From positions 68,667-132,666 of the forward strand of contig CAZKZP010000004.1 in NCBI GenBank assembly GCA_964557295.1: 64,000 bases of DNA. The letters are read 5' to 3'. The DNA comes from an uncultured Chromatiales bacterium. GTDB taxonomy: Bacteria > Pseudomonadota > Gammaproteobacteria > RBG-16-57-12. Under the pieces are notes generated by a model, which was not told where the DNA came from, made no database searches, and was given only the letters and a program-made list of their open reading frames with translations. Below, piece after piece: positions 1 to 64,000 of this stretch. Position 1 is the stretch's first letter; each line of letters begins with the position of its first letter. The position numbers and the translations under genes were made by a program.

Positions 1-497
1 GCGAGGAATTATGGGAGGTGGTGCACCGCTGTTATCTCGCCACCTTCGAAAAGAAATGGGGCATCGCGACCTTATCGCGCGAGTTTTTCGCCGAGCTCGG
101 CCAGACCATGGGCGAACAACTGCTGCTGATACTGGCGCGACGCGCTGGCCGATATATCGCCGCCGCGATCTGCTTTCGCAGCGACGATTGCCTCTACGGC
201 CGGCACTGGGGCAGCCTGGAGCCGGTCGACTGCCTACACTTCGAGTTGTGCTACTACCAAGGCATCGAATATTGCATCGAACACGGCCTGGCGCGCTTCG
301 AGCCCGGCGCGCAGGGCGAATACAAGATCAGCCGCGGCTTCGAACCCACGCCCACCCATTCCGCGCACTGGCTGCGCGATGCGCGCTTTCAGCACGCGAT
401 CGAATACTACTTGCGGGAAGAGACCGCGCATGTGCGGCAGGCGATGGCACAGCTGCGCGAGCATGTGCCGTTCAAAAAAGTGTTGATCGCGCGGTAG
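1..497 (+). CDS. C-terminal fragment (5'-truncated by the window edge) of a FemAB-like/DUF482 GNAT-fold acyltransferase, possibly the PEP-CTERM-locus FemAB-related protein
   Basis: The frame of ORF 18..497 stays open back to the window start. Tail motifs (YKISRGFEPTPTHSAHWL...IEYYLREE) resemble the FemAB/DUF482 acyltransferase family. It lies in a PEP-CTERM locus context next to an XrtA-type deacetylase. The overlapping Arg-rich ORF 11..631 is judged a GC shadow. Confidence 0.45.
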   Translation, partial: EELWEVVHRCYLATFEKKWGIATLSREFFAELGQTMGEQLLLILARRAGRYIAAAICFRSDDCLYGRHWGSLEPVDCLHFELCYYQGIEYCIEHGLARFEPGAQGEYKISRGFEPTPTHSAHWLRDARFQHAIEYYLREETAHVRQAMAQLREHVPFKKVLIAR

Positions 498-539
498 GAA
501 ACCGCCCACGGATCAATCGCAAGCTGAAGCTTCCGTTCC

Positions 540-625
540 AGACTCACGCCCCTTGCCTACCTCCATGTAGGCAAAGCTTGCTCCTACAAAACAGGTTGGA
601 GCCAGCTTTAGATGGCGATAGCACT
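540..625. repeat. REP-like interspersed repeat, family 2 copy A (motifs cctacctccatgtaggcaaagc / gccagctttagatggcgat)
   Basis: It shares motifs with copies at 21175-21262, 46298-46340 and 46800-46895 (core gtaggagccatctttagatggcgat and its reverse complement). Confidence 0.5.
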
Positions 626-637
626 GAGTGATCGGCC

Positions 638-1738
638 TCAGGTCACCTTATCGAGGCTGTACAGCAGATAGGCTTCGAGGAAGCCATCGACCACGGCCGG
701 ATCAAGCTCCTTGCCGCTCATGGCCTTCACTCGCTCAAGGGCCTGCTCCCGCGCCGCCTTCGGCAGATAGGCGCGCTGTGTCGCCAGGGCATCGAAGGTG
801 TCGGCCACGGCGATGATGCGCGCCAGGATGGGAATCTGATTGCCCTTGAGCCCGTCCGGGTACCCGCTGCCGTCATAGTGTTCGTGATGATGGCGGATCA
901 CCGGCATGCAGTCCTTCAACTGCTTTATGTTATTGAGGATCTGGCAACTCAATTCGACGTGGCGCTTGATGATCTCCGCGTGTTCTTTGTCGGTGAGTTC
1001 CGCGCGCTGAACCTGCTCGTCACTGATGCCGATCATGCCGACATCATGCAGCATCGCCGCCAGCTTGAGCGTACCCAGCAGCTTGGGCGGCATCCCCATC
1101 ACCCGGGCGATCCCGACGCTATAGCCGACCACGCGCCGCGCATGGCCCTTGGTCGCCTGATCGCGCAGATCCATGGCCTCTGCCAGCGACTGCACCGTCG
1201 AGTGAAACGCCGCGCGCAGGTCCTGATAAAGCCGCGCGTTTTCGATCGCCACCGCCACCTGATTGGCCAGCGCCGTCAGATAATCCTGATCCTCCTCGCC
1301 GAAGCCGCCGCCCTGCTTGTTGATCGCCTGCAACACCCCGATCAGCCGGTTCTTGATGCGCACCGGCACGCACAGGATATCGCGCGTGATGAAACCGCTC
1401 TTGCGATCGACACGCCCGGTAAAGCGCGGATCGTGGTTGACATCCGGCACGATCAGCGGCTCGTTGTGCTCCGCCACCCAGCCCGCGATGCCCTCGCCTT
1501 TTTTCAGGCGGATCTGCTTGACCTCTTCCCCTTTATCGCCCGTGGCGGTATCGAAATACAACTCGCCGGTCTGTTCATCGAGCAGCAGCAGGCTGGCCTG
1601 CTCCGACTGCACCAGCCGCATCGCCGCCTCGATGGTCCGCGCCTCGATTTCGCTCAAATCCAGCGAGGTGTTGACGATCGCCAGGGTTTCGATGAGGGTC
1701 TTTAGTTTGTCCGTCTCGCCGCGTGGTTCCCGTGTCAT
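638..1738 (-). CDS. GAF domain-containing HD-GYP c-di-GMP phosphodiesterase
   Basis: 366 aa. An N-terminal GAF-like region is followed by an HD motif ([11 protein letters not shown]) and a GYP motif ([14 protein letters not shown]). Confidence 0.85.
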
Positions 1739-1826
1739 CGCCGCACCGAATTATCATTAGATATCGAATATATCGGATGTGATGGCTGAATCTGTAAACA
1801 GCGCGTCGCGGCGAAAGCGCGCGGGA

Positions 1827-2981
1827 TCAACATTGCGGCAAATCGGCCAGCTTATCGATACCCACCGCGGTAATGTTCTCGGCCAGCGGGAAGGTTTCAG
1901 CTCCACCGTAAATGACAAAGACGTGGTCAACGCCAAGATCTTTTTGGGCGACGAGCATGGAGCGGGTTACGGCCGGTTTTTCGGTATATTTGATTTCAAA
2001 CCCGAGGCGCTTGCCGTTCTTGATGATCATAAGATCGAGTTCCGCCCGGCCGTAGACGGACCAGAAATAGGCCTCTCCTTCTCCCGCATCGTAGCGGCGG
2101 ATGATCTCCTCCAGTGCAAAGCCCTCCCAGGAAGCACCGAGCTTCGGGTTGAATTGCAGGGCCTCGTAGTCATTGATGCCCATCAAGGTGTGATAGAGCC
2201 CGGAGTCGCGGAAGTAGATCTTGGGCGATTTGACTTGGCGCTTGCCGATGTTTTCGAACCAGGGTGGGAGTTGCCGGATCATGTAAGTCGATGACAGCAG
2301 ATCAACATATTTTCTGATCGTCGTGTCGGCGACACCAAACGAGCGGCCCAACTCCGAGTAATTGAGCAGTTGTCCGTGATAGTGGGCGAGCATCATCCAG
2401 AAGCGGCGCAGGGTTGTCGGAGGAATCGTAATGCCCAAGGCGGGAATATCCCGCTCCAGATAGGTCGAAATATATGACTTGCGCCACTCGACGCTGACAG
2501 GTTCGTCATCCGCCAAAAAGGATCTGGGATAGCCGCCCCGCACCCACAGCCGCTGCCGCTGCTGGATGCCGGTTTCGTCAAGCGAAAAGGGCGTCAATTC
2601 GAGGTAACCAATGCGCCCGGCCAGCGATTCCGAGGACTGCCGGATGAGATCCCGGGAGGCGCTGCCGAGGATGAGAAACCTGGCAGGATTATTTTCACGA
2701 TCGACGAGCACACGCAGCGTTTCGAACAGACGGGGCGCGCGCTGAACCTCGTCGATGATCACGACCCCGCTCAAATCCTGAAGCGCCAGCTTCGGATTTT
2801 CCAGCCGGGCCAGGTGGGTGGGATCTTCCAGATCGAGAAAGGTGACGCGGGTATCGGCCAGTTGCTTGGCATACATTCGCGCCAATGTTGTCTTGCCGCA
2901 TTGCCTTGGTCCCAAAATGGCAGCGACGGGATGTGCGGCAAACACACGCTTAATCTTGGCAAGGTGATCAGGACGTTCCAT
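1827..2981 (-). CDS. AAA-family ATPase (DUF4143-containing ATP-binding protein)
   Basis: 384 aa with a Walker A motif (GPRQCGKTT) and Walker B (VVIIDEVQ). The architecture is typical of AAA_14/DUF4143 ATP-binding proteins. GC is lower than in the neighbouring genes. Confidence 0.8.
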   Translation of the reverse strand: MERPDHLAKIKRVFAAHPVAAILGPRQCGKTTLARMYAKQLADTRVTFLDLEDPTHLARLENPKLALQDLSGVVIIDEVQRAPRLFETLRVLVDRENNPARFLILGSASRDLIRQSSESLAGRIGYLELTPFSLDETGIQQRQRLWVRGGYPRSFLADDEPVSVEWRKSYISTYLERDIPALGITIPPTTLRRFWMMLAHYHGQLLNYSELGRSFGVADTTIRKYVDLLSSTYMIRQLPPWFENIGKRQVKSPKIYFRDSGLYHTLMGINDYEALQFNPKLGASWEGFALEEIIRRYDAGEGEAYFWSVYGRAELDLMIIKNGKRLGFEIKYTEKPAVTRSMLVAQKDLGVDHVFVIYGGAETFPLAENITAVGIDKLADLPQC

Positions 2982-3058
2982 GCTTCGAGCATATTGCGAA
3001 AATTCGGTTATATCAACCGGATTTTCACATATCAGGCGCCCCTATCCTCAACCACGGC

Positions 3059-4144
3059 CTATCTCGCCGCATGCCGGATTCGGCGCGCCAGTGATTTCAG
3101 ATCCTGAAACGTGATGGACTCGAGCTCACGATGCCGCGCCAGGAAGCGGTCCAGCTCGCGCAGCGAATACGGCGTGAGCGATTTGGGGTGGCCGATCACA
3201 TTGAAGATGCGCGGCGCGGCACCCGCGGGCAGTTGGCGGAATGCCCGTTCCAGCAAGGCGGCCTTGGCCCCGTCGATGGAGGCCACGCTCGAACTCGACA
3301 GCAGCAGCAGGCGCAGATAATAGCCGCCATCGGCCTGCATCGCCGCGCCGTCGCCGAAGGCCCGATGTGCCGCGCCGCCAAGTTTTTTCTGCACGATCAT
3401 CTTCCAGAAAAACGGCGGCATCACCGTTACAGCGCTGATCGGCACCTCGACGAACGTGCCGGCGTCATCTTCGACGAGCGGGTCCGTGGCAAAGCGCCAG
3501 GTGGACTTCTCCGGCATGCCGCTGAAGTCGAACCAACGCAGCGTATCCCGCGAGATGCCGTTTTGGTAGAGCGTGCTGTCCAGCCAGACGCCCGCCGCCT
3601 GCAAGGCCGGACCGATCCGCTCGAACGGCTGGATGCACCACCCGCCGGCGCGATAGGCAAAGACCGTATCGCCGACGTGCTCCATCAGCTCCGCCTTATA
3701 CGCAGTCACGATGCGGTTGATCTCCGCCTCGGAAAAATCCTGGAGACGATAACGCCGCGCATCGATACGCCACTTCTCGCCGTCGAACGCGCAGTCTTCC
3801 CAATGGGGATGGATGTGCAGCTGCACATCATGTCCCAGGGCTTTGAGGTCACTCAGCTGGCGGGATATCCGCGTGTACTCCCGGCCCAGTCCGGGATGGC
3901 GCGCCGCCTCGCGCTTCAAGCGCAACAGGAATCCCGCGTCGACGAACAAGGTCAGCCTCACCCCGTAGCGGTCGAGCACCGCCAGCAGCGCATCGATCGG
4001 ACGGATCAGGCAATGCTCCACCGAGCCGGTCTTCTCACCAAAAAACAGCTCGTAATCCAGCCCAAGAATCAACTTCACACTCATCAGAATTCCATCGGAA
4101 AAATCACCAGGGCAGATACTCTCACAGCCCCCGCACCCAGACAA
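3059..4144 (-). CDS. polysaccharide deacetylase-like protein (XrtA/PEP-CTERM-associated subfamily); alternative start at 4084 (MSVKL)
   Basis: 361 aa (341 aa from the internal ATG). The N-terminal LILGLDYELFFG motif and His-rich HIHPHWED resemble the PEP-CTERM-locus deacetylase family. Confidence 0.6.
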   Translation of the reverse strand: MSGCGGCESICPGDFSDGILMSVKLILGLDYELFFGEKTGSVEHCLIRPIDALLAVLDRYGVRLTLFVDAGFLLRLKREAARHPGLGREYTRISRQLSDLKALGHDVQLHIHPHWEDCAFDGEKWRIDARRYRLQDFSEAEINRIVTAYKAELMEHVGDTVFAYRAGGWCIQPFERIGPALQAAGVWLDSTLYQNGISRDTLRWFDFSGMPEKSTWRFATDPLVEDDAGTFVEVPISAVTVMPPFFWKMIVQKKLGGAAHRAFGDGAAMQADGGYYLRLLLLSSSSVASIDGAKAALLERAFRQLPAGAAPRIFNVIGHPKSLTPYSLRELDRFLARHRELESITFQDLKSLARRIRHAAR

Positions 4145-4364
4145 TCACCTCGGCCGATGCGCTGCCACAACACGTCGCCCGCCATCAAAGGCGCCGCTGG
4201 CCCGTGTGACGCCACCCACCGACAGCCTGTGATAAGACTCACAAAGCAAGAGGTTCACCCTGTTTTTCGTATAGCACCGAGGCGAAATGTGACTTGTGTC
4301 GCGCAAATTTGTACCGCGACCCACTATGGTAAGCAGCGCAATCCACTAGAGAGACACCCATATC

Positions 4365-6665
4365 ATGCTCAAGAAAATACCCATACTCATTTTCAGCGCA
4401 ACTCTGTGCGCTTGTGGTGGAGGATCGACAGGAAGTGAAAAAAATTCCGGACAGAATAGCCCCCAAGACAATGAGGAAATCGTCGCAGCCATGCAAGGCA
4501 GCGTCGGCGACGGCCCGATCCAGAACGCCGTCATCGCCATCCGCGACAAGAACGGCGCAGTGGTGCAAGCCCTCATGGGCAGCGGCACGGCCAGCTATGA
4601 AACCACGATCAACGTCAAACGAAGGCTCTATCCCCTGACGATCGAAGTCTCCGGCGGCACCGATCTCGTCACCGATACCGCCCCCGACTTCACCTTGTAT
4701 TCAGTCGCGCTCAAGCCGAGTGCATCGAGCACCTTCAACGTCAATCCGTTCACCACCTTCATCACCCGCATCGCGCAGAACATGCCGGGCGGCATTAACA
4801 CCACCAACGTACAAACCGCCACAGATACCGTATTGGCGAATCTGCACGCGGGACTGGATACCACGCTCATCTCCGACACCATTGGTCAAACTGTCGACGC
4901 CAACACGATCGCGGTGATGGTCAAGGCGAGCGAGTCCGTGGGCGAAATCGTGCGCAGAACGCGCGATGGCATTCGGGCAAAAGGCCTGGACGTCACGGGC
5001 GATGACATCGTCGATGCGCTCTCGGCCGACCTCGTCGATGGCAAGATCGATGGCCGCGGCGCTACCGGTGCCGACAACCGCATCGCCGCCGTCGCCAACC
5101 TGGTCACCGGCCAGGTTCTGCTCGAAGTGGTGCGCAACCGCCTGAACGTCAACGGCGCCGAAGCGACCGTGCGCATGGACAACGCCATTATGGCCACACA
5201 TCCCGGCAGCACTAAACTGACCGGCTCGGTGGCCATTACCGGCGAAATCATTGATCAGTCCAAACGTATCGTCGATGTCGTCAACACCATTACCCCGAGC
5301 ACTACATTGGTCGAGATCTCGAAACAGCTTGCCACACTTGCGCCCAATAGTTCCGCCAGTGACGCAGACCGGACTCTGCCAGACGCTGCCAGCGGCGCGC
5401 TCGACGGCGCCATTCAATATGCCCTGCAAGCCGATGCTACCGATCTGAAGGCGATCAATGATGTCGTGCCAGGGCCGCTCCCGACGCAAACGCCTGCGCC
5501 GACCGCAACACCCACTCCGACCCCGAGGGCCACACCAACGCCTGCGCCGAGCGCGGCACCCACGCCGACACCTGCGCCGATCATCGTGCCGGGACCTGGT
5601 CCGACTCTGACGCCCAAGCCGACAGCGACGCCCTCACCGACACCCAAGCCAACGGCGACACCCTCACCCACGCCCAAGCCGACAGCGACGCCCTCACCCA
5701 CGCCCAAGCCAACGGCGACGCCCTCACCGACGCCCAAGCCAACGGCGACGCCCACGCCTGCACCAGGCCCCACTCAAACGCCGAAGCCATCACCTACGCC
5801 CACTCCGGCGCCTCAGGCGGTAGCCCCGGTGCTCAATTCCGCAACCGTTAAAGGAACGGATATTGTACTGGCCTGGTCCCAGGGCAACCCGACACCCGAT
5901 GGTGGCTATGATCTCTTCATCGACAATACCGACACCGGCAGCAAATATCGCACGACCGCCCTATCGCTCACCCTGAGCGGCTTGGATGTATCGGTAGCGC
6001 ATTGCTTCAAGGTCGAGTCCCGGTATGTCGCGCTGAACCAATTCCTGCCCTCGAACGAGCGCTGCACCACACCGGTGGTCACTCCGCAGAATGCAGCGCC
6101 CACCCTCAGCGGCACCCCCGCTGGCAGTGTCGCGGCGGGATCATACTACCTGTTCACGCCGAAGGCATCCGACGCCAATGGCGACACCCTCACCTTCAGC
6201 GTCAGCAACAAGCCTGCTTGGGCCATGTTCGACACCGCCACCGGCAAATTGTCCGGCATCCCGAATGCAGCCAATGCCGGCACCGCCAGCAACATCGTGA
6301 TCACCGCCTCAGATGGCAAGGCCAGCACATCGCTTCCCGCCTTCGCCATCACGGTGACCACTTCAAGCACCGGCGGTGGCAGTGGCAGCGGCAGCGGCAG
6401 CGGCAGCGCCACACTGTCATGGAGCACTCCTACCACCAAGGAAGATGGCAGCCCGATGCCCATGTACGAAATCGCCGGTTATCGCGTCTATCGCGGGACG
6501 GCTCCGGACAAGATGACCGTCATATCAGACATCAAAAACAACACCACGACATCGTATACCGCCACAGCGCTCACGAGCGGGACTCATTACTTTGCCGTAA
6601 CCACATATGACGTCAACAACATCGAAAGCTCACTCTCAAGCGTCATGAGCAAGACGATTCCGTAG
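4365..6665 (+). CDS. modular surface lipoprotein with Pro/Thr-rich tandem-repeat linker, two FN3-like domains, a putative Ig (cadherin-like) domain and a (GS)n linker
   Basis: 766 aa. The N-terminal [21 protein letters not shown] shows a lipobox. A PT-rich region [10 protein letters not shown] is repeated about five times. A putative Ig-like stretch is TLSGTPAGS...[33 protein letters not shown] is followed by an FN3-like C-terminal domain ([10 protein letters not shown]...YRVYRGT...[10 protein letters not shown]). A strong terminator lies immediately downstream. Confidence 0.8.
5610..5758 (+). repeat. in-frame 30-bp tandem repeat (about 4.8 copies) encoding ([10 protein letters not shown])n
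   Basis: The unit acgcccaagccRacRgcgacRccctcaccS repeats head-to-tail. The antisense ORF 5414..5773 ([10 protein letters not shown] repeats) is its shadow. Confidence 0.85.
6372..6407 (+). repeat. hexanucleotide microsatellite (ggcagY)n encoding the (GS)n linker
   Basis: The sequence is ggcggtggcagtggcagcggcagcggcagcggcagc, in frame inside CDS 4365..6665. Confidence 0.8.
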
Positions 6666-6685
6666 AGCCTCCCTCCTTCGGCTCG

Positions 6686-6720
6686 AGAGCAGACAATGCA
6701 TAATTGTCTGCTCTTTTTTT
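6686..6720 (+). terminator. Rho-independent terminator
   Basis: A perfect 12-bp stem (agagcagacaat / attgtctgctct) with a 5-nt loop is followed by a T7 run, starting 21 nt after the stop of CDS 4365..6665. Confidence 0.8.
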
Positions 6721-6934
6721 ATTTATCCCATGCCGCATTTCCCGAGGCTGCCCTGAGCGGCAAAGCACTCGATCCAAGAAACATTTGCCCCCTCCAGCGA
6801 CACTCCCTCGCACGCAGGCAGGCTTGGGATGACGGCATCATGGACACCCCGGAGGTAGTGCAGCGCATCGTGCTGTTACCGAGGAAATCAATAATGGGCA
6901 CTTCTAATAATTCGTCGCACCGGCGAAGGCCGGT

Positions 6935-6985
6935 GTCCAGATCTTTTAAAACACTGGATTCCGGCATTCGCCGGAATGACAAAAT
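6935..6985. repeat. interspersed repeat family 3 copy (gtccagatcttttaaaacactggattccggcattcgccggaatgac)
   Basis: The GTCCAGATYTTTYAAAMC..CTGGATYC core is shared with 11611-11650. It contains the hairpin ttccggc-att-cgccggaa. Confidence 0.5.
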
Positions 6986-7372
6986 TTGAATTTTTAGAGG
7001 TGCCCTAATGCATTAGCGCTTGATTATATCCCGCTCATCCTGGCCTTATCGCCTCGAATCCCGGAGTCCCATCTATGCACCCACTCACCCAAACTACGGT
7101 TTTTTTTGTATCCATGGACGCCATGTTTTTCTATAATCGGGCTTCCCCCTGTTTTATAGAAAACGCTTTCCGTCACTGAATCATGGAAGGCACAAACCGC
7201 TCATCGCGCGGCTGCCGTTTTGTTGTGTGATACAACTCACAACTCATTGATGCTGAATACCATTTTTGCGGAAGAGTTAACACTATTGCATCTAACCTTT
7301 CCTACCGCCGGTCGATACAATTACACAACTTGTCGTACAAATGCGCTTTTGCAGTTGCAGAGGAAGTGAAAA

Positions 7373-7840
7373 ATGAGATCGAGCATCGCAAGCAACATTT
7401 TGAAACTCGTGGCACTGGGAAGCATCACCTTGGCCCTCACTGCCTGCCAGGGTGGACCCTCGGCGAGCAACGAAACCACACCGAATAACACTAACAATGT
7501 GGGCGGCACCGGCAACACTGGTGGTTCTGGATCCGGTTCAGGATCAGGCTCGGGATTGAACATCAGCAAGTCATCGGCGACGCTCAGCTGGTCAGCCCCG
7601 CTGACGGATGAAACTGGCGCCCCCATCAACCTTTATCAACTCGGTGGCTACAAGGTATACCTGGGCAGCAGCGCCGACACCATGACCCCGGTCGTGGATC
7701 TCGCAGACCCTGCCACCACGGAATACACCCTGACCGGCCTGAGCAACGGCACTTATTACATGGCAGTGACCGCCTACGACAACGACCTGATAGAAAGCGC
7801 GCTTTCCACAGTTGTTGAAATCAACGTCAACCATTCTTGA
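7373..7840 (+). CDS. small lipoprotein consisting of lipobox signal peptide, Asn/Thr/(GS)n linker and a single FN3-like domain
   Basis: 155 aa. The signal peptide MRSSIASNILKLVALGSITLALTACQGG carries a lipobox. [11 protein letters not shown] is followed by an FN3-like domain (SATLSWSAPLTDE...YKVYLGS...TYYMAVTAYD) homologous to the C-terminal domain of CDS 4365..6665. Confidence 0.75.
   Translation: MRSSIASNILKLVALGSITLALTACQGGPSASNETTPNNTNNVGGTGNTGGSGSGSGSGSGLNISKSSATLSWSAPLTDETGAPINLYQLGGYKVYLGSSADTMTPVVDLADPATTEYTLTGLSNGTYYMAVTAYDNDLIESALSTVVEINVNHS
7523..7555 (+). repeat. microsatellite encoding the (GS)n linker
   Basis: The sequence is ggttctggatccggttcaggatcaggctcggga, in frame in CDS 7373..7840. 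Confidence 0.7.
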
Positions 7841-7924
7841 TAAACATATTTCCAGGGCGATGCGCGGACTATACTTCTAGCGAATGGTCCCATATCGCCC
7901 AGCCCCCCACAGGAGATCAAAGAG

Positions 7925-9622
7925 ATGAATAAACTTACCAGCGCAACCTGGCTTCTGGGCCTGACCATGCTCGGTTCAAGCGCCGCCCATGCGTATACCC
8001 CACCCATCGGCATTCCAGCACCTTCCTTCGGCATCGATGAAACCGCCCCGGCACAGCCTGCGGCCTGGCCCAGCGGCGAAGCTGCCGGATTCTACTATGT
8101 CGACAAATCCCACCCATCAGCCACTGACACTGGCAACTCGTACGGCTATCCCAACAAGCCTCGACTGACTATTCCGAGAACCACATTTGGCCCAGGCGCT
8201 TACATTGAACTGCACGGGGGAGAATATAGTGGAAGCCTAGGCATGCTCACCTTCGATTGCCGCAAGGAAAACCCTTGCTGGCTGAGAGGTGCCAGCGCAA
8301 GTGTAATGCCGACAATTTCCGGGAACTTTACGCTGGATGCCACTTACCTGATTGTAGAGAATCTCGATTTCAATGGAGGCACAGGCGGCAGTATCGATAT
8401 AGTCAGCGATTCGACTTATGTGTCTGTGCGGCACTCAAAATTCCGCAACAGGGCTTTTGTAAGCAACACCGCCGCAATTGGCATCACACCAGCGCTTGGA
8501 AAAAAATCTCACGACATCGTAGCCTATAAAAATGAGTTCAGCGCGCTTGGTGACTATACGGCAACAGTGGATCTCGATTTTCATGCGATCAACCCGACCC
8601 TCTGGGGGCGTGACAGCACTACTGAGTTATTCAATGTGTGGGCACTTGAAAACCATTGTTACCGCCTAAGCGGCGATTGTGTTCAAGTGAATGCTGGTAA
8701 TTGGACCGACTCTTATAAATATCTGCATCATGTCTATATAGGAAAAAATGTAGGCCATGAAGGACGTCAGGGTCCATTTGGCGTCAAACAATCAAGTGAT
8801 GTAATAATTTCTCAAAACACAGCCTATGGATCGCGCCAACACGGCCCACAAGCAGGCAATGGGATTGGGTTTCAATACGGCCCCAATAATTTATGGATTA
8901 TCTTCAACGATATATCCGATTCTAACTATGGCATTCGGCAAACGGATACCTCCACCCCCTTCCCAAACAACAAGATCTATATTGTCGGAAACGTAATTCA
9001 TAACATTCATCCTGAAGCTAGCATCACCTACAACCCCAACGATGCCTGGAGACCTGGGGTCGCCATATCCTTGTGGCATGGCAACCTGCAACGCTTCATC
9101 GTGGACAACACCATTTATGATGTTCATGGCGGCATTACAGCCATCTATGATGGCCCATTGACCATTTCAAACAACATTATTTCTAATATTCACGATCAGG
9201 ACTATCACTTATACATTGCCCATCCAGCTCGACCAAATCCAACTGCAGATGCCTCTATCGACAGCGGCCTGTTCTACGACCCCGAGCTCGGCAACGCCAA
9301 AATTCGCTGGGAAGGTGGAAATGGTGATTTGCATAACACCCTGACGTCCTTTAAAGCTGCGTATGGGTTATGCGCTGACTGTTCAGTAGGCAATCCCGAC
9401 TTTCTAGATCCAGCGAATGGAAAGTTTGATCTGCAAAAAACATCCGCGGCTATTAATAAAGGCAAAGATCAATCAGTCTACGACACATTTTTCAGTCTAT
9501 ATGGCATAAACATCGAAAAGGACTTCCACGGCCAATCTCGCAAGATTGGATTAAAACAGGACTTCGGTGCATTTGAGGTAGGCCTAGCGCCTACTGCACC
9601 AAGTAATTTTACAGTAAAATAA
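7925..9622 (+). CDS. secreted right-handed parallel beta-helix protein (pectate-lyase-fold polysaccharide lyase/hydrolase candidate), paralog 1
   Basis: 565 aa with a Sec signal peptide MNKLTSATWLLGLTMLGSSAAHA. It contains multiple PbH1-like repeats (NLDFNGGTGGSIDI, IISQNTAYG, GNGIGFQYGPNNLWIIFN, IVGNVIHNIH, IVDNTIYDVHGGI, ISNNIISNIHD). It ends with an FN3-like first strand, APTAPSNFTVK. GC is lower than in the locus core. Confidence 0.8.
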   Translation: MNKLTSATWLLGLTMLGSSAAHAYTPPIGIPAPSFGIDETAPAQPAAWPSGEAAGFYYVDKSHPSATDTGNSYGYPNKPRLTIPRTTFGPGAYIELHGGEYSGSLGMLTFDCRKENPCWLRGASASVMPTISGNFTLDATYLIVENLDFNGGTGGSIDIVSDSTYVSVRHSKFRNRAFVSNTAAIGITPALGKKSHDIVAYKNEFSALGDYTATVDLDFHAINPTLWGRDSTTELFNVWALENHCYRLSGDCVQVNAGNWTDSYKYLHHVYIGKNVGHEGRQGPFGVKQSSDVIISQNTAYGSRQHGPQAGNGIGFQYGPNNLWIIFNDISDSNYGIRQTDTSTPFPNNKIYIVGNVIHNIHPEASITYNPNDAWRPGVAISLWHGNLQRFIVDNTIYDVHGGITAIYDGPLTISNNIISNIHDQDYHLYIAHPARPNPTADASIDSGLFYDPELGNAKIRWEGGNGDLHNTLTSFKAAYGLCADCSVGNPDFLDPANGKFDLQKTSAAINKGKDQSVYDTFFSLYGINIEKDFHGQSRKIGLKQDFGAFEVGLAPTAPSNFTVK

Positions 9623-9741
9623 TCTCCGCGTTGGGCAAGGATGCCCTTGCCCAGATCGTCTGCCCCGCGCGCACCCCACACACCAGATACCAGCTCTAAC
9701 TTTCAGAGTATGATTCCCAGTCCCAGCAGAAGATTTCAACA

Positions 9742-11427
9742 ATGACAAAACATAACACAGCAACCTGGCTTCTGGGCCTGACCATGCTCGGTTCAAGCGC
9801 CGCTCATGCGTATACCCCGCCCATCGGCATTCCAGCGCCCGCGTTCGGCATCGATGAAACCGCCCCGGCACAGCCTGCGGCCTGGCCCAGCGGCGAAAAG
9901 GCCGGGTTCTACTACGTCGACAAGTCCCATCCTTCGGCGACAGACACCGGCAACACATACGGCTATCCCAACAAGCCCCGGTTGACAATTCCGAACACCA
10001 CCTTTGGGCCTGGGACTTACGTTGAGCTGCACGGGGGGACGTATTCCTCAAACATGAGCCTGAACTTCAACTGCACTCAGGCAGCCCCCTGCTGGGTCAG
10101 AGGCGCCAGCGCCACAACCATGCCGACAATCACCGCATCGATGAGCATTAATTCCAAATATTTGATTGTGGAGAACCTCGATTTCAACGGCGGGGTTGGT
10201 GGTGCGTTGAACGTGACGGGTACGTCACAATATGTATCCATCAGGCACTCCAAGATCCGCAACAGGGCGCATCCCACTGGTGCTACCGCCGCCATCGGCC
10301 TCATTCCCGCCCCTGGCCAAAAAGTGTCAGATGTCGTGATCCATAAGGTTGAGTTCAGCGATCTCGGCGACTGGTTACGCCTGGACGATCTGGATTTTCA
10401 CGGTGTCAATCCGAGCCTCTGGGGACGTGACAGCACCGCCGAGCTTTCCAATGTGTGGATTCTTGATAGCCAATGCTTCCATGTGAGCGGCAACTGCGTG
10501 CAGGTCAATGCCGGCAACTGGGCCGATAGCTGGAAATATCTCCACCACGTCTATATTGGTCGGAACGTCTCCCATGCCGGCCGACAGGCAGGTTTCTGGT
10601 CCAAGCAGGCACGGGATGTCATCATCTCGCAGAATACCGTCTATGATAACCGAGCGCACGGCCCCCAACCCGGAGACGGCATCGGCTTCCAATATGGTCC
10701 GGACAACCTATGGATCATCTTCAATGAGATTTACAACTGCAATTACGGAATCCGGCAGTCGGATACTGGCACCAGCGCCAGCACTCACAAGGCCTATATT
10801 CTCGGAAATCTGATCTACAACATTCATCCAGAAGATGTCGCCGCCTACAAGCCGAATGACGGATGGCGGCAAGGACTCGGGATCACCTTGTGGCATGGCA
10901 ATATGCAGCGTCACATCGTCGACAACACCATCTATGATGTACATGGTGGCATTAACACGATCTATGACGGCCCAGTGTCCATGTCAGGGAACATCATTAC
11001 AAACATTCACGATGCAGATTATCACATCAGCAGCTCGCACTCCGCGCGCAGCGGAAACGCATCAATCGACAGTGGGCTGTTCTATGACCCGGAACTGGCC
11101 TCAGCCCGTATCAACTGGAACTGGGCAGATTACACCAGCCTGTCAGCCTTCAAAAGTGGTACGGGGAATATACAATGCAGCGGCTGCGAAGTCGGCAATC
11201 CTGCATTCGTCGACCCGACAACCGGAAAGTTTGACCTGCAAAAAACCTCCTCGGCCATTAACAAAGGGAAGCTGCATTCAGCGTATGACACTTTCTTTAC
11301 GCTCTATGGCATAGACATCAAAAAGGACTTCGCAGGCAGGACTCGCGTACTGGGATTGAAGCCGGACTTCGGAGCCTTTGAGGTGGGTGTAGCCCCTACT
11401 GCGCCGAGCAACTTTACAGTCAAATAG
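9742..11427 (+). CDS. secreted right-handed parallel beta-helix protein, paralog 2 (tandem duplicate of 7925..9622)
   Basis: 561 aa, colinear with paralog 1. The first roughly 170 nt are about 90% identical at DNA level and diverge thereafter. It has the same signal peptide, the same PbH1 repeats and the same C-terminal APTAPSNFTVK. Confidence 0.8.
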   Translation: MTKHNTATWLLGLTMLGSSAAHAYTPPIGIPAPAFGIDETAPAQPAAWPSGEKAGFYYVDKSHPSATDTGNTYGYPNKPRLTIPNTTFGPGTYVELHGGTYSSNMSLNFNCTQAAPCWVRGASATTMPTITASMSINSKYLIVENLDFNGGVGGALNVTGTSQYVSIRHSKIRNRAHPTGATAAIGLIPAPGQKVSDVVIHKVEFSDLGDWLRLDDLDFHGVNPSLWGRDSTAELSNVWILDSQCFHVSGNCVQVNAGNWADSWKYLHHVYIGRNVSHAGRQAGFWSKQARDVIISQNTVYDNRAHGPQPGDGIGFQYGPDNLWIIFNEIYNCNYGIRQSDTGTSASTHKAYILGNLIYNIHPEDVAAYKPNDGWRQGLGITLWHGNMQRHIVDNTIYDVHGGINTIYDGPVSMSGNIITNIHDADYHISSSHSARSGNASIDSGLFYDPELASARINWNWADYTSLSAFKSGTGNIQCSGCEVGNPAFVDPTTGKFDLQKTSSAINKGKLHSAYDTFFTLYGIDIKKDFAGRTRVLGLKPDFGAFEVGVAPTAPSNFTVK

Positions 11428-11572
11428 CCCACTCTATTGGACCATGCTCTAAGCCAGATTCATTATCATCTATATCTCCGTATGGGAATCCGGAGGATAA
11501 AGTGTTACCATTTTCCCGCGTGATGCGTGGAATCCCAGCTCGTCACGACCTTGCTCAGTGATCAGAATATAA

Positions 11573-11612
11573 GGCGCCGCATCTAGATGTGGCGCCCCCA
11601 CGAAGGCGGGGG
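11573..11612. repeat. two consecutive GC-rich hairpins (ggcgccgcatctagatgtggcgcc; cccccacgaaggcggggg)
   Basis: Perfect or near-perfect palindromes seen directly in the sequence, in the intergenic region after CDS 9742..11427. They may act as a terminator or RNA-stability element, but there is no T-run. Confidence 0.4.
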
Positions 11613-11650
11613 TCCAGATTTTTCAAACCGCCTGGATCCTGTCTTCGAGG
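11611..11650. repeat. interspersed repeat family 3 copy (ggtccagatttttcaaaccgcctggatcc)
   Basis: It matches the core of the 6935-6985 copy. Together they bracket the 7373-11427 three-gene segment. Confidence 0.45.
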
Positions 11651-11780
11651 GAATTGAGAGGTTCTGGTATGCAACCTGATAGTCTATCTGACCACTGTGC
11701 AAATCTGATTAAAATTTACCAGGTACCTCATGTGAGCATCCAGTGGTGATGGCTATTTTAGGAATTTATGAGAACTCCGC

Positions 11781-13463
11781 ATGGAAAACACCACCTTTAA
11801 AATACTTAGAAAGTCATCCCATTATCTCATATCGGCTGGATTTCTTCTTCTCTACCTAGCCCTGCCTTCGGCCAATCATAGCTACGCAGATGATAGCCTT
11901 CGGTGGGCTTATGGTATCACGCAAGAAGGCGGCATTATCAACTCTCACCATCTGATTATTAACGCCTTAAGAGAAGCATTTATTCTATTTAACAGTCTAT
12001 TTGATAGCGTATCACCATCAAGCTTCTTAACTATCTACTCAAGTCTCTGGGGTGGCACCGGATTGCTCCTTCTAAGCTTCTTACTAAAAGAAGTTGGATT
12101 GCATAACTCCCGTATAGTCGGCGTCACTCTCTGCGGAATATCTGTTGGTTACTGGTCATACTCTATCGTGGGAGATGTTTATGTGCCCGCAACAGCAAGC
12201 TTGGTGGGAGGCACACTATTCTTTCTGAAGGGATTGAAGCGCAACCCTAGTGCAACTAAACAAGCATACGCCCTTCTAAGCGTCTTGTTTTTTCTCACTG
12301 CAATTATGCATCATCAGGCTTTTTTTGTTTTTGTAATAGGACTTGGATTTATCGGGCTTTTATACAGCAACACACTTAGCAAACAAGGCCTGACTTATGG
12401 CCTCATAATATCAGTAGCGGTCGGGCTTGCGTGCATTGCAATTTATGTTTCTGCTCACAAATTCTCTACCCCTCCGCATGAGGAGTCTCCCTCCACGCTC
12501 CAATTCATGTCCGGCTACGCCTCGAGCTTTACAGCTTACCCAGACATGAAAGACTTATCGCCAGCAACACTTATCAAAGGCGCTGGCGGATTTGCTCGCT
12601 CGCTTGTAAGCACAAACATCTTATTCAGCAATCATTCCTTTGTGGAGAACATTCAAAACAAATTCCCCTATCGTCACATGCTAAGCCAAGTCTATTTAGC
12701 AGAGCAAATGACGTCTTTGCAAATTACAGTCGCCTGGATAGGCCTGTTTATAACCGTATTGATTGCAGCACCGCTCACCATATTCGCACTCTGGTGCTGC
12801 GCAAAAAACCCATCTGCTGCAAAAAAAGTGCTTATATTTTCCGTTGTACCTCAGATGTTATTTTTTTTGTGGTGGGAATCAATATCTGACGAATTTTGGA
12901 TTTGGATACTTCCCTTCTGGGCAATGACAATTTGTTTCGCCGTTGAACGGCTCAAGAAGAACGGCACCCTTATTGCTATTGTATTTTCGGCAGCACTTTT
13001 AGCGGCCAATCTTTGCGCCTCGATACTACCTTACAGCAACTCCAGCTCAGATATTGACCAACGCAACAGCGAATACATCAATACCGTTAAACCTGGCGAT
13101 CTGCTGATATCATTTGATGAAATAATTACAGCACACTTGATAAAACTCTCAGAAAGCAAAATTGGCTTCGAATATATCAATCTATTTGGACCGGCAGAAA
13201 AAGGGCGTGACTTAGAAATAGACAAAATAATCATGCGCGCGGAAGCAGCCATACGGCGCGGTAACTCAATCCATCTTGGCCCCTACTTGATAGATCCCCC
13301 ACGATCATATATGGCACTAGTAGAGCTGCAAACGAAAGACTTCTCCCAACAAAGAGATTTATTGATACAGAAACTTATGCTGCTGAGTCGGGACAGCTTA
13401 AAATTTCACCACCCAAATATAACAATAGATGGGGCATTCTCGAATAGATTGGCGCCCGAGTGA
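11781..13463 (+). CDS. polytopic integral membrane protein of unknown function (possible GT-C-type glycosyltransferase or polymerase accessory protein)
   Basis: 560 aa with about 12-13 hydrophobic segments and a roughly 140-aa hydrophilic C-terminal domain. It is AT-rich (low-GC island). Its stop overlaps the GTG start of the next gene (GTGA). Confidence 0.65.
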   Translation: MENTTFKILRKSSHYLISAGFLLLYLALPSANHSYADDSLRWAYGITQEGGIINSHHLIINALREAFILFNSLFDSVSPSSFLTIYSSLWGGTGLLLLSFLLKEVGLHNSRIVGVTLCGISVGYWSYSIVGDVYVPATASLVGGTLFFLKGLKRNPSATKQAYALLSVLFFLTAIMHHQAFFVFVIGLGFIGLLYSNTLSKQGLTYGLIISVAVGLACIAIYVSAHKFSTPPHEESPSTLQFMSGYASSFTAYPDMKDLSPATLIKGAGGFARSLVSTNILFSNHSFVENIQNKFPYRHMLSQVYLAEQMTSLQITVAWIGLFITVLIAAPLTIFALWCCAKNPSAAKKVLIFSVVPQMLFFLWWESISDEFWIWILPFWAMTICFAVERLKKNGTLIAIVFSAALLAANLCASILPYSNSSSDIDQRNSEYINTVKPGDLLISFDEIITAHLIKLSESKIGFEYINLFGPAEKGRDLEIDKIIMRAEAAIRRGNSIHLGPYLIDPPRSYMALVELQTKDFSQQRDLLIQKLMLLSRDSLKFHHPNITIDGAFSNRLAPE

Positions 13464-14950
13464 AAATCGCTGCTTTAACTTTTTTTATAACACTTTTCTC
13501 TCTTTATGCCTGGAAAGATTGGTATAAATCGCTTTGCGCACTAATCTTTCTTATGGCTTTTCTCGAGCGCCCGGACATTCCAAAGACCATTCTTGATATT
13601 CCGGGCTTTAATCCCTGGAATTTCCTTCTTGCAGTCGTCTTACTGGCATGGCTAGCATCGAAACGGCGAGAAGAGCTGAAATGGGATATGCCTCCCAAAA
13701 TCACATTTCTACTACTTTTTTATTTTTTTGCTATCACTGTTGCAGTTGCCCGCATGCTTAGCGACATTAGCGGCATTACCGAATTTCGATTGGCCGCAGG
13801 ACAGGAAGCTCCAACAAAGTCGGGCTTGATAATTGATTATTATGTCAATTGCATTAAATATACAATTCCAGGGTTATTGCTTTTTATCGGCTGCAACAGT
13901 CGCAGCCGACTAAACTGGGCGCTGGCCGCACTGGCGGGCATGTATTTATTTCTTGCACTCCAAGTCATCAAATGGATGCCCTTAGGGTTGCTCACCGATG
14001 GGGTGGAATTGAGCTATCGGGCATTACGTGTGCTAGACAGAGAAATAGGCTATCACCGTGTCGATTTGTCAATGATCCTTGGAGGGGGGGCTTGCGCCAT
14101 TTTTGCCGCCAGAATATTCGCAAAAAACCAAATTCAATACTTCATCATAATATCTGTTAGCGCTATTACAGCACTCAGCCAGGTGCTTACGGGCGGCCGA
14201 ATGGGTTATGTCACTACTGCGATTATTGGATTAATATTCGCTGCCTTTCGTTGGCGAAAGCTGTTTCTGTTACTACCAATTATGGTCGTCCTGATAACGA
14301 TCTATATGCCCTCGGTTGTAGACCGCTTTACACAAGGTTTCGGAGGCGAATTTGCCACTGAGGAAGCACCACCAACTGTCGTTGCTGAAACGCTCAACGA
14401 GGGCGATGCGGGGCTGTATGCCATGACATCAGGACGCAACTTTGCGTGGCCATTTGTACTAGATAAGATAGCAGAAGCGCCACTTTTCGGTTACGGTTGC
14501 TTAGCGATGCAGAACCTCGGCATTAGCACACACCTATTGCTCAATTATGGCGAGCTTTTTCCGCACCCCCACAACGCTTATCTAGAGCTGATATTTGATA
14601 CGGGATTGTTTGGAGCAATCCCCGTTTTTATCTTATTTGCGCTACTGACAAAATTCAGTTTTTCACTCTTCCGCGACTCAAGCAGCACTATATTCATCGC
14701 CGTAGGCGGTGGAGGACTCGCAATCATCTTGGCCCAACTTATCGCCAGCCTTGGCGCGCAATCTTTCTATCCGCGCGAAGGCACTGTTGCCCTTTGGTGT
14801 GCAATCGGACTGGTGCTGCGCGTTTACATTGAGAGAGCAAAAGCCATCACCATGCGACCCAGCAACTCCGCGCCCATCGATGATCTAATGTGGGGACGTA
14901 AGTTAGCTGAAAAAAATACGTCTATGCGGTTTAACAAACGGTCGCAATAG
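13460..14950 (+). CDS. O-antigen ligase/Wzy-like polysaccharide polymerase family membrane protein
   Basis: 496 aa and multi-TM. It carries a Wzy_C-type motif, YGCLAMQNLGISTHLLLNYGELFPHPHNAYLELIFDTGLFG. The GTG start is overlapped by the upstream stop. It lies in the low-GC region. Confidence 0.75.
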   Translation: MKIAALTFFITLFSLYAWKDWYKSLCALIFLMAFLERPDIPKTILDIPGFNPWNFLLAVVLLAWLASKRREELKWDMPPKITFLLLFYFFAITVAVARMLSDISGITEFRLAAGQEAPTKSGLIIDYYVNCIKYTIPGLLLFIGCNSRSRLNWALAALAGMYLFLALQVIKWMPLGLLTDGVELSYRALRVLDREIGYHRVDLSMILGGGACAIFAARIFAKNQIQYFIIISVSAITALSQVLTGGRMGYVTTAIIGLIFAAFRWRKLFLLLPIMVVLITIYMPSVVDRFTQGFGGEFATEEAPPTVVAETLNEGDAGLYAMTSGRNFAWPFVLDKIAEAPLFGYGCLAMQNLGISTHLLLNYGELFPHPHNAYLELIFDTGLFGAIPVFILFALLTKFSFSLFRDSSSTIFIAVGGGGLAIILAQLIASLGAQSFYPREGTVALWCAIGLVLRVYIERAKAITMRPSNSAPIDDLMWGRKLAEKNTSMRFNKRSQ

Positions 14951-15067
14951 AGAGAATATACGCGTCTCACAACATCAGTGCGGCTGGCCTTACATCACCC
15001 AATCAATTTTTTCCGAGTTTTCCAACCCCCACATGACTGATGAGTTGCGTTAATCTGAAATATCACT

Positions 15068-16207
15068 TTAGTTACTTACGCAGAGTTCGCCAAATGTTTT
15101 TTCGAATTTTGGCATGGCAACGTCTAACGAATGGTTCCTCTGAAAATATTCGATGCAATTATGCGACACTGACTCATGCTTTTTGGGCGAAGATAAAATG
15201 CCGGTTATCCATTCAATTACTTCATCTGGGGTTCGTGCAAAACCGCCCAAGCCATTTTTCTCGATCACAGAATCAGGGTCCACCGTTGACACCACGGGCA
15301 GTCCGACGCTCCATGCTTCCAAAAACACGTTTGGAAACCCTTCAAAGGTGGAGGTGCAACAAAGCACGGCCGCTCTCCGGTAGAATTTTGCTAAATTACC
15401 GTGGTCAATCCGTCCATGTATGACGACATTGTCCATCTCACGTGCGCGGCTGAGCAGTCCGCTTGAATATTTAGTGTCCATGTTCGCCGCGCCAACAATA
15501 TCAAATTTTACGTGCTTGAGCTTTTCTGCAACATCCAGCATCCATTCAAGCCTTTTCTCAGCGCTCAATCTTCCCACCCACAGCACATGGTGCTGCTCTG
15601 CCATTTCATTATTCGTCAGCGTTGCACCTCCAATTCCCGCCGACGGCATGCTGATAACTGTCGAATGTTTGCCGAAATTTCTATTCAACAACTGCTGTTG
15701 CTTGTTAGTTTGCACAATCACCACATCGGTTCTTTTGAGGCCATAGCGATATAGCACCCGCTCGCGCAGCGGACGAAGGCTTGGCAGGGACGATTCGCAA
15801 TCTGGATCACTGGCAACAGAGTACACAACTTTTTTTCCATGTCGATGCGCCCAATTGACAACCTGCCCCAAACCCATGTCTCCGCAGTTATAATAATAGA
15901 TGTCAGCATCGGCCTTTTTCATGGCTTTTATCAAACTTGTCCAGCGCGGATATATAAATCGAACCACTGGAATGCCGTCATCGCGATCACACATTTTGTA
16001 CACGCGAACGCCATCCACCAGCTCACCATCTGGCTGCCCTTCATCCCATGTGATCATGCTTACCTTGTACCCGTGACTGGCGAGCCACTTAGCCATGAGG
16101 GACTGCTGTCGCTCAATCCCGCCCGCATGCCTTTTGTTATTTCCAACCAATGCGCCATACGCATGGTGCGCAACAAAGCATATTGATGGCTTGCTCAATC
16201 CACACAC
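15068..16207 (-). CDS. glycosyltransferase family 4 (GT-B, retaining)
   Basis: 379 aa with the GT4 signature EGFPNVFLEAWSVGLPVVST. Confidence 0.85.
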   Translation of the reverse strand: MCGLSKPSICFVAHHAYGALVGNNKRHAGGIERQQSLMAKWLASHGYKVSMITWDEGQPDGELVDGVRVYKMCDRDDGIPVVRFIYPRWTSLIKAMKKADADIYYYNCGDMGLGQVVNWAHRHGKKVVYSVASDPDCESSLPSLRPLRERVLYRYGLKRTDVVIVQTNKQQQLLNRNFGKHSTVISMPSAGIGGATLTNNEMAEQHHVLWVGRLSAEKRLEWMLDVAEKLKHVKFDIVGAANMDTKYSSGLLSRAREMDNVVIHGRIDHGNLAKFYRRAAVLCCTSTFEGFPNVFLEAWSVGLPVVSTVDPDSVIEKNGLGGFARTPDEVIEWITGILSSPKKHESVSHNCIEYFQRNHSLDVAMPKFEKTFGELCVSN

Positions 16208-16295
16208 TCCGATAACTTAATCAATCTCTAAACCATCCCGCACCCACGGAACAATGGCAGCGAATAAGCGCGATTGCTTCAGATCATGCCAGTAG

Positions 16296-17453
16296 TTATT
16301 GCGCTTTTGAATCCATGATCGCTCGATACATGGCGATAGTTCTCTGCGCCACTGACTCGGGATGATACTTGGCAGCCGCATCCTGCCGCCCATTTTCCGC
16401 GATCTTATTCCGCATGCCCGCATCGGTCAGCAGCTCGATCAATCTTTGCGCCAATCGGTCATGGTCGTCAGGGCCGACAAGAAAGCCTGTTCTCCCTTCC
16501 TCGATCATGTAGGGCATACCGCACACATTGGACGAAATGACCGGCACGCCAGCCGCCATGGCCTCTGCGATTGCCATCGGCGCATTCTCTTGATACGAGG
16601 GCAACACAAACACACTGGCTTCACTCAACTCCTTGCGCATCTGCTGTTGACTCAGCCTGCCCAGCAGGTGCACTCGGGTCTCAAGGCCATTCTGAACGAT
16701 GATATTTTTTATCTCACGATAATATTCAACCTCTCCGCCTGGCTCGCCTGCTATGTGCAGCTGCGCATCGACTCCAGCCGCAATCACTTTTATAAAAGCC
16801 TTGATTAGCCCAAGCGCATTTTTTCGTGGATTCAACCACCCGGCAAAGAACACTCTTCCCGCCTGCTCATTGCGCTCGATGGCGAAAAAGTCGCGCGAAA
16901 TTGCATTTTCTATTTCATAGACTTTTGCAGATGTCAGCGGCTCAATCTCTTTTCTTACGTAGGGATTAATGGATACGATGTGATGTTGTCGGGACAATCC
17001 AAATGACTCCGCCCGCCGCCATAACAACGAGCGTAGCCGCCAGAACGGCTTTCGCTCGGCGCCCAGATTGAGGCTGTCGAATCCGTGCACTGTGAATACC
17101 GACGGCACCCTTAGCTTATGCACGCCCAATCCATAGGTTTCCTGAAAATGCACAATATCGGGATTCAATGAGGACACATACTGCTTAAGCAGCCGCTCCC
17201 CTGGCCCGAAGAAAATGTCAAACATCATCGGCCAACGAGTTTTCGGTAATCTGTGGACAGTAATATTCTCGACTTTCTCTACTGAGATAGCATGACGACC
17301 CTTCTCAAAGGTCACCACATGCAACTCGTGTTCACCCGATGAAAGCAGCCCACGCAATAATCCAATGGTCGCGGTTTCGACACCACCACGTGGATTATCC
17401 ATGCTGGCAGGCATGCGGCTAAAAATCACTACTCTCATCGTTTTCCTTAGCAA
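16296..17453 (-). CDS. glycosyltransferase family 4
   Basis: 385 aa (an alternative start lies 5 codons in). It carries the GT4 signature ENAPMAIAEAMAAGVPVISSNVCG. Confidence 0.85.
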   Translation of the reverse strand: MLRKTMRVVIFSRMPASMDNPRGGVETATIGLLRGLLSSGEHELHVVTFEKGRHAISVEKVENITVHRLPKTRWPMMFDIFFGPGERLLKQYVSSLNPDIVHFQETYGLGVHKLRVPSVFTVHGFDSLNLGAERKPFWRLRSLLWRRAESFGLSRQHHIVSINPYVRKEIEPLTSAKVYEIENAISRDFFAIERNEQAGRVFFAGWLNPRKNALGLIKAFIKVIAAGVDAQLHIAGEPGGEVEYYREIKNIIVQNGLETRVHLLGRLSQQQMRKELSEASVFVLPSYQENAPMAIAEAMAAGVPVISSNVCGMPYMIEEGRTGFLVGPDDHDRLAQRLIELLTDAGMRNKIAENGRQDAAAKYHPESVAQRTIAMYRAIMDSKAQ

Positions 17454-17587
17454 AGTTCCTGTTCGGATTTCAGCGCCTCAGGGGGCTCTGTTGAACTTCT
17501 AGCGTCACTCCGGCGCATGTTGGGCTCTTGGGCGCCTGCGGTGGCAACCCCTGTTTTTCTCACGCCCCAAGAATTGGCCGGCTCACG

Positions 17588-19516
17588 CTACAGCCCACGC
17601 AAGTCGCTAAGCTGATAATTATTCCCGTCCATCACCCTGTCTTCGATATACATGCGGTACCAGACCTCGAGCGCGATGATACTCCAGAGCTGCAAAGAGT
17701 AATCTCGCGCGCCGCTCATGTGTTCCGCAATCAGTTTTTGCACAGCTCCGCCGTCGAGCAATCCCGTTCGATTCACTTGCTCCGGCGACAGGAAGGCGCT
17801 GATAAATTCTTTCAGCTCCCCCTTGAACCATTGGCCGATTGGAGAATCGAAACCGACTTTCTTCCGCTCGACAATCTGCTCTGGCAAGTACTTCTTGGCG
17901 ACTTCCTTCAAGATGTGTTTGGTTCGCGTGCCTTTGAGCCGGTATTGATTTGGCAGCTTGGCGGCATACTCGACCAGCTTGTAATCACACAGAGGTGAAC
18001 GCACCTCAAGGCTGTTGGCCATGCTCATGCGATCCATGTAGGTCAGCTGATATTCGGGGAGGTAGCCCTCCACCTCAAGTGATGTGGCCCGCTGGAAGAT
18101 AGTCATTTCTGATGATCCGCCCATCAAGTGATCTCGCAAAAAACTATCGCCGGCAGGATTGTCCGCCAAGCGCCGGCAGTTTTCAGAGATCAGTGCACTG
18201 CGTACATCCGGATTCAGCAAGCTCACCCAGGATAGATAAGCCTGGTCTGGCGGCAGATCCGCACCGGTCACAAATCGCTTGACCCGCTTGGCGAAACGGC
18301 TTCCGGTCGTGGACTCTGGCCATTTCATCGCGATGCGCTCGACGATCTGGGCTCGGACGAATTTCGGCAGGCGCTGATAGTATTCGAGATAACGCAAGCC
18401 TTGATGCTTGGGATAACCGTAAAACAGCTCATCGCCACCTGTGCCGCCGAGCGCGACCTTGAGCCGCTTGCGCACGAATTCGCACAACAGATACACCAAA
18501 ACTGATGTCGGCTCGCCGTGCGGTTCATCATAGTGCCAGATGATTCGCGGCAACAATTCCATGCTGGAGTGCGCTTCGAGAATCAACTCATGGTGCTGTG
18601 TGCCCAGGTGGTCGGCGACGCGTTGGGCATGACTCAGCTCATTGAATCCGGCGGCCTCACCACGATAGCCAACGGAAAATGTCTGCACTTGCGCTTCGTG
18701 CTTTTTCATCAGCGCGCAGATCAGTGAGGAATCGATACCGCCGCTGAGAAAGGCCCCCACCTCCACATCACTCTTGAGGCACAGCCGGATGGCTTCATCG
18801 AGCTCATGCTCCAGGCCGGCAAGCGCGTCACGATAGGAAATGTCGAGCGTTTTTGAAAAATCATTGTACCAATAGCGCTTCAGTGCACAACCGGTTTGTT
18901 CGCGCCAGATCAGCATCTCGCCGGGCTGCAGGCGTGATATTTCTTTATAGAATGTCTTGGGTCCCGCCACATATCCGGCAGCGAGAAAATCACAGACGGA
19001 TTGCGCCTCGACCGTACGGCTGGACAATGCCTGGAGAATGGTCTTCATTTCCGACCCGAAAAATACCCGGCCCTCTTGCTGAGCGTAATAAAGAGGCTTT
19101 TCACCGATGCGGTCACGCGCCAGGATCAGCTGGCGCTGTTTGGCATCCCAGAGCGCAATACCGAACATGCCGCGCAGATGATGCACGAAGTCCAGACCGT
19201 AATCCTCATACAGATGGACAATGGTTTCGGTATCGGAGTGCGTCTTCAAGGTGTGGCCACGCTGGATAAGCTGCGCCCTCAATTCCTCGAAGTTGTAAAT
19301 CTCGCCATTGAAGACCACCCAGACATCCTGGGTTTCATTCGTGATGGGCTGATTGCCGGATTTCAGATCGATGATGGCCAGCCGGCGCATCGCCAGCCCG
19401 ACGCCTGGTGCCGTGTAATAGCCGGCATCATCGGGCCCGCGATGCGTCATGCTGTTGCACATCGCGCGCAGCAGATTGCCGTCATCCAAGCCTACATATC
19501 CAGTGATGCCGCACAT
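17588..19516 (-). CDS. asnB: asparagine synthase (glutamine-hydrolysing) family amidotransferase, exosortase-locus type
   Basis: 642 aa. An N-terminal MCGITG class-II glutamine amidotransferase nucleophile is followed by the PP-loop SGGIDSS. It sits within the EPS operon. Confidence 0.9.
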   Translation of the reverse strand: MCGITGYVGLDDGNLLRAMCNSMTHRGPDDAGYYTAPGVGLAMRRLAIIDLKSGNQPITNETQDVWVVFNGEIYNFEELRAQLIQRGHTLKTHSDTETIVHLYEDYGLDFVHHLRGMFGIALWDAKQRQLILARDRIGEKPLYYAQQEGRVFFGSEMKTILQALSSRTVEAQSVCDFLAAGYVAGPKTFYKEISRLQPGEMLIWREQTGCALKRYWYNDFSKTLDISYRDALAGLEHELDEAIRLCLKSDVEVGAFLSGGIDSSLICALMKKHEAQVQTFSVGYRGEAAGFNELSHAQRVADHLGTQHHELILEAHSSMELLPRIIWHYDEPHGEPTSVLVYLLCEFVRKRLKVALGGTGGDELFYGYPKHQGLRYLEYYQRLPKFVRAQIVERIAMKWPESTTGSRFAKRVKRFVTGADLPPDQAYLSWVSLLNPDVRSALISENCRRLADNPAGDSFLRDHLMGGSSEMTIFQRATSLEVEGYLPEYQLTYMDRMSMANSLEVRSPLCDYKLVEYAAKLPNQYRLKGTRTKHILKEVAKKYLPEQIVERKKVGFDSPIGQWFKGELKEFISAFLSPEQVNRTGLLDGGAVQKLIAEHMSGARDYSLQLWSIIALEVWYRMYIEDRVMDGNNYQLSDLRGL

Positions 19517-19582
19517 TCTAGTCTTTCACTCCAAATCAGTTCATCAATATTCAACTGCCGCAAGAAACAGGGCCGCCGACAC

Positions 19583-20827
19583 TCACCCGAGCCGATATTG
19601 ACCAATCACCGCATTTAACTCATCATGCCAGCGGGCGGCAATCGCCTCGGTACTGCTATATCCGAGCGCATCGCGGCTCGCGGACAGTGAACAGGATTGC
19701 CAGTGGCTTTCGTCATTCAAGAGACATAGAATCTTGTCCCTGAATTGGCCGATTGCGTCACCGGGCAATATATATCCGTTGTGATCGTTCCGAATGATAT
19801 CACCCAGATCGCCCACCTCTGCGACGACCGGCACCGTCCCCATGGCCATCGCCTCCAACATGGCAATGGACATCCCCTCCCAGCGCGATGTCAGCACAAA
19901 GACCTTGGCGCGCGACACAAGCTCTGGCACATCGCTGCGTTGCCCCATGAACTGCAGGTGGTGGCTGATACCTAATGCCTGCGCCTGCGCCTTGAGGTCT
20001 CCTGCATCGGGGCCGTCACCTATCAGCACTGCCTTCAGGCCAGGCACCTCTTTGGCCACCTCGGCGACTACCCTGACGAATCGATCAGGGCGCTTGTATT
20101 CCGTCAGCCGACCGACGAACACCAGATCATCCGCGCGCTGACTGAGCGGCAATGGCGCAGCGGGCGCCTCGATACTGCCGGTGATGATGCACAGTCTGCG
20201 GCGGTAACCAAGCTGTCTGATGTAATCCGCGGCCTTGTTCCCGCGCACCACCACCAAGTCAAAGGCGCGCACGACTGCGAACGCAAAGCGCTCCACCAAA
20301 CGGCTTGGTCGGCCCAGCGCAACCAGTACTCGATTCTCTGCGTGCCATCCTCCCCCCTCAAGCTCCAGCGGGCCGGATGTCACTTGATAACAGGCAGGCC
20401 GTCGAAACAGCCGCGCCGCCACCAATGCAGAGACGGCTGCGGGAAAAATATGATATCCCATATAGAGATCCGGTCGATAACGCCAGCCGCAACGGACCGC
20501 CCAGATAAATTTGGCCAGAGCGCGACTGAACAATTTAGATAACAGTGGCGGCGGACACTCATAACGCAGTCTGTCGAGCATTTCCACCGGCTCGTCGCAG
20601 ACAAGGATCACCTCATTGACGCCGCTTTGCGTCAACGGACGAATGTGCGCATGAAACCAATTGGGATTGTGGAAGGTGCCGATCACCAGGATTCGCCCAG
20701 TACTTGTCAGGGGGTGTTTGCTTCGGCCGGCAAGCAGTTTCGCGACAGCCCAGCTCAACCCGTATATCGTTGACAAAATCACGGTTGCCGCCAATCGAAG
20801 CAGGCTGGATTTGATCTTGTTTTTCAT
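19583..20827 (-). CDS. glycosyltransferase family 4 with N-terminal membrane anchor
   Basis: 414 aa with an N-terminal hydrophobic segment and the GT4 signature EGMSIAMLEAMAMGTVPVVAEVG. Confidence 0.8.
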   Translation of the reverse strand: MKNKIKSSLLRLAATVILSTIYGLSWAVAKLLAGRSKHPLTSTGRILVIGTFHNPNWFHAHIRPLTQSGVNEVILVCDEPVEMLDRLRYECPPPLLSKLFSRALAKFIWAVRCGWRYRPDLYMGYHIFPAAVSALVAARLFRRPACYQVTSGPLELEGGGWHAENRVLVALGRPSRLVERFAFAVVRAFDLVVVRGNKAADYIRQLGYRRRLCIITGSIEAPAAPLPLSQRADDLVFVGRLTEYKRPDRFVRVVAEVAKEVPGLKAVLIGDGPDAGDLKAQAQALGISHHLQFMGQRSDVPELVSRAKVFVLTSRWEGMSIAMLEAMAMGTVPVVAEVGDLGDIIRNDHNGYILPGDAIGQFRDKILCLLNDESHWQSCSLSASRDALGYSSTEAIAARWHDELNAVIGQYRLG

Positions 20828-20925
20828 TGTATGTTCATCGTATGCAATTGCAACTTCATCGGCGACGACATGTCGGTCGTGTTTTTTTATTAACCCGGCG
20901 ATTAAATATATCTGCCACGTATCTT

Positions 20926-21062
20926 AAAAGCGTCCCTTCTCCCTCCGGGAGAAGGATAGGATGAGGGAGTAAATTAATGTGTTAATCCCCCTCACCCTAG
21001 CCCTCTACCCTAAAGGGCATAAATCCCGGAGGGAGAGGGAACAGTACACCAGATCCATTTTG
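20926..21062. repeat. interspersed repeat family 1 copy (hairpin ccttctccc-tccg-ggagaagg, core ggatgagggagtaaattNatg...ccccctcaccctagccctct, second hairpin)
   Basis: An 85-bp core is shared at about 90% with 26996-27095. A partial third copy (ttctccctgagggagaa) lies at 21090-21140. Confidence 0.6.
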
Positions 21063-21174
21063 TCGCCGGGTTAATAATTTAATCATCGGCGCCAAAATAG
21101 GTCTGCTTTTATTCCTTCTCCCTGAGGGAGAATGAACGTCTTGAATATGCGACAGAGGTGTTACTAACTTGGCG

Positions 21175-21262
21175 GCTAAAGATACCTGCTGCTGTAGGAG
21201 CAAGCTTCAGCTTGCGATCAGCCACCGCTGCGATGATCGCCATCTAAAGATGGCTCCTACAT
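21175..21262. repeat. REP-like repeat family 2 copy B (ctgtaggagcaagcttcagcttgcgatc...gatcgccatctaaagatggctcctac)
   Basis: The motif gccatctaaagatggctcctac is shared with 46298-46340. Motifs are also shared with 540-625 and 46800-46895. Confidence 0.6.
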
Positions 21263-21297
21263 CAGATGTAATTGATCGCCGAGTTAATACTAACCAA

Positions 21298-22878
21298 TCA
21301 ATCATTCTCGGCAATTCCAAGGCCGAGCCGCTTCGCGAGCGATGTGTTGCGCAAATCATAACGCACTTGTGCGGGCACAAGATATCGCCAATACAAAACC
21401 GCCAATACAAAACCGCCAACCACGCATCCCAGCGCCAGCCCCGCGAGGAGATTGTCCGCGAACAGTACACGGCACCCGGCCAACACCATCAAGAATATCC
21501 CATTGAGCGCCAACGGCCGCAAGAATACCTGACGCACATATGTCCATAATGGAATATCGAGCTTGCGGCAAGCATAGACCGGCAGCAAAATCCCGTTGCT
21601 CAGCGTGAGCGGTATGGTGACCAATAACGCCGCGCTGATTAGGCTCCACCCCAATTGTTCAATCAGCAGCGCCGCGGAGGCAAAGGTCACTAGACTGAGC
21701 AGCAACGAGATCAGCGCGACTTTGCCGTGATGCCCCATCCCCATCAAGATTTTGTATACGGTGCCCTGTGAAACCGGTAAGAAATAGCCGATGGCCAATA
21801 TCGTCATCAGCAACCAGTCTGCATATTCCTGCCCCATCCATACATCGAGCACCACGTCGCCGAAACACACCAGCAGCAGAACAAATGGCAGCGTAAAGGC
21901 AACGCCGTATCGCGCGCTCTTGATCATGAACTCGCGCACTTCACCCGGCACACCGTTTTGATGCAATACGCCAGCGGTTGGTGTCAGAATCATCGAGAAC
22001 CTGCTGAGAAAACCCTCCATGTGGCGAACAAGGGCGATCGGCCGTGAAAACACCGCCAGCGCCGCCGGCCCGAGCTTGGCCACCAGCAATATATTGGTTG
22101 TTTGCACCAGCATCAGGGCGGGCAGTGAAAAAATCATGGCCTTGCCGCCAAATTGAAATGCCTCGACCCCATGCGAGCGACTGACATGCCGGTAGCTCAC
22201 CGTAAGCTCCGGGCATATCCTCCGGACGACAAAAACGCGCGCCACCTCGGTGATGATGGTCACTGACAAATACGCCACCCCTAAGCTGATCAACCCGCCG
22301 CCAAAGGTCAAGGCCGCTATCATGGCGATAACGGCCACAAACCGTCCCGCCGCATTCAGCCCACTATTCAAGTCCCAGCGATGACAGCCAGTGAGCACGC
22401 CGCGGGCCCAATTGAACGCCATTTCAGCCGCCAATGCGGCCCCCAACAGCGATACCACCCAGCCAGCAGTGTTTAACTGGTCTCCCAGCTGTTCTGAGAA
22501 AAACTTTGGGAGTGACCATACGACACCGGCGGTAGCCAGCAGCACAATGAGTGCGATGAAGATCTGTATGAAGACTGTCGAGGATACGATCTTGGACAGC
22601 TCTTCGATTTGGTTGGAAGCGCGATACACCGCCACATACCGGTTGATCGCCGTGCCGATACCCAGGTTGGACAGGCTGATATAGTTGATGAATGACCAGG
22701 AAAAATCCCAGATCCCCAGCGACACCTGTCCCACGTGCTCATCGATCATCCTTGGAATGATGAAGCCCGCGACAAAGAATACCAGGTAACTGCCCCAGCT
22801 CGTGATGACATTCCAGGCGAATCTATCGCGCCCGGTCATGTCCTCCGCTTGTGGCTGTGGCGTGCTTTTATCTGTCAT
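21298..22878 (-). CDS. polysaccharide biosynthesis protein / Wzx-type oligosaccharide flippase (MOP superfamily)
   Basis: 526 aa with about 12-14 TM segments, a hydrophilic N-terminal tail and the expected position in the EPS operon. The C-terminal few codons may run into REP copy B. Confidence 0.7.
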   Translation of the reverse strand: MTDKSTPQPQAEDMTGRDRFAWNVITSWGSYLVFFVAGFIIPRMIDEHVGQVSLGIWDFSWSFINYISLSNLGIGTAINRYVAVYRASNQIEELSKIVSSTVFIQIFIALIVLLATAGVVWSLPKFFSEQLGDQLNTAGWVVSLLGAALAAEMAFNWARGVLTGCHRWDLNSGLNAAGRFVAVIAMIAALTFGGGLISLGVAYLSVTIITEVARVFVVRRICPELTVSYRHVSRSHGVEAFQFGGKAMIFSLPALMLVQTTNILLVAKLGPAALAVFSRPIALVRHMEGFLSRFSMILTPTAGVLHQNGVPGEVREFMIKSARYGVAFTLPFVLLLVCFGDVVLDVWMGQEYADWLLMTILAIGYFLPVSQGTVYKILMGMGHHGKVALISLLLSLVTFASAALLIEQLGWSLISAALLVTIPLTLSNGILLPVYACRKLDIPLWTYVRQVFLRPLALNGIFLMVLAGCRVLFADNLLAGLALGCVVGGFVLAVLYWRYLVPAQVRYDLRNTSLAKRLGLGIAEND

Positions 22879-22905
22879 AACGATCGTTCGGACGCTCTCG
22901 ATAAT

Positions 22906-23868
22906 TCATACGTAACCGAAGTTGCGATTGGTTGCACCCGCCTTGGACTCGAACCGAGCAAGATCCGCCGAACTCAACTCCGACTTCCAGCGCTCATCCA
23001 ATCGGATCTGCTCGATTGCCTTTAAGCGCATGTTATTGCCGAGGATGTGATGCTCGACACGATTGAAGTCCGGCGCCGCCTCATTCGGCTCCAACCCGAT
23101 GAAACGATAGATCCGATCCAACACCTGAGCATGATCGCGGCAGAGATCCTCGTAGCGCACGACCAAGTGTTCCTGCGATGTCAGCATTTCGGACATAGAC
23201 TTCATCTCGCTAATCGTGTGCAGCCATTCCTTGAGCGCCCCGTTCATCGTGTGCTGCTCATGCCTCATGTAGGAGCAGGTCACCCCGCGACCGTCACGCA
23301 CCAGTGAAATCACGCGCACCTTTCGCCAGGGCGCCATCATTAAATGCTTGAGTCGCACCGGATCTTTCGATCCGTCCAGAAAGACCTGCCCACCCTTGAT
23401 TCGAGTGATAATCTCAATAAGTGTCAGGTTCTGCAGCAGTATCTGTGAGCGCTTGTCGCGGCAATGCCCGGACCGGCGAAACAAAAATTCACGCCCTGTC
23501 TCAAAACTTCGGCCACGCACCGCAGCATGCAGCAATCGATCGCAAAAATAGTCGTTGTCACGGAAATGCGTGCCGTAATGTTCCAGTGAAAACGGTAAGC
23601 CTTGCTTCGTCATCGCCTCGTCGACCTGCCGCCAGAATCCACAGGTTTTGATCGGGGCGCCGCAGGAGCACTGATAGCGTTCGATGTCCCCCATCGCGGT
23701 CGCCTTCAGTTCACCGATCGTGGATATTTCAGGGTGCGCCGCCATCATCATGGTCAAGAGCGTCGAACCGGAATAACTCGGTGACATGATATATACCAGA
23801 TCACCCAGCGGCCGTTCGTGCGCCACCGTATTAGTTTGCCCCATCCTAAAATCACCTAGCATTGTCAC
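22906..23868 (-). CDS. sulfotransferase family protein
   Basis: 320 aa with an N-terminal PAPS-binding-like P-loop (YIMSPSYSGSTLLTMMMAAHPE) and the fold typical of Stf0/Sulfotransfer_3-type carbohydrate sulfotransferases. Confidence 0.7.
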   Translation of the reverse strand: MTMLGDFRMGQTNTVAHERPLGDLVYIMSPSYSGSTLLTMMMAAHPEISTIGELKATAMGDIERYQCSCGAPIKTCGFWRQVDEAMTKQGLPFSLEHYGTHFRDNDYFCDRLLHAAVRGRSFETGREFLFRRSGHCRDKRSQILLQNLTLIEIITRIKGGQVFLDGSKDPVRLKHLMMAPWRKVRVISLVRDGRGVTCSYMRHEQHTMNGALKEWLHTISEMKSMSEMLTSQEHLVVRYEDLCRDHAQVLDRIYRFIGLEPNEAAPDFNRVEHHILGNNMRLKAIEQIRLDERWKSELSSADLARFESKAGATNRNFGYV

Positions 23869-23894
23869 CGTTGCTCACCCAATGTCCGCAGGGA

Positions 23895-24680
23895 TCAGGC
23901 CTTGGCCCGTCGATCAGCCAGCCGGCCCAGCCAGGCCTTGAATGTCATCCAAAAAAACAGAGTGTTCGTCACGAAATAACGCCGCCACAATCTGCGCGGC
24001 TCCTGCTTGACGCGATACAGCCACTCCAGGCCCAAGCGTTGCCATGCCGGTGGCGCGCGCATGACCTTACCGGCCATCACATCGAAGGAGCCGCCGACGC
24101 CATGACAGACCGGCACGCCCATGACCTGAGTCCAACGCGCGAGGAAATTCTCCTTCTTAGGCGAAGTCATCGCCACCAATAAGATATCTGCGCGCGAGGC
24201 CGCGATCTCAGCGGCAATCCGCGCCTCCTCATCCTTCGAAAAATATCCGTTGTGCCGCCCGGCCAGCACGACGCCGGGGTAATCCGCAGCTATGCGCTCA
24301 GCGACTTTCGCGGAAATCTCTTCAGTCGCACCCAGACAATACACACGGTACCCATGTTTTTGACCGCGCTCGAACATGCCGTACATCAAATCGATGCCGG
24401 CGATTCGCTCCGGCAAGGGCGCGCCCAAGATCCGACTTGCCCAGACGACGGCCTGGCCGTCAGCAAGAATGAGATCCGAACTCAGCACATCCTCACCGAG
24501 CGCGGGATCACGATGCATGTTGACGACCTTGGCGGCATTCACTACGCCGATCTGCAACTTTGAGCGCTGGTTGATCGCTGCATGCACGAGATCGAGCACC
24601 TGCGCCATGCTCATCGGATGGACGGGCACGCCCAAGATCTTAACCGGCGCCACACCATTAATCACATATGACTTTTCCAC
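23895..24680 (-). CDS. WecB/TagA/CpsF family glycosyltransferase (GT26)
   Basis: 261 aa. The N-terminal KILGVPVHPMSMAQVLDLV and a central NAAKVV...DGQAVVWASRILG match the WecG/TagA family. Confidence 0.85.
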   Translation of the reverse strand: MEKSYVINGVAPVKILGVPVHPMSMAQVLDLVHAAINQRSKLQIGVVNAAKVVNMHRDPALGEDVLSSDLILADGQAVVWASRILGAPLPERIAGIDLMYGMFERGQKHGYRVYCLGATEEISAKVAERIAADYPGVVLAGRHNGYFSKDEEARIAAEIAASRADILLVAMTSPKKENFLARWTQVMGVPVCHGVGGSFDVMAGKVMRAPPAWQRLGLEWLYRVKQEPRRLWRRYFVTNTLFFWMTFKAWLGRLADRRAKA

Positions 24681-24766
24681 CCGTTCACCTCATCACAAAC
24701 CTTAATATCTAAAGACACACACGACCGTGACACACCGTGCAAAATCATAAAAACCGCATGGTCCGT

Positions 24767-25729
24767 CTACCCCGGGTTTCTCCGCCCCAGAGAATATTGA
24801 AAATCTAACAGCCCAGACAAAGATTTCCTCATCACATCGAAATTATGATGCACATGCACACGTCGGATTTCATAGCGATCCAAGCAACTCAAGAGATTGG
24901 TACCCCCGACCGAGGTGAACGCCAAATCAAAACCTGCGTCTTTGATGACCCTGCGGGTTCTGTCGTTGAAATCCCCTGGCAGCCCGTTCGGATAACAAAA
25001 GCTACTGATGCGGACTCCCAGAAATGCCTCCAACTCCTCCTTAGCACCCTGAATTTCTTCTACCAACTGCTCATCACGCAATAGGGAAACAATAGGATGA
25101 GAGCATGTATGACCCACGACCTCGAACAGTCCCGTTGCCAGCATCTCTTGCACGTCGAGCTTGCTGACGGCCCGGTATTGTTCGATCGGAATCTCCGGCA
25201 GCTCCAGAGCGAAATCATCAAACATGCGTTGGATGACCGCGTCTCGATCCGCAGGCAGTTTCGTTTTAAGGAAACCTTTGAATGCCTTTTCCGACGTCCT
25301 GACGCCGACGGTTAAACGGTGACCCTGCACATCATAGACCAAGCCAGGCGCTAATTGGCCTATGACCCAATGCAGCTTGTCAAACCAGAGCCATTGATTG
25401 CGGATAAAAAAGTCGGTAGGTATCGCCGATGCAATCGGCACATTGAGTGACTTGGCCACGGGAAAAATAGCCTCGCACAGATCGCGGTGACCATCATCCA
25501 CAACCACCATCGCCAACCGCTTGGAGCGTGATGATTCCAGCTGGCTTGGTAGAATGACATCGTAATGCGCGGCAAGATATTGCAGATACTCCCTGACATG
25601 AGCGCTCGTTATCAGCGAGCCCCCGTCGACACGATGCAATGTCATTACCGTCAACCGGCGTCTTCGATCCAATTTCATATAGCATTCCGACAACAAGGCC
25701 AGGACACCGCTCTTCAACCTTCCTACCAT
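24767..25729 (-). CDS. polysaccharide deacetylase (CE4/NodB-fold)
   Basis: 320 aa with NodB motifs VVVDDGHRD and VGHTCSHP. Confidence 0.75.
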   Translation of the reverse strand: MVGRLKSGVLALLSECYMKLDRRRRLTVMTLHRVDGGSLITSAHVREYLQYLAAHYDVILPSQLESSRSKRLAMVVVDDGHRDLCEAIFPVAKSLNVPIASAIPTDFFIRNQWLWFDKLHWVIGQLAPGLVYDVQGHRLTVGVRTSEKAFKGFLKTKLPADRDAVIQRMFDDFALELPEIPIEQYRAVSKLDVQEMLATGLFEVVGHTCSHPIVSLLRDEQLVEEIQGAKEELEAFLGVRISSFCYPNGLPGDFNDRTRRVIKDAGFDLAFTSVGGTNLLSCLDRYEIRRVHVHHNFDVMRKSLSGLLDFQYSLGRRNPG

Positions 25730-25784
25730 TCCCCCCTCTCCCCCTCTAACTGCCTTCCCACGTCATGCCCGCTCAACCGCGGGC

Positions 25785-26939
25785 CTAAGCACAAAAATGT
25801 TCCTTGATCGACGCCACCACGCGCACGGCTGTCTTACCATCCCACAGATCGGGAACTTGATGCTTCATGGCCTTCGGGCCGAAGATGGCGTCGATGCGGG
25901 CCTTGATGTTGTCGAGGCTGCACAATTGATTGGTGCCTTGCGATACCGTGATCGGCCGTTCGGTGTTGGCGCGCATGGTGAAGCACGGCACGCCGAGATA
26001 TGTGGTTTCTTCTTGCACGCCGCCGGAATCGGTGAGGACAAAGCGGCAGTTGAACACCAGGTTCATGAAGCGCACGTAATTCACTGGTTCCAGCAAATGG
26101 ATGGCGCGATTTTCGCGCAGCGTGTCGTATAGGCCCAACTGTTCGAGATTCTTGCGCGTGCGGGGGTGCACTGGAAACACAATGGCCGTTTTGCGGGAGA
26201 GGTCGTGCAGCAGTGCGCACAGCGCGCGGAGATTGTCGAGATGGTCGACATTGCTGGGGCGATGCAGCGTGACAACGCCATAGCCGCCCTTGCTCAATCC
26301 CAACTCGGTGAAATAGGCCTCGGCCTCGATCTGTTTGCGCATCATCTCCAGCGAATCGATCATGATATTGCCGACGCGCACGATCTTGTCCTCCGCCACG
26401 CCTTCGCGCCGCAGGTTCTCGTCGGCGTCGGGCGACGGCGTCCACAGCAGATCCGCCAGGACATCCGTCGCCAGGCGGTTGACTTCCTCCGGCATGGTGC
26501 GATCGAAGGAGCGCAGTCCGGCCTCCAAATGCGCGATCACCGGCCTCTGCAAGGGCAGACGCGGACGGCCGGGTTCGGCCAACCGCTTGGCATCATAGAT
26601 CATCTTGGCCGCCGCCAGCGTGCAGGCGATGGTCGAGTTCACATCACCGACCACGACCACCATGTCGGGTTGTGATTCACGCAACACCTTTTCATACGCG
26701 ACCATCACCGCGGCGGTTTGTTCGGCGTGCGAGCCGCTGCCCACTCCGAGATGGATGTGCGGCTTGGGCAGACCCAAATCCTGAAAAAACGCATCCGACA
26801 TATTGGCGTCATAATGCTGGCCGGTGTGCACCAATTCCGTTTGCGCCCAAGGCGCTTCGATCAGCGCGTGATACAGGGGCGCGATCTTCATGAAATTCGG
26901 TCTTGCCGCTGCGATAAGATGGATTTTTGCCTTCACCAT
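25785..26939 (-). CDS. wecB: UDP-N-acetylglucosamine 2-epimerase (non-hydrolysing)
   Basis: 384 aa with the WecB/MnaA N-terminal KIHLIAAARPNFMKIAPLYHAL and conserved HTGQHYD. Confidence 0.9.
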   Translation of the reverse strand: MVKAKIHLIAAARPNFMKIAPLYHALIEAPWAQTELVHTGQHYDANMSDAFFQDLGLPKPHIHLGVGSGSHAEQTAAVMVAYEKVLRESQPDMVVVVGDVNSTIACTLAAAKMIYDAKRLAEPGRPRLPLQRPVIAHLEAGLRSFDRTMPEEVNRLATDVLADLLWTPSPDADENLRREGVAEDKIVRVGNIMIDSLEMMRKQIEAEAYFTELGLSKGGYGVVTLHRPSNVDHLDNLRALCALLHDLSRKTAIVFPVHPRTRKNLEQLGLYDTLRENRAIHLLEPVNYVRFMNLVFNCRFVLTDSGGVQEETTYLGVPCFTMRANTERPITVSQGTNQLCSLDNIKARIDAIFGPKAMKHQVPDLWDGKTAVRVVASIKEHFCA

Positions 26940-26995
26940 TCACCTCTTTGCAATTACATTCATCTCGTGAGAACAGCCGTCACGATACCCTGGGC

Positions 26996-27095
26996 GCCAA
27001 AAAAACGGATATCGCCTTCCCCATGCAGGAGAAGGTTGGGATGAGGGAGTAAATTCATGCCCCCTCACCCTAGCCCTCTCCCGATGGGAGAGGGC
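26996..27095. repeat. interspersed repeat family 1 copy
   Basis: The sequence ggagaaggttgggatgagggagtaaattcatgccccctcaccctagccctctcccgatgggagaggg matches the copy at 20926-21062. Confidence 0.6.
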
Positions 27096-27366
27096 ATTAC
27101 TAAGACGATCGGTAGTAAAGCCTCATTCAGAGCCACCCCAATGTTGCGGAACAAGGCGCAGTGCGCAGGCAATGGCAAGCCCTTGTCAAGCACTGCAACG
27201 CTGGGCTGCAACATTGGGGTGGCTCCCTTCGGGCGGACGGCTAGACGGCCATCCGCCGCGTTGCGACGGTTTGACATAGATTGACTATGCCGGCACCGCC
27301 GCGCCTTGCGGGCTGACCGTCTAGCCGCCCGCTGAATGCGGCTTTACTACCGATCGTCTTAGTATT
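27096..27366. mobile_element. MITE-like element of about 270 bp with terminal inverted repeats (25 bp perfect, about 35 bp imperfect) and two internal long hairpins
   Basis: Outer inverted repeat (IR): tactaagacgatcggtagtaaagcc (27096-27120) against ggctttactaccgatcgtcttagta (27337-27361). Inner IR-B: gagccaccccaatgttgc (27130-27147) against gcaacattggggtggctc (27206-27223), with nested palindromes in between. Inner IR-C: cgggcggacggctagacgg (27229-27247) against ccgtctagccgcccg (27301-27319). It is non-coding and lies between the wecB start and the sugar-transferase stop. Confidence 0.55.
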
Positions 27367-27381
27367 GCCGGGCACGGTAGC

Positions 27382-28794
27382 TCACACGGCGCCCTCGCCT
27401 CTCAACACCACCGGCACGGTTTTGAACAGAATCTTCAGATCCAGCTTGAGCGACCAGTTTTCGATATACGCCAGATCCAGTTCCAGCCACTTTTCAAACG
27501 GCAGGCTGCTGCGGCCCGAGATCTGCCACAGGCAGGTCAACCCCGGCTTGACGCTGAACCGTTTGCGCTGGATGCCGCGATCGAACAAGTTGACGTCGCG
27601 TATCGACATTGGCCGCGGCCCTACCAGACTCATATGTCCCAACAGCACATTGAACAATTGCGGCAGCTCATCCAGGCTGGTCTTACGCAGAAACTTTCCT
27701 ATGCGCGTCACGCGGGGATCATTGGCGATCTTGAAGATGGGACCGGAGGCCTCGTTGAGATGCTCGATGTCCTTGAGCTTCTGCTCGCTGCCCTCGACCA
27801 TCGATCTGAATTTGTACATCGGGAATACCCGCTTGCGGTAGCCGACACGCTGCTGCACGAAAAACACCGGGCCGGGCGAATCCAGTTTGATGGCAAGGGC
27901 GATCACCGTCAGGATGGGCAACAGTATCGGCATCGCGGCGGCGGTCAGCACGATGTCGATCAGCCGCTTCAGGAACAGCTCGGCATCGTGCTGGGCCACC
28001 GGCTCGAAATTCAACAGCGGCACGCCGCCCAACACATCCAGCCGCATGCGCGCCACTTGAAAATCAAACAGATCCGCCATCAGCTTCAACATCACGCCTT
28101 CCTCGCTGCAAGCATCGACGATTTTTCCGACATCCTCGATCATTGAGCGTGGAACCGCGAGCACCACTTCATCCACCACATGCCATTTCAAGATATTGCT
28201 GATCTCATCCACTGTGCCGATCACCTTCGACCCGCAGAGCTCTGTACCGACCATGTCCGGGTCGATATCCAGATAGCCGACGACATCCACCCCCCAATTC
28301 GAGTTCTTCTTCAGCAGTTCCGTGACCCGGACGGCACGCTCCCCGGTGCCCACCACCAGGACCTTCAGGCGGTTCTCATCCTTGATCTTGAATCGCTTGA
28401 AATACCACCATGTCAGTATCGCGCGGTTCAGAATGAGAAACGCCACGCTCACGACCGTAAATGCCGTGATGACGATCCGGCTGATGCCCTGCTCACCCAG
28501 GAAAAACAGCATCATGATGAGCAAGGCCAGGGTCAAGATATAGCCTCGGGCGACAATCCATGCATAGTTCACCATGGAGATGCGCAACTGTCGGTAGGCC
28601 CCCCAATAACTGAAGCTCAATCCCAGCGACGGCAGAATGATTGGCAAGAGCGCCAGATGCAGGATGGTATCGACTTCCTTGCCGGGAACAAACATTGCGT
28701 GGGCGTGCACTGCCCAGATGTAGCAAAGCACGATGACAAGCCCATCGAGCACAAAAACCAATCGACTTAGATGTTTTGATTTATCGTCTATCAT
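27382..28794 (-). CDS. undecaprenyl-phosphate sugar-1-phosphate transferase (bacterial sugar transferase family, EpsB/WbaP-like initiating enzyme)
   Basis: 470 aa with N-terminal TM helices and a C-terminal catalytic domain (DSPGPVFFVQQRVG...FKFRSM...DELPQLFNVLLGHMSLVGPRP). Confidence 0.85.
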   Translation of the reverse strand: MIDDKSKHLSRLVFVLDGLVIVLCYIWAVHAHAMFVPGKEVDTILHLALLPIILPSLGLSFSYWGAYRQLRISMVNYAWIVARGYILTLALLIMMLFFLGEQGISRIVITAFTVVSVAFLILNRAILTWWYFKRFKIKDENRLKVLVVGTGERAVRVTELLKKNSNWGVDVVGYLDIDPDMVGTELCGSKVIGTVDEISNILKWHVVDEVVLAVPRSMIEDVGKIVDACSEEGVMLKLMADLFDFQVARMRLDVLGGVPLLNFEPVAQHDAELFLKRLIDIVLTAAAMPILLPILTVIALAIKLDSPGPVFFVQQRVGYRKRVFPMYKFRSMVEGSEQKLKDIEHLNEASGPIFKIANDPRVTRIGKFLRKTSLDELPQLFNVLLGHMSLVGPRPMSIRDVNLFDRGIQRKRFSVKPGLTCLWQISGRSSLPFEKWLELDLAYIENWSLKLDLKILFKTVPVVLRGEGAV

Positions 28795-28818
28795 TACAGC
28801 ATTCCGGGGGCGAGCGAT

Positions 28819-30852
28819 TTACACCCTGATCATTGTTCTAAACTGAGCATCACCATTGAATTCGCCCTCTGCCACGAGCGTAGTGACGGGAATCTTCCGG
28901 TGATAGCCTCGGCTGAGCCAACCCGCCTTGGTGTGTGCATCCCCTTTGATCATCGATACCCGCACGGTCGGATCAAACGCCAAACTTACTCGTCCTTTCG
29001 GATATACGAGCTGACAGATATTGTTTTCTAAACTCGCGACCGTGCAGTGCTCCGACAAATGAAAGAACGCGCGCATGCGATGTTTGCCCGACGCCAGCAG
29101 CTCATCGGTCACCGCCACTTCGCGTCGCGTATGATCCAGACTGAGGGTGCGCCGGTGGATGACGGAGCCGTCGGCGGCCTGGTAGCCATCGTGTTCCCCT
29201 ATCACGCAGGTCGACGCTGCACTCGTCTCCCATAACAAACAGCGCGAACGCGCACGGCTGCCCCACAGGAACGGCCCGAGCATTCGGGACTGGTCCCTGC
29301 CGTCGATCTCGATCGTGTTGTGAGCGGCGGTGCTGCGGAAGTAGTTGCGCCATTCCGGGTAGGTGAAATAGTCATAGGTGCCCGGATCGACCAGGATATC
29401 GACGCCCGCCACCCGCAGCGTGAAACTCAACGCATCGGCGTGACCATGCGCGGCGATCGATCCATAACCGAGCTCGGCGCAGTCGAAAAACAAACTGATC
29501 GCCTCATCACCCGGCAGCCCACTTTGCAGCAGATAATAGCCGGACTCGGAAAAGGCGGTTGAACCCAATAGTTGCTGTGCCGAGTCCTTCGCCGCGGAGT
29601 GATACCAGGCAGGACCAGCCCCGCCCATGGTCCAATATGCCGTTTCGGCATATTCATCCGTAAGCGCGGCGAAATCCGCTCTCTTGAATAACACTGCAGC
29701 GACTGTCAGCAACCCGGTGACATCCTCTGGACGGTTGCCCAGATCGAGCACGTACCCGTCATCGCGATCACCAAACATCGGCAGCTCTTTGCCGCCTTCG
29801 GCAAGCCGCGCCACAAATTCGCACATTTTCTCGAGCCGCGCCCAATATTCTGGCGAATAATCATGACCGACCGCTCGGGCGCACAAGCCGGTGTACAAAT
29901 AAAACTGGATCACGAAGAATTGATAGCCGAGGGCGTGTTCGCGCGTGCAGCCGTCGGCGTAGGATTGCGCAAGAATCTCCCGCTCGAGGATCGCCTGGCT
30001 TTGCTGGCGCCACTGCGCTGAAAGCGCGAACTTGGAAAAGTAGCAGCTGGCGACCAACACGCCCGCCGCCTCGCCGATCAAATGGTTGTTGGATGATGAG
30101 CCTTGCGAATATTTCTTGGCCAGATCACGGCAGTGGAGATACACCGCGTGCAAAACTCGCCGCCGGAAATCGCCGGCAAACAACCCGGAATCCAGGATGA
30201 GGTCGATGGCCCATACCCAATTGATGAGCCGGACGCCCAGCTCCAGCGGACTGCGCCAGTTCATCCCCTTGCCATACGGATTGGCCTCCAGCCAAGAACC
30301 CAGCTGATCGATGACCCCCTGCGCATAGCGTTGATCGCGCGTCACATGATAGGCCCTGGCAAGCACCACTAAATGGTGGTGGCGATTCGGCTCCCAGACC
30401 AATTTACAATCACCGACGCGGTTGAAATCACGGTAATCGATCGCCTGAATGGGGAGGACCGGCGCTGTTATACCGCTGCTGTGATCCTTGTGCCAGTTGA
30501 TGGGATGGCCGAGGTCGACAGACTTTAAATCAAAATAACTGAGCTTGTGCGCCAGAATTTCCTCAGCGGCTTGCACCAGGGCCGCCTTCCAGCGCGGCTG
30601 ATATACCTGTTCGCGCGTGCCATCGCCGATCATATCGACCACTCTGAATCCCGGAGTGAAATCCCGTCCTTCATAGGGCTTGCAGACTTCATCGGCATCG
30701 GGAATCAAATTCATTTCCACACGGATGCGATCGATGACATCCTGAGCGAACGATCCCATCCGCCAAGCCACCTCGCCTGCGGACATGCTCTTCAATCGAT
30801 GTAAATACCAGGAAATGTTTTGCATATATCCTATCTTTCCTTTGTGTCCCAC
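28819..30852 (-). CDS. heparinase II/III-like family protein (polysaccharide lyase-like)
   Basis: 677 aa with an alpha/alpha-toroid-like N-terminal half and a Hepar_II_III-like C-terminal half. This is a common accessory gene of XrtA loci. Confidence 0.65.
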   Translation of the reverse strand: MGHKGKIGYMQNISWYLHRLKSMSAGEVAWRMGSFAQDVIDRIRVEMNLIPDADEVCKPYEGRDFTPGFRVVDMIGDGTREQVYQPRWKAALVQAAEEILAHKLSYFDLKSVDLGHPINWHKDHSSGITAPVLPIQAIDYRDFNRVGDCKLVWEPNRHHHLVVLARAYHVTRDQRYAQGVIDQLGSWLEANPYGKGMNWRSPLELGVRLINWVWAIDLILDSGLFAGDFRRRVLHAVYLHCRDLAKKYSQGSSSNNHLIGEAAGVLVASCYFSKFALSAQWRQQSQAILEREILAQSYADGCTREHALGYQFFVIQFYLYTGLCARAVGHDYSPEYWARLEKMCEFVARLAEGGKELPMFGDRDDGYVLDLGNRPEDVTGLLTVAAVLFKRADFAALTDEYAETAYWTMGGAGPAWYHSAAKDSAQQLLGSTAFSESGYYLLQSGLPGDEAISLFFDCAELGYGSIAAHGHADALSFTLRVAGVDILVDPGTYDYFTYPEWRNYFRSTAAHNTIEIDGRDQSRMLGPFLWGSRARSRCLLWETSAASTCVIGEHDGYQAADGSVIHRRTLSLDHTRREVAVTDELLASGKHRMRAFFHLSEHCTVASLENNICQLVYPKGRVSLAFDPTVRVSMIKGDAHTKAGWLSRGYHRKIPVTTLVAEGEFNGDAQFRTMIRV

Positions 30853-30943
30853 CTAAGCCTCGCCACGCGGGTCGAGGCATAAATGGCATTATCCGCGGCC
30901 GATGCACGCGAAAAGTACTCGCCCGTTTTCTTGGCCCTACCCA

Positions 30944-32320
30944 TCAGAATTCAGCCTTGAGGCCCAGCCTCGCCGCCAACTCCTCGTATTCCTTCGTGAG
31001 GTCCGTGGAATCCATATTCGCCGCCGAGACTCCCGCATCGATCGAGATCGTTTTGCTCACCGTTCGCACCAAGGACATCTCATACACGCGGTACCGATCA
31101 TTCCGATACCCCGACAGCCGCTTCCACGTCCGCCCGGCGCGCTGAGACAATATCGCATTGGTTCGGGGACCGAGAGTGTAGGTAAAGACCGCACGCTCCT
31201 GCGCCTCCCATTCCTTCTTGTCGCTTTCGACATCCTCACGCTCGCGCGCAAACCCATAGAACGCCAGCCGAAGCCTCTTCGCGAGCGTGAACTCCGCCGT
31301 GCCCCGCGCAGTCCTGTTGACAATGAACTGATTGAGATCGCTCAGCAAGGAATCCGGCGCCAGGGCATCGCTCTGCACCCGATTATACTGCTGATCGATC
31401 GTCTCCTCGCTGTAGCCGAATGTCAGCGTCGACGAGGGATTGCGCATCGTAAAATCGACCGAATAGGCATTGCCATAAAACCGGTGCCCGTAACTCAAGG
31501 CCAGCCTGGTCCTCGGCGTCATCGCCCACTGCGCCTGCGCCTGCCATGTGGTTGAGTCAAAATCCCTGTCGGGAAAACGCGTAAACTCGTAGGTCTCCGT
31601 GCCTGCCGCGCCTCCCAGCCGCCAAGTCTCATTCAACAGATAACTCACGCCGGCATTCAGCGTTAGCGCCGTCAGCTGATCATTGGTATAAACGTAGTCC
31701 GTTTCGCGCTTTGCGCCCTCCGCCCACCAATCCAACCGGCCTTGCCTGTCAGACATGACGCTCAGGATCGTCGCCGCCTGATTCTTGTTCAAATCCACCC
31801 GCGTCTCGTGCCGCTGATAGAATATCGCATGACGCGCTGAAAACTTGACGGATGGACCCAGGCTCAGATTGAGGTACGGGGAGGCCGAATAATTTCTCAC
31901 CTGCTCGCGCTCCCCCTTGAGCACGCGCGACACAGACGCCACACCCTCCTGGTTTCTCCTTTCCTCGAAGGCCACACGCCCATCCAGTCCGAATAGATTC
32001 TCCGTCGCCTGGGCATTGCCGCTCACACGCATCGAGCCGTAGTGATCGTCATACGCGGAATTGTTGCGGTACATCACCTGATTGACATAGCCATCGAAGC
32101 TGCCGCTGAAATGCCTGGACTGCTGCGTGATGCGCACGCCGGGAACCAAGGTTGTAATCACATCAGCTTGCGCCGCGGATTCCTCGAGCAAGGCGTTATC
32201 CGTATACAGGGCCTCTGCCCGAAGATACGGGGCGATCTCCCACGTGCCGGCGACACCGGGCGGTGCGCCCAGGAGCATAAGCAATGCCCCGGCAGAAGAT
32301 CGAATCCAGAAGCGTGTCAT
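30944..32320 (-). CDS. PEP-CTERM-system-associated outer-membrane beta-barrel protein (start taken at MTRFW; ORF-track start 32371 would overlap the upstream gene)
   Basis: The signal peptide is MTRFWIRSSAGALLMLLGAPPGVAG. The body has alternating amphipathic beta-strand patterning rich in Y/F/R and ends with a C-terminal Phe (..GLKAEF). Confidence 0.65.
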   Translation of the reverse strand: MTRFWIRSSAGALLMLLGAPPGVAGTWEIAPYLRAEALYTDNALLEESAAQADVITTLVPGVRITQQSRHFSGSFDGYVNQVMYRNNSAYDDHYGSMRVSGNAQATENLFGLDGRVAFEERRNQEGVASVSRVLKGEREQVRNYSASPYLNLSLGPSVKFSARHAIFYQRHETRVDLNKNQAATILSVMSDRQGRLDWWAEGAKRETDYVYTNDQLTALTLNAGVSYLLNETWRLGGAAGTETYEFTRFPDRDFDSTTWQAQAQWAMTPRTRLALSYGHRFYGNAYSVDFTMRNPSSTLTFGYSEETIDQQYNRVQSDALAPDSLLSDLNQFIVNRTARGTAEFTLAKRLRLAFYGFAREREDVESDKKEWEAQERAVFTYTLGPRTNAILSQRAGRTWKRLSGYRNDRYRVYEMSLVRTVSKTISIDAGVSAANMDSTDLTKEYEELAARLGLKAEF

Positions 32321-32322
32321 GA

Positions 32323-33120
32323 CTATTTCTTCGGATATGGGTAGTAGAAACTCTGGTGATGACTTTGGCACTTGTTCAGCACTAACCCGATGCTCTTGTT
32401 ATGATCCAGGAACTCCAGCGCCATCTTGAGATCTTTTTCCGCTGTCTTGCCGGATTCCACCACCATGACGATCTGCCCCACCAGTTCGGCGAGAATGCGC
32501 GCCTCGTTGCTCACCAACAAGGGAGGAGAATCGATGATGACGATTCGATCGTCATAGCGCGATTCAATCTCATCGAGCAGCTTCTTCATTTTCTCGCTGG
32601 ACAACAACTCCGCGGAGTGCTCGTACATCCGGCCGGCTGACAGCAGCACCAGATTGTTCAGATTGGTTCGCTGCAGCAGCGGCGCGACATCCCAGAACTT
32701 GCCTGAGAGATAGTCCGACAATCCCTTGGTGGGCGGCAGATTGAGCACATTGAACAACGAGGGGTTGACCAGGTCGGCATCGATCAGCAACACGGTCTTA
32801 TCCAGCTCCATGGCGCAACTCAGCGCCAGGTTGATCGCCGTAAAGGATTTGCCTTCGTTGGGAAAAGTGCTCGTGACCAGGACAAGATTGCCTTTGTCGA
32901 CCATGTTGGCCGACGCGCCAAAGGCGTTGTTCAACAACGGCCGCTTGATCTGCCGGAATTCTTCGGCAACCAATGAGCGTGGCGCTCCGGGGTTGATGAG
33001 GCCGCCCTTCTCCAACGCTCTGAAATCAATTTCCACGTAGGGCTTGCCGGCGGCGCTCGCCAGCTCAACCACTTTATCCACATTCTCCATATCGTTCCCG
33101 GATGTTCGCAAATTCATCAA
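32323..33120 (-). CDS. chain-length-determinant tyrosine-kinase ATPase component (EpsG/BY-kinase-like, MinD/ParA fold)
   Basis: 265 aa with Walker A (TSTFPNEGKSFTAINLA) and Walker B (LLIDAD). Its start overlaps the upstream EpsF-like stop. Confidence 0.8.
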   Translation of the reverse strand: MMNLRTSGNDMENVDKVVELASAAGKPYVEIDFRALEKGGLINPGAPRSLVAEEFRQIKRPLLNNAFGASANMVDKGNLVLVTSTFPNEGKSFTAINLALSCAMELDKTVLLIDADLVNPSLFNVLNLPPTKGLSDYLSGKFWDVAPLLQRTNLNNLVLLSAGRMYEHSAELLSSEKMKKLLDEIESRYDDRIVIIDSPPLLVSNEARILAELVGQIVMVVESGKTAEKDLKMALEFLDHNKSIGLVLNKCQSHHQSFYYPYPKK

Positions 33121-34628
33121 TGCACCAACGACCAGTACATCAGTCCGCCATAAGCTGCCAGCAATACCAGCAGCCCCAAGAAATACACCGCCACATCGAC
33201 CGCGGACCGGTAGATTTGAGCCGGGGTGCGCACCTTCGTGATGGTGCCCAGCACTGGCAGCCCAGTGGCTTCGCGCAGCCGGCGCGCGTTATAGAACGTC
33301 AATTTGATTTCTGACAACAAGTAGGCCACCGCCACGCCAATGGCCAAGCCGGCAATCAGGACCACCGAATACAGCAACGGCCGATTGGGGCCCGCCGGCA
33401 GGATTGGAACGCGCGCCGGTTCGATGATGCGGAACTGGATTTGATCGGTGCTCTTTTCGACATCCTGCGCGATTTTCGCCGACTCGCGCCGCGACACCAG
33501 CGCCTCGTAGTTTTCTTTGTTGATGCTGTAGTCACGATTGAGTTTCGCAAATTCCGCCTCGACGGCGGGAATGGTGTCGATCAAGGTTCTGAGCTTCTCC
33601 ACGCGCCGGGCATACTCATGATAACGCACTTGCAGCGAAGCGACTTCCGCCTCCGCCTTGCCGAGCTCGACATTCAATTCATGGTACGCGGGATTTTGCA
33701 CAATGGTTGGAGCGCTCTTTTGCCCCGCAGCGGCGTCCTGTTTTTGACGCTCGAGATCTTCGATGTTTTTCTTGACCGCAATGACATCGGGATGCTGGTC
33801 GGTATAGACCATCCGCAATTCGTCCAGGCGCTTTTGGAATTCGCTGATTCGAGCATCCACCGGACCGCTGGTTACACCGTCTACGGTTTCTCCGCCGCTG
33901 GCGCGAGCAAGTTGGCGTCTCAGCTCATCGCGGCGATTGACCGCCTCCGACATGTTCAGCCGCGCATCCTCCATCGCCGCCTTGGAGGTTTCCAGCTTCT
34001 GGAAGTACCCGCCGGTTTCGGATGGCATCAAGCCGATGTTCTCTTGCTTGAAGCGCTTGAGGCGTTCCTCCGCCTCTTCCAGGCGCTGCTGATATTCCGT
34101 GATCTGCTCCATCAGAAACCGCTGAGTCACATCCGTATCCTGGCGCGCGGCCGAGAGCGTGCCTTCCATGAAGATATTCAGCAAGGCCTCGACCACTTTC
34201 TTGGCCATCTCCGGATCTTTGTCGCTATAGGAGATATCGTAGATGTTTTCGCGATTGCTCCCCGTCACTTCGATTTTGTTCTCGATATTGATCAGCAGCT
34301 TCTCCAGTTCTTCCGGATCGCGCGCCTGCAAATCGAGGTCGGTGTCACGCGCCACCTTGAGAATGTTGGTTCGAGTGAGCAGCGTGCGTCTGGCGACATT
34401 GGCGAATTCCTGCCGCGCATCACTCTGCACCGCCAGGCCTTTTAACAGCGGACGCAGCATGGAATCCGCCTCGAGATACACCTTGGCATTGGATTGGTAG
34501 ACACTCGGCAGCAGGGTCACGATTGGCCAGCCGATGATGGAAACCAGCAAAGCGCTGGCAAATATCAGCCAGCGGCGATGCCAAAACAAACGGATCAGTT
34601 CAACAATTTGGTCAAGCGTCCCGGACAT
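33117..34628 (-). CDS. polysaccharide chain-length determinant protein (Wzz/EpsF-like, PEP-CTERM locus type)
   Basis: 503 aa with an N-terminal TM segment, a long coiled-coil periplasmic region and a C-terminal TM segment (GLLVLLAAYGGLMYW). Confidence 0.8.
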   Translation of the reverse strand: MSGTLDQIVELIRLFWHRRWLIFASALLVSIIGWPIVTLLPSVYQSNAKVYLEADSMLRPLLKGLAVQSDARQEFANVARRTLLTRTNILKVARDTDLDLQARDPEELEKLLINIENKIEVTGSNRENIYDISYSDKDPEMAKKVVEALLNIFMEGTLSAARQDTDVTQRFLMEQITEYQQRLEEAEERLKRFKQENIGLMPSETGGYFQKLETSKAAMEDARLNMSEAVNRRDELRRQLARASGGETVDGVTSGPVDARISEFQKRLDELRMVYTDQHPDVIAVKKNIEDLERQKQDAAAGQKSAPTIVQNPAYHELNVELGKAEAEVASLQVRYHEYARRVEKLRTLIDTIPAVEAEFAKLNRDYSINKENYEALVSRRESAKIAQDVEKSTDQIQFRIIEPARVPILPAGPNRPLLYSVVLIAGLAIGVAVAYLLSEIKLTFYNARRLREATGLPVLGTITKVRTPAQIYRSAVDVAVYFLGLLVLLAAYGGLMYWSLVH

Positions 34629-34686
34629 TTTTCAACCTGTTATTCTCTGCTCGGCGTCGCACACGAGTGGCATCATGCCGAGATTG

Positions 34687-35406
34687 TTAAAACCATGATT
34701 CCGGAATGATCAGGATATCCCCAGGCATAAGCTGCCGATTGGCGGAGATGTCACCCTTCTTCAGCAGGTCATTGAGCTTGACCGGGATCACGGTATCCTG
34801 GCCATCGATCTTGCGCACGATCTTGGCGCGGTTACCCGCCGCAAACTCTGTCAATCCCCCCGCGGAGATCATCACATCAAGCAAGCTCAACCCTTCCTGA
34901 TAGGGCAGCGCCTTGGGTTCGCCGGCGGCCCCGATGATTCTGATCTGCTGACTGGCGACGCCGCCGAATTGGGTGATGATGATCGTCACCAGCGGATTCT
35001 TGATGAAGTCGGAGAGCATGGTTTCGACGGAACGCGCCACCTGATTGGGAGTGCGGCCGATAACCATCAGGTCTTCCACCAGCGGAATCGAGATCTTGCC
35101 GTCGGGCCGGACCGGCACGGTAACAGACAAATCGGGATTACGCCAGACGAAGATCTGCAACATGTCACCGGGGCCGATGATATAGTTGGCGCCGGCTTTG
35201 TCGTTACTGGCGAACTTGTTTTGCGTCTCGGCGGTTTGACCCGCGGACTGTGGCGACGGCACTGGCGCAAGCTTCATGACCTCCGCAGGTTCCTTGATCG
35301 CCGTGTTCTGAGCACATCCGCTCAACAGCATGACAAGACATAAGAGAACGATCATTGTTACTTTCATGGCCCCTCGGTTCACCACCCCTCCTGAAATGCG
35401 ATTCAA
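34687..35406 (-). CDS. polysaccharide export outer-membrane lipoprotein (Wza/EpsE-like; Poly_export + SLBB); likely start at 35367 (MKVTMIVLL)
   Basis: It has a lipobox LLSGCAQN, the Poly_export motif YIIGPGDMLQIFVWRNPDLS and an SLBB region. Confidence 0.8.
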   Translation of the reverse strand: MNRISGGVVNRGAMKVTMIVLLCLVMLLSGCAQNTAIKEPAEVMKLAPVPSPQSAGQTAETQNKFASNDKAGANYIIGPGDMLQIFVWRNPDLSVTVPVRPDGKISIPLVEDLMVIGRTPNQVARSVETMLSDFIKNPLVTIIITQFGGVASQQIRIIGAAGEPKALPYQEGLSLLDVMISAGGLTEFAAGNRAKIVRKIDGQDTVIPVKLNDLLKKGDISANRQLMPGDILIIPESWF

Positions 35407-35824
35407 TTCGCATAATTATCGAAAAAAATCTGTTAGCCAGAATTCAGCGAGCGCCATTTTCCCATGCCGCGCCAAAAATCACCATCTCATTAAGACTCTC
35501 AGAGGCCAAACACGTCAGCGCGCCCCCTCAATTCAAGACTATAGTAATGATTCCTTTCGTAAATCAGCGCTTCCTGCCAGGGCCGCCGCAGCCTCTGTCA
35601 TGCTCCGGCAAGCGGGGTTTGCCTCTCGGCGGTCGGGAGGCATCGATGCCGCGGGTGCGAAATGCTGACGTACCTCGGCACCTCCGCCAGCGCGTCGCGC
35701 GTCACGCACAATAAATCATATTAGCGATTTATTATGCACCCTTTATGACAACATGACACCGCTAAACGGCCGTGCGGCAGCACTGCGTTTTGCTGCGGGG
35801 CCGCCAGGATTCTCGCTGCGCTGA

Positions 35825-38602
35825 TCACAGACTCTCCAGCAGTTTCTTGGCCTCGCTGCGCCCAGGGAAGTCCGCCTTCGAATCGAGCAACTCCTGCAAG
35901 ATCGACTTCGCCTGGAGCTTCTTGCCGTTTTTGTGCAACACCACGGCATAGTGATAGCTGATCTCGGGGGCGTCCTTGGCCAACTGCCGCGCCTTGTACA
36001 GGATCTCTTCGGCCTCCTTGGTTGCGTTCTTGTGATAAAGCACCCAGCCATAGGTATCGAGCACGCCCGCGCTCTCGCCACTCAGGTCGTAGGCCTTTTT
36101 CGCATTGAGCTGGGCATTGTCCAGATCGCCCTGCTCGTACTGGAGCCACGCCAGATTGTTGAGGGCGATGTAATTGTTGGCATCCAGGCTGGTCGCCCGC
36201 TTTAGATGCTCAATCGCCTTTTCCGCCTGGCCCTGCACCTGATATCCCGTCGCCACCCTGATCATCGCCGCCGTATCCTTCGGATGACGCTCCAGCCATT
36301 TCTCAAGCGTCTGACCTGCGTCCTTCTGTCCCAGCGCCTCGCGGATCTCGTAGAGCTTGATGACATCCCGGGTGGATTCCTGCTTGCCCAGCGCCGTCAC
36401 CATGAGCTGTTCGGCCTCCTTGATTTGTTTCTGAGCCAGCATGACATCGGCCTTCAACACATATCCCGCCCCCGCATCCGGATATTGGGCGATGATTTTC
36501 TCCGACATCTTCAGCGCATCATTTGGCTGATTTTCCTTCAGCGCAATCCGTCCCAACGTCTCCAGGGCGGGCAAATACTTCTCGTTCGCGCTCAATGCGC
36601 TCTGCAACGATCGTTTCGCGGCGGCCACCTTCTCCTGTCGCAACTGCACGAGGGCGAGATTGAAATAGGTCTGGGCCTGTGGCCGTTTCTCGGCCAACTG
36701 CGTCAGAAGCTTTTCCGCCGCGGGCAAATCTTTGTTTCGCACCTGCAATTCCGATTCGAGCAGGACGACGTCGTCCAGTTCGGGGGCGAGCGTCTTCAGT
36801 TCCTCGACATACTTCTTGGCTTGCTCCATTTCCCCCGCCTGGAGATAGTACCGCCCCAACAGCAGGCGCGGATGCACCGAGGCCTGATCCTTGCCGGCGG
36901 CCGTAGTCAGCAGCTCGAGCGCACGCGCATTGTCCCCGCGCCCCGCCTCCACCTCGGCCAGCGCGATATACGCTGGCACGAAGTCGGGATGGGTCTTGAT
37001 CACCCTCTCGAGGTAGTCCTTGGCGGACTGGGTCTTGCCTTGCCGGAAGTTGATCTGCGCCTTGGCGAAGAGCAGTTTTTCATGCTCGGGATCGACCTTC
37101 ATGCCCTGGTCGATAAACGATTCGGCGTTGGCCAGATCCCCGGTGACCTGATACACCGACGCGAGCAGCAGATAGGACATCGCATCATCCTTGTGGCGGG
37201 AAAGATATGACTGCGCGGACTCCAGGGCCTTGTCGGGCTGCTTCTTTTGCAGATAGGCCACGACCAGCAGCTGCTCGGCCTTGAATTCGCCTTGGCCGCT
37301 CTGCACCATCTTGGTCAGATCCTCGATGGCCGCATCCGGATTGCCCTGAGCCACCGAGGCCATGGCCAGCTCAAGTTTCAGCGAAGCCGCGCCCGGATTT
37401 TTCTCCAGCACCTTTTGCAGATAGGCGCGCCCCTGGGCGAAATCGCCCTTCCTGAGCGCGGCACGGCCGATCATTTCCAGCAATTCAGCGTCCTCGCCGG
37501 TCTCGCTCAGCGCCGGCAGCATGGCATCATACGCGGATTGCGGCTGATTCAATCGCAGCCGCACGTCGCCGAGCAGCTTGCGTCCGGCGATATTGCCCGG
37601 ATCGCCGGCAAGATAACGCGAGAGATACATATCCGCCTGCAAATACTGCTCCTGCGCATGCTTGACCGCGCCCAGCAACAGCAGACTCGGCCGATGCTTT
37701 TCAGAGAGCTTGAGCCCGCTCAGCAAGGCCTCGCTGGCGGCGTCATACTCCTTCTCTCCGAAGGCGAGGAGCCCCTTGAAATAATAGACGTCTGGGGTAG
37801 TGACCTGCTTCGCCAGCAAATCATCGACGATGGTCTTGGCCGCCGCCGGATCGTTTTTCGACAGATGCAGCCTGATCATGGCGATATTGGCCAAATAGCC
37901 GAACCGGGTGACATTGGCGCCCGAATCCTGCGCCTTGACTGCCTCGAAGACCTTGAGCGCCGCATCGGGATCACCGAGCGCCGCGTGGATATCGCCGAGC
38001 ATCAGCTGCGCCCGCCGGTGACCGTCCGCGCGCTGGACCAGCGGCTCGACCAGCGCCTTGGCCTCCGCCAGCTTGCCTTCCGCAAAGAGCAACTGCCCCT
38101 TGCCCAGCAGCCCTTCCATGTTGTCGCCTTCGATCTCCAGCGCCGCGTTGACATGCGTCTGGGCTTCCGCACGTTTTCCCGCATAGAATTCGATCTGCGC
38201 CATCAGCCCGTGGATGCTGGCCTGCGCCGATTTCGGGACGCTCGAATCGATCGCGGCCGCCAGCACGCGCTCGTTATCGCCCTGATAGAAATAGGCCAGC
38301 ACGAGGCGGTCGAGCAGGTCTTGCTTCTTCACGCCGGCGGCAACCGCCTTTTCGAGTTCCTTCTCGGCGGCCTCGCCCTCACCCAGGCGCAGGTAGATGT
38401 CGGCGAGCAGCACCCGCCCCTCCTTGCTCGAGGGGTCGGCGGTCAGGGCGTTTTTCAGGTCGATCACCGCCGCGCCAACGTCATTGCCCGCCAGCGCCTG
38501 CCGCGCGCGCTGAAGGTATTCGGCGGTTGACATCTCCGCCTTGCCGCAGGCCGTCAATTGCAACACTGCCAATGCCAAGCCCATCCACTTCGTTGCACTC
38601 AT
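35825..38602 (-). CDS. prsT: PEP-CTERM system TPR-repeat lipoprotein (PrsT-like)
   Basis: 925 aa with a lipoprotein signal (LALAVLQLTACGK) and TPR repeats throughout. The size and position between the exporter and exosortase are canonical. Confidence 0.8.
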   Translation of the reverse strand: MSATKWMGLALAVLQLTACGKAEMSTAEYLQRARQALAGNDVGAAVIDLKNALTADPSSKEGRVLLADIYLRLGEGEAAEKELEKAVAAGVKKQDLLDRLVLAYFYQGDNERVLAAAIDSSVPKSAQASIHGLMAQIEFYAGKRAEAQTHVNAALEIEGDNMEGLLGKGQLLFAEGKLAEAKALVEPLVQRADGHRRAQLMLGDIHAALGDPDAALKVFEAVKAQDSGANVTRFGYLANIAMIRLHLSKNDPAAAKTIVDDLLAKQVTTPDVYYFKGLLAFGEKEYDAASEALLSGLKLSEKHRPSLLLLGAVKHAQEQYLQADMYLSRYLAGDPGNIAGRKLLGDVRLRLNQPQSAYDAMLPALSETGEDAELLEMIGRAALRKGDFAQGRAYLQKVLEKNPGAASLKLELAMASVAQGNPDAAIEDLTKMVQSGQGEFKAEQLLVVAYLQKKQPDKALESAQSYLSRHKDDAMSYLLLASVYQVTGDLANAESFIDQGMKVDPEHEKLLFAKAQINFRQGKTQSAKDYLERVIKTHPDFVPAYIALAEVEAGRGDNARALELLTTAAGKDQASVHPRLLLGRYYLQAGEMEQAKKYVEELKTLAPELDDVVLLESELQVRNKDLPAAEKLLTQLAEKRPQAQTYFNLALVQLRQEKVAAAKRSLQSALSANEKYLPALETLGRIALKENQPNDALKMSEKIIAQYPDAGAGYVLKADVMLAQKQIKEAEQLMVTALGKQESTRDVIKLYEIREALGQKDAGQTLEKWLERHPKDTAAMIRVATGYQVQGQAEKAIEHLKRATSLDANNYIALNNLAWLQYEQGDLDNAQLNAKKAYDLSGESAGVLDTYGWVLYHKNATKEAEEILYKARQLAKDAPEISYHYAVVLHKNGKKLQAKSILQELLDSKADFPGRSEAKKLLESL

Positions 38603-38632
38603 TTATGGCTCATCCTCTTCAAAAACCGTTTA

Positions 38633-40180
38633 CTATTCTGCCTGGCCGCCTGCTCGCGCCGGCGTGCCGAGCTTGTACAAATTCGAGACGGACAGGAAAT
38701 CGTGCAGCCGCGCGGCCGCCTCATCCTTGGATCCGTGATAATCCGTGGCCAGCGCAAAGACCGACGCCCCGCGTTCGCCCGCAACGATGCCCAGCAAATC
38801 ATACAGCTTTGCCCGCGCCGGACTGATGGTGCGCCGCGCCCCTACCTCATACCAGTACCAGATCAAGCGCCGCATCGAGCCGGCCTCCAGGACCAGCTCG
38901 TTGACATCCGTGCGTTGCCCCTCCGCCAGGTCAACACTGACTGCGCGCTCTTCGCGCGGGACCCAGCCGGATCTGGGATAGAGGCGATTCTCGACATTGA
39001 TCAGCTCCCGGCCCTGGGTCTGCTTGTTATAGTTTCCGATATACAGATACACGGGTGCCGCGCTCGACCGGTACACCGCGCGGTAGTGGGAGGAGGCCCC
39101 GACATAGTGCGGCTCCCAATCGAGCTGCTCCCCGTGCGAAACCAGGCGCCAGTCTCCCGCCGCCTGTGGCGGCACATGGCCGTAAGCCTGCTCATAACCA
39201 TGGTCGGCCAGTCGCGCTGTCAGCGGCGGCAACAGTAGCAGCCCGGCCAGACCGATGACGCTGACCGGAGCGCGCAACGCCCGCAACCGCTCCGTTCCAC
39301 GCAGGGAGGCGGCCGCGCTACTGGCGCCGGAGTCTGGATCCGCGGCCGGCTGCCCCGACACCAACTTTGCCCCGACCCAGAACAAGGGGATCAACATGAA
39401 GGCGTAGAGTATCCAGCCGAAGGTGATGTGATCCTGCACGATGGGGTGTTGCATGTGAGTGTAATTGCCCACCAGTATGATCACGATCACCCGCAGCCAG
39501 TTGGAAATAATCGCCAGCGCCAGCGAATATGCAACGAAGAATATCCCCTTGCGCATCCCGAGCTGGTTGACATGGGCAAACAACACCCCGAGTGTCAGCG
39601 CCGTGAGAAAGAAGCTCACCCCGGCGCAGGACTCTTCGACCAGAAACTGGCCGCCGGGCACGGAAAGGGAGTAACCGTCACGGAACACCGGCACATCGAT
39701 CAGCTTGATGAAAAGATAGGAAACCTCGGTGGTCATCACCCGCAGGGGATGCTCAAGCCAGCCCCACACCGGGCTTGCGAACAGAATGAAGACGATTGGA
39801 AACCAGACGCGCTGAAACACCGTCCGACCGAAGATGGCCAGCACGCTGGCGAGCAACAAGGCGACCACGCCCAACAGTTGCAACAGAAAGACATTGCTCA
39901 AAAAACCGACGGCCCACACGCCACCGGCCAGCACGGCCAGCAGCAGCCCGAGGGCATTCGGACGAATATCGCAGCGCGCCAGCTGCTCACGCTGCTTCCA
40001 GACGAGATAGGCCATGATGGCCAGCACCAAAAAGCCGTGACTATAGACCCCGCCGCCTTGCGCCCATTCCTCCAGCAGCAAGCCCAGCGTCGGCCAATAA
40101 CTCACCCCCCAGGCAACGACCAGCCCCAGAAGTAAAATGCCGACATAAGGGGGATAGGTGTCCGATACCGCTTTATTCAT
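38633..40180 (-). CDS. xrtA: exosortase A (XrtA) fused to a C-terminal EpsI-family domain
   Basis: 515 aa. The N-terminal roughly 300 aa are polytopic with exosortase motifs (VEESCAGVSFF active-site Cys region; conserved NWLRVIVII Arg). The C-terminal roughly 200 aa are a periplasmic EpsI-like domain (..YRAVYRSSAAPVYLYIGNYNKQTQGRELIN..). Confidence 0.8.
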   Translation of the reverse strand: MNKAVSDTYPPYVGILLLGLVVAWGVSYWPTLGLLLEEWAQGGGVYSHGFLVLAIMAYLVWKQREQLARCDIRPNALGLLLAVLAGGVWAVGFLSNVFLLQLLGVVALLLASVLAIFGRTVFQRVWFPIVFILFASPVWGWLEHPLRVMTTEVSYLFIKLIDVPVFRDGYSLSVPGGQFLVEESCAGVSFFLTALTLGVLFAHVNQLGMRKGIFFVAYSLALAIISNWLRVIVIILVGNYTHMQHPIVQDHITFGWILYAFMLIPLFWVGAKLVSGQPAADPDSGASSAAASLRGTERLRALRAPVSVIGLAGLLLLPPLTARLADHGYEQAYGHVPPQAAGDWRLVSHGEQLDWEPHYVGASSHYRAVYRSSAAPVYLYIGNYNKQTQGRELINVENRLYPRSGWVPREERAVSVDLAEGQRTDVNELVLEAGSMRRLIWYWYEVGARRTISPARAKLYDLLGIVAGERGASVFALATDYHGSKDEAAARLHDFLSVSNLYKLGTPARAGGQAE

Positions 40181-40201
40181 CGCAAACTCCGCTCGCCGAG
40201 G

Positions 40202-41545
40202 CTATTTCAGCCCGTGTCTTTCCATCAAGTCGTACATCGTCGGGCGGCTGACGCCGAGCATCTCGGCGGCCTTGGAGACATTGCCGTGGGTGATCGAAAG
40301 CACGGTATTGATGGCGGTGAATTCCGCCTTTTCCCGGACATCGCGCAGATTGAATTGCTGCGGCGCCCGATCGGGATCGGCCAGGGGTAACTCGAGATCT
40401 TCGGCCTTGACCAGGCTGTCATCGGCCATGATCACCGCCCGCTTGATCTTGTTTTCCATCTCGCGCACATTTCCGGGCCACGGGTATTGTTCGATCGCCG
40501 CAAGCGCCTCCGGGCTGAAGCCGCGCAATTTGCGCCCCATCTCCGCGGCGTATTTTTCCAGGAAAAATCGGGCCAGCAGCCGCGCGTCGCCGCTGCGTTC
40601 ACGCACGGGCGGGATGACCACCGAAATCTCACTCAAGCGGTAATAGAGATCTTCGCGGAACTCGCCGGAGGATATCAGCGCGGCGATATCCCGATTGGTG
40701 GCACTGATCACGCGCACATCGACCGGGATCTCCTCGCGTCCGCCCACCCGCTCGATCACCCTTTCCTGCAAGAACCGCAGCAGCTTGGCCTGTAGGGACA
40801 TGGGCATCTCGCCGATCTCGTCGAGAAACAGCGTGCCGCCGTGCGCCAGCTCGATCTTGCCCTTGGTCTGCTTGGCCGCGCCGGTGAAGGCCCCCTTCTC
40901 GTAGCCGAACAGCTCGCTCTCCAGCAGATTCTCCGGGATGGCCGCGCAATTGATCGCGACGAACCGGGCTTTCCCTCGGCTGCTCAGCGTATGCAGGGCG
41001 TTGGCCAGAATCTCCTTTCCGGTGCCGCTTTCTCCCAACAACAAGACGGATACATCGGCCGGGGCCACGCGCTCGATGGTCTTGCAAACCTTGAGCATCT
41101 CAGGGCTGCACGCCACGACATTCTGCAATGGGGAGTGATAACTGCGATCGAGACGTTTGATCTCCTGTTCGAGATCGTACAGATGAAAGGCGCGCTCAAC
41201 GATCAAGCCTAAGACATCCGGCTCGATCGGCTTTTGGTAGAAATCATACGCCCCTAGGGCAATCGCCGAGACGGCGTTCTTGCGGTCATCGTTGCCGGTG
41301 ACGACCACCACCTTGGTCTGTGGGGACTTCGAGACGATCGCCTCCAGCGCCCGTAGCCCTTCGACCTCGTTCTCCGGGTGCGGCGGCAAGCCGAGATCCA
41401 GGAGCACCACGGCCGGGGCATGCTCCTTGAACTTCGCCAAGGCGTCCTCGCGTTGCGAGGCGAATATGAGCGCGTATTTGTCGAAACACCAGCGGTATTG
41501 GCTCTGGAGGCCGGCATCATCCTCCACGATCAATAACTTTCTCAC
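40202..41545 (-). CDS. prsR: PEP-CTERM-box sigma-54-dependent response regulator (PrsR-like, NtrC family)
   Basis: 447 aa. A receiver domain (LLIVEDD...VLLDLGLPP) is followed by an AAA+ sigma-54 interaction domain (GESGTGKE, GAFTGA) and a C-terminal Fis-type HTH. Confidence 0.85.
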   Translation of the reverse strand: MRKLLIVEDDAGLQSQYRWCFDKYALIFASQREDALAKFKEHAPAVVLLDLGLPPHPENEVEGLRALEAIVSKSPQTKVVVVTGNDDRKNAVSAIALGAYDFYQKPIEPDVLGLIVERAFHLYDLEQEIKRLDRSYHSPLQNVVACSPEMLKVCKTIERVAPADVSVLLLGESGTGKEILANALHTLSSRGKARFVAINCAAIPENLLESELFGYEKGAFTGAAKQTKGKIELAHGGTLFLDEIGEMPMSLQAKLLRFLQERVIERVGGREEIPVDVRVISATNRDIAALISSGEFREDLYYRLSEISVVIPPVRERSGDARLLARFFLEKYAAEMGRKLRGFSPEALAAIEQYPWPGNVREMENKIKRAVIMADDSLVKAEDLELPLADPDRAPQQFNLRDVREKAEFTAINTVLSITHGNVSKAAEMLGVSRPTMYDLMERHGLK

Positions 41546-41583
41546 CCTGTTCCCCCGAATTCATAAGCGCGCATCCAAACTTC

Positions 41584-43641
41584 CTATTCCACGCAAGCTG
41601 GGAGCGCGATTATAAAGGATGTGCCCTGCCCCGGCATACTGTCGACGGTAATTTTACCGCCCAACCCCTGGATGTACTCCCGCGCCTCGTAGACGCCGAT
41701 CCCCATTCCCGCATTACCCTTGGTGGTATCAAAGGGCTTGAACAGCCGATCCTTGATGAAGGCTTGATCCATGCCGCAGCCATTATCGCTGACCGTTATG
41801 GTAACCGTTGCATTGGCGCACGCCAAATCCACCGTCACCCAGCCGTCATCCGCGGTTGCCTCCTGGGCATTTTGCACGATGTGCTCCAGTACCGCATGCA
41901 GCCGCGCGGGATCGGCGATCACGCAGGCGTCTTCGTTGCCATTCGCTTTCAGCCGGGGGAGCGGCGACTGCTGCGCACGCTGCTGGCACAGGGCCGCCAA
42001 CACCTTGACGACATTGACCTTCTCGACCTGCGCGGCCATTGCACCGCGATCCTTGCGCAACTGGCTCAGCATCTTGGTCATGCGATTGACGGCATTGTCG
42101 ACCGTGGCGAAGGCATCGTCGATGAACGCCGGGTTTGCACGGTGCTTCTCGGCGTTTTTCATCACCAGGGACAATTGTGCGACGACATTCTTCAGATCAT
42201 GGACCACATAGGCCGAGAGGCGGTTGAAGGCCTCGAACTGGCGCGCCTCGAACAACGACTGCGTCGTGTGCACCAGCGCCAGATAACCCGCCGCCTGCCG
42301 CCCCGCGGTCTTGAGCAGATCGCGATCCTCCCAGTTGAAGTCGATGTCCGCCCGCGGCTGCTTGAGCAGCAGGATGGCATACAGCTCGTCATGATGCATC
42401 AACGGCACCAACAGGCGCGCCTGGGGTATATCGAGCAGCCACGCCGGCAATTCCACTTTTTCATCCTCTTCCAGATTCTTTCTGCGATCCTTGATATCGA
42501 TGACCCAGTCTTTCTCCCTCATCAACTGCGCCAGCGCCCCCTGCGCCGCGAAACCCACCTCAGGCAGATCCGCCATGCCGACCTGCGCCGACAGGAGATA
42601 CTGGCCGCTGCCATCCTTGACCCATAGGGCGCCGCCGGAACAATCGATGATCCGGGCCAGCGCCTCGATGGCGCGCGTGCCAATGTCCTGCTGATACTCC
42701 GCGCCCGAAAATGCCTGCATGAATCTCAGCCATTCGCTGCGATAGTCGTAACGGTAGGGAAAGAAGTGTTTGTTGATGTACACCCGGATCCTGGCGCGCA
42801 GCTGGTCGGAAAAAAGCAGCACCATCAGCATCATCAGCCCGAGCGCCAGGAACACTACCTGTAGAACGATGCCCGCGGCGCCGCCCACGGTACGCAGATA
42901 ATATCCCACCGTGCTGATCACCAGGAGGTAGACCCCCGCCCCGATCATGCTGGCGCTGTGGAACGCCATCTGTCGCGAGAGCATCACCGTGCCCGGCTGT
43001 TTCAAGCCGCGCGAGACCGCCAGCACCAGCAGGGGCGCCGCCAAGGCATTCACGAGACCGCGCGCGTCCCATAACGCCGGATTGAGTTCCTTAAATAGGA
43101 TGGCGTCGGAATACATGACTAGGTCGTAGCAGAACACCGTCCCCAGTCCAATGAAATAAAATTTCACCGACCAACGCTGTTTCTCACTGGAGTTTTTCAA
43201 TAATTGCTCAAGGAGTATCAGCCCGGCGATGGCCAGGACGATGTATTCCATCGCCCAGACATCCCACAACGACACCTTGAACACAAAGCTGGTATCGAAT
43301 TGTAAATAAAGGTCCAGGGCAAGGGCGGCAAGAAACACTCCGCCCATCACTCTCAGCACCTGCCGGAAGGGCGCGGCGACATATTTGTTCTCATCCTGCG
43401 GCTTCAGCAGCAGGATCAGCACCAGAATCCAGGCCACCCCTCGGTAGAGCTCGAGAAAATGAAACAGCCGCGGCGAGTCCCCGGCGGCCACAGCCGCCGC
43501 ACCCGCCCACAGCGCGGTGATCAATGCCGCGATGGCATGCAGCCGGAACAGACCCTGCCGCGCTCCGCTGCGCAGCACGTAGATCGAATAGAAGAGAAAA
43601 GCGGCGCAGCAGATCGCATAGCTGACGGAGGTAACGCTCAT
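41584..43641 (-). CDS. prsK: PEP-CTERM system sensor histidine kinase (PrsK-like)
   Basis: 685 aa. A polytopic N-terminal half is followed by a GAF-like region, a HisKA H-box (VVHDLKNVVAQLSL) and HATPase_c (DNGCGMD...GMGIG). Confidence 0.8.
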   Translation of the reverse strand: MSVTSVSYAICCAAFLFYSIYVLRSGARQGLFRLHAIAALITALWAGAAAVAAGDSPRLFHFLELYRGVAWILVLILLLKPQDENKYVAAPFRQVLRVMGGVFLAALALDLYLQFDTSFVFKVSLWDVWAMEYIVLAIAGLILLEQLLKNSSEKQRWSVKFYFIGLGTVFCYDLVMYSDAILFKELNPALWDARGLVNALAAPLLVLAVSRGLKQPGTVMLSRQMAFHSASMIGAGVYLLVISTVGYYLRTVGGAAGIVLQVVFLALGLMMLMVLLFSDQLRARIRVYINKHFFPYRYDYRSEWLRFMQAFSGAEYQQDIGTRAIEALARIIDCSGGALWVKDGSGQYLLSAQVGMADLPEVGFAAQGALAQLMREKDWVIDIKDRRKNLEEDEKVELPAWLLDIPQARLLVPLMHHDELYAILLLKQPRADIDFNWEDRDLLKTAGRQAAGYLALVHTTQSLFEARQFEAFNRLSAYVVHDLKNVVAQLSLVMKNAEKHRANPAFIDDAFATVDNAVNRMTKMLSQLRKDRGAMAAQVEKVNVVKVLAALCQQRAQQSPLPRLKANGNEDACVIADPARLHAVLEHIVQNAQEATADDGWVTVDLACANATVTITVSDNGCGMDQAFIKDRLFKPFDTTKGNAGMGIGVYEAREYIQGLGGKITVDSMPGQGTSFIIALPACVE

Positions 43642-43849
43642 GAGGAATCATCGGAAGTGATTGATAAGGTCCGCTAACACTATATTGCAATCGCCAGGAT
43701 ATTCAAAAGTGAAATTGACCGGGAAAACTACCACGAAACGAATCCGGGCCGGCGGAACACAATTTATGTGACTCGGCCGCTGAACTCTAATATTCTGATG
43801 TTTATACTAACCCACGTGCGCACGACCACCTCGAACACAAAGAAAGAAC

Positions 43850-46270
43850 ATGTCCAAACCCAATATGGTCAATCCTCTCAAACCAGCGCAACTGTATACG
43901 CCCTGCGACCTCGGCGCCCTCGACATCAGCGCCAGCCATGACCTGCCGACGATCGAAGGCATGGTGGGGCAAACACGCGCCGTCGACGCCTTGCGCTTCG
44001 GCATCTCCATCAAGCGCCAAGGGTATAATCTGTACGTGATGGGGCCGCCGGGCAGCGGCAAGCACACCATGGTACACCTGCATCTCGCGCAGATCGCCAA
44101 GCAGGGCACGCCGCCGCCGGACTGGTGTTATGTCTATAACTTCGCGCAGCCGCAACACCCGGCGACGCTGGAACTGCCGCCCGGTCAAGGGGTGCAGTTG
44201 GAGCAGGACCTCAGCCAATTGGTGGACGAGCTCCATGTCGCGATCCCCGCCGCCTTCGAGAGCGACGAATTCCAGTCCCGCATCGAAAGCCTGGAGCAGG
44301 CGCTCAAAAACAAGCAGGAACAGGCGCTCAACGAAATCCAGCAAGAGGCTAGCCGGCATAACATCCGGCTCATGCGCACCTCCGATGGCTTTGTCTTCGC
44401 CCCAACCCACAACGGTGAGATCCTCGGCCCCGAGGACTTCAAAAAAATGTCGCCCCACGAGCGCGAGGCCCTCGAGCGGCTCATCACCGATCTACAGGAA
44501 AAATTGCGCAAGGTCATCGAAATGATGCCGCGCTGGTCCAAAGAGACGCGCGATAAAATCAAATTGGTGCAGCGGGAAACCGCGCAGCGCGCCGTCAGCC
44601 ACCTCATGGACGAGATCAAGGAAAAATACCGGAGCCTGCCCGAAGTCATCGCCCACCTCGATGCCGTGCAGGAAGATATCCTCAACAACGTCCACGAATT
44701 CCGCAAACACGAGGATCTGCCGCACCTGCTGCTCGGCGCGGCGGAGCGGCGCCAGAATTCCTTCAGTCGCTACAAAGTCAACCTGTTGATCGACAACAGC
44801 GCCACCACCGGGCTTCCGGTGATCTATGAGGATCAGCCGAGTTATCAGAACCTGATCGGGCGTGTGGAGCACATATCGCAGATGGGCACACTGGTCACCG
44901 ATTACACGCTGATCAAGCCGGGCGCGCTGCACCGGGCCAACGGCGGCTATCTGATCCTCGACGCCACCAAACTGCTCACCCAGCCCTACGCCTGGGAAGG
45001 TTTGAAGCGCGCGCTGCGCTGCAAGCAACTGCACATCGATTCGCTCGGACAGCTGCTGAGCCTGATCAGCACGGTTTCGCTCGAGCCAACACCGATCCCG
45101 CTGGATGTAAAGGTCGTGCTGGTCGGCGATCGGATTCTTTATTATCTGCTGAGCGAGTACGACCCGGAATTCGACGAACTGTTCAAGGTCGCCGCCGATT
45201 TCGAAGACGATATGCATCGCTCCGGCGACAACACGCACTTGTACGCGCGCTTCATCGCCACGCTCTGTCAGAAGGAAGAGCTGCTGGCGCTCGATCGCGC
45301 CGCCGTCTGCCGCGTCATCGAACACGCCGCCCGGCTCGCCGGCGATGCGGAAAAGCTCACCACCAATATGCGCGCCTTGACCGACCTGTTATGCGAAGCG
45401 GATTATCTGGCCCGGGAGGCCAAGCGCGAGCTCATCAAGCGCCAAGACATCGACGCGGCCATCACCCAGAGGAAAAGACGCCACCTGCGCCTGAAGGAAC
45501 AGATCCAGGATGAGATCGTACGCAATACCATCAAGATCGATACCGACGGGGCCAAGGTGGGTCAGGTCAACGGTCTGTCTGTGCTTTCCCTCGGCAATGA
45601 GAGCTTCGGCCAGCCGACACGGATCACCGCCACCATCCGTGTCGGCGAGGGCCACATCATCGATATCGAGCGCGAGGTCGAATTGGGCGGGCCGATCCAC
45701 TCCAAAGGCGTGTTGATCCTCTCATCCTATATCGGCGAGCGCTACTCCAGAGAGCGCCCGCTCTCCATGCACGCCAGCCTCGTATTCGAACAGTCCTACG
45801 GCAAGATCGAAGGCGACAGCGCCTCGCTCGCGGAGCTCTGCGCCTTGTTATCCGCGATCGCGGAAATCCCCGTTACCCAGGGCCTGGCGGTGACCGGATC
45901 GGTCAACCAACGCGGCGAGGTGCAGGCCATCGGCGGGGTCAATGAAAAAATCGAGGGATTCTTCGATATCTGTCAGGCACGCGGCCTGACCGGCCAGCAG
46001 GGCGTGATCATCCCGGTCGACAATGTCAAACACCTGATGCTGGACCAAGTGGTCGTCGAGGCCGTGGCCGCGGGCAAGTTCAATATCTATCCAGTTGCGC
46101 ATGTGGACGAGGCCGCCGCCTTGTTGACGGGGATACCGGCTGGCGAGCGCACGCTGGAGGGCGAGTATCCCGCCGGCACGCTCAACGCCCTCATTCTGGA
46201 ACGGCTGGAGCAAATGACCGAGATACGCCATTCCTACGCCGAGACATCGAAGGAACAGGAAGGTTCTTAA
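43850..46270 (+). CDS. Lon-like ATP-dependent protease (AAA_32 ATPase domain + Lon_C S16 proteolytic domain)
   Basis: 806 aa with Walker A GPPGSGKHTM, a long alpha-helical insert and C-terminal Lon protease motifs (GDSASLAELCALLSAIAEIPV...VTGSVNQRGEVQAIGGVNEKIEG). It is divergent from prsK. Confidence 0.8.
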   Translation: MSKPNMVNPLKPAQLYTPCDLGALDISASHDLPTIEGMVGQTRAVDALRFGISIKRQGYNLYVMGPPGSGKHTMVHLHLAQIAKQGTPPPDWCYVYNFAQPQHPATLELPPGQGVQLEQDLSQLVDELHVAIPAAFESDEFQSRIESLEQALKNKQEQALNEIQQEASRHNIRLMRTSDGFVFAPTHNGEILGPEDFKKMSPHEREALERLITDLQEKLRKVIEMMPRWSKETRDKIKLVQRETAQRAVSHLMDEIKEKYRSLPEVIAHLDAVQEDILNNVHEFRKHEDLPHLLLGAAERRQNSFSRYKVNLLIDNSATTGLPVIYEDQPSYQNLIGRVEHISQMGTLVTDYTLIKPGALHRANGGYLILDATKLLTQPYAWEGLKRALRCKQLHIDSLGQLLSLISTVSLEPTPIPLDVKVVLVGDRILYYLLSEYDPEFDELFKVAADFEDDMHRSGDNTHLYARFIATLCQKEELLALDRAAVCRVIEHAARLAGDAEKLTTNMRALTDLLCEADYLAREAKRELIKRQDIDAAITQRKRRHLRLKEQIQDEIVRNTIKIDTDGAKVGQVNGLSVLSLGNESFGQPTRITATIRVGEGHIIDIEREVELGGPIHSKGVLILSSYIGERYSRERPLSMHASLVFEQSYGKIEGDSASLAELCALLSAIAEIPVTQGLAVTGSVNQRGEVQAIGGVNEKIEGFFDICQARGLTGQQGVIIPVDNVKHLMLDQVVVEAVAAGKFNIYPVAHVDEAAALLTGIPAGERTLEGEYPAGTLNALILERLEQMTEIRHSYAETSKEQEGS

Positions 46271-46297
46271 GATTTCACCGTCAATCGATACATATTT

Positions 46298-46340
46298 CGC
46301 ATGCGATCAATCATCGCCATCTAAAGATGGCTCCTACCGG
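46298..46340. repeat. REP-like repeat family 2 copy C (atcgccatctaaagatggctcctac)
   Basis: It matches 21236-21260 exactly over about 25 bp. Confidence 0.55.
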
Positions 46341-46359
46341 CTGGATCATGTGTGGGCGG

Positions 46360-46647
46360 CTAGAAACTCACTCGGTCCAGCGGGCTGATCTCCTCGGGAA
46401 ACACCGCGGCATCCGCATCATCGAGCTCCCACTTCTCGATGTCGTCAAAGGCGGCCGCCCAGTCCTCCGGCGGTGACACGGCCATGACATTGAGCGCATC
46501 CCACTGATCAAGATCCAATTCCTGAACAGCGCCATCATCATATTGGATTTCGAGGGTCTGCGTGTGCTCGTCCCAGGCGACCACCTCAAAAATACCTTCC
46601 TCGCACTGGTACCATTTGCCGATCTGGCGATCAAAGTCTCTCATCAT
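46360..46647 (-). CDS. small acidic hypothetical protein (95 aa)
   Basis: An ATGATG start is preceded by a strong SD (ttGGAGGTgcaag). The protein begins MMRDFDRQIGKWYQCEEGIFEVVAWDEHTQ and is D/E-rich. The longer ORF 46360..47073 is a read-through across a REP repeat and was trimmed. Confidence 0.5.
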   Translation of the reverse strand: MMRDFDRQIGKWYQCEEGIFEVVAWDEHTQTLEIQYDDGAVQELDLDQWDALNVMAVSPPEDWAAAFDDIEKWELDDADAAVFPEEISPLDRVSF

Positions 46648-46799
46648 CTTGCACCTCCAATTAGGGGGATTAAAGGTCAACGATACGGAAAGCCACTGTT
46701 CTAAAGATAGCAAGGCATGGGAAAAATCCCACCAAGACTGATTCCAAGCTGCGGGATGGGGGCGTCGGATGCCGGAGGAACAGGCCACCCTCCGGTCTT

Positions 46800-46895
46800 T
46801 GTGTAGGGGAGCCATCTTCAGATGGCGCTGGCCTGCTTGCAAGCCGAGGCCTCCAGCCCCCCGCCTACCTCCACGTAGGCAAAGCGCGCTTAGGA
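46800..46895. repeat. REP-like repeat family 2 copy D (gtaggggagccatcttcagatggcgctgg...cctacctccacgtaggcaaagcgcg)
   Basis: It shares both motif halves with copies A and B. Confidence 0.55.
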
Positions 46896-46904
46896 AAATC
46901 CGGG

Positions 46905-48368
46905 CTAAATCCGCCCATACAGCTGATTGAGATGGCGCAGGCGTTTGGCGAGGGTGTCGGGCAGCATGTCCCAGCCAAAACGCCACAGCCAATTGCCTTG
47001 CGAGGTGCCGGGGATGTTCATGCGGTGGGCGCTGTCCAGACCGAGCACATCCTGCATCGGCAGGATGGCCCACTGCGCCACGGACGCCAGCGCCGCGCGA
47101 TTCAGCGGCCAGGGCATCGGTTCGTTGGGCAGGTTCAGATATTCCAGCACGTGCGCCCGCTGCGGCTCCTTCAGCGCTGCGAACCAGCCGCAGGTCGTAT
47201 CGTTGTCATGCGTGCCGGTATACACCACACTGCGGATTTCATGATTGTGGGGCAGATACGGATTGGTCGGCCCGCCTTCGAAGGCGAATTGCAGGATCTT
47301 CATGCCGGGCAATTGGAACGCGTTGCGCAGGGCATTGACTTCGTCGGTGATCACGCCGAGGTCTTCGGCCACCAGCGGGATCTCGCCGAACTCGCTCTTG
47401 AGGCACTTGAACAGCTCCTCGCCCGGGGCCTTGACCCAGCGCCCATTGATCGCCGTCGGCTCGCTGGCCGGGATCTCCCAATAGGCCTCGAAGCCACGAA
47501 AATGATCGATGCGGATCACATCGAACAACTGCATCTGACTGCGCAGGCGATTCTGCCACCATTCGAAGCCGTCGGCCTGCATCTGCTCCCAGTGGTAGTG
47601 GGGATTGCCCCAGCGCTGGCCGGTGGCCGAGAAATAATCCGGGGGCACGCCCGCCACCACCTCCATCCGGCCGTCCCGATCCAGGCGGAAATATTCGCGC
47701 TGCGCCCAGACATCGGCGCTGTCGTAGGAGACGAAGATCGGCATGTCGCCGAACATCCAGATTCCGCGCTCATTGGCATAGCGCTTGATGCCAAGCCATT
47801 GGGTGAAGGCGACATATTGGGCGAATTTGTACTGCTGGACGTCCTCCGCCAGACGCTTGGCCGCCGCGGCCAGGGCCGAGGCCTCTCGGTCGCGCAACGG
47901 GGCCGGCCAATCCACCCAGCCTTTCATCCCTTGCTCCACGCGGATGGCGCGATAGAGGGCGTAATCCTCCAGCCAATAGGCGTGGGCGGCGGCGAAGGCG
48001 GCGAAGGCCTGCTGTTCCTCGGCGGAGGCCTTGTGCCGGAATGCGGCATAGGCATTGCTCAAACAGTCGAGGATGGTTCCACCCAGCTGAGCGGCCGACA
48101 ACCAGCCCCGGGCCTCCAGCCAGCGGCGGCAAATCAACTCCTCGCTGCATGCGTGCACGGACAGGCTTTGATACGGCGAACGGTCGCCGTGGGTCGGCGT
48201 CAGCGGCAAGGACTGCCAGATGCTCATCCCGCTCTCGGCGAGCAGGTCGACGAATCGGTAGGCATCGGCGCCCAGCACGCCACCCTCCCCCGGCCCCGGC
48301 AAGGAGGTGGGGTGCAGCAACAGCCCCGCGCGTCGTTTCAGATTGTTGGCATATGCGGTTTGGCTCAT
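46905..48368 (-). CDS. malQ: 4-alpha-glucanotransferase (amylomaltase)
   Basis: 487 aa. The N-terminal RRAGLLLHPTSLPGPGEGGVLGADAYRFVDLLAESG and the GH77 core are present. Confidence 0.9.
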   Translation of the reverse strand: MSQTAYANNLKRRAGLLLHPTSLPGPGEGGVLGADAYRFVDLLAESGMSIWQSLPLTPTHGDRSPYQSLSVHACSEELICRRWLEARGWLSAAQLGGTILDCLSNAYAAFRHKASAEEQQAFAAFAAAHAYWLEDYALYRAIRVEQGMKGWVDWPAPLRDREASALAAAAKRLAEDVQQYKFAQYVAFTQWLGIKRYANERGIWMFGDMPIFVSYDSADVWAQREYFRLDRDGRMEVVAGVPPDYFSATGQRWGNPHYHWEQMQADGFEWWQNRLRSQMQLFDVIRIDHFRGFEAYWEIPASEPTAINGRWVKAPGEELFKCLKSEFGEIPLVAEDLGVITDEVNALRNAFQLPGMKILQFAFEGGPTNPYLPHNHEIRSVVYTGTHDNDTTCGWFAALKEPQRAHVLEYLNLPNEPMPWPLNRAALASVAQWAILPMQDVLGLDSAHRMNIPGTSQGNWLWRFGWDMLPDTLAKRLRHLNQLYGRI

Positions 48369-50077
48369 GACGGCATCTGCCCCGGCCGCATGGTTCCACC
48401 CATGGCGGGGGCGCCACTTCCGTGTGTGAAGGCATGTGTCAAATAATCGGGCGGCTCCACGCCGAGCAACTCATAGAGATGGGCCAGGTGCGTGCGGAAC
48501 ATGCGTTCGAAATCGCTCACCGAATCGGCCGGATTGTAATCGCCGAACCACCAGAACCAGTCGGAGCCTTCGCAGACGAACAATTGCTGTTCCGCCTGCT
48601 GGCGGCGATCCTCGGAGAGTTTACCGCTGCTGATGACCTTGTCATAACAGCGCTTGGCGTCCCCGAGCATATCCCAGCCGCGGTTTTTGTCCGGATCTCC
48701 GATCCAGGTCGAGAAGGTGCCGTACACCCAGCTGCCGGCCACCAAGCCGTTCAATTCGCTCACCAGAGAGTCCTTCTCGACGCATTCGGAGAAGGTGGTC
48801 AGCTCCAGCATGGGGTGCTCAGACAGGCGCCGGTACAGGGCGCTCAAGAAGTAATAGCCGTTTTCCGGATAATATTCCCAGGCGTTTTCACCATCGAGGA
48901 TGATGGACACGACGGTGCCCGGATGATCCTTGCAGGCATGGGCGATGTTTTCCAGATGATGGGCGAGATTGGCCACCGCATCATCGGCATGCCAGTTCGA
49001 GTAGCTGAATCCGATCAGATCGGAAAGTCCGTCATCGCGGAAGAAGCAGTTCACCTTCTGCCCCTTGATGCGATAGGCCTGGTGCGGGCCTTTGCACATC
49101 TGCGCATCGAAATCCATCGAGCCCTTTTGCAAGGTGTGGCGCAATACGCTCGCGCCCGTGGCGACCCATTTGAAGCCCAGCTCGTCGAACACCTTGAGCG
49201 CCTGGGTGGAGACGCCGCCTTCCGCCGGCCAGCAGCCCGCGGGGGAAAAACCGAAATATTTCTTGAACACCTCACGTCCATGCTCCACATGCCGCCGCAG
49301 GCGTTCCTCGCCGCCGGGATATTTCTCCAGCAACGGCAGCTGCACATCCGGCATGGCCTCGCGGGTGGAGTCCAGCGCCAGCAGCAGCGGCGCGATGGGA
49401 TGGGCATAGGGCGTCATGGAGAGCTCGAGCTGCCCGCGCGCATGCAGCGCGCGGTAACGCCCCAGCAGCCCGACCAGCAACTCGCCGATGACATGCATCA
49501 ATTCGTGGCGGTCGTGCACGGTGAATCCCTGGCCTTTCTCGATCAGCCGCTTCACGCGCGCGTCCTTACGGCGCACGCACTCCCCTAACCACGCCAGGTG
49601 ATACCACACGGCCAAATCGACCAGGAACTGATCGGAAATATAGTTCATCGTATAGGCTTGGCCATTCATCCAGTCGGCGATCTCCGCCAGTTTGCGATAG
49701 GGCTCGAAACGATTGACCACTGTCGCACGGTTGACCCGCAGACACTCCTTGATCATGCGCTTGCGCAGATTGATATCGGAGGGCATGACCGGTGCGTCCA
49801 GCAGACGCAACAGCGGGTCCTTGATCGTCCCCGTCTGATCGAGATGCGCACTGACCTGCCGCGCGTAATCATCGATCTGCTCCAGCAGGATGGGCACGAA
49901 GTTCACCACGGCGCGAGCCTTGGGCACGGACTCCAGGTGCTCGGCCATGTCGGCATAGTCCTTGATGGCGTGCAGATAGGTCCACGGCAGTTGATAATCC
50001 CCGGAGCTGAGATCGCGATATTCCGGCTGGTGCATGTGCCAACACAGCACCACCTTCAGCCGACCATTACCTGACAT
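48365..50077 (-). CDS. glycoside hydrolase family 57 protein (alpha-glucan-active)
   Basis: 570 aa. The N-terminal [15 protein letters not shown] is a GH57 signature. It overlaps malQ and glgC in an operon. Confidence 0.8.
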
Positions 50078-51347
50078 GGCGGTACTCCTGTGAGAGCATC
50101 TCCGGAGTCACCAGCACCACGCCGCCTTCGGAAACATAGAAACGCTTGGCATCCAGTTCAAGATCCTCGCCGATCACCATCCCCTCGGGGATCAAACAGC
50201 CCTTGTCGATGACGGCCTTCTTGATGCGGCAATTCCGCCCGATCTCCACGCTGGGCAAGAGCACCGATTGGTACACGCTCGAAAAGGAATTCACCCGCAC
50301 GCTGGAAAACAGCACCGATTGGCGCACCGTGCTGCCCGAGACGACGCAGCCGCCGGAGACCATCGAATCGATCGCCATGCCGCGGCGGCCCTCGTCATCG
50401 AAGATGAATTTGGCCGGCGGCAACTGCTCCTGATAGGTCCAGATCGGCCATTCGTTGTCATAAAGGTTCAGCTCCGGCGTCACGCGGGCCAGATCGATAT
50501 TCGCCTCCCAGTAGGAATCCACCGTTCCCACATCACGCCAGTAGGCCGTCTCCTTGTTTTGCACATCCCGGAAGGGATGGGCGAAGACGCGGTATTTCCG
50601 GATTGCGCCTGGGATGATGTCCTTGCCGAAATCATGGCTGGACCCCGGCGTATCCGCGTCCTTGATCAGCTGCTCGTACAAGAAGGCGGTGTTGAACACA
50701 TAGATGCCCATCGATGCCAGCGCCATGCCCGGCTTGCCCGGCATCGCGGTCGGGTTGGCCGGCTTCTCGGCGAACTCTTGGATACGGCCATCGCTGTCCA
50801 CCGACATCACGCCAAACGCGCTCGCCTGATCCAGCGGGACCTCGATGCAGCCGACCGTCATGTCCGCCTGGCGCTCCACGTGCTCGGCGATCATGGTGCC
50901 GTAATCCATCTTGTAGATGTGATCGCCGGCCAGGATCAGCACGAACTCGGGGTTGTGCATACGGATGATGTCGATGTTCTGATACACCGCATCGGCGGTG
51001 CCGACATACCAGTTTTCCGTAATGCGCTGCTGCGCCGGCAGGATTTCCACAAACTCGCCAAACTCCGCGCGCATGAAACTCCAACCGCGCTGGATATGCT
51101 GCAACAAGGAATGCGCCTTGTACTGGGTCAGGATCCCGATACGCCGAATCCCCGAATTCACACAGTTAGACAAGGGGAAGTCAATGATGCGAAACTTTCC
51201 TCCGAAGGGTACCGAGGGCTTCGCGCGCCAGGCCGTCAGATGCTTCAAGCGCGAGCCGCGGCCACCCGCCATGATCAGAGCCAGGGTATTTCGAGTGAGT
51301 CGGCTGACAAAACGTGAAGGATTTGAACCGTGTTGTTTCTCATTCAT
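50067..51347 (-). CDS. glgC: glucose-1-phosphate adenylyltransferase (start taken at MNEKQH; ORF-track start 51404)
   Basis: It carries [55 protein letters not shown]. Confidence 0.9.
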
Positions 51348-51509
51348 AGATCGACCTGCAGTTGGTAGGAAATTCGCATGCAAATTAGCGGCAAGAATTG
51401 GCAAGTATTGAATATTATTAGCTTATGTTAATATCGTCTCATAGCCGCCAGCCGTTAAAAAACACTTTTTTATTGGCACAACAACCCACTCACAGAACCA
51501 CAATAAAAC

Positions 51510-53681
<2,172 letters not shown>

Positions 53682-53698
53682 ACAAAAAGAAATCCTGC

Positions 53699-55162
53699 AT
53701 GAAGATCCTCTTTGTCACCAGCGAAGCCTATCCCTTGATCAAAACCGGCGGCCTGGCCGATGTCTCGGGCAGCCTGCCGGTGGCGCTGCGCAACAAGCGC
53801 CAGGATGTGCGCCTGCTGCTCCCCGCCTACCACGAGGCCCTGGAACAGGCCGGCGATCTGCGCACCGTCGCCACGCTGGAGCCGCCCGGCGCCAGCCAGC
53901 CGATCCGCATCCTGGAAGGCACGCTGCCCGGCACGCGGGTCAAGGTCTGGCTGGTGGACTACCCGCCCGCCTTCAACCGCCCTGGCAACCCCTATATGAC
54001 CCTGCAAGGCGATCCCTGGCCGGACAACGCCCAGCGTTTCGCCCTGCTATCGCGCGTTACCGTCGAGATCGCGCAAAACCGCGCCGGACTCGACTGGCGG
54101 CCGGACGTGGTGCATTGCCACGACTGGCAGACAGCCTTGGTCCCGGCGCTGCTCAGCCTGGAGGCGGCGCGCCCGGCCACCGTCTTCACCATCCACAACC
54201 TGTCGTATCAAGGCATCTACGACCCGGACACCTTCATCCGCCTCGACCTCGCGCCCGCCCTGTGGCAGCCGGACGGCCTGGAATACTACGGCAAGCTCAA
54301 CATCATCAAAGGCGGCCTGGTCTACGCCGACATCATCACCACGGTCAGCCCGACCTACGCCGAAGAGATCCAGACATACGAGTTCGGCTACGGCCTGGAA
54401 GGCCTGCTGCACCACCGGCGCGATCGCCTGCACGGCATCTTGAACGGCGTGGATTACGACAAATGGAATCCCGCCCAGGACCCGCGCCTGAAAAAGCCGT
54501 ACACAGCGCGCACCCTCGACGACAAGGACGAAAACAAGAAACAACTGCGCAGGGATTTCGGACTCAGCCAAAAGAAGGGTTTGGCAGTCATCGGCATGAT
54601 CACCCGCCTGGTCGAGCAGAAAGGCATCGATCTGGTCCTCGACGCCATGCCGCGCCTGATCCAGTTGCCGCTGCAATTCGTGATCCTGGGCGGCGGCGAC
54701 TCCCGCTACGAATGGGCGCTCGGCGAGTGGGCCAAGCTGTATCCGGATCGCATCGGTCTGCACATCGGTTATGACGAAACCATCGCGCACCGCATCGAAG
54801 CCGGCGCCGATATCTTTCTCATGCCCTCGCGCTTTGAACCCTGCGGCCTCAATCAGATGTACAGCCAGCGCTACGGCACGATCCCGATCGTGCGCCGCGT
54901 CGGCGGACTGGCCGACTCGGTCATCGACGCCACCGATGAGAATATCGCCCAAGGCACGGCGACCGGCATCATCTTCGATCATGCCGATGCCAACGCCGTC
55001 TGCTGGGCGGTGGAACGCTCACTGACGCTATATCAGGATCTCAAGGTCTGGCGCGGCATGATGCGCGCCGGGATGCGCCAGTCCTTCGACTGGAAGACCA
55101 GCGCCGGGAAGTACATCGAAGTCTATGAGGAAGCGGTACGGTTGGCGGCCCTCAGGCCTTGA
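53699..55162 (+). CDS. glgA: glycogen synthase (ADP-glucose type, GT5)
   Basis: It starts MKILFVTSEAYPLIKTGGLADV (KTGGL motif), with the start taken at an internal ATG of ORF 53465..55162. Confidence 0.9.
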   Translation: MKILFVTSEAYPLIKTGGLADVSGSLPVALRNKRQDVRLLLPAYHEALEQAGDLRTVATLEPPGASQPIRILEGTLPGTRVKVWLVDYPPAFNRPGNPYMTLQGDPWPDNAQRFALLSRVTVEIAQNRAGLDWRPDVVHCHDWQTALVPALLSLEAARPATVFTIHNLSYQGIYDPDTFIRLDLAPALWQPDGLEYYGKLNIIKGGLVYADIITTVSPTYAEEIQTYEFGYGLEGLLHHRRDRLHGILNGVDYDKWNPAQDPRLKKPYTARTLDDKDENKKQLRRDFGLSQKKGLAVIGMITRLVEQKGIDLVLDAMPRLIQLPLQFVILGGGDSRYEWALGEWAKLYPDRIGLHIGYDETIAHRIEAGADIFLMPSRFEPCGLNQMYSQRYGTIPIVRRVGGLADSVIDATDENIAQGTATGIIFDHADANAVCWAVERSLTLYQDLKVWRGMMRAGMRQSFDWKTSAGKYIEVYEEAVRLAALRP

Positions 55163-55355
55163 GCTTTTGCGACATCTGCAAACAATCCGCGCGCCACATG
55201 CAGTCATAACGATCGCACTTGCCCTCGGCATCCGTGGCAAAACAGACGGGGTTACCCTCTCGATTCTGTAGGGCGCGGATCAATTCCATCTTGCTCAAGC
55301 GGGACGTATTGATCCCCTTGGCGCTCGCGATGTAACGGATTTGCTGCATGTTCAT
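55152..55355 (-). CDS. small hypothetical protein with Rho_N/SAP-like helix-extended-helix motif and C-terminal Cys cluster
   Basis: About 67 aa from MNMQQ. It carries IASAKGINTSRLSKMELIRALQ and the 4-Cys stretch CFATDAEGKCDRYDCMWRADC. Confidence 0.4.
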   Translation of the reverse strand: MNMQQIRYIASAKGINTSRLSKMELIRALQNREGNPVCFATDAEGKCDRYDCMWRADCLQMSQKLKA

Positions 55356-55560
55356 GGCCAGATTCCACTCGGATTGAAAAATAACCACGATAGCCGGGAT
55401 CGGCACTATCAGTTATCGGCCGAATCATTCGCAACTGGATAATAAAGCTTAGAAAATATTATCCAATTCACAAACTAAACTAAATCAATAACCCGTCGAC
55501 AACCTGGAACAACGCAGCACATTCCAAGGTTAACACGTTCAAATATATACATTATCAAAG

Positions 55561-56475
55561 GTGAGAGAAATGAAATTAGCAATCTTTGGCCTGGGCAAGA
55601 TGGGTGGCAACATGGCGCGCCGTCTTTGCCGCAGCGGTATCGAGGTCGTGGGCTACAACCGCTCGTCCGACATCACCGAAACACTCGCGAAGGAAGAAGG
55701 CCTGATCCCCGCCTTCACCGTGGACGAGGCCCTCGCCAAGCTCACCGGCCGGCGCGTGCTCTGGCTGATGCTGCCCAGCGGCGCCCCGACCGAAGAGATG
55801 ATCCAGAGCCTCATCCCCAAACTCAAGGCCGGCGATATCGTCATCGACGGCGGCAACTCCAACTACCATGACACCCAGCGCCGCCACGCGCTGCTGGCCC
55901 AGCACGACATCCACTTCATGGACGCAGGCACCTCCGGCGGCGTGTGGGGGCTGGAGAACGGCTATTGCATGATGGTCGGCGGCGGCAAGGAAGACTTCGC
56001 CATGATCAAACCGATCATCCAGGCGCTAGCCCCTGGCAAAGATCACGGCTGGGCGCACGTCGGCCCGTGCGGCGCGGGACATTTCACCAAGATGATCCAC
56101 AACGGCATCGAATACGGCATGATGCAGGCCATGGCCGAGGGCTTCGCGCTGATGCAGGGCAAGCAAGAATTCAACATCGATCTGGCCAACGTCGCCGAGA
56201 TCTGGCGCCACGGCTCCGTGGTGCGCAGCTGGCTGCTCGATCTGACCGCGGAGTTCCTCAAGCACGACCAGACACTCACGGACATCAAGCCCTTCGTCGC
56301 CGATTCCGGCGAGGGCCGCTGGACCTGCGTCGAGGCCATCGACCAGGGCGTCTCCGCGCCGGTCTTGTCGTTGTCCATCCACGCGCGTTTCGCCAGCCAA
56401 GGCAAGGCCGACTTCGGCAACAAGATGCTCTCGAAGATGCGCAACGCCTTCGGCGGTCACGCCATCAAAAAATAA
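55561..56475 (+). CDS. gnd: 6-phosphogluconate dehydrogenase (decarboxylating), short ~300-aa form
   Basis: It carries the Rossmann motif MKLAIFGLGKMGGNMARRL and the 6PGDH C-terminal core. The alternative start MKL is at 55570. Confidence 0.85.
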   Translation: MREMKLAIFGLGKMGGNMARRLCRSGIEVVGYNRSSDITETLAKEEGLIPAFTVDEALAKLTGRRVLWLMLPSGAPTEEMIQSLIPKLKAGDIVIDGGNSNYHDTQRRHALLAQHDIHFMDAGTSGGVWGLENGYCMMVGGGKEDFAMIKPIIQALAPGKDHGWAHVGPCGAGHFTKMIHNGIEYGMMQAMAEGFALMQGKQEFNIDLANVAEIWRHGSVVRSWLLDLTAEFLKHDQTLTDIKPFVADSGEGRWTCVEAIDQGVSAPVLSLSIHARFASQGKADFGNKMLSKMRNAFGGHAIKK

Positions 56476-56489
56476 TAAGGACCACAAGC

Positions 56490-57971
56490 ATGCGCGAACC
56501 CTGTACCTTCGTCATCTTCGGCGCGACCGGCAATCTCTCGAAAGTCAAACTCTTGCCGGCGCTGTATCATCTGGAAGAGGCCCGCGCCCTCCCGGAAGGC
56601 ACCTCCATCCTGGCGATCGGCCGCCGTGAATGGAACGATGAACAATGGCGCAACGAGGTCGCCGAAACCCTTTCAACGCGCGCCCGCAGCGGCTTGAAGC
56701 AGGAGGTATTCGATCGGCTCGCCAAGCGTCTGTATTATCTCCAAGGGGATCTCGATGACCAGGCGTCCTACGCCCGTTTGCGCGATCACATCAACGCCAC
56801 GCCACACCTCCCGACCAACATCGCCTTTTACATGGCCATCCGCCCGGCGGACTTCGCCACGGTCAGCCATTATCTGGCCGTGGTCGGGCTAAACAATGAA
56901 GAAAGCGGCTGGCGCCGGATCGTGGTGGAGAAGCCCTTCGGCTACGACCTGGAAAGCGCGCAGATCCTGGAGCATCAACTGCACAAGGATTACAAGGAAT
57001 CCCAGATCTTCCGCATCGACCACTATCTCGGCAAGGGCACGGTGCAGAACGTCTTGGCGTTCCGCTTCGCCAACGTGATGCTCGAACCCTTGATGAACCG
57101 CAACTACATCGATCACGTGCAGATCACGCACTCCGAGAGCAAGGGCATCGAAAACCGCGCCGAATATTACGACGGCGCCGGCGCGCTGCGCGACATGATC
57201 CAGAGCCACCTGCTCCAGCTGCTCACCCTGGTGGCCATGGAGCCGCCCGCCTCGATGGACTCCGAATCGCTGCGCGACGAGAAGGTGAAGGTACTCAAAT
57301 CGATCCGCCCGATCCCGCCCAACGCCGTCCACGCCCACGCCTTTCGCGCCCAATACACCCGCGGCATGGTCGGCGGCGCCAAGGCGTGCAGCTATCTGGA
57401 GGAAAAAGACGTTCCGCCCGTGAGCACCACGGAGACCTACGCGGCGCTCAAGGTCTACATCGACAACTGGCGCTGGCGCAACGTGCCGTTTTATCTGCGC
57501 ACCGGCAAGCGCATGGCGCAGAACAGCTCGGTGATCAGCATCCGCTTCAAGCATCCGCCGCAGCAGCTGTTCCGCGAAACGCAAATCAATCGCCTGGAAC
57601 CCAACTGGCTGCTCCTCGGTATTCAACCCAATGAATGCCTGCGCCTGGTGGTCCAGGTGAAGGAACCGGGGCTGGAGATGAAGATCCGCACCACCCACAT
57701 GGATGCCAGCTTCTTCCGCGCCAGCGATGTGAAACTCGATGCCTACGAGGCCTTGCTGCTGGACGTGATCGAAGGCGACCGCTCGCTGTTCCTGCGCTAC
57801 GACGAGGTCAGCTGGGCCTGGAAGGTGGTCGACCCCATCCTCAAGGTCTGGTCGATGGAGCGCGACTTCATCGAAACCTATCCGGCCGGCACCTGGGGAC
57901 CGCTGGTGGCCAACCGCCTGTTCGACCGCGAAGACCAGACCTGGCGCAATTCGGTGGAAGAATACGAGTAG
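56490..57971 (+). CDS. zwf: glucose-6-phosphate 1-dehydrogenase
   Basis: It carries FVIFGATGNLSKVKLLPALY and the active site RIDHYLGKGTVQN. The start is preceded by aaggac. Confidence 0.9.
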   Translation: MREPCTFVIFGATGNLSKVKLLPALYHLEEARALPEGTSILAIGRREWNDEQWRNEVAETLSTRARSGLKQEVFDRLAKRLYYLQGDLDDQASYARLRDHINATPHLPTNIAFYMAIRPADFATVSHYLAVVGLNNEESGWRRIVVEKPFGYDLESAQILEHQLHKDYKESQIFRIDHYLGKGTVQNVLAFRFANVMLEPLMNRNYIDHVQITHSESKGIENRAEYYDGAGALRDMIQSHLLQLLTLVAMEPPASMDSESLRDEKVKVLKSIRPIPPNAVHAHAFRAQYTRGMVGGAKACSYLEEKDVPPVSTTETYAALKVYIDNWRWRNVPFYLRTGKRMAQNSSVISIRFKHPPQQLFRETQINRLEPNWLLLGIQPNECLRLVVQVKEPGLEMKIRTTHMDASFFRASDVKLDAYEALLLDVIEGDRSLFLRYDEVSWAWKVVDPILKVWSMERDFIETYPAGTWGPLVANRLFDREDQTWRNSVEEYE

Positions 57972-58967
57972 CTAACCCCCAACATCCTGGGCAGCCCGCA
58001 AGGCTGCCCCGATCACCCCCACACGCGGCTCCATGATCACCTTCACCGGGAAACGGTGCATCAGCTCCGCCATCGGCTCCTTCTCATGGAAGGCCTCCAT
58101 GAACCCGCCCTGCTGGATTTGCGTGATGAGTTTCGGGGCGATCCCCCCGGCAAGATACACCCCGCCGTAGGGCAGGCAGGTGAGCGCGAGATTGCCGGCC
58201 TGCGCGCCATAAATCCGAATGAAGAGATCCACCGCCTCGCCGGCCAAGGCATCGCCCGCCTCCAACGCAAAGCGCGCGATGCTCGCCGCGCGATCGCCGT
58301 GCTCGAGTGCGGCGCTGAGCGCCGCGCTCTGCCGCCGGGGGTATTTCTCGGCGAAGAAACTGTAGATCGACGCCAATCCGCCGCCGGACACCACATTCTC
58401 GTAACTCACCCGCGGCTGCCGCGCCAACAGCCATTGCAGCAGCTCGATCTGCAGGGCATCGACCGGGGCGAAGTCGACATGGCCGCCTTCGGTGGGCTGC
58501 ACCTGATACTGCCGGCCATTCCACACCATGATCCCTTCCCCCAGCCCGGTGCCCGCACCGATCAGCGCCTTCACCCCATGTTGATCGGGCACGCCGGATT
58601 GCAGCACCACCAGCTGATCCTCACGCAGACCGGCAATGCCGTAGCCGACCGCCTGAAAGTCGTTGATCAGGGCGACGTGCGGGATGTCGAAATGCTCGCT
58701 CAGCAGCCGCGCATCGATATCCCACGGCAGATTGGTGATCATGGCGTGGCCGCCGCTGACCGGCCCCGCCACCCCCAGGCAAGCGCCGGAGACCGGCCAG
58801 AGATCCGCGCGCAAACCATCGACGAACTCGGCGAGCATCGCCTCGAAATCATCGTACACAGTGCTGGAAAAAGAGTGCTCATACAGCGGCTGGCAGCGCG
58901 CGCCTTCCACCTGCGCGATCATCAACAGCGTCTTGGTGCCTCCGACATCACATGCCAGCACCTTCAT
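57972..58967 (-). CDS. glk: glucokinase
   Basis: It carries MKVLACDVGGTKTLLMIAQ (Glk family). The start is overlapped by the pgl stop. Confidence 0.85.
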   Translation of the reverse strand: MKVLACDVGGTKTLLMIAQVEGARCQPLYEHSFSSTVYDDFEAMLAEFVDGLRADLWPVSGACLGVAGPVSGGHAMITNLPWDIDARLLSEHFDIPHVALINDFQAVGYGIAGLREDQLVVLQSGVPDQHGVKALIGAGTGLGEGIMVWNGRQYQVQPTEGGHVDFAPVDALQIELLQWLLARQPRVSYENVVSGGGLASIYSFFAEKYPRRQSAALSAALEHGDRAASIARFALEAGDALAGEAVDLFIRIYGAQAGNLALTCLPYGGVYLAGGIAPKLITQIQQGGFMEAFHEKEPMAELMHRFPVKVIMEPRVGVIGAALRAAQDVGG

Positions 58968-59707
58968 GCGCGCATCTCCTGCGGCAGCAAGGCGGCGGCC
59001 GCCTCGTCGAGATACCACAGCAGATCCCCGCGCGGTCGCACATCCTTCACCGGATAATCCACCGGCTGGCCGGTCAGCACCTCCGCCAGCCGCTGCGCCT
59101 TGCCGCTGCCGGCGATCAGAAACAGCACCTGCCGCGCGTTGTTGATCACCGGATAGGTGAGCGTCAGCCGCCAGGTATTGAGTTTGTCCACATACACCGG
59201 GGCCACGAGTTTCGTGCGTTCACCCAGGGCCGTGGTCTGCGGAAACAGCGAGGCGGTGTGCCCGTCATCGCCCATGCCGAGCAACACCAGATCGAAGGCC
59301 GGCAGCCGGTTTTCCTGCGGCACGCGCTGTTGTACGAGTTCGGCATAGTCGCGCGCCGCCTGATCGAGATCGGCCAGCTCACCGTGCATCCGGTGGACAT
59401 GGGACGGATCGAGCGTCAACGGCTGCAACAGCGCGGCACTGGCCATGCGGAAATTGCTGTCCGGGTGATCCGGCGGCACGCTGCGCTCGTCGCCGAAATA
59501 GACCTGCACCCGCGACCAATCGACACGACGCCGGAACTCCGGGGTGGCCAGCTGCTCATACAGCCGCTTCGGCGTCGAGCCGCCGGAGAGTACGAGATGA
59601 AATTCCCCGCGCCGCGCAATGGCCTCGCGGGCACAGGCGACCACCCGTTCCGCCGCCGCCAGACTCAAGACTTCAGCGTCGGCAAACACCTGGATCCTTG
59701 TTGTCAT
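58964..59707 (-). CDS. pgl: 6-phosphogluconolactonase
   Basis: It starts MTTRIQVFADAEVLSLAAAERV...HLVLSGGSTP, with the start taken at an internal Met of ORF 58964..59779. Confidence 0.85.
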   Translation of the reverse strand: MTTRIQVFADAEVLSLAAAERVVACAREAIARRGEFHLVLSGGSTPKRLYEQLATPEFRRRVDWSRVQVYFGDERSVPPDHPDSNFRMASAALLQPLTLDPSHVHRMHGELADLDQAARDYAELVQQRVPQENRLPAFDLVLLGMGDDGHTASLFPQTTALGERTKLVAPVYVDKLNTWRLTLTYPVINNARQVLFLIAGSGKAQRLAEVLTGQPVDYPVKDVRPRGDLLWYLDEAAAALLPQEMRA

Positions 59708-59804
59708 TCTGTGCCACCCTCCGGATGCGTTATCATGGACGATATGGAATAGCTTAGACTGCGCCCGGCAAGGTCGCATCGACTAATATTTCGGACGATT
59801 TTCA

Positions 59805-60533
59805 TTGAACAAAAGCCTGCTCACCAATTTAATCGCTGCGGCCCTGATCCTGGCCGGGTTGGTCTCGCCATGGTATGGCCCCGTGATCATCGAAACCGGC
59901 ACCTTCGCGCTCTCCGGCGCGCTGACCAACTGGCTCGCGATCTACATGCTGTTCGAGCGCGTGCCGCTGCTGTACGGCTCCGGCATCATCCCCGCGCGTT
60001 TCGAGGAATTCAAATGCGTGATCAAGCAAACAATCATGGAGCAATTCTTCACCCGCGAGCAGATCAACCGCTTCATCGACACCGAGGAACACTCCAGCGT
60101 GCGGCTCATGGACCTGGAGCCGCTGGTGCGCATCGTCGATTACGACCGCATCTTCGACGCCCTGACTGAGGCAATCTTGAAAAGTACCGTCGGCAGCATG
60201 CTCGGCATGCTCGGCGGCGCGAAGTCGCTGGAATCGCTCCGCGAACCCTTCACCACCAAGCTGCAGGAGACCTTGCGCGGCATCACGCAGAGCGAAGCCT
60301 TCCATGCCGCCTTGAGCAAAAGCATCAACCAGAAACAGCTCGGCGAGGACATCATCGTGAACATCGAGCGCCTCCTCGATCAGCGCCTGAATGAACTCAC
60401 CCCGCAGCAGGTCAAGGAGATCGTGGAGAAGATCATCCAGGAACACCTCGGCTGGCTGGTGGTCTGGGGCGGCGTCTTCGGCGGGCTGATCGGCCTGGTC
60501 TTCAGCCTCGCCAGCGGCAACCTCAACCCATAG
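59805..60533 (+). CDS. DUF445-like membrane-associated protein
   Basis: 242 aa with N-terminal hydrophobic segments. The family call is from memory, with moderate confidence. Confidence 0.5.
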
Positions 60534-60543
60534 GATTCCATCC

Positions 60544-61023
60544 GTGCGCCCCTATCTCCTCATCGCCATCGCGTTATTGCTGCTCGTGTTTCTTCTGGGC
60601 CGCTGGTTCGTAAAAGCCCCGCCGCAGCAAGCGCGCATGTGGCTGGTCCGCGCCTTGATCTTCCTGCTGCTCGCCGGGTTGATCGTGCTCGCGGCCACCG
60701 GCCGCATACACTGGCTCATCGCCGCCGGCGGCGGCCTCGCCGCGCTGGCCATGCGCCTGTGGCGCGCCTGGCAGGTGTACAGCGCGATCAAACGCGCCAC
60801 CCGGGGCTCGCAGCAATCCCGCTCCGCCCCGAGCGGAACCCACAGCGGGCGGATGAACAAGGACGAGGCCTACGAGATCCTCGGCCTCAAACCCGGCGCC
60901 AGCCGCGAAGAGATCATCGCCGCTCATCGGCGCCTGATCCAAAAACTCCATCCCGACCACGGCGGCAGCGATCGCCTCGCCGCCAAGGTCAATGAGGCGA
61001 AGGATGTGCTGCTCGAGGACTAA
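60544..61023 (+). CDS. J-domain (DnaJ-like) inner-membrane protein
   Basis: Two N-terminal TM helices are followed by a C-terminal J domain ([36 protein letters not shown] with an HPD motif). Confidence 0.75.
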
Positions 61024-62360
61024 CCGAGCGCCTCGGCATTATTGAAGGCGCTCAACACCCGGTAGAGATCATACGCATCGCGCGCCCCGGCCAGCTCGCG
61101 GATCGAGTGCATGGCAAAGGTCGGCACGCCGATATCGCTGGTCTTGATCCCCAGCTCCGCCGCCGTGATCGGACCGATCGTGCTACCGCAGGCCATATCG
61201 CTTCTGACCACAAACGATTGCACCGGCACCTGCACGCTCGCGCACAGCGCGCGGAAAAACGCCGCCGTCACACTGTTGGTGGCGTATCGCTGATTGGCAT
61301 TGACCTTGATGACCGGGCCGCGATTGAGTAAGGGCCCGTGATTGTCATCATGCTTGTCGGCGAAGTTGGGATGCACGCCATGGGCGTTGTCCGCGGAGAT
61401 CATCAACGAGCGATTGATCATGCGCGCCAGCTCCTGCCCCGTGCCGCTCATCCGCTCCAGCACATCGCGCAGGAACGAACCCTGCGCCCCACAGTAGGAG
61501 GCGCTGCCGACTTCTTCATGATCATTGCAGACCAGCACCGCGGTATGCTGACCTGCGTTTTCCAACAGGCCCATCGCGCCGGCATAACAGCTGAGCAGAT
61601 TGTCCAGCCGCGCCCCGCTGATGAATTCCCCGTAGAACCCCACCCGCGCCGGCGGCTGCACATCATAGAGGCTGATCTCGAAATCCAGCACCTTGTCGAT
61701 GTCATGCGCCCCGCACTCCTCGATCAGATGTGCCAGCAACAGTTCCTTGAAACGCGGCGAGGCACCCTCCTCGGCCTGCAACACCACCGGCGGCAGCTGC
61801 AATTGCGCATTCACATTGCGCGCGCTGTTGGCCTCCCGGTCCAAATGGATCGCCAGACTGGGAATGATCGCCACCGGACGCTTGAAATCCACCAGCAGAT
61901 GCGCGAGTGCCTGGTCCTTGGTCAGACAACTGACGCGCCCAGCCAGCGAGAGATCGCGGTCGAACCAGGGATTGAGCAAGGCCCCGCCGTACACCTCGAC
62001 ACCTAGCTGGTAATAGCCCTTCTTGACGCGATCAGGTTCCGGCTTGACCTTGAGACAGGGGCTGTCGGTATGCGCGCCGACGATGCGCGCGCCGTGCGTC
62101 AGCGCATCCTCCGTGCCGGCCACGAAGGCGATGAGCGATGAGCCATTGCGCGTGACAAAATACCGCCCACCCGGCGCGAGCTGCCACGGCTGCGATTCGC
62201 ACAACTCGGTGAATCCCCGCTGGTGCAGGATGGCTGACAGATTGGCCGCCGCATGAAACGGCGTGGGGGAGTTTGCAAGAAACCTCAACAGACCCTCGAG
62301 AAAATTGTCTTCGGCCATCGCCATGTCGCTCAACCTCGTGTGTGCAGTTGCGTCTATCAT
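61020..62360 (-). CDS. M18-family aminopeptidase (aspartyl aminopeptidase-like)
   Basis: 446 aa with [15 protein letters not shown] near the N-terminus, [13 protein letters not shown] and the M18 metal-ligand regions. Confidence 0.8.
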
Positions 62361-62469
62361 AAGCTAGTTGCCAGGGTCTGTTAACCTGGTGCATCCGCCC
62401 GGTTAAATCTTTTGCCCAAACACTCGATATCATTCATAGACCCGCGCATTTCTTGAGAGGACTCGTCCC

Positions 62470-63882
62470 ATGAGCGACACCATCAGCTTCTACCAAAGCG
62501 TCAACCTCATGGCCGACCGCGCCATCCAGGTGCTCGGTCTGGATGCGGGCACGGCAGCGGCCATCAAGGCGTGCAGCTCGGTGCTCAAGGTGGAATTCCC
62601 CGTCAAGCTCAACGGCAAGATCGAACTCTTCACCGGCTGGCGCGCCGTGCACAGTACCCATCGGCTGCCGGTCAAAGGCGGCATCCGTTATGCGCCCTAC
62701 GCCAATCAAGACGAGGTGGAGGCGCTGGCCGCGCTGATGAGCTACAAATGCGCGCTGGTGGATGTCCCCTTCGGCGGTTCCAAGGGCGCGCTGCTGATCG
62801 ATCCGAAGAAATACACCCGCGATGAATTGCAACTCATCACCCGGCGCTTCACGCTGGAACTGGTGCGCAAGGGCTTCCTGAGCCCGGCGACCAATGTCCC
62901 CGCGCCCGACATGGGCACCGGCGAGCGCGAAATGGCCTGGATCGCCGACACCTACAAACATCTGCACCCCGAGGACATCAACTACCTGGCGTGCGTCACC
63001 GGGAAACCGGTGCAGCACGGCGGCATCCGCGGCCGCAAGGAGGCCACCGGGCGCGGCGTGCAATATGCCTTGCAGGAATTCTTCCGTCACCCCGATGATG
63101 TCAAACGCGCCGGCCTGAGCGGCACGCTCGCGGGCCAGCGCATCATCGTCCAGGGCTTCGGCAATGTCGGCTACCACGCCGCCAAATTCTTGAGCGAGGA
63201 AGACGGCGCCAAGATCATCGGCATCATCAAGAGCGACGGCTATCTCTATCATGAAGACGGCCTGTCGGTGGAAGAGGTGCACCGGCATCTCGTCACCCAC
63301 AAGACCCTCAAGAACTTTCCCGGCGCCCGCTACGGCGAGAATGTGAGCGAAGCGCTGGAACTCGCGTGCGACATCCTGATCCCCGCCGCGATGGAGGCGG
63401 TGATCGACCAGCACAACGCCAACAACATCAAGGCGCGGCTGATCGTGGAGGCGGCCAACGGCCCGATCACCTATGGCGCCGATGAAATGCTGAAAAAACG
63501 CGGCATCACCGTACTGCCCGACTTCTTCGTCAACGCGGGCGGCGTGATCGTGTCCTACTTCGAATGGATCCGCAACATCTCGCACATCCGTTTCGGGCGC
63601 ATGCAGCGCCGGCACGACGAAACGCGCGGTCATCAATTTGCATCCGTGCTGGAGAATTTGACTGGCATGAAAATGCCGGAGAATGCCCGCGAAAACCTAG
63701 TCCGTGGCGCAGAAGAGATCGACTTGGTGCGCTCCGGCCTCGACGACTCCATGCGTCTGGCCTATCAGGAGATGCAGCGGGTGCTCCACACCTATCCGCA
63801 GATCGGCGATTACCGCACCGCCGCGTATGTCATCTCGATCGAAAAGATCTCCCGGACCTATCTCGACATCGGCGTATATTGA
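62470..63882 (+). CDS. Glu/Leu/Phe/Val dehydrogenase family protein (likely glutamate dehydrogenase)
   Basis: 470 aa with the catalytic-Lys motif VDVPFGGSKGAL and Rossmann GFGNVGYHAA. Confidence 0.85.
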   Translation: MSDTISFYQSVNLMADRAIQVLGLDAGTAAAIKACSSVLKVEFPVKLNGKIELFTGWRAVHSTHRLPVKGGIRYAPYANQDEVEALAALMSYKCALVDVPFGGSKGALLIDPKKYTRDELQLITRRFTLELVRKGFLSPATNVPAPDMGTGEREMAWIADTYKHLHPEDINYLACVTGKPVQHGGIRGRKEATGRGVQYALQEFFRHPDDVKRAGLSGTLAGQRIIVQGFGNVGYHAAKFLSEEDGAKIIGIIKSDGYLYHEDGLSVEEVHRHLVTHKTLKNFPGARYGENVSEALELACDILIPAAMEAVIDQHNANNIKARLIVEAANGPITYGADEMLKKRGITVLPDFFVNAGGVIVSYFEWIRNISHIRFGRMQRRHDETRGHQFASVLENLTGMKMPENARENLVRGAEEIDLVRSGLDDSMRLAYQEMQRVLHTYPQIGDYRTAAYVISIEKISRTYLDIGVY

Positions 63883-63925
63883 CAAGAAGGAGGGAAGACC
63901 GGCGACCTTCCCTCCGCACGCACAT

Positions 63926-64000
63926 CACCACTGCTTGAAGCGAGTATCCCAGCGCTTGAACCGATTGCGGCAGTACTGATCCAGGGCCTCCGCCCCGTCG
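63926..64000 (-). CDS. 3' end (C-terminal ~24 aa) of an unidentified minus-strand gene running off the window
   Basis: The reverse frame reads ...DGAEALDQYCRNRFKRWDTRFKQW* with its stop around 63925-63927. It is too short to assign a product. Confidence 0.3.

What the first reader, a model, noticed from the sequence alone, without database searches (positions are those of the whole stretch)
7925..11427. Tandem paralogous beta-helix enzymes with a homogenised 5' end and a vestigial FN3 first strand at the C-terminus
The two genes are colinear over their full length. The first ~170 nt (signal peptide plus ~35 mature residues) are ~90% identical at DNA level. The rest has diverged much further, which implies recent gene conversion or a recombination-permissive 5' cassette on otherwise old paralogs. 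Both proteins end with GL/VAPTAPSNFTVK. This looks like the first beta-strand of an FN3 domain of the type present in full in the neighbouring lipoproteins, so an FN3 domain may have been lost, or may be supplied in trans by the small FN3 lipoprotein 7373..7840. The PbH1 repeats indicate a polysaccharide lyase/hydrolase or epimerase of the pectate-lyase superfamily, probably acting on the locus EPS.
Basis: seen in the sequence. Interest (0 to 1): 0.6.

Follow-up and report, generated by a model that had tools for sequence, protein, structure and literature searches.

The report
Enzymes carrying an orphan FN3 strand
Two neighbouring copies of a secreted sugar-polymer enzyme have had their front ends copied onto each other, and both end in a short conserved tail that matches the one strand missing from a small protein domain on membrane-anchored proteins encoded next door, so the tail may be how the enzymes are tethered to the cell surface.

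Summary
Genes A (7925..9622) and B (9742..11427) are colinear paralogs, 68% identical in protein. A 150-nt tract (gene nt 19-168) differs at 10 sites. Both proteins end in APTAPSNFTVK.

The 5' identity is gene conversion. A related MAG has a single-copy ortholog C of B. B and C are sisters over the gene (88% aa), yet inside the tract A=B≠C at 24 sites against 5 and 2. This is ordinary for tandem paralogs.

The tail is FN3 strand-A-like but not vestigial:
- A and B differ in 6 of its 11 codons, all synonymously.
- The same kind of tail ends most short-tailed members of a family of at least 1,564 clusters.
- It is disordered in the AlphaFold model of A.

The neighbouring lipoprotein FN3 domains lack strand A: Pfam fn3 starts at profile position 10-11. 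Grafting the tail onto one raises the fn3 score from 29.0 to 40.8 bits; 11 shuffled tails give 28.9-32.7. An AlphaFold fusion model places the tail as strand A.

Strand-A-less FN3 proteins lie within 10 kb of 9 of 21 tail-bearing loci and 1 of 21 without.

Best reading, unproven (about 0.4): a naturally split FN3 domain that docks the enzymes to lipoproteins. No experiment or multimer control was possible. The enzymes are right-handed beta-helix proteins with no close characterised relative.

The parts
7925..9622 (+). Gene A: secreted right-handed beta-helix enzyme, 565 aa. Sec signal peptide at aa 1-23 (7925..7993).
   Evidence: ORF. Pfam Beta_helix 25.4 bits against a cut-off of 25.9. AlphaFold2 model with pLDDT 94.2 and pTM 0.93 is a beta-helix. 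Foldseek hits are GH136, PL6, PL9 and chondroitinase B at 10-16% identity.
9742..11427 (+). Gene B: paralog of A, 561 aa. It is the ortholog of the single-copy gene C in MAG GCA_040752855.1.
   Evidence: ORF. Pfam Beta_helix 29.4 bits. B-C identity is 88% aa and 79% nt; A-C is 67% aa.
7943..8092 (+). Gene-conversion tract in A (gene nt 19-168). It covers most of the signal peptide and the first 33 mature residues.
   Evidence: 10 A/B differences in 150 nt, against 29 (A/C) and 32 (B/C). Informative sites: A=B≠C 24, A=C≠B 5, B=C≠A 2.
9760..9909 (+). Gene-conversion tract in B, the partner of 7943..8092.
9587..9619 (+). Tail of A, APTAPSNFTVK: an orphan FN3 strand-A-like tag, followed by the stop codon at 9620..9622.
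   Evidence: Translation. pLDDT 56-66 and no secondary structure in the monomer model. fn3 chimera test: 40.8 bits against 29.0 native and 28.9-32.7 for shuffles. A strand with block pLDDT 89 in the fusion model.
11392..11424 (+). Tail of B, APTAPSNFTVK. The peptide is identical to A's tail, but 6 of the 11 codons differ, all synonymously.
9425..9580 (+). Choice-of-anchor-Q-like segment of A (aa 501-552), ending in the DFGAFE motif just before the tail.
   Evidence: NCBIfam NF041518, 23.2 bits against a cut-off of 25.
11221..11385 (+). Choice-of-anchor-Q-like segment of B (aa 494-548).
   Evidence: NCBIfam NF041518, 22.9 bits against a cut-off of 25.
7373..7840 (+). Small lipoprotein of 155 aa: lipobox LTAC (Cys25), a 37-aa Gly/Ser/Thr/Asn linker, then an FN3 domain that lacks strand A (core at 7559..7837). 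Proposed acceptor for the tails.
   Evidence: Pfam fn3 27.9 bits, matching profile positions 10-71 only. Sequence. Relatives begin at strand B directly after the signal peptide or linker.
4365..6665 (+). Lipoprotein of 766 aa: Pro/Thr-rich repeats, an internal FN3-like domain with its own strand A, a He_PIG domain, a GSGSGS linker, then a C-terminal FN3 that lacks strand A (6405..6662). Possible second acceptor.
   Evidence: Pfam He_PIG 38.1 bits; fn3 23.7 bits from profile position 11. Adding the tail raises fn3 to 28.1 bits, matching from profile position 2.
9633..9652 (+). Inverted repeat GGGCAAGG-ATGC-CCTTGCCC in the A-B spacer, with no T run after it.
   Evidence: Sequence. Not reported as a terminator. 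Role unknown.

Best explanation
Shown:
- A and B are tandem paralogs. They encode Sec-exported right-handed parallel beta-helix proteins inside an XrtA/PEP-CTERM-type exopolysaccharide locus.
- B is the resident gene, with a single-copy ortholog in a related MAG. A is an older or imported paralog.
- After the two lineages split, a tract of about 150 nt at the 5' end was homogenised between A and B by gene conversion. It covers the signal peptide and the invariant N-terminal segment. This is the stretch where the proteins were already most alike.
- The last 11 residues, APTAPSNFTVK, are not a decaying remnant. They are a conserved, flexible C-terminal tag with the sequence pattern of FN3 strand A: Pro-x-x-Pro, alternating hydrophobic residues, then a polar last residue.
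- The FN3 domains of the co-encoded lipoproteins begin at strand B and lack that strand.

Inferred mechanism: the tail inserts as the missing edge strand into a strand-A-less FN3 domain. This would be beta-strand complementation, in effect an FN3 domain nicked in its A-B loop. It would tether the enzymes to the lipid-anchored proteins near the polysaccharide export machinery, where they would trim or modify the polymer.

The catalytic chemistry (lyase or hydrolase) and the substrate are inferred from fold and context only.
For: Context:
- PrsT 593 bits, and the XrtA export protein, chain-length determinant, tyrosine kinase and TIGR03016 outer membrane protein, all score above their NCBIfam cut-offs. 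Glycosyltransferases, a sulfotransferase, a heparinase II/III-like protein and Wzy_C are also present.

Gene conversion:
- B-C 88% aa against A-C 67% over the whole gene. In codons 1-60, A-B nt identity is 0.90-0.93 against 0.74-0.81 for B-C.
- Site counts in the tract are 24/5/2 (A=B≠C, A=C≠B, B=C≠A). Third-position identity among codons with the same amino acid is 43/48 (A-B) against 25/41 (B-C), Fisher p=0.002.

The tail is conserved and functional:
- 6 synonymous and 0 non-synonymous differences in 11 codons.
- 75 of 109 homologs have a short tail. The C-terminus-anchored profile is K/N/R at -1, V/I at -2, L at -4, and P at -7, -9 and -10. A strict motif is found in 18 of 75, against a mean of 2.2 and a maximum of 8 in shuffles.
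- The tails recur among 126 further representatives of 50%-identity clusters. The family has 1,564 clusters at E<=1e-30.

The tail is free:
- pLDDT 56-66 and coil in a monomer model with overall pLDDT 94.

The tail resembles FN3 strand A:
- The chimera scores 40.8 bits and matches from profile position 2. The native domain scores 29.0 bits and matches from position 10. Eleven shuffled tails score 28.9-32.7 bits (z about 8.7).
- Tails of five distant homologs score 38.2, 39.3, 37.8, 33.6 and 31.5 bits.
- FN3-bearing homologs have strand A at the same place.

The acceptors lack strand A:
- Pfam fn3 starts at profile position 10-11 in the two window lipoproteins and at 6-16 in ten relatives.
- Mature N-termini such as ADVTLSW, AEAQLSW and GTATLSW begin at strand B.

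Fusion model (tail, the lipoprotein's own linker, then its FN3):
- The tail is a strand at residues 13-19 with block pLDDT 89. The linker is below 50 and the FN3 above 90.
- Foldseek alignments that span tail and domain (139-146 columns) reach TM 0.74-0.80 on complete single-domain FN3 structures. Alignments of 92-107 columns, which leave the tail out, reach 0.53-0.68.

Co-location:
- Strand-A-less FN3 proteins lie within 10 kb of 9 of 21 tail-bearing loci and 1 of 21 others, Fisher p=0.009. The one exception is a tail the regex missed.
- The arrangements differ: adjacent, divergent, downstream, or 3-9 kb away.

Independent case:
- In a Parcubacteria MAG (L027), three different secreted proteins end in ...PP(A/S)APTGL(A/V)V(N/L).
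- They sit beside a strand-A-less FN3 protein that also carries a dockerin, and beside cohesin proteins.

Fusion (Rosetta-stone) hints:
- Some homologs are fused to a full FN3, or to a He_PIG domain plus a GlyGly-CTERM-like anchor.
Against: - No physical evidence of binding.
- The AlphaFold model is a single-chain fusion. The tail was present in only 2 near-identical rows of the alignment, and no scrambled-tail control could be run. AlphaFold is likely to complete a familiar fold with any plausible strand.
- 12 of 21 tail-bearing loci have no strand-A-less FN3 within 10 kb.
- Four strand-A-less FN3 proteins looked up from the other direction have no tail-bearing neighbour. One of them lies in a Mu-like prophage. 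The FN3 class is therefore broader than the enzyme family and may be stable without a strand A.
- Co-location could reflect shared function in surface-polymer loci without direct contact, and the loci are not phylogenetically independent.
- One tail subtype (APVLNTPVVN) scores no better than shuffles in the fn3 test.
- Enzyme activity is untested.
Confidence: 0.45

Rival explanations
1. The tail is a cis-acting or neutral leftover. It would be a Pro-rich linker plus the first strand of an ancestral FN3, kept because it caps or spaces the end of the beta-helix or simply costs nothing. On this reading the neighbouring FN3 lipoproteins are unrelated surface proteins that are stable without a strand A.
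For: Some homologs do carry full FN3 domains at this position, so domain loss is a possible origin. The strand-A-less FN3 class is widespread and often stands alone. About half of the tail-bearing loci lack such a neighbour.
Against: The tail shows 6 synonymous and 0 non-synonymous changes between paralogs that differ at 32% of residues. The same end point, hydrophobic alternation and polar last residue are kept across a family of more than 1,500 clusters. The tail makes no contact with the beta-helix in a high-confidence model. It appears on unrelated proteins in L027. It is associated with strand-A-less FN3 neighbours.
Confidence: 0.2
2. The tail is a C-terminal recognition signal for a secretion, sorting or processing machine, such as a type II secretion determinant or an undescribed sortase-like system. 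Its resemblance to FN3 strand A would then be incidental.
For: It sits directly after a choice-of-anchor-Q-like segment. From my own knowledge of NCBIfam, not checked here, that domain usually precedes C-terminal sorting signals. Other family members carry GlyGly-CTERM-like, dockerin or T9SS-like C-termini at this place.
Against: The tail has no hydrophobic helix or basic cluster like known sorting signals. The same tail occurs in diderm Proteobacteria and in a Parcubacteria MAG, so it is unlikely to be specific to the outer membrane. No candidate processing enzyme was noticed in the loci, although none was searched for systematically. The order-specific fit to the fn3 profile and the matching gap in the neighbours' FN3 would be coincidences.
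Confidence: 0.15
3. The tail docks by strand addition, but to a different partner: another beta-sandwich, a component of the export machinery, or a second enzyme molecule. The lipoprotein FN3 domains would not be its target.
For: Half of the tail-bearing loci lack a strand-A-less FN3 nearby. L053 has three tandem tail-bearing paralogs and no FN3. L005 has Calx-beta neighbours instead.
Against: The tail ends at fn3 profile position 9 and the lipoprotein FN3 starts at position 10. The fusion model places the tail as strand A. Co-location is enriched. Partners may simply be encoded elsewhere in the genome.
Confidence: 0.15
4. The 5' identity reflects selection on the nucleotide sequence, for example an mRNA structure or a translation-initiation region, and not gene conversion.
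For: The tract covers the start of the coding region, where constraints at the mRNA level are known to act.
Against: The ortholog C does not share the sequence: B/C differ at 32 of 150 sites there, against 10 for A/B. 24 sites show A=B≠C. The first 18 nt and the upstream DNA, where initiation signals lie, are not similar.
Confidence: 0.03

Closest known systems
Donor-strand complementation in chaperone-usher pili and type V pili
   Same: An Ig-like beta-sandwich lacks one edge strand, and a short extension of another polypeptide supplies it. Here the sandwich is an FN3 domain without strand A, and the candidate donor is a flexible C-terminal tail.
   Different: In pili the missing strand is the C-terminal G strand, the donor is an N-terminal extension, and a chaperone and usher drive polymerisation into a fibre. 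Here the missing strand is the N-terminal A strand. The donor is the C-terminus of an enzyme. No chaperone or usher is present among the genes examined. The expected product is a 1:1 tethered enzyme, not a polymer. Binding is unproven.
Cohesin-dockerin tethering of secreted glycan-active enzymes (cellulosome-type)
   Same: A short C-terminal module on several different enzymes would attach them to a scaffold or anchor protein. In L027 the proposed acceptor FN3 sits on a protein that also has a dockerin, next to cohesin proteins. Some homologs of A carry a dockerin in place of the tail.
   Different: Dockerin is an autonomous Ca-binding fold of about 60 aa that binds the surface of an intact cohesin. 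The tail is 11-15 aa and would complete a partner's fold.
Right-handed parallel beta-helix glycan lyases and hydrolases (PL6, PL9, chondroitinase B, GH136, RbmB, VexL)
   Same: Same fold. Foldseek probability is 1.00 and TM up to 0.55. Like RbmB and VexL, the genes sit inside a polysaccharide biosynthesis and export locus.
   Different: Only 10-16% identity. There is no significant sequence match to any solved enzyme, apart from a partial hit (E=4e-4) to an unnamed 'parallel beta-helix repeat protein', 9rx2. No CAZy family assignment could be tested, and catalytic residues were not identified.
Choice-of-anchor Q domain proteins (NCBIfam NF041518)
   Same: The Y-G-[IL]-D-I ... R ... D-[FI]-G-A-[FY]-E segment at the C-terminal end of the beta-helix matches the model at 23 bits. 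A more distant homolog is named this way by NCBI.
   Different: The score is just below the curated cut-off of 25 bits. A short FN3-strand tail follows the segment, not a recognised sorting signal.
Gene conversion between tandem paralogs
   Same: A short internal tract with near-identity at synonymous sites, flanked by old divergence, and a tree that conflicts with the rest of the gene.
   Different: Nothing unusual. The tract coincides with the most conserved protein segment, where homology for recombination was highest.

Membership tests
Right-handed parallel beta-helix (pectate-lyase-like) superfamily | Right-handed parallel beta-helix fold | tested here: met
   AlphaFold2 model of A has pLDDT 94.2 and pTM 0.93, with repeated short strands throughout. 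The top Foldseek PDB matches are all beta-helix enzymes with probability 1.00.
Right-handed parallel beta-helix (pectate-lyase-like) superfamily | Pfam PF13229 Beta_helix at or above the gathering score (25.9 bits) | tested here: inconclusive
   B scores 29.4 bits and passes. A scores 25.4 bits, just below the cut-off.
Characterised CAZy families PL6, PL9 and GH136 | Significant sequence similarity to family members, and conserved catalytic residues | tested here: not met
   A profile of 92 homologs searched against all PDB sequences finds only 9rx2 (E=4e-4, partial) and none of the PL6, PL9 or GH136 entries. Structural matches have 10-16% identity. Catalytic residues were not mapped, and dbCAN was not available.
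Choice-of-anchor Q domain (NF041518) | Score at or above the curated cut-off of 25 bits | tested here: not met
   23.2 bits (A) and 22.9 bits (B), covering profile positions 14/17-57 of 58. This is a near miss.
FN3 domain (PF00041), for the tail | The tail matches the N-terminal strand (profile positions 1-9) in an order-specific way | tested here: met
   The tail plus the lipoprotein core scores 40.8 bits and matches from profile position 2. The native domain scores 29.0 bits and matches from position 10. Eleven shuffles score 28.9-32.7 bits.
FN3 domain (PF00041), for the tail | The rest of the FN3 domain is present in the same polypeptide or as a downstream remnant | tested here: not met
   The protein stops after strand A. 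There is no FN3-like sequence in any frame downstream of either stop.
Strand-complementation (donor-strand) systems | The acceptor domain lacks one strand of its fold | tested here: met
   The fn3 match starts at profile position 10-11 in the window lipoproteins and at 6-16 in ten relatives. Mature N-termini begin at strand B. This is sequence-level evidence only.
Strand-complementation (donor-strand) systems | The donor strand occupies the vacant position in a complex | tested here: inconclusive
   The single-chain fusion model places the tail as a strand with pLDDT 89. Alignments to complete FN3 structures improve when the tail is included. No control and no multimer model could be run.
Strand-complementation (donor-strand) systems | Physical binding of donor and acceptor | not testable with these tools
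   Needs pull-down, ITC or a structure.
Gene conversion | A tract with raised identity at synonymous sites, bounded by background divergence | tested here: met
   Third-position identity is 43/48 in codons 7-56 and 22/39 in codons 57-100. See also the sliding windows.
Gene conversion | Phylogenetic incongruence against an outgroup or ortholog | tested here: met
   B groups with C over the gene (88% aa). Inside the tract A=B≠C at 24 sites, against 5 (A=C≠B) and 2 (B=C≠A).
XrtA/PEP-CTERM exopolysaccharide locus (context) | PrsT, XrtA-type export protein, chain-length determinant and tyrosine kinase above NCBIfam cut-offs | tested here: met
   TIGR02917 593 bits (cut-off 312), TIGR03027 229 (180), TIGR03007 547 (279), TIGR03018 260 (231), TIGR03016 162 (91). 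An exosortase gene itself was not identified among the ORFs I scanned.

The most novel reading that the evidence does not exclude
FN3 domains are naturally split in many bacteria. On this reading a class of signal-peptide or lipoprotein-anchored FN3 domains is made without strand A. Diverse secreted enzymes carry the missing strand as an 11-15-residue C-terminal tag. Docking by strand complementation assembles enzyme-anchor complexes on the cell surface. This would be a small, widespread counterpart to cohesin-dockerin, found from Proteobacteria to Parcubacteria.
Probability: 0.35. Interest if true: 0.8.

Novelty: new variant of a known kind. Interest (0 to 1): 0.6.

Why it matters
The gene conversion is routine and explains the 5' identity fully.

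The tail is the part worth following. If it is a docking tag that completes a strand-deficient FN3 domain, four things follow:
- It would be a new natural way of attaching secreted enzymes to the cell envelope.
- It would give a function to the many small 'FN3 domain-containing' lipoproteins found in surface-polysaccharide loci.
- It would explain why the choice-of-anchor-Q position in this family carries either a sorting signal, a whole domain, or only one strand.
- It would offer a compact natural tag-and-catcher pair for protein engineering.

It is directly testable with two small recombinant proteins.

Tried and rejected
- Frameshifted FN3 remnant downstream of either stop: none in any of the three forward frames.
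- A third copy of the 5' cassette in the window: none.
- The tail as part of the beta-helix fold: rejected. It is low-confidence coil in a model with pLDDT 94.
- Close characterised enzyme relatives: none by PDB sequence profile or by Foldseek.
- Literature: searches for 'choice-of-anchor', for 'strand complementation' with FN3 and lipoprotein, for 'donor strand' with FN3 and beta-helix, and for exosortase with beta-helix found nothing describing this tail or a split FN3.
- Reverse neighbourhood test from four strand-A-less FN3 proteins: no tail-bearing neighbours.
The model was therefore built with the tail present in only two near-identical rows.
- Direction of the conversion could not be resolved. 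A-C and B-C distances inside the tract are equal, at 29 and 32 of 150.
- One look-up returned no DNA (P0060).
- Promoter and terminator scans were at chance level, apart from hairpins after the 766-aa gene and after B.

Full report
**1. Observation**

The window holds two same-strand ORFs: A at 7925..9622 (565 aa) and B at 9742..11427 (561 aa).
- They align over their full length with four small indels, at 68% aa and 70% nt identity.
- In 90-nt sliding windows, nt identity is 0.90-0.93 for nt 1-180 and 0.51-0.79 afterwards.
- Third-codon-position identity is 0.80-0.87 in the first three windows and mostly 0.3-0.6 elsewhere.
- The near-identical tract begins at codon 7. The first six codons and the upstream DNA are unrelated.
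- The tract spans gene nt 19-168 (7943..8092 and 9760..9909), with 10 differences in 150 nt.
- Its longest perfect run (44 nt) occurs only at these two places in the window.
- Both proteins end in G(L/V)APTAPSNFTVK.

**2. The 5' identity is gene conversion**

A related metagenome-assembled genome (MAG GCA_040752855.1, contig JBFMHP010000038.1, locus L001) has a syntenic locus. It runs FN3 lipoprotein, then one beta-helix gene C, then Wzy_C.
- Over the whole gene, B and C are sisters (88% aa, 79% nt) and A is the outgroup (67% aa).
- In codons 1-60, A-B nt identity is 0.90-0.93 while B-C is 0.74-0.81.
- Inside nt 19-168 the differences are A/B 10, A/C 29 and B/C 32.
- Informative sites there are A=B≠C 24, A=C≠B 5 and B=C≠A 2.
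- In the next 132 nt the three patterns are equal, at 11, 9 and 9.
- Among codons with the same amino acid, third positions agree in 43/48 (A-B) against 25/41 (B-C), Fisher p=0.002.

Selection on the mRNA would be shared by C, and it is not. So the tract was homogenised between A and B after the B/C split.

Protein identity stays at 93% to about nt 270 while synonymous identity falls to 0.5. The family alignment shows that this N-terminal segment is nearly invariant: P26, P27, G29, I30, P31, P33 and G36. The conversion therefore sits where pre-existing similarity was highest. That is the usual behaviour of recombination between diverged paralogs (my inference). Its direction could not be resolved. 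This part of the finding is real but ordinary.

**3. What the proteins are**

- Pfam gives only Beta_helix, at 25.4 bits for A and 29.4 for B against a cut-off of 25.9.
- NCBIfam gives a near-miss to the choice-of-anchor Q domain, at 23 bits against a cut-off of 25. The match lies at the C-terminal end of the fold, just before the tail.
- An AlphaFold2 model of A built on 92 homologs is confident (pLDDT 94.2, pTM 0.93). It shows a right-handed beta-helix preceded by a signal-peptide helix.
- The Foldseek matches in the PDB are GH136 lacto-N-biosidases, PL6 lyases, PL9 pectate lyase, chondroitinase B, RbmB and VexL. All are at 10-16% identity.
- A family profile finds no characterised enzyme among PDB sequences.
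- The family is large and almost wholly uncultured. There are 282 hits at E<=1e-5 in the word-indexed search and 1,564 50%-identity clusters at E<=1e-30. All 27 genome loci come from MAGs.
- The window locus is an XrtA/PEP-CTERM exopolysaccharide system. It also has GT4 transferases, a sulfotransferase, an amidotransferase, a heparinase II/III-like protein, WecG and Wzy_C.
- Homologs recur in similar polysaccharide loci.

A role in trimming or modifying the locus polymer is a reasonable inference. Neither the chemistry nor the substrate was tested.

**4. The tail is FN3 strand-A-like, conserved and free**

*Not a private remnant.*
- No FN3 sequence follows either stop in any frame.
- Between A and B, which differ at 32% of residues, the 11 tail codons show 6 synonymous and 0 non-synonymous differences.
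- Among 109 homologs with a recognisable end of fold, 75 have a short tail of 8-40 aa, 13 have none, and 21 have a longer extension.
- Anchored at the C-terminus, the short tails share a polar or charged last residue. They also share V/I at -2, L at -4, and Pro at -7, -9 and -10.
- A strict motif is present in 18 of 75, against a mean of 2.2 and a maximum of 8 in 1,000 shuffles.
- The same tails recur among 126 further cluster representatives, for example ...APPAPSNFRFR...SSPSNLSVY and ...PSAPSGLSVN.

*FN3-like.*
- Homologs that carry a complete FN3 have its strand A at the same distance after the GA.E motif.
The native lipoprotein FN3 scores 29.0 bits on Pfam fn3 and matches profile positions 10-71.
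- With A's tail grafted in front it scores 40.8 bits and matches from position 2.
- Eleven shuffled tails give 28.9-32.7 bits (mean 30.6, sd 1.2).
- Natural tails from five distant homologs give 38.2, 39.3, 37.8, 33.6 and 31.5 bits.

*Free.*
- In the monomer model, residues 551-565 have pLDDT 56-66 and no secondary structure.

**5. The neighbours' FN3 domains lack that strand**

- The 155-aa lipoprotein (7373..7840) has a lipobox LTAC, a 37-residue Gly/Ser/Thr/Asn linker, then ...GSGSGSGL-NISKSSATLSWSAP. The fn3 match starts at profile position 10.
- The 766-aa lipoprotein (4365..6665) ends in He_PIG, then GSGSGSGS, then ATLSWSTP. Its fn3 match starts at position 11.
- Alignment to titin FN3 domains fixes the register. 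NISKSS corresponds to the A-B turn.
- This holds for the whole class. In ten relatives the fn3 match starts at profile positions 6-16.
- Many mature proteins begin at strand B directly after the signal peptide, for example ADVTLSW, AEAQLSW, ANADLTW and GTATLSW.

So the tail ends at fn3 position 9 and the acceptor begins at position 10. Together they read as one FN3 domain nicked in the A-B loop.

**6. Tests of the docking idea**

*(a) Fusion model.* I modelled a single chain made of the tail, the lipoprotein's own linker and its FN3.
- The tail forms a strand (residues 13-19, block pLDDT 89). The linker is below 50 and the domain above 90.
- Foldseek alignments to complete single-domain FN3 structures that span the tail and the domain (139-146 columns) reach TM 0.74-0.80.
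- Alignments of 92-107 columns, which leave the tail out, reach 0.53-0.68.
- So the model has the tail in the strand-A position.
- Caveats: no control could be run, the tail was in only two alignment rows, and AlphaFold tends to complete familiar folds.

*(b) Co-location.* I counted over all loci fetched through the enzyme that had at least 5 kb of flank.
- A strand-A-less FN3 protein lies within 10 kb at 9 of 21 tail-bearing loci and at 1 of 21 others, Fisher p=0.009.
- The one exception, L013, has the tail PPPPAPSASVVK, which my regex missed.
- L002 was also scored as having no tail (PNPPSNIQYQIN). The duplicate contig L039 shows an FN3 lipoprotein 9 kb from the same gene.
- Arrangements differ. 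The FN3 gene is adjacent upstream in the window, L001 and L010, and divergent in L004.
- In L084 it starts 24 nt downstream. In L007, L009, L013, L027, L039 and L079 it is 3-9 kb away.
- Acceptor architectures also differ. They include a small lipoprotein with a Gly/Ser linker, a He_PIG-FN3 lipoprotein, and an FN3-dockerin protein.
- The loci are not phylogenetically independent, and co-location does not prove contact.

*(c) An independent case.* This is a Parcubacteria MAG (L027).
- The beta-helix homolog and two unrelated secreted proteins (355 and 375 aa, no Pfam match) all end in ...PP(A/S)APTGL(A/V)V(N/L).
- The locus also encodes a protein whose FN3 starts at fn3 position 15 straight after the signal peptide and which ends in a dockerin.
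- Two cohesin proteins are also present, one with a peptidoglycan-binding domain.
- A tag shared by unrelated enzymes beside an adaptor is what a docking system predicts. It also argues against an outer-membrane-specific signal.

*(d) Fusion hints.* Other homologs are covalently joined to a full FN3, or to a He_PIG domain plus a GlyGly-CTERM-like anchor.

*Against the idea.*
- 12 of 21 tail-bearing loci show no acceptor nearby.
- Four strand-A-less FN3 proteins examined from the other side have no tail-bearing neighbours. One is in a Mu-like prophage.
- The APVLNTPVVN tail subtype is not fn3-like by the profile test.

**7. Verdict**

- *Settled:* tandem paralogs, a 150-nt conversion tract, a beta-helix fold, an XrtA-type EPS context, a conserved and selected strand-A-like tail, and FN3 neighbours that lack strand A in sequence.
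- *Inferred (about 0.4):* the tail docks into those FN3 domains by strand complementation and tethers the enzymes to lipid-anchored proteins.
- *Rivals:* a cis-acting or neutral remnant (0.2), a sorting or secretion signal (0.15), docking to another partner (0.15).
- I found no description of such a split FN3 in the searchable literature.

Its passing suggestion that the rest of the FN3 is supplied in trans is the best current explanation.

Noticed in passing
window 8000..16000: G+C falls to 0.44-0.51 here, against 0.55-0.64 on both sides. The stretch covers A, B, a 560-aa membrane protein with no family match (11781..13463) and Wzy_C (13460..14950). This looks like a variable or imported block inside the EPS locus.
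   Followed up: no
L019:1948-3597, L020:9974-11614, L023:10001-11638 and L023:11475-13265: Homologs from Lysobacterales MAG, an unclassified gammaproteobacterial MAG and Sedimenticola MAG end in a different conserved tail...IFKDGFE...IFHDGFE...LFQNGFE and ...LFADGFEQ. This may be the first strand of another domain type, suggesting that single-strand tails are a wider habit of this family.
   Followed up: no
L027:8393-18114 (Parcubacteria MAG JACPHC010000003.1): A small cohesin-dockerin set sits here: a 210-aa cohesin protein, a 524-aa cohesin-like/FN3/PG_binding_1 protein, and a 257-aa strand-A-less FN3 plus dockerin protein. Next to them are three secreted proteins that share the tail ...APTGL(A/V)V(N/L).
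   Followed up: partly
L036:6851-7198 (protein P0125): A 115-aa secreted strand-A-less FN3 protein lies inside a Mu-like prophage (Mu transposase C, GemA and Gam neighbours). It ends in ...SPSPPPGCAVK, a strand-A-like tail of its own. This raises the possibility of self-complementation or head-to-tail assembly.
   Followed up: no
L053:13-10253: Three beta-helix paralogs lie on one contig, two of them adjacent. Each ends in a strand-A-like tail: APNSPTGLSVL, PSSPEGLSIL and PSYPTNLSVL. No FN3 acceptor lies within the 11.8 kb held.
   Followed up: no
window 21298..22878 (- strand): A 526-aa ORF in the middle of the XrtA-type locus has no Pfam or NCBIfam match. No exosortase gene was recognised among the ORFs I scanned.
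   Followed up: no
window 4365..6665: The 766-aa lipoprotein contains a run of near-perfect [10 protein letters not shown] repeats and several GSGSGS linkers. The related MAG has two paralogs of it in tandem (723 and 665 aa as called), where the window has one.
   Followed up: no
window 9633..9652: A perfect 8-bp inverted repeat, GGGCAAGG-ATGC-CCTTGCCC, lies in the 119-nt spacer between A and B, with no T run after it. No terminator-like site lies between the lipoprotein gene, A and B, so the three may be co-transcribed.
   Followed up: no
P0023, P0025, P0027, P0029, P0033; L042-L044: A subgroup of homologs (710-778 aa) replaces the tail with a He_PIG domain and a C-terminal GGG-hydrophobic-basic segment that resembles a GlyGly-CTERM/rhombosortase signal.
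   Followed up: no

What the first reader, a model, noticed from the sequence alone, without database searches (positions are those of the whole stretch)
15068..43641. 28.5-kb uninterrupted co-directional block of 19 EPS genes with tight or overlapping junctions
All genes from the first GT4 to prsK are on the minus strand. Several junctions overlap (33117/33120, 32320/32323). Only two intergenic gaps exceed 400 bp, and both are filled by repeats. The order prsK-prsR-xrtA/epsI-prsT-exporter-Wzz-kinase-OMP is the canonical conserved core. The distal half (heparinase, initiating transferase, wecB, CE4, GT26, sulfotransferase, Wzx, 3x GT4, AsnB) is the variable, structure-determining part. It predicts an amino-sugar-containing, partly deacetylated, sulfated heteropolysaccharide.
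Basis: partly seen in the sequence, partly recalled or inferred. Interest (0 to 1): 0.5.

Follow-up and report, generated by a model that had tools for sequence, protein, structure and literature searches.

The report
Exosortase-linked exopolysaccharide gene cluster, mosaic
This is a real but ordinary kind of bacterial slime-making gene cluster: a known protein-sorting, regulation and export core (XrtA/PEP-CTERM) joined to a widespread, still unstudied sugar-assembly module that carries a sulfate-adding enzyme.

Summary
Nineteen back-to-back genes fill 92.6% of the minus strand of 15068-43641, and no credible plus-strand gene lies inside. All eight core assignments (PrsK, PrsR, XrtA-EpsI fusion, PrsT, exporter, Wzz, tyrosine kinase, outer-membrane protein) score above the curated NCBIfam cut-offs.

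Four points need correcting.
1. Three gaps exceed 400 bp, not two. The third (prsT to exporter, 418-457 bp) has no repeats and ends in a conserved upstream stretch, probably a promoter region.
2. The repeats in the other two gaps are insertions specific to this genome. The collinear relative (a MAG, 66-91% amino-acid identity) has 58 and 124 bp there.
3. The "variable distal half" is a conserved module. GT26, Wzy, sulfotransferase, Wzx, GT4s, AsnB, CE4, the heparinase-like gene and a beta-helix gene recur together in unrelated metagenome contigs, mostly without an exosortase.
4. The cluster does not end at 15068. Wzy and other module genes lie on a convergent plus-strand arm reaching about 3059.

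The core gene order recurs in about 20 gammaproteobacterial loci, but it is only one of two common layouts. No PEP-CTERM cargo gene is in the window. The product chemistry (ManNAc-containing, deacetylated, sulfated) is inference only.

Verdict: new member of a known kind, modest interest.

The parts
41584..43641 (-). prsK, XrtA/PEP-CTERM system sensor histidine kinase (685 aa, about 8 TM-like segments)
   Evidence: TIGR02916 729.4 bits against a cut-off of 300. H-box HDLKN at residue 481. A sigma-70-like site lies upstream at 43706-43679.
40202..41545 (-). prsR, sigma-54-dependent response regulator
   Evidence: TIGR02915 701.5 bits against a cut-off of 502.6. GAFTGA motif at residue 218.
38633..40180 (-). 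xrtA-epsI fusion, exosortase A with a C-terminal EpsI domain (515 aa)
   Evidence: TIGR03109 230.7 bits against a cut-off of 208. TIGR02914 110.6 bits over residues 338-497. The XrtW model scores 221.8, below its cut-off of 425. Cys185, Arg230 and His251 are invariant in 18 homologues.
35825..38602 (-). prsT, TPR lipoprotein (925 aa)
   Evidence: TIGR02917 593.3 bits against a cut-off of 312.2. Lipobox LQLTAC.
35368..35824 (-). third long intergenic gap (418-457 bp), repeat-free; its exporter-proximal ~130 nt are conserved, probably an internal promoter or 5' leader
   Evidence: Gap size. Fold z-score -1.5. The MAG gap is 178 bp. Only the proximal stretch aligns with the MAG (121 nt at 78%). 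A sigma-70-like site lies at 35759-35731. No sigma-54 consensus was found.
34687..35367 (-). short OPX exporter lipoprotein (226 aa from the ATG; the ORF extends to 35406)
   Evidence: TIGR03027 229.3 bits against a cut-off of 180. Signal peptide MKVTMIVLLCLVMLLSGC. The MAG orthologue carries Poly_export and SLBB only.
33117..34628 (-). Wzz-type chain-length determinant (PCP)
   Evidence: TIGR03007 547 bits against a cut-off of 278.85.
32323..33120 (-). BY-type tyrosine autokinase
   Evidence: TIGR03018 260.5 bits against a cut-off of 230.65. Walker-A-like NEGKS and C-terminal tyrosine cluster FYYPY. Overlaps the Wzz stop codon.
30944..32320 (-). TIGR03016 PEP-CTERM-associated outer-membrane beta-barrel protein (458 aa from the ATG)
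   Evidence: TIGR03016 162 bits against a cut-off of 90.85. Signal peptide and C-terminal Phe. A 2-nt spacer follows the TyrK stop codon.
28819..30852 (-). heparinase II/III-like (PL12-like) protein with no signal peptide and no TM segment
   Evidence: PF16889 107.7 bits and PF07940 189.7 bits. Closest solved structure is heparinase III, E=1e-18. No TM-like segment. 83% identical to the MAG orthologue at the same position.
27382..28794 (-). initiating polyprenyl glycosylphosphotransferase
   Evidence: TIGR03025 420.5 bits against a cut-off of 295.55. It is NOT the XrtA-specific TIGR03013 (222.7 bits, below the cut-off of 393.35).
26940..27381 (.). 442-bp gap holding two inserted elements: a 277-bp palindromic MITE-like element (27093-27369, 38-nt terminal inverted repeats) and a REP-like unit (about 27015-27082)
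   Evidence: Fold z-score -15.3. The MAG has 58 bp here and lacks these sequences.
25785..26939 (-). wecB, UDP-GlcNAc 2-epimerase
   Evidence: TIGR00236 289.4 bits against a cut-off of 210.15.
24767..25729 (-). CE4 polysaccharide deacetylase, cytoplasmic
   Evidence: PF01522 51.5 bits. Motifs VVDDG, HTCSH and CYPNG are present, with no TM segment and no signal peptide. It does not match TIGR03006.
23895..24680 (-). GT26 WecG/TagA/CpsF-family ManNAc(A) transferase
   Evidence: TIGR00696 157.4 bits against a cut-off of 69.
22906..23868 (-). PAPS-type sulfotransferase, cytoplasmic
   Evidence: PF13469 57.6 bits and PF00685 37.9 bits. 5'-PSB-like SPSYSGSTLL and 3'-PB-like RDGRGVTCS. It is the gene immediately upstream of the Wzx homologue in 24 of 40 metagenome loci.
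21298..22878 (-). Wzx-type MOP flippase
   Evidence: Its own hits are weak (NF041503 E=1.6e-5; MatE E=0.0019). Homologues at 40-52% identity carry PF13440, PF01943 or PF01554 and are named flippase by their sources. 14 TM-like segments.
20828..21297 (.). 470-bp gap filled by nested palindromes, the shared REP-like unit (20935-21009) and a second REP family (core 21233-21260)
   Evidence: Fold z-score -9.8. The MAG has 124 bp here without these sequences.
19583..20827 (-). GT4 glycosyltransferase (GT4a)
   Evidence: PF00534 119 bits. 83% identical to the MAG orthologue.
17588..19516 (-). AsnB-like glutamine amidotransferase
   Evidence: TIGR01536 464.5 bits against a cut-off of 267.1. TIGR03108 560.9 bits, below its cut-off of 816.9. 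59-66% identical to AsnB genes in module loci.
16296..17453 (-). GT4 glycosyltransferase (GT4b)
   Evidence: PF00534 130.9 bits. 71% identical to the MAG orthologue. GC3 0.57.
15068..16207 (-). GT4 glycosyltransferase (GT4c), the last gene of the minus-strand arm
   Evidence: PF13692 75.6 bits. Only 41-42% identical to the MAG counterpart. GC3 0.52.
13460..14950 (+). Wzy/O-antigen-ligase-family polymerase, convergent with the block and OUTSIDE the reported coordinates
   Evidence: PF04932 61.5 bits. 70% identical orthologue in the same convergent position in the MAG. In module loci elsewhere it lies between GT26 and the sulfotransferase.
11781..13463 (+). polytopic membrane protein of unknown family next to Wzy
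   Evidence: No family hit. Six TM-like segments. The MAG has a dissimilar 549-aa membrane protein in the same neighbourhood.
7925..11427 (+). two tandem secreted right-handed beta-helix proteins (7925-9622 and 9742-11427)
   Evidence: PF13229. 67% identical to each other. The MAG has a single copy, 88% identical to the second gene. Homologues occur in module loci.
4365..7840 (+). two lipoproteins with fn3/He_PIG domains (4365-6665 and 7373-7840) at the head of the plus-strand arm
   Evidence: MAG orthologues are 73% identical. A He_PIG/fn3 protein also flanks the module in L055.
3059..4084 (-). conserved 341-aa protein of unknown family that also occurs inside module loci elsewhere; probable left edge of the locus
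   Evidence: 82% identical to the MAG orthologue. 48-55% identical homologues lie in L059, L067 (between PGT and GT26) and L091. No Pfam, NCBIfam or PDB hit.

Best explanation
The region is one arm of a locus of about 40 kb (roughly 3059-43641) for a Wzx/Wzy-dependent exopolysaccharide linked to the XrtA/PEP-CTERM protein-sorting system. It is a mosaic of two parts.

Part 1, prsK to OMP (8 genes): the exosortase core.
- PrsK and PrsR form a sigma-54-dependent two-component system. By analogy with Aquincola, it drives PEP-CTERM cargo genes located elsewhere rather than the polysaccharide genes.
- The XrtA-EpsI fusion is the transpeptidase-like sorting enzyme.
- PrsT is a TPR lipoprotein.

Part 2, the heparinase-like gene to GT4c plus the convergent arm: an autonomous conserved assembly module.
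- PGT primes undecaprenyl phosphate.
- WecB supplies UDP-ManNAc and GT26 adds it.
- Three GT4 enzymes extend the unit.
- A cytoplasmic CE4 deacetylase, a PAPS-type sulfotransferase, an AsnB-like amidotransferase and a PL12-like protein tailor the lipid-linked unit.
- Wzx flips the unit and Wzy (plus strand) polymerises it.

Transcription is probably in at least two units (prsK-prsT, and exporter onward). Two further spacers were enlarged by MITE/REP-like insertions that are specific to this genome.

Shown: family memberships, gene order, synteny, and the insertion status of the repeats. Inferred: the enzymatic order, the sugar chemistry, the transcription units and the regulatory targets.
For: - Family scores.
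- Motifs and topology.
- Collinearity with MAG GCA_040752855.1 across both arms, 66-91% identity from prsK to AsnB.
- Recurrence of the module without XrtA. L055 reads Hep-PGT-CE4-x-GT26-Wzy-SulfoT-Wzx-x-GT4-AsnB-GT4-GT4-beta-helix, next to a tRNA synthetase gene. L054 and L056 are similar.
- Among 19 metagenome loci with at least 5 kb on both sides of the Wzx homologue: GT4a in 16, SulfoT 15, GT26 14, Wzy 13, GT4c 13, Hep 8, CE4 7, AsnB 6, xrtA-like only 3.
- PGT and AsnB score below the XrtA-specific models TIGR03013 and TIGR03108, as expected if they come from the module rather than the core.
- Core order recurs in about 20 gammaproteobacterial loci.
- Repeats are absent from the MAG and its spacers are short.
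- A conserved stretch precedes the exporter gene.
- GC3 falls from 0.72-0.79 in the core to 0.52-0.57 in GT4b/c and 0.44-0.49 in Mem, Wzy and BH1.
- Literature: Haft 2006 PMC1569441; Aquincola PMC9850573, where RpoN controls pepA but not the EPS genes; composite OPX/beta-barrel translocon PMC9601211.
Against: - No PEP-CTERM cargo gene is in the 64-kb window, so the functional link between XrtA and this polymer is by adjacency only.
- The XrtA-locus hallmark genes TIGR03015, TIGR03006, TIGR03019, TIGR03013 and TIGR03097 are absent from the window.
- The Wzx assignment rests on homologues, not on a direct family hit.
- PF04932 does not separate polymerases from ligases.
- No UDP-sugar dehydrogenase is present here, although the MAG has one, so a uronic-acid substrate for AsnB or the PL12-like protein is unsupported in this genome.
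- Promoter and terminator scans are at or below shuffle expectation, so the transcription units are not established.
Confidence: 0.75

Rival explanations
1. One reading: a single 19-gene operon that is the complete system. It would consist of a canonical conserved core followed by a strain-variable, structure-determining half.
For: All 19 genes are co-directional and most spacers are tight. No convincing terminator lies on the minus strand within the gaps. The core families are confirmed. GC falls towards the distal end.
Against: - Wzy lies outside the block on the other strand, and this placement is conserved in the relative.
- There are three long gaps, one of which has a conserved promoter-proximal stretch.
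- The distal half is collinear in the MAG and recurs as a module in unrelated contigs.
- Real variability is confined to the end of the arm: GT4c is 41% identical, the MAG has four extra genes there, and Mem is non-orthologous.
- The core order is one of two common layouts.
Confidence: 0.15
2. The distal module makes an O-antigen or another lipid-anchored surface glycan rather than a secreted or capsular EPS. On this reading the PF04932 protein is a WaaL-type ligase, and the adjacency to XrtA is incidental.
For: PF04932 covers both ligases and polymerases, and sources name the homologues 'O-antigen ligase'. The module is usually found without an exosortase. wecB plus GT26 is also the ECA/teichoic-acid type of chemistry.
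Against: - A PCP-2a pair (Wzz plus BY-kinase) and an OPX lie directly upstream here. Wzz-TyrK also precedes the module in L060, L068, L072 and L074. This pairing is typical of capsule or EPS pathways, not O-antigen.
- The core-to-module junction is conserved in the MAG.
- Without this protein, no polymerase candidate remains in the locus.
Confidence: 0.08
3. The heparinase-like and beta-helix proteins mark a polysaccharide-degrading locus that merely neighbours biosynthetic genes.
For: PL12-like domains and an alginate-lyase hit. Secreted beta-helix proteins resemble lyases or depolymerases.
Against: - The window holds no sulfatases, TonB/SusCD or ABC sugar uptake genes, or sugar catabolic genes linked to these proteins.
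- The PL12-like protein has no signal peptide.
- It sits between the OMP and PGT genes in both genomes.
- It co-occurs with the biosynthetic module elsewhere.
Confidence: 0.03

Closest known systems
XrtA/PEP-CTERM (EpsH) exopolysaccharide-associated protein-sorting system (Haft et al. 2006, PMC1569441); experimentally, the zooglan/floc-formation clusters of Zoogloea resiniphila and Aquincola tertiaricarbonis (PMC9850573)
   Same: XrtA, the EpsI domain, PrsK, PrsR, PrsT, the TIGR03027 exporter, TIGR03007 Wzz, the TIGR03018 kinase and the TIGR03016 OMP are all present above the curated cut-offs. They are embedded in polysaccharide biosynthesis genes, including an AsnB paralogue and GT4 enzymes.
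   Different: - XrtA is fused to EpsI and sits between prsR and prsT.
- No TIGR03015 ATPase, TIGR03006 deacetylase, TIGR03019 FemAB-like protein, TIGR03013 EpsB2 or TIGR03097 ligase-like gene is in the window.
- PGT and AsnB fall below the system-specific cut-offs.
- No PEP-CTERM cargo gene and no sigma-54 site are in the window.
- The assembly half is a different module that contains a sulfotransferase.
Methanolan eps cluster of Methylobacillus sp. 12S (source of the names EpsH/EpsI; cited in PMC1569441)
   Same: A Wzx/Wzy-type EPS cluster containing epsH (the exosortase) followed by epsI, with exporter, chain-length and kinase genes.
   Different: EpsH and EpsI are separate genes there, whereas they are fused here (text). 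I did not compare the glycosyltransferase content directly.
Composite short-OPX/beta-barrel outer-membrane translocons (EpsY/EpsX of Myxococcus xanthus, VpsN/VpsM of Vibrio cholerae; PMC9601211, PMC9603273)
   Same: A short lipoprotein OPX of about 226 aa with a PES domain plus SLBB and no Wza-type pore domain. It is encoded near a dedicated beta-barrel OMP and a PCP.
   Different: The pairing is inferred only. The OMP belongs to TIGR03016, not the EpsX family; its strand number and any interaction were not tested.
Sulfated bacterial polysaccharide loci: synechan xss cluster of Synechocystis (PMC8205485) and sulfated capsule loci of marine Vibrio and Cobetia (PMC11641403, PMC11766843)
   Same: Wzx/Wzy-dependent clusters that encode cytoplasmic sulfotransferases beside glycosyltransferases.
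   Different: I know these only from the titles and abstracts returned by the search. No sequence or synteny comparison was made. The gene set here (PL12-like, CE4, GT26, AsnB, beta-helix) was not found described in the papers searched.

Membership tests
XrtA/PEP-CTERM system | Exosortase A (TIGR03109) with conserved Cys/Arg/His | tested here: met
   230.7 bits against a cut-off of 208. C185, R230 and H251 are invariant in 18 homologues.
XrtA/PEP-CTERM system | EpsI domain fused to or adjacent to the exosortase (TIGR02914) | tested here: met
   110.6 bits against a cut-off of 42.8, over residues 338-497 of the same protein.
XrtA/PEP-CTERM system | PrsK, PrsR and PrsT regulatory trio | tested here: met
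   729, 701 and 593 bits, all above their cut-offs. GAFTGA motif in PrsR.
XrtA/PEP-CTERM system | PEP-CTERM cargo proteins (TIGR02595) in the genome | not testable with these tools
   A six-frame motif scan found none in the 64-kb window. The rest of the genome is not available, and the source genome was not found among the GTDB representatives.
XrtA/PEP-CTERM system | Sigma-54 cis-element upstream of cargo genes | not testable with these tools
   There are no cargo genes in the window. No TGGCAC-N5-TTGCW match with 2 or fewer mismatches lies in any intergenic gap of the block, and the window total is below shuffle expectation (28 against 37.8).
XrtA/PEP-CTERM system | System-specific export set: TIGR03027, TIGR03007, TIGR03018, TIGR03016 | tested here: met
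   229, 547, 260 and 162 bits, all above their cut-offs.
XrtA/PEP-CTERM system | Accessory hallmark genes often in the locus: TIGR03015 ATPase, TIGR03006 deacetylase, TIGR03019 FemAB-like, TIGR03013 EpsB2, TIGR03108 AsnB equivalog | tested here: not met
   None is present in the window. PGT scores 222.7 on TIGR03013 (cut-off 393). AsnB scores 560.9 on TIGR03108 (cut-off 816.9). CE4 has no TIGR03006 hit. These genes are frequent but not obligatory, so this does not exclude membership.
Wzx/Wzy-dependent polysaccharide pathway | Initiating polyprenyl-phosphate glycosylphosphotransferase | tested here: met
   TIGR03025 420.5 bits against a cut-off of 295.55.
Wzx/Wzy-dependent polysaccharide pathway | Wzx (MOP) flippase | tested here: inconclusive
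   The protein's own hits fall below cut-offs (NF041503 24 bits against 300; MatE 18.3 against 24.9). Homologues at 40-52% identity carry PF13440, PF01943 or PF01554. 14 TM-like segments.
Wzx/Wzy-dependent polysaccharide pathway | Wzy polymerase | tested here: met
   PF04932 61.5 bits against a cut-off of 31.7, but on the plus strand at 13460-14950, outside the reported block. This placement is conserved in the MAG. Polymerase versus ligase cannot be told from sequence.
Wzx/Wzy-dependent polysaccharide pathway | PCP-2a (Wzz plus BY-kinase with Walker A and a C-terminal Tyr cluster) and OPX | tested here: met
   NEGKS motif and FYYPY tail.
Composite OPX/beta-barrel translocon | Short periplasmic OPX lacking the Wza D4 pore helix | tested here: met
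   226 aa. It matches the whole 169-position TIGR03027 profile. The MAG orthologue carries Poly_export and SLBB only.
Composite OPX/beta-barrel translocon | Coupled 16-18-stranded beta-barrel partner that interacts with the OPX | not tested
   The OMP has a signal peptide, a C-terminal Phe and a weak OMP_b-brl hit. No structure was predicted and no interaction test was made.
MITE-like non-autonomous element (27093-27369) | Terminal inverted repeats, small size, no coding capacity | tested here: met
   38-nt TIRs 95% complementary, 277 bp in all. Only spurious small ORFs are present. Absent at the orthologous site in the MAG.
MITE-like non-autonomous element (27093-27369) | Target-site duplication and multiple genomic copies | tested here: inconclusive
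   No clear duplication at the ends. There is a single copy in the window. The exact 23-mer is absent from 185,579 species-representative genomes.

The most novel reading that the evidence does not exclude
The distal module (PGT, WecB, GT26, Wzy, sulfotransferase, Wzx, three GT4, CE4 deacetylase, AsnB-like amidotransferase, a cytoplasmic PL12 heparinase-like protein and a secreted beta-helix protein) may be a widespread, uncharacterised bacterial pathway for a sulfated, partly N-deacetylated amino-sugar polymer resembling a glycosaminoglycan.

In this reading the deacetylase and sulfotransferase act in sequence on the lipid-linked repeat unit in the cytoplasm, in analogy to N-deacetylation/N-sulfation of heparan sulfate. 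The PL12-like protein would act as a tailoring enzyme (for example a C5-epimerase-type or trimming activity) rather than as a degradative lyase.

Such a module could be a genetic source of the sulfated GAG-like polymers reported in granular sludge and anammox granules, whose producers and enzymes are unknown (PMC7356697). Here it is plugged into an exosortase system.
Probability: 0.15. Interest if true: 0.7.

Novelty: new member of a known kind. Interest (0 to 1): 0.3.

Why it matters
As a cluster this is a well-known kind of system: an XrtA/PEP-CTERM-linked Wzx/Wzy exopolysaccharide locus of the type tied to floc and biofilm formation. The finding mainly adds a tidy example from a poorly sampled gammaproteobacterial lineage.

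1. A conserved, widely distributed assembly module centred on a sulfotransferase-Wzx pair was recognised. The product of this module has not been described in the literature I could search. It gives a concrete candidate gene set for bacterial sulfated amino-sugar polymers.
2. Exosortase cores and assembly modules combine as separable cassettes.
3. Mobile palindromic repeats have inflated spacers inside an otherwise compact polysaccharide gene array. This could affect transcript processing or polarity.

Tried and rejected
- Sigma-54 promoter search in the gaps: nothing, and the window total is below shuffle expectation.
- Rfam and tRNA scans of the whole window: no hits, so the long gaps hold no known RNA.
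- Promoter and terminator consensus scans: counts near shuffle expectation, with no minus-strand terminator in the three long gaps. They are uninformative about operon structure.
- PEP-CTERM motif scan of all six frames: only two spurious hits.
- Exact-match search for the MITE terminal repeat in 185,579 species-representative genomes: none. The source genome and other copies could not be identified.
- First attempt at a related-loci search with an 18-sequence XrtA alignment failed because it was too divergent. It was repeated with 6 sequences.
- The exact-sequence look-up gave no source names for window proteins. The XrtA of the window is not in the gene-position index.
- The conserved 341-aa protein at 3059-4084 remains unassigned:
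  - no Pfam, NCBIfam or PDB-profile hit;
  - no profile similarity to the CE4 gene;
- The idea that Mem (11781-13463) is the relocated counterpart of the 425-aa unknown gene that follows Wzx in other module loci was rejected. There is no similarity, and that protein is soluble.
- Literature searches for the module's gene combination returned nothing relevant.

Full report
**1. What is in the sequence**

The ORF list shows 19 consecutive minus-strand ORFs from 15068 to 43641. Using the most likely starts, they cover 92.6% of the span.

The plus-strand ORFs inside the span are not genes.
- The ten longest have no Pfam hit at E<=0.01.
- Of the 15 checked, 13 have the composition of shadow frames, with GC1 of 0.61-0.81. 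The minus-strand genes instead carry the high GC at codon position 3, 0.52-0.79.

Sixteen of the 18 junctions are 134 bp or less.
- Wzz and the kinase overlap by 4 nt (TTG start) or 1 nt (ATG start).
- The kinase and the OMP are separated by 2 nt (TAG tc ATG) if the OMP starts at the ATG at 32320. That start matches the 457-aa orthologue in the relative. They overlap only if an upstream GTG is used.

Three gaps exceed 400 bp, not two:
- prsT to exporter, 418 bp. This becomes 457 bp if the exporter starts at the ATG that opens the lipoprotein signal MKVTMIVLLCLVMLLSGC.
- PGT to wecB, 442 bp.
- Wzx to GT4a, 470 bp.

A run of 19 co-directional genes is far from random: about 4e-6 with independent orientation, and about 0.002-0.006 with realistic neighbour persistence (my arithmetic). 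It is nevertheless normal for polysaccharide loci.

GC skew is negative across the whole window whatever the gene orientation. The block therefore probably lies on the leading strand.

**2. Family assignments**

The eight core genes each exceed the curated NCBIfam cut-off of the XrtA/PEP-CTERM-specific model.

| Gene | Model | Bits | Cut-off |
|---|---|---|---|
| PrsK | TIGR02916 | 729 | 300 |
| PrsR | TIGR02915 | 701 | 503 |
| XrtA | TIGR03109 | 231 | 208 |
| EpsI domain (residues 338-497 of the XrtA protein) | TIGR02914 | 111 | 43 |
| PrsT | TIGR02917 | 593 | 312 |
| Exporter | TIGR03027 | 229 | 180 |
| Wzz | TIGR03007 | 547 | 279 |
| Tyrosine kinase | TIGR03018 | 260 | 231 |
| OMP | TIGR03016 | 162 | 91 |

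Motif checks agree with these calls:
- GAFTGA in PrsR.
- An H-box in PrsK.
- Cys185, Arg230 and His251 invariant in exosortase homologues.
- A NEGKS Walker-A-like motif and a FYYPY tail in the kinase.
- Lipoboxes in PrsT and the exporter.
- A signal peptide and a terminal Phe in the OMP.

- Heparinase II/III N- and C-terminal domains. The closest solved structure is heparinase III at E=1e-18.
- PGT (TIGR03025), WecB (TIGR00236), GT26 (TIGR00696), three GT4 enzymes and AsnB (TIGR01536).
- CE4 (PF01522, 51 bits), with its DD, HxxxH and YP motifs intact.
- Sulfotransferase (PF13469 and PF00685), with recognisable PAPS-binding motifs.
- Wzx has no family hit above a cut-off. However, 225 homologues were found, and most of those at 40-52% identity carry flippase Pfam domains and flippase names. 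The protein has 14 TM-like segments.

The PL12-like protein, CE4, the sulfotransferase and AsnB have no signal peptide or TM segment, so they should act in the cytoplasm.

Two details matter for the interpretation below. The PGT is not the XrtA-specific EpsB2 (TIGR03013 223 bits, below 393). AsnB is below the XrtA-specific cut-off (TIGR03108 561 bits, below 817).

**3. Boundaries**

To the right, prsK is followed by a divergent Lon-like protease gene, then by glycogen and pentose-phosphate genes. That boundary is real.

To the left, the block meets a convergent plus-strand arm in low-GC DNA (GC 0.44-0.55). The arm carries:
- a Wzy/O-antigen-ligase-family protein at 13460-14950 (PF04932);
- a polytopic membrane protein at 11781-13463;
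- two tandem secreted beta-helix paralogues that are 67% identical;
- two fn3/He_PIG lipoproteins.

Left of the arm, at 3059-4084 on the minus strand, lies a conserved 341-aa protein of unknown family.

The 19-gene block contains no polymerase. A Wzx/Wzy pathway is therefore complete only with the convergent arm.

**4. The nearest relative**

The XrtA-EpsI protein has one close relative, 68% identical, in MAG GCA_040752855.1. That contig is collinear with the window over the whole locus.
- The order is Lon (divergent), then prsK through OMP, then the heparinase-like gene, PGT, wecB, CE4, GT26, sulfotransferase, Wzx, GT4a and AsnB. Identities over this stretch are 66-91%.
- Four extra genes follow in the MAG: a UDP-sugar dehydrogenase, two epimerase/dehydratases and a nucleotidyltransferase.
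- GT4b (71%) and GT4c (41%) come next.
- The convergent arm follows, with Wzy (70%), one beta-helix gene (88% to the second copy here), the small fn3 lipoprotein (73%), the large lipoproteins, and the 341-aa protein (82%).

The part that really varies between the two genomes is only the tip of the minus arm and the membrane protein beside Wzy. That membrane protein has no detectable similarity between the two genomes.

The MAG spacers are 58 bp (PGT to wecB), 124 bp (Wzx to GT4a) and 178 bp (prsT to exporter). The repeat sequences of the window are absent from the MAG.

**5. The repeats**

The PGT-wecB gap holds two elements.
- A 277-bp palindromic element (27093-27369) has 38-nt terminal inverted repeats that are 95% complementary.
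- A unit containing GGGAGAGGGCTAGGGTGAGGGGG recurs in the Wzx-GT4a gap.

The Wzx-GT4a gap also holds nested palindromes and a second REP-like hairpin. Copies of that hairpin lie at 46310-46337 and 595-622.

As RNA, these two gaps fold far better than shuffled controls, with z-scores of -15.3 and -9.8. The prsT-exporter gap does not (z = -1.5). The comparison with the MAG shows these repeats are insertions specific to this lineage.

Whether the repeats terminate or process transcripts cannot be told from sequence. The consensus scans found nothing convincing.

The prsT-exporter gap ends in about 130 nt that are conserved with the MAG. I read this stretch as a promoter or leader for an exporter-onward transcription unit. 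This is an inference.

**6. Is the core order canonical?**

I fetched 47 loci encoding fused XrtA-EpsI proteins from species-representative genomes and mapped the window's proteins onto them.
- About 20 loci, all gammaproteobacterial MAGs including Thiohalobacter and Thiotrichaceae, have (PGT)-prsK-prsR-xrtA/epsI-prsT followed by Wzz-TyrK.
- About 9 loci, from Nitrosomonas and other betaproteobacteria, have export-Wzz-TyrK-OMP ... xrtA-GT4-AsnB, with no prsK or prsR nearby.

In the founding survey, prsK and prsR were in tandem in 12 of 13 genomes. They were joined by prsT in 4 of 13 and lay near epsH in 3 of 13 (PMC1569441).

The order here is thus a recurrent lineage-typical layout, not the single canonical one.

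The window also lacks several genes that often accompany XrtA (TIGR03015, TIGR03006, TIGR03019, TIGR03013, TIGR03097). It lacks any PEP-CTERM cargo gene as well.

**7. The distal half is a conserved module**

Contigs that carry homologues of both the Wzx and the Wzy show the same gene set in one direction.
- L055: Hep-PGT-CE4-x-GT26-Wzy-SulfoT-Wzx-x-GT4-AsnB-GT4-GT4-beta-helix. It is flanked by a tRNA synthetase gene and a He_PIG/fn3 protein, with no exosortase.
- L054: wecB-..-PGT-x-GT26-Wzy-SulfoT-Wzx-x-GT4-CE4-GT4-GT4-Hep.
- L056 is similar.

A metagenome scan with a Wzx alignment returned 80 loci.
- Nineteen of them have at least 5 kb on both sides of the Wzx homologue. Among those 19, window homologues were present as follows: GT4a 16, sulfotransferase 15, GT26 14, Wzy 13, GT4c 13, GT4b 10, wecB 8, Hep 8, CE4 7, AsnB 6, PGT 5, and an exosortase only 3.
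- The sulfotransferase is the gene immediately upstream of Wzx in 24 of 40 loci with at least 1.5 kb of flank.
- Some Wzx homologues are fused to a CE4 domain.

The distal half is therefore structure-determining, but it is not an idiosyncratic variable region. It is a cassette that exists on its own. In this lineage it has been joined to an exosortase core, with Wzy and a few other genes moved to a convergent arm.

**8. Mechanism**

Steps marked 'inferred' rest on established knowledge of the families, not on tests here.
- Inferred: PGT starts the unit on undecaprenyl phosphate.
- Inferred: WecB makes UDP-ManNAc and the GT26 enzyme adds ManNAc. ManNAcA is possible only if a dehydrogenase acts; none is encoded here, unlike in the MAG.
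- Inferred: three GT4 enzymes extend the unit.
- Inferred: CE4, the sulfotransferase, AsnB and the PL12-like protein tailor the unit in the cytoplasm.
- Inferred: Wzx flips the unit, Wzy polymerises it, and Wzz with the BY-kinase controls chain length.
- Inferred: the short OPX and the TIGR03016 barrel export the polymer, as in composite translocons (PMC9601211).
- Inferred: XrtA-EpsI sorts PEP-CTERM proteins that bind or retain the polymer.
- Inferred: PrsK and PrsR with sigma-54 drive the cargo genes rather than this array, as shown for pepA in Aquincola (PMC9850573). This fits the absence of sigma-54 sites here.

**9. Novelty and verdict**

The system is a new member of a known kind. The gap count, one 'overlap', the word 'canonical', the word 'variable' and the locus boundaries all need correction.

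The one aspect with wider potential is the sulfotransferase-centred module. I found no description of its gene combination in the searchable literature. It could bear on the unknown producers of sulfated glycosaminoglycan-like polymers in environmental biofilms (PMC7356697). That remains speculation until the polymer is analysed.

Noticed in passing
window 21233-21260, 46310-46337, 595-622 (weaker copy at 46808-46830): A short REP-like hairpin family (GTAGGAGCCATCTTTAGATGGCGAT) is scattered in intergenic regions across the window. It occurs inside the Wzx-GT4a gap and also between the Lon-like and DUF6763 genes.
   Followed up: partly
window 27093-27369: A 277-bp near-perfect palindromic MITE-like element with 38-nt terminal inverted repeats. 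It has a single copy in the window, no clear target-site duplication, and its terminal 23-mer is absent from 185,579 species-representative genomes.
   Followed up: partly
window 7925-9622 and 9742-11427: Two tandem secreted beta-helix paralogues, 67% identical. The second matches the single copy in the related MAG at 88%; the first matches at only 66% and has a much lower GC3 (0.49 against 0.66). This suggests a divergent or separately acquired copy. Beta-helix homologues accompany the module in other contigs.
   Followed up: partly
window 3059-4084 (-): A conserved 341-aa soluble protein with no Pfam, NCBIfam or PDB match. Homologues (48-55% identical) lie inside sulfotransferase-Wzx modules of unrelated contigs, for example between PGT and GT26 in L067. 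Single-sequence structure prediction failed at pLDDT 41.
   Followed up: partly
window 11781-13463 versus L053 10870-12519: The polytopic membrane protein next to Wzy has no detectable similarity to the membrane protein in the equivalent neighbourhood of the otherwise collinear MAG. This looks like a non-orthologous replacement.
   Followed up: partly
L052 15057-19286 (MAG), between the AsnB and GT4b orthologues: The relative carries four extra genes (a UDP-sugar dehydrogenase, two epimerase/dehydratases and a nucleotidyltransferase) that the window lacks. The two genomes may therefore make different variants of the polymer, for example with and without a uronic acid.
   Followed up: no
proteins P0108, P0119, P0132 (homologues of the Wzx at window 21298-22878): Some flippase homologues are fused to a CE4 polysaccharide-deacetylase domain. 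This hints at a functional coupling between deacetylation and flipping in this module family.
   Followed up: no
L054 12281-13558, L055 14104-15381, L056 9072-10409: A conserved soluble protein of about 425 aa with no Pfam hit follows Wzx in other module loci (51-58% identical to each other). It has no counterpart in the window or the MAG; its position corresponds to the repeat-filled Wzx-GT4a gap.
   Followed up: partly
window 35368-35500: About 130 nt directly upstream of the exporter gene are conserved with the MAG, whereas the rest of the gap is not. This is a candidate promoter or leader. It contains an AGGAGG followed by GTG GTG that could be an alternative start.
   Followed up: partly
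window 46905-59779: The right flank is a glycogen and central-carbon block: malQ, GH57, glgC, glgB, glgA, zwf, glk and pgl. It also holds a DUF6763 gene and a Lon-like protease gene divergent from prsK. The Lon, DUF6763, malQ, GH57 and glgC neighbours are conserved in the MAG.
   Followed up: no
window 638-2981 (-): A GAF plus HD-GYP-type (HD_5) protein and an AAA_14/DUF4143 ATPase lie left of the locus. The former could relate to c-di-GMP signalling, but no link to the cluster was examined.
   Followed up: no

What the first reader, a model, noticed from the sequence alone, without database searches (positions are those of the whole stretch)
22906..23868. Sulfotransferase embedded in the EPS biosynthesis operon
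A Stf0/Sulfotransfer_3-like enzyme sits between the GT26 WecG-like transferase and the Wzx flippase. This implies the repeat unit is sulfated on the cytoplasmic side before flipping. Sulfated bacterial EPS is uncommon and of biotechnological interest. No PAPS synthesis genes (cysDNC) are seen in the window.
Basis: partly seen in the sequence, partly recalled or inferred. Interest (0 to 1): 0.6.

Follow-up and report, generated by a model that had tools for sequence, protein, structure and literature searches.

The report
Variant sulfotransferase in exosortase EPS operon
The flagged gene is a real sulfotransferase-fold enzyme sitting next to the flippase of an exopolysaccharide operon, so the sugar repeat unit is probably sulfated inside the cell; this kind of gene is already known, but it belongs to a large unstudied branch that lacks a normally essential catalytic residue.

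Summary
ORF 22906-23868 (-) matches Pfam Sulfotransfer_3 (57.6 bits, cutoff 27). Its AF2 model (pLDDT 85.6) matches only PAPS-dependent sulfotransferases in the PDB. It lies 26 nt after a GT26 WecG gene and 27 nt before a 14-TM Wzx-type flippase, inside an XrtA/PEP-CTERM exosortase EPS locus. No PAPS-supply gene is in the window. The protein has no signal peptide or TM segment.

New findings:
- It is not Stf0-like. It belongs to an uncharacterised clade (1,197 50%-identity clusters at E<=1e-30), known only from MAGs and uncultured symbionts.
- The clade replaces the canonical 5'-PSB Lys/Arg with Tyr/Phe/His (243 of 252). It keeps the catalytic Glu, the TPST-K158-equivalent Lys and the 3'-phosphate Arg/Ser. 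It adds an invariant CxCG..C cluster.
- The ST-Wzx pair is a conserved cassette across phyla (Wzx immediately downstream in 27 of 59 loci).
- Three related loci carry PAPS synthase, APS kinase or CysQ nearby, which supports PAPS use.

Most likely it sulfates the Und-PP-linked repeat unit at the cytoplasmic face before flipping. Precedents include synechan, S. meliloti pSymB, and Vibrio and Cobetia CPS. Activity and EPS sulfate are untested.

The parts
22906..23868 (-). Sulfotransferase (Sulfotransfer_3 fold), 320 aa from GTG; the probable true start is the ATG at 23844 (312 aa). Soluble and cytoplasmic.
23758..23781 (-). 5'-PSB P-loop, residues 30-37 (PSYSGSTL). Tyr32 occupies the position of the canonical catalytic Arg/Lys.
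   Evidence: Gap-free alignments to 4gox/4gbm/TPST and to the S. meliloti homologue. Clade-wide counts at this position: Y172, F45, H26, R5.
23704..23712 (-). E53-L-K55. Glu53 is the putative catalytic base, 21 residues after the P-loop position, the same spacing as TPST2 R78->E99 and CurM-ST.
   Evidence: E in 253 of 258 members. The TPST2 and CurM residue numbering is from my own knowledge.
23632..23676 (-). Y65-x-C67-S-C69-G-x5-C76-x-F-W79: an invariant cysteine cluster of unknown role, possibly a metal site. It is shared with the S. meliloti pSymB relatives.
23353..23382 (-). FLDGSKDPVR. Lys168 aligns with the 'NKDP' Lys of TPST (K158 in TPST2), a transition-state-stabilising residue.
   Evidence: K in 262 of 265 members
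23272..23298 (-). 3'-phosphate-binding motif R191-D-G-R194-x4-S199.
21298..22878 (-). Wzx-type MOP flippase, about 14 TM segments. It starts 27 nt after the ST stop codon and is the conserved partner of the ST clade.
23895..24680 (-). GT26 WecG/TagA/CpsF-family glycosyltransferase (ManNAc/ManNAcA-type transferase).
   Evidence: A WecG homologue lies within 10 kb in 23 of 67 related loci.
24767..25729 (-). Polysaccharide deacetylase (CE4-like) with no signal peptide.
   Evidence: It is fused to Wzx in L033 and L037.
25785..26939 (-). WecB, non-hydrolysing UDP-GlcNAc 2-epimerase (makes UDP-ManNAc).
27382..28794 (-). Priming polyprenyl glycosylphosphotransferase (EPS_sugtrans, TIGR03025).
28819..30852 (-). 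Heparinase II/III-like (PL12-like) protein with no signal peptide.
15068..20827 (-). GT4 (19583-20827), XrtA-type AsnB-like amidotransferase (17588-19516), GT4 (16296-17453) and GT4 (15068-16207).
13460..14950 (+). Wzy_C-family polymerase / O-antigen ligase-like protein.
30944..35406 (-). Export and chain-length module: OMP beta-barrel (sub-threshold Pfam hit), ParA-like tyrosine-kinase ATPase, Wzz/GNVR co-polymerase, Poly_export/SLBB OPX.
35825..43641 (-). PEP-CTERM system core: TPR protein (PrsT-like), exosortase EpsH/XrtA + DUF3485, sigma-54 response regulator (PrsR-like), GAF histidine kinase (PrsK-like).

Best explanation
The ORF encodes a soluble, cytoplasmic, PAPS-dependent carbohydrate sulfotransferase. 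It most likely transfers sulfate onto a sugar of the undecaprenyl-diphosphate-linked repeat unit that is built by the priming transferase, the WecB/WecG ManNAc branch and the GT4 enzymes. This would happen at the inner face of the membrane. The adjacent, co-inherited Wzx then flips the sulfated unit for Wzy polymerisation and export through the Wzz/OPX machinery of an XrtA/PEP-CTERM-type EPS locus. PAPS must come from genes elsewhere in the genome.

Shown here: the fold, the family, most PAPS-site residues, the lack of export signals, the gene order and the conserved ST-Wzx cassette.

Inferred: catalytic competence despite the Tyr-for-Arg/Lys P-loop, the donor, the acceptor, and the timing relative to flipping.
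For: - Family and fold: Pfam Sulfotransfer_3 and Sulfotransfer_1 score above their gathering thresholds. The AF2 model has pLDDT 85.6 and pTM 0.85. All 42 Foldseek PDB matches with E<1e-3 are PAPS-dependent sulfotransferases, led by OLS-ST 4gox (1.5e-8), CurM-ST 4gbm and TPST1/2. The family profile against PDB sequences gives 4gox 7e-11 and TPST1 1.7e-10.
- Active-site residues: the 3'-PB motif RDGRxxxxS, the 'SKDP' Lys168 (aligned to the TPST 'NKDP' Lys) and Glu53 at the canonical spacing are near-invariant in 265 members.
- Location: no TM segment or signal peptide.
- Operon packing: 26 nt after wecG and 27 nt before wzx.
- Conserved context: a Wzx homologue lies within 10 kb in 48 of 67 loci and is the immediate downstream gene in 27 of 59. 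This holds across Gammaproteobacteria, Desulfobulbaceae, Planctomycetota, Verrucomicrobiota, Acidobacteriota and Bacteroidota. Endoriftia has a minimal PGT-WecG-ST module.
- Link to PAPS: L012 and L016 have ATP-sulfurylase/APS-kinase, a sulfate-symporter-like transporter and a CysQ-family phosphatase on the same strand within 7 kb of the ST orthologue. L004 has an APS kinase inside the EPS cluster.
- Precedents: a 26%-identical full-length relative lies in the S. meliloti pSymB cluster with nodP2Q2, a deacetylase and Wzx1 (PMC5498481). Sulfotransferases sit in the Wzx/Wzy synechan cluster (PMC8205485).
Against: - The clade lacks the 5'-PSB Lys/Arg that reviews treat as a defining catalytic residue (PMC11625862). 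Position 32 is Y, F or H in 243 of 252 members, and Phe cannot donate a charge or a hydrogen bond.
- No member of the clade has been assayed, and no NCBIfam model matches it.
- No PAPS genes are in the window, and the rest of the genome could not be reached.
- Only 3 of about 70 related loci have PAPS genes nearby.
- The acceptor sugar and the position sulfated are unknown. A nucleotide sugar or the nascent polymer could be the acceptor instead.
Confidence: 0.65

Rival explanations
1. The chemistry is N-sulfation rather than O-sulfation. The neighbouring cytoplasmic CE4-type deacetylase would remove the N-acetyl group from a GlcNAc or ManNAc residue of the lipid-linked unit, and the sulfotransferase would then sulfate the free amine. 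This is a split version of the eukaryotic NDST logic and would give a glycosaminoglycan-like polymer.
For: A deacetylase without a signal peptide lies two genes upstream. A deacetylase homologue lies within 10 kb in 19 of 67 loci. In two complete-chromosome MAGs (L033, L037) the deacetylase domain is fused to the C-terminus of the Wzx immediately downstream of the ST. The S. meliloti cluster also holds a GlcNAc deacetylase (PMC5498481). Pontiella exopolymers were reported as 75-80% N-sulfated (PMC7356697). A heparinase III-like protein is in the same operon.
Against: The deacetylase is absent from most related loci, and the homologues found are only 22-38% identical. The NDST sulfotransferase domain (1nst) is only a distant structural match (rank 32, E=5.6e-4). 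Nothing in the sequence distinguishes N- from O-sulfation. Deacetylation could instead serve amidation or acylation.
Confidence: 0.2
2. The protein has lost, or never had, classical PAPS-dependent catalysis because the P-loop cation is missing. It would be a non-catalytic scaffold or specificity factor for Wzx, or it would use another donor or reaction.
For: Position 32 is Tyr, Phe or His instead of Lys/Arg across the clade. The literature calls this residue catalytic (PMC11625862). Candidate compensation by K55 is incomplete: K55 occurs in 187 of 258 members, and it covaries with position 32 only weakly.
Against: Every other PAPS-site residue (G34, T36, E53, K168, R191, S199) is conserved at 96-100% across more than 250 divergent members, which is not expected for a decayed site. 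PAPS synthase and CysQ are co-located in three loci. The 3'-phosphate motif is retained, which argues for PAPS rather than APS.
Confidence: 0.1
3. Sulfation is 'activating', as in the CurM and OLS domains. Sulfate would be installed as a leaving group and then eliminated to create an unsaturated, anhydro or otherwise modified sugar, so the mature EPS would carry no sulfate.
For: The two closest solved structures by both sequence and fold are the CurM and OLS activating sulfotransferase domains.
Against: Identity to them is only about 18%, and TPSTs match equally well. No thioesterase- or eliminase-like partner is conserved next to the gene. The conserved partner is a flippase.
Confidence: 0.04
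4. It is a protein or peptide tyrosine sulfotransferase (TPST/RaxST-like) that modifies PEP-CTERM exosortase substrates.
For: TPST1/2 are among the best sequence and structure matches. The gene lies in an exosortase locus.
Against: Only 5 of 67 related loci have an exosortase homologue within 10 kb, whereas Wzx, Wzy and GT4 genes are the constant neighbours. No PEP-CTERM-tailed ORF is in the window. The gene sits between a glycosyltransferase and the flippase.
Confidence: 0.02

Closest known systems
Synechan xss cluster sulfotransferases XssA/XssE (Synechocystis PCC 6803 pSYSM; PMC8205485)
   Same: Sulfotransferase genes are embedded in a Wzx/Wzy-dependent EPS cluster next to Wzy, GT4 and Wzx genes. 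Sulfated EPS was demonstrated chemically, and sulfation is proposed to occur on the cytoplasmic lipid-linked unit.
   Different: Similarity to XssE is only 23% identity over the C-terminal 145 aa, and there is no detectable relation to XssA. XssE has the canonical ERSGTT P-loop. The host is a cyanobacterium, the cluster is plasmid-borne, and no exosortase is involved.
S. meliloti pSymB Clr-regulated cluster sulfotransferases (SMb21237/21243/21249; PMC5498481)
   Same: The match is full length at 26% identity (5e-30). The CxCG..CxFW cluster, SKxPxR, LVRDGRGxxxS and H..GN..R motifs are shared. The cluster holds GT4 genes, an O-antigen-ligase-like gene, a deacetylase, Wzx1 and ExoP-like kinases.
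   Different: The rhizobial protein keeps the canonical GRSGST Arg, and its cluster carries its own PAPS genes (nodP2Q2). The polysaccharide product is predicted but not characterised. I did not establish which SMb number corresponds to the matched gene.
TPST1/2 and the CurM/OLS sulfotransferase domains (PDB 3ap1, 5wrj, 4gbm, 4gox)
   Same: These are the best fold and sequence matches. They share the same strand-loop-helix P-loop, a Glu base 21 residues downstream, the 'xKDP' Lys and the 'RDGR...S' 3'-PB motif.
   Different: Their acceptors are protein tyrosine or a beta-hydroxyacyl-ACP, not glycans. They have Arg in the P-loop. TM-scores are only 0.47-0.58 with 13-18% identity. They lack the Cys cluster.
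Sulfotransferases in marine CPS clusters (Vibrio sp. KMM 8419, PMC11641403; Cobetia marina KMM 1449, PMC11766843) and Pontiella PF13469 sulfotransferases (PMC7356697)
   Same: They are predicted polysaccharide sulfotransferases in surface-polysaccharide clusters of non-cyanobacterial bacteria that have chemically verified sulfated polymers.
   Different: The Vibrio CPS is ABC-transporter dependent, with cysNDC inside the cluster. I did not compare sequences with these proteins. None of them is linked to an exosortase locus.
NodH / Stf0 (glycolipid sulfotransferases)
   Same: Bacterial, cytoplasmic, PAPS-dependent carbohydrate sulfotransferases. According to the review PMC11625862, NodH is also a PF13469 member.
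   Different: Stf0 is only a marginal structural match (rank 39) and its Pfam family is not hit. Both have Arg in the P-loop. Their acceptors are Nod factor and trehalose, not Und-PP-linked repeat units.

Membership tests
Pfam Sulfotransfer_3 (PF13469) | Profile score above the gathering threshold | tested here: met
   57.6 bits against a cutoff of 27, covering residues 26-260 and profile positions 3-213 of 216.
PAPS-dependent sulfotransferase superfamily | Alpha/beta fold with a central parallel sheet and a strand-loop-helix P-loop | tested here: met
   AF2 model: strand 21-28, loop, helix 33-44. All Foldseek hits with E<1e-3 are sulfotransferases.
PAPS-dependent sulfotransferase superfamily | Catalytic Lys or Arg in the 5'-PSB loop (PKxGTT / PRSGST) | tested here: not met
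   Tyr32 aligns without gaps to the Arg of 4gox, 4gbm, TPST and the S. meliloti homologue. Clade-wide counts are Y172, F45, H26, R5. The review PMC11625862 treats this residue as defining. The protein is therefore filed as a variant of the superfamily, not as a canonical member.
PAPS-dependent sulfotransferase superfamily | 3'-phosphate-binding motif (Arg ... Ser on the strand-turn-helix) | tested here: met
   R191-D-G-R194-x4-S199 aligns to TPST 'RDGRA..HS'. R191 is present in 260 of 264 members and S/T199 in 261 of 264.
PAPS-dependent sulfotransferase superfamily | Catalytic base (His or Glu) positioned next to the acceptor | tested here: inconclusive
   Glu53 is conserved in 253 of 258 members, at the same 21-residue spacing as the TPST2 and CurM-ST Glu.
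PAPS-dependent sulfotransferase superfamily | PAPS-dependent sulfuryl transfer activity | not testable with these tools
   The only support is by association: PAPS synthase, APS kinase or CysQ next to orthologues in L012, L016 and L004.
   No PF09037 hit at E<=0.01. Stf0 (1tex) ranks 39th, with E=8.7e-4 and TMq 0.33.
Wzx/Wzy-dependent EPS pathway (context of the ST) | Priming PGT, Wzx flippase, Wzy polymerase, PCP and OPX all present | tested here: met
   PGT (TIGR03025, 420 bits), Wzx, Wzy_C, Wzz/GNVR and Poly_export.
XrtA/PEP-CTERM exosortase EPS locus | Exosortase EpsH, a PrsK/PrsR-like two-component pair, a TPR protein and the XrtA-type AsnB amidotransferase | tested here: met
   Exosortase_EpsH (186.7 bits) plus DUF3485, a sigma-54 response regulator, a GAF histidine kinase and a TPR protein. 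TIGR03108 scores 560.9 bits, which is below its cutoff of 816.9. No PEP-CTERM-tailed substrate is encoded in the window.

The most novel reading that the evidence does not exclude
This gene represents a large, unstudied, non-canonical sulfotransferase clade in which Tyr, Phe or His replaces the 'essential' PSB Lys/Arg, accompanied by a CxCG..C cluster. On this reading the clade is genetically joined to its own Wzx (and sometimes to a deacetylase). It would be a main route to sulfated, possibly N-sulfated glycosaminoglycan-like, exopolysaccharides in uncultured non-cyanobacterial bacteria: chemosynthetic symbionts, Woeseiaceae, Phycisphaerae from sediments and bioreactors, Verrucomicrobiota and Acidobacteriota. 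It would show that sulfuryl transfer does not need the P-loop cation, and it would give a marker gene for the unknown producers of sulfated EPS in sludge granules and marine sediments.
Probability: 0.3. Interest if true: 0.6.

Novelty: new variant of a known kind. Interest (0 to 1): 0.42.

Why it matters
Sulfated polysaccharides are valued as biomaterials and as heparin-like bioactive compounds, and microbial producers are being sought. The enzymes that sulfate bacterial EPS are almost entirely uncharacterised: only the synechan cluster has genetic support.

This gene marks a widespread clade (at least 1,197 50%-identity clusters) that travels with a dedicated Wzx flippase. That makes it a compact, transferable 'sulfation plus export' module for glyco-engineering. 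It could also serve as a marker for sulfated-EPS producers in sediments, symbioses and wastewater granules, where sulfated glycosaminoglycan-like polymers are detected but their producers are unknown (PMC7356697).

Mechanistically, an active enzyme without the PSB Lys/Arg would revise the current definition of the sulfotransferase active site (PMC11625862). No paper in the searched library links sulfotransferases with PEP-CTERM/exosortase EPS systems.

Tried and rejected
- Source contig: an exact-sequence look-up failed for P0001 and for the AsnB-like protein. The rest of the genome could therefore not be scanned for cysDNC, and the organism remains unidentified. The nearest genome is Pseudomonadota MAG326, at 74% identity for the ST and with a syntenic locus.
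- NCBIfam gave no model for the ST.
- The flippase alone gave only sub-threshold profile hits and meaningless PDB hits. This was resolved by scanning 16 homologues.
- Sigma-70 promoter and terminator scans and a sigma-54 -24/-12 pattern search gave counts at or below the shuffle expectation. The idea that wecB-pda-wecG-stf-wzx is a separate transcription unit, flanked by 442- and 470-bp gaps, therefore remains unsupported.
- Rfam found nothing in 14-44 kb.
- Compensation of the missing P-loop Arg by K55 was tested by covariation. The trend is weak (K55 with Y32 in about 84% of cases, against 1 of 5 with R32) and n is too small.
- The protein tyrosine sulfation rival was rejected on context: exosortase in 5 of 67 loci and no PEP-CTERM tails in the window.
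- The first cys-gene probes were E. coli sequences written from memory. The hits were verified by Pfam, and the search was repeated with those verified proteins.
Full report
**1. Observation**

The ORF at 22906..23868 (minus strand, 320 aa from a GTG) is real. The identical database protein P0001 is 312 aa, so the true start is probably the ATG at 23844.

It matches Pfam Sulfotransfer_3 (PF13469; E=2.9e-15, 57.6 bits against a gathering score of 27, covering almost the whole profile). It also matches Sulfotransfer_1 (37.9 bits against 22). No NCBIfam model matches it, and there is no hit to the Stf0 family.

The upstream gene (23895..24680) is a clear GT26 WecG/TagA/CpsF transferase (210 bits). 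The gap to the ST is 26 nt.

The downstream gene (21298..22878) starts 27 nt after the ST stop. It has about 14 hydrophobic segments. On its own it gives only sub-threshold MatE/WZX_like matches. However, 10 of 16 of its homologues match Polysacc_synt_3 (best 2e-14), 12 of 16 match MatE and 3 of 16 match Polysacc_synt. It is therefore a Wzx-type MOP flippase.

No PAPS-supply gene is in the window. This was checked in two ways:
- Pfam scans of all substantial ORFs found none.
- tblastn found nothing, either with E. coli CysC, CysD and CysQ probes or with Pfam-verified ATP-sulfurylase/APS-kinase, sulfate-transporter and CysQ proteins from a related locus.

**2. The locus**

All genes from about 43.6 kb down to 15 kb lie on the minus strand. 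Together they form an XrtA/PEP-CTERM exosortase-type EPS locus. In order:
- GAF histidine kinase and sigma-54 response regulator (PrsK/PrsR-like)
- exosortase EpsH + DUF3485
- a 925-aa TPR protein
- Poly_export OPX, Wzz/GNVR co-polymerase, ParA-like kinase ATPase and an OMP barrel
- heparinase II/III-like protein
- EPS priming glycosylphosphotransferase (TIGR03025, 420 bits)
- WecB
- a CE4-type deacetylase
- WecG
- the sulfotransferase
- Wzx
- GT4
- an AsnB-like amidotransferase (TIGR03108, 561 bits, below its cutoff)
- two more GT4 genes
- on the plus strand, a Wzy_C protein

The ST, deacetylase, WecG and heparinase-like proteins have no hydrophobic signal or TM segment.

**3. What the protein is**

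The AF2 model built on a 23-sequence alignment is confident (mean pLDDT 85.6, pTM 0.85). All 42 Foldseek PDB matches with E<1e-3 are PAPS-dependent sulfotransferases:

| Match | E-value |
|---|---|
| OLS-ST (4gox) | 1.5e-8 |
| CurM-ST (4gbm) | 6.7e-8 |
| TPST1/2 | 1e-6 to 1e-5 |
| Stf1, SULT2A1, HS 3-OST, NDST | weaker |
| Stf0 (rank 39) | 8.7e-4 |

The family profile also hits 4gox (7e-11) and TPST1 (1.7e-10) by sequence.

Residue mapping from these alignments:
- 'SKDP' Lys168 aligns with 'NKDP' of TPST (K158 in TPST2, from my own knowledge).
- 'RDGRGVTCS' aligns with 'RDGRAxxHS', the 3'-phosphate-binding motif.
- Glu53 lies 21 residues after the P-loop position, exactly as the catalytic Glu does in TPST2 and CurM-ST (residue numbering from my own knowledge).

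**4. The unexpected feature**

The 5'-PSB loop reads SPS-Y-SGST. Tyr32 aligns, without gaps, with the Arg of 4gox, 4gbm and TPST and with the Arg of a rhizobial homologue. This is not a private mutation. In an HMM alignment of 265 family members:

| Position | Count |
|---|---|
| 32 | Y 172, F 45, H 26, R 5 |
| G34, T36 | invariant |
| E53 | 253 of 258 |
| K168 | 262 of 265 |
| R191 | 260 of 264 |
| S/T199 | 261 of 264 |
| H274, N278, R281, W294 | near-invariant |

A cysteine set is also essentially invariant: C67, C69 and C76 in Y-x-C-S-C-G-x5-C-x-F-W, plus C243.

A recent review treats the PSB Lys/Arg as the catalytic, family-defining residue (PMC11625862). By that criterion this clade is a variant and not a canonical member.

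The strict conservation of every other PAPS-site residue argues against a decayed pseudo-enzyme. Phe at position 32 in 45 members argues that this position is simply not catalytic here. K55 could partly substitute, since it accompanies Y32 in about 84% of members against 1 of 5 with R32. It is not universal, and the sample is too small to decide.

**5. Size and spread of the family**

The exhaustive profile search finds 21,360 representative clusters at E<=1e-3, 8,003 at E<=1e-10 and 1,197 at E<=1e-30.

All 70 related loci in species-representative genomes come from MAGs or uncultured symbionts:
- Gammaproteobacteria: Woeseiaceae, Chromatiales, Pseudomonadales, Ca. Endoriftia and Thiodiazotropha
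- Desulfobulbaceae
- Phycisphaerae and other Planctomycetota
- Verrucomicrobiota
- Acidobacteriota
- a Polaribacter

The closest locus (L001, Pseudomonadota MAG326, 74% identity) is fully syntenic. NCBI already labels several members 'sulfotransferase'. No member appears to be characterised.

**6. Conserved context**

I probed the loci with the window's EPS proteins.

| Homologue | Loci with it within 10 kb (of 67) |
|---|---|
| Wzx | 48 |
| a GT4 | 46 |
| Wzy | 39 |
| WecG | 23 |
| deacetylase | 19 |
| AsnB-like | 19 |
| heparinase-like | 9 |
| exosortase | 5 |

The Wzx homologue is the immediate downstream gene in 27 of 59 loci, often overlapping the ST stop. Wzy is the immediate upstream gene in 15 of 62, and WecG in 6 of 62.

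Independent Pfam-annotated contigs show two arrangements: Wzy-ST-Wzx(PF13440)-GT4 in Phycisphaerae, and a minimal PGT-WecG-ST module in the Riftia and Ridgeia symbionts.

In two complete-chromosome MAGs, the gene after the ST is a Wzx-Polysacc_deac_1 fusion. In a third it is a Wzx-GT4 fusion.

The cassette is therefore a general Wzx/Wzy-pathway module. It is not specific to exosortase systems.

**7. Link to PAPS**

In L012 and L016 (Pirellulales MAGs), the ST orthologue is followed on the same strand, within 7 kb, by three genes:
- a bifunctional ATP-sulfurylase/APS-kinase (PF01747 294 bits, PF01583 184 bits)
- a CitMHS/Na_sulph_symp transporter
- a CysQ-family Inositol_P phosphatase

In L004 an APS kinase (230 bits) lies inside the EPS cluster.

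This is association-based support for PAPS as the donor, despite the P-loop variant. It applies to only 3 of about 70 loci.

**8. Mechanism**

The most likely mechanism (confidence about 0.65) has four steps:
1. The priming transferase starts the unit on undecaprenyl phosphate.
2. WecB supplies UDP-ManNAc. WecG and the GT4 enzymes extend the unit, and the deacetylase and amidotransferase may modify it.
3. The cytoplasmic ST transfers sulfate from PAPS onto the lipid-linked unit.
4. The co-inherited Wzx flips it, Wzy polymerises it, and the PCP/OPX machinery exports it.

Fold, motifs, location and gene order are shown here. Donor, acceptor, regiochemistry and timing are inferred. The idea that the Wzx is tuned to the sulfated unit is also an inference. 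It rests on the tight ST-Wzx linkage and on the known substrate preference of Wzx proteins (my own knowledge).

Rival explanations:

| Rival | Confidence | Main points |
|---|---|---|
| N-sulfation after de-N-acetylation | 0.2 | Supported by the Wzx-deacetylase fusions, the S. meliloti and Pontiella precedents and the heparinase-like gene; the deacetylase is missing from most loci |
| Non-canonical or inactive enzyme | 0.1 | Rests on the missing P-loop cation |
| CurM-like activating sulfation | 0.04 | Closest solved structures, but no eliminase-like partner |
| Tyrosine sulfation of PEP-CTERM proteins | 0.02 | Contradicted by the conserved glycan-assembly context |

**9. Comparison with known systems**

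- The closest functionally studied analogue is the synechan xss cluster (PMC8205485). The query is only 23% identical to XssE over 145 aa and is unrelated to XssA.
- A closer relative (26% identity, full length, sharing the Cys cluster but with the canonical Arg) lies in the S. meliloti pSymB Clr-regulated cluster. That cluster also has nodP2Q2, three sulfotransferases, a deacetylase and Wzx1, and it is predicted to make a sulfated polysaccharide (PMC5498481).
- Sulfated CPS clusters with sulfotransferases are also described for Vibrio KMM 8419 (cysNDC in the cluster; PMC11641403), Cobetia marina (PMC11766843) and Pontiella (PMC7356697).
- No paper in the searched library connects sulfotransferases with PEP-CTERM/exosortase loci.

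**10. Verdict**

The kind of thing is already known: a polysaccharide-cluster sulfotransferase.

Three points are new:
- The gene belongs to a large, uncharacterised, environmentally widespread clade with a non-canonical P-loop and a conserved Cys cluster.
- That clade forms a conserved ST-Wzx cassette.
- Here the cassette sits in an exosortase-type EPS locus.

I rate it a new variant of a known kind, with interest 0.42.

Noticed in passing
window 23632-23676 (residues 65-79), plus C243 at about 23140-23142: Four near-invariant cysteines in the sulfotransferase clade: C67, C69 and C76 in a Y-x-C-S-C-G-x5-C-x-F-W motif, plus C243. The CxCG..CxFW part is shared with the S. meliloti pSymB relative, but C243 is not. 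This may be a metal site in a cytoplasmic enzyme. TPST, CurM and OLS have no counterpart.
   Followed up: partly
L033:10845-13406, L037:10884-13403, L052:10830-13727: Immediately downstream of the ST orthologue, the Wzx is fused to a polysaccharide deacetylase domain in two complete-chromosome MAGs, and to a GT4 glycosyltransferase in one MAG. These fusions tie those enzymes to the flippase.
   Followed up: yes
L012:6220-10616 (also L016:8310-12689 and L004:16931-17560): A PAPS supply cassette lies next to ST orthologues in Pirellulales MAGs: an ATP-sulfurylase/APS-kinase fusion, a CitMHS/Na-sulfate-symporter-like transporter and a CysQ-family phosphatase. A Gammaproteobacteria MAG has a stand-alone APS kinase inside its EPS cluster.
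   Followed up: yes
window 28819-30852 (-): A heparinase II/III-like (PL12-like; best PDB match heparinase III, 1e-18) protein without a signal peptide is encoded inside the biosynthetic operon. Homologues occur in 9 of 67 related loci. A cytoplasmic 'lyase' in a biosynthesis cluster is unexplained; it might be an epimerase or a processing enzyme.
   Followed up: partly
window 12000-16000: G+C drops to 44-48% here, against 55-63% elsewhere. The region covers an unannotated 560-aa membrane protein (11781-13463), the Wzy_C gene and one GT4, which suggests a horizontally exchanged, serotype-like variable part of the locus.
   Followed up: no
window 3131-11427 (+): A run of large plus-strand ORFs lies beside the EPS locus: a He_PIG/fn3 protein (4365-6665), an fn3 protein (7373-7840) and two paralogous beta-helix proteins (7925-9622, 9742-11427). 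None has a PEP-CTERM tail, and no PEP-CTERM-tailed ORF exists anywhere in the window despite the exosortase.
   Followed up: partly
window 20828-21297 and 26940-27381: Two unusually long intergenic gaps (470 and 442 bp) bracket the block wecB-deacetylase-wecG-ST-wzx, while the gaps inside the block are 26-86 nt. This suggests a separate transcription unit. No promoter, terminator, sigma-54 or Rfam signal above chance was found.
   Followed up: partly
window 46905-59779: A glycogen and central-carbon cluster lies to the right of the EPS locus: malQ (GH77), GH57, glgC, glgB, glgA, a 6PGD-like gene, zwf, glk and pgl. A LonC-like protease is at 43850-46270 and a DUF6763 protein at 46360-47073.
   Followed up: no
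L071:7639-10939 (endosymbiont of Ridgeia piscesae) and L072: In the tubeworm symbionts the ST orthologue sits in a minimal three-gene module, PGT-WecG-ST. It has no adjacent flippase, polymerase or further glycosyltransferases and lies next to a type II secretion cluster. This hints at a short sulfated lipid-linked glycan rather than a polymer in that lineage.
   Followed up: no
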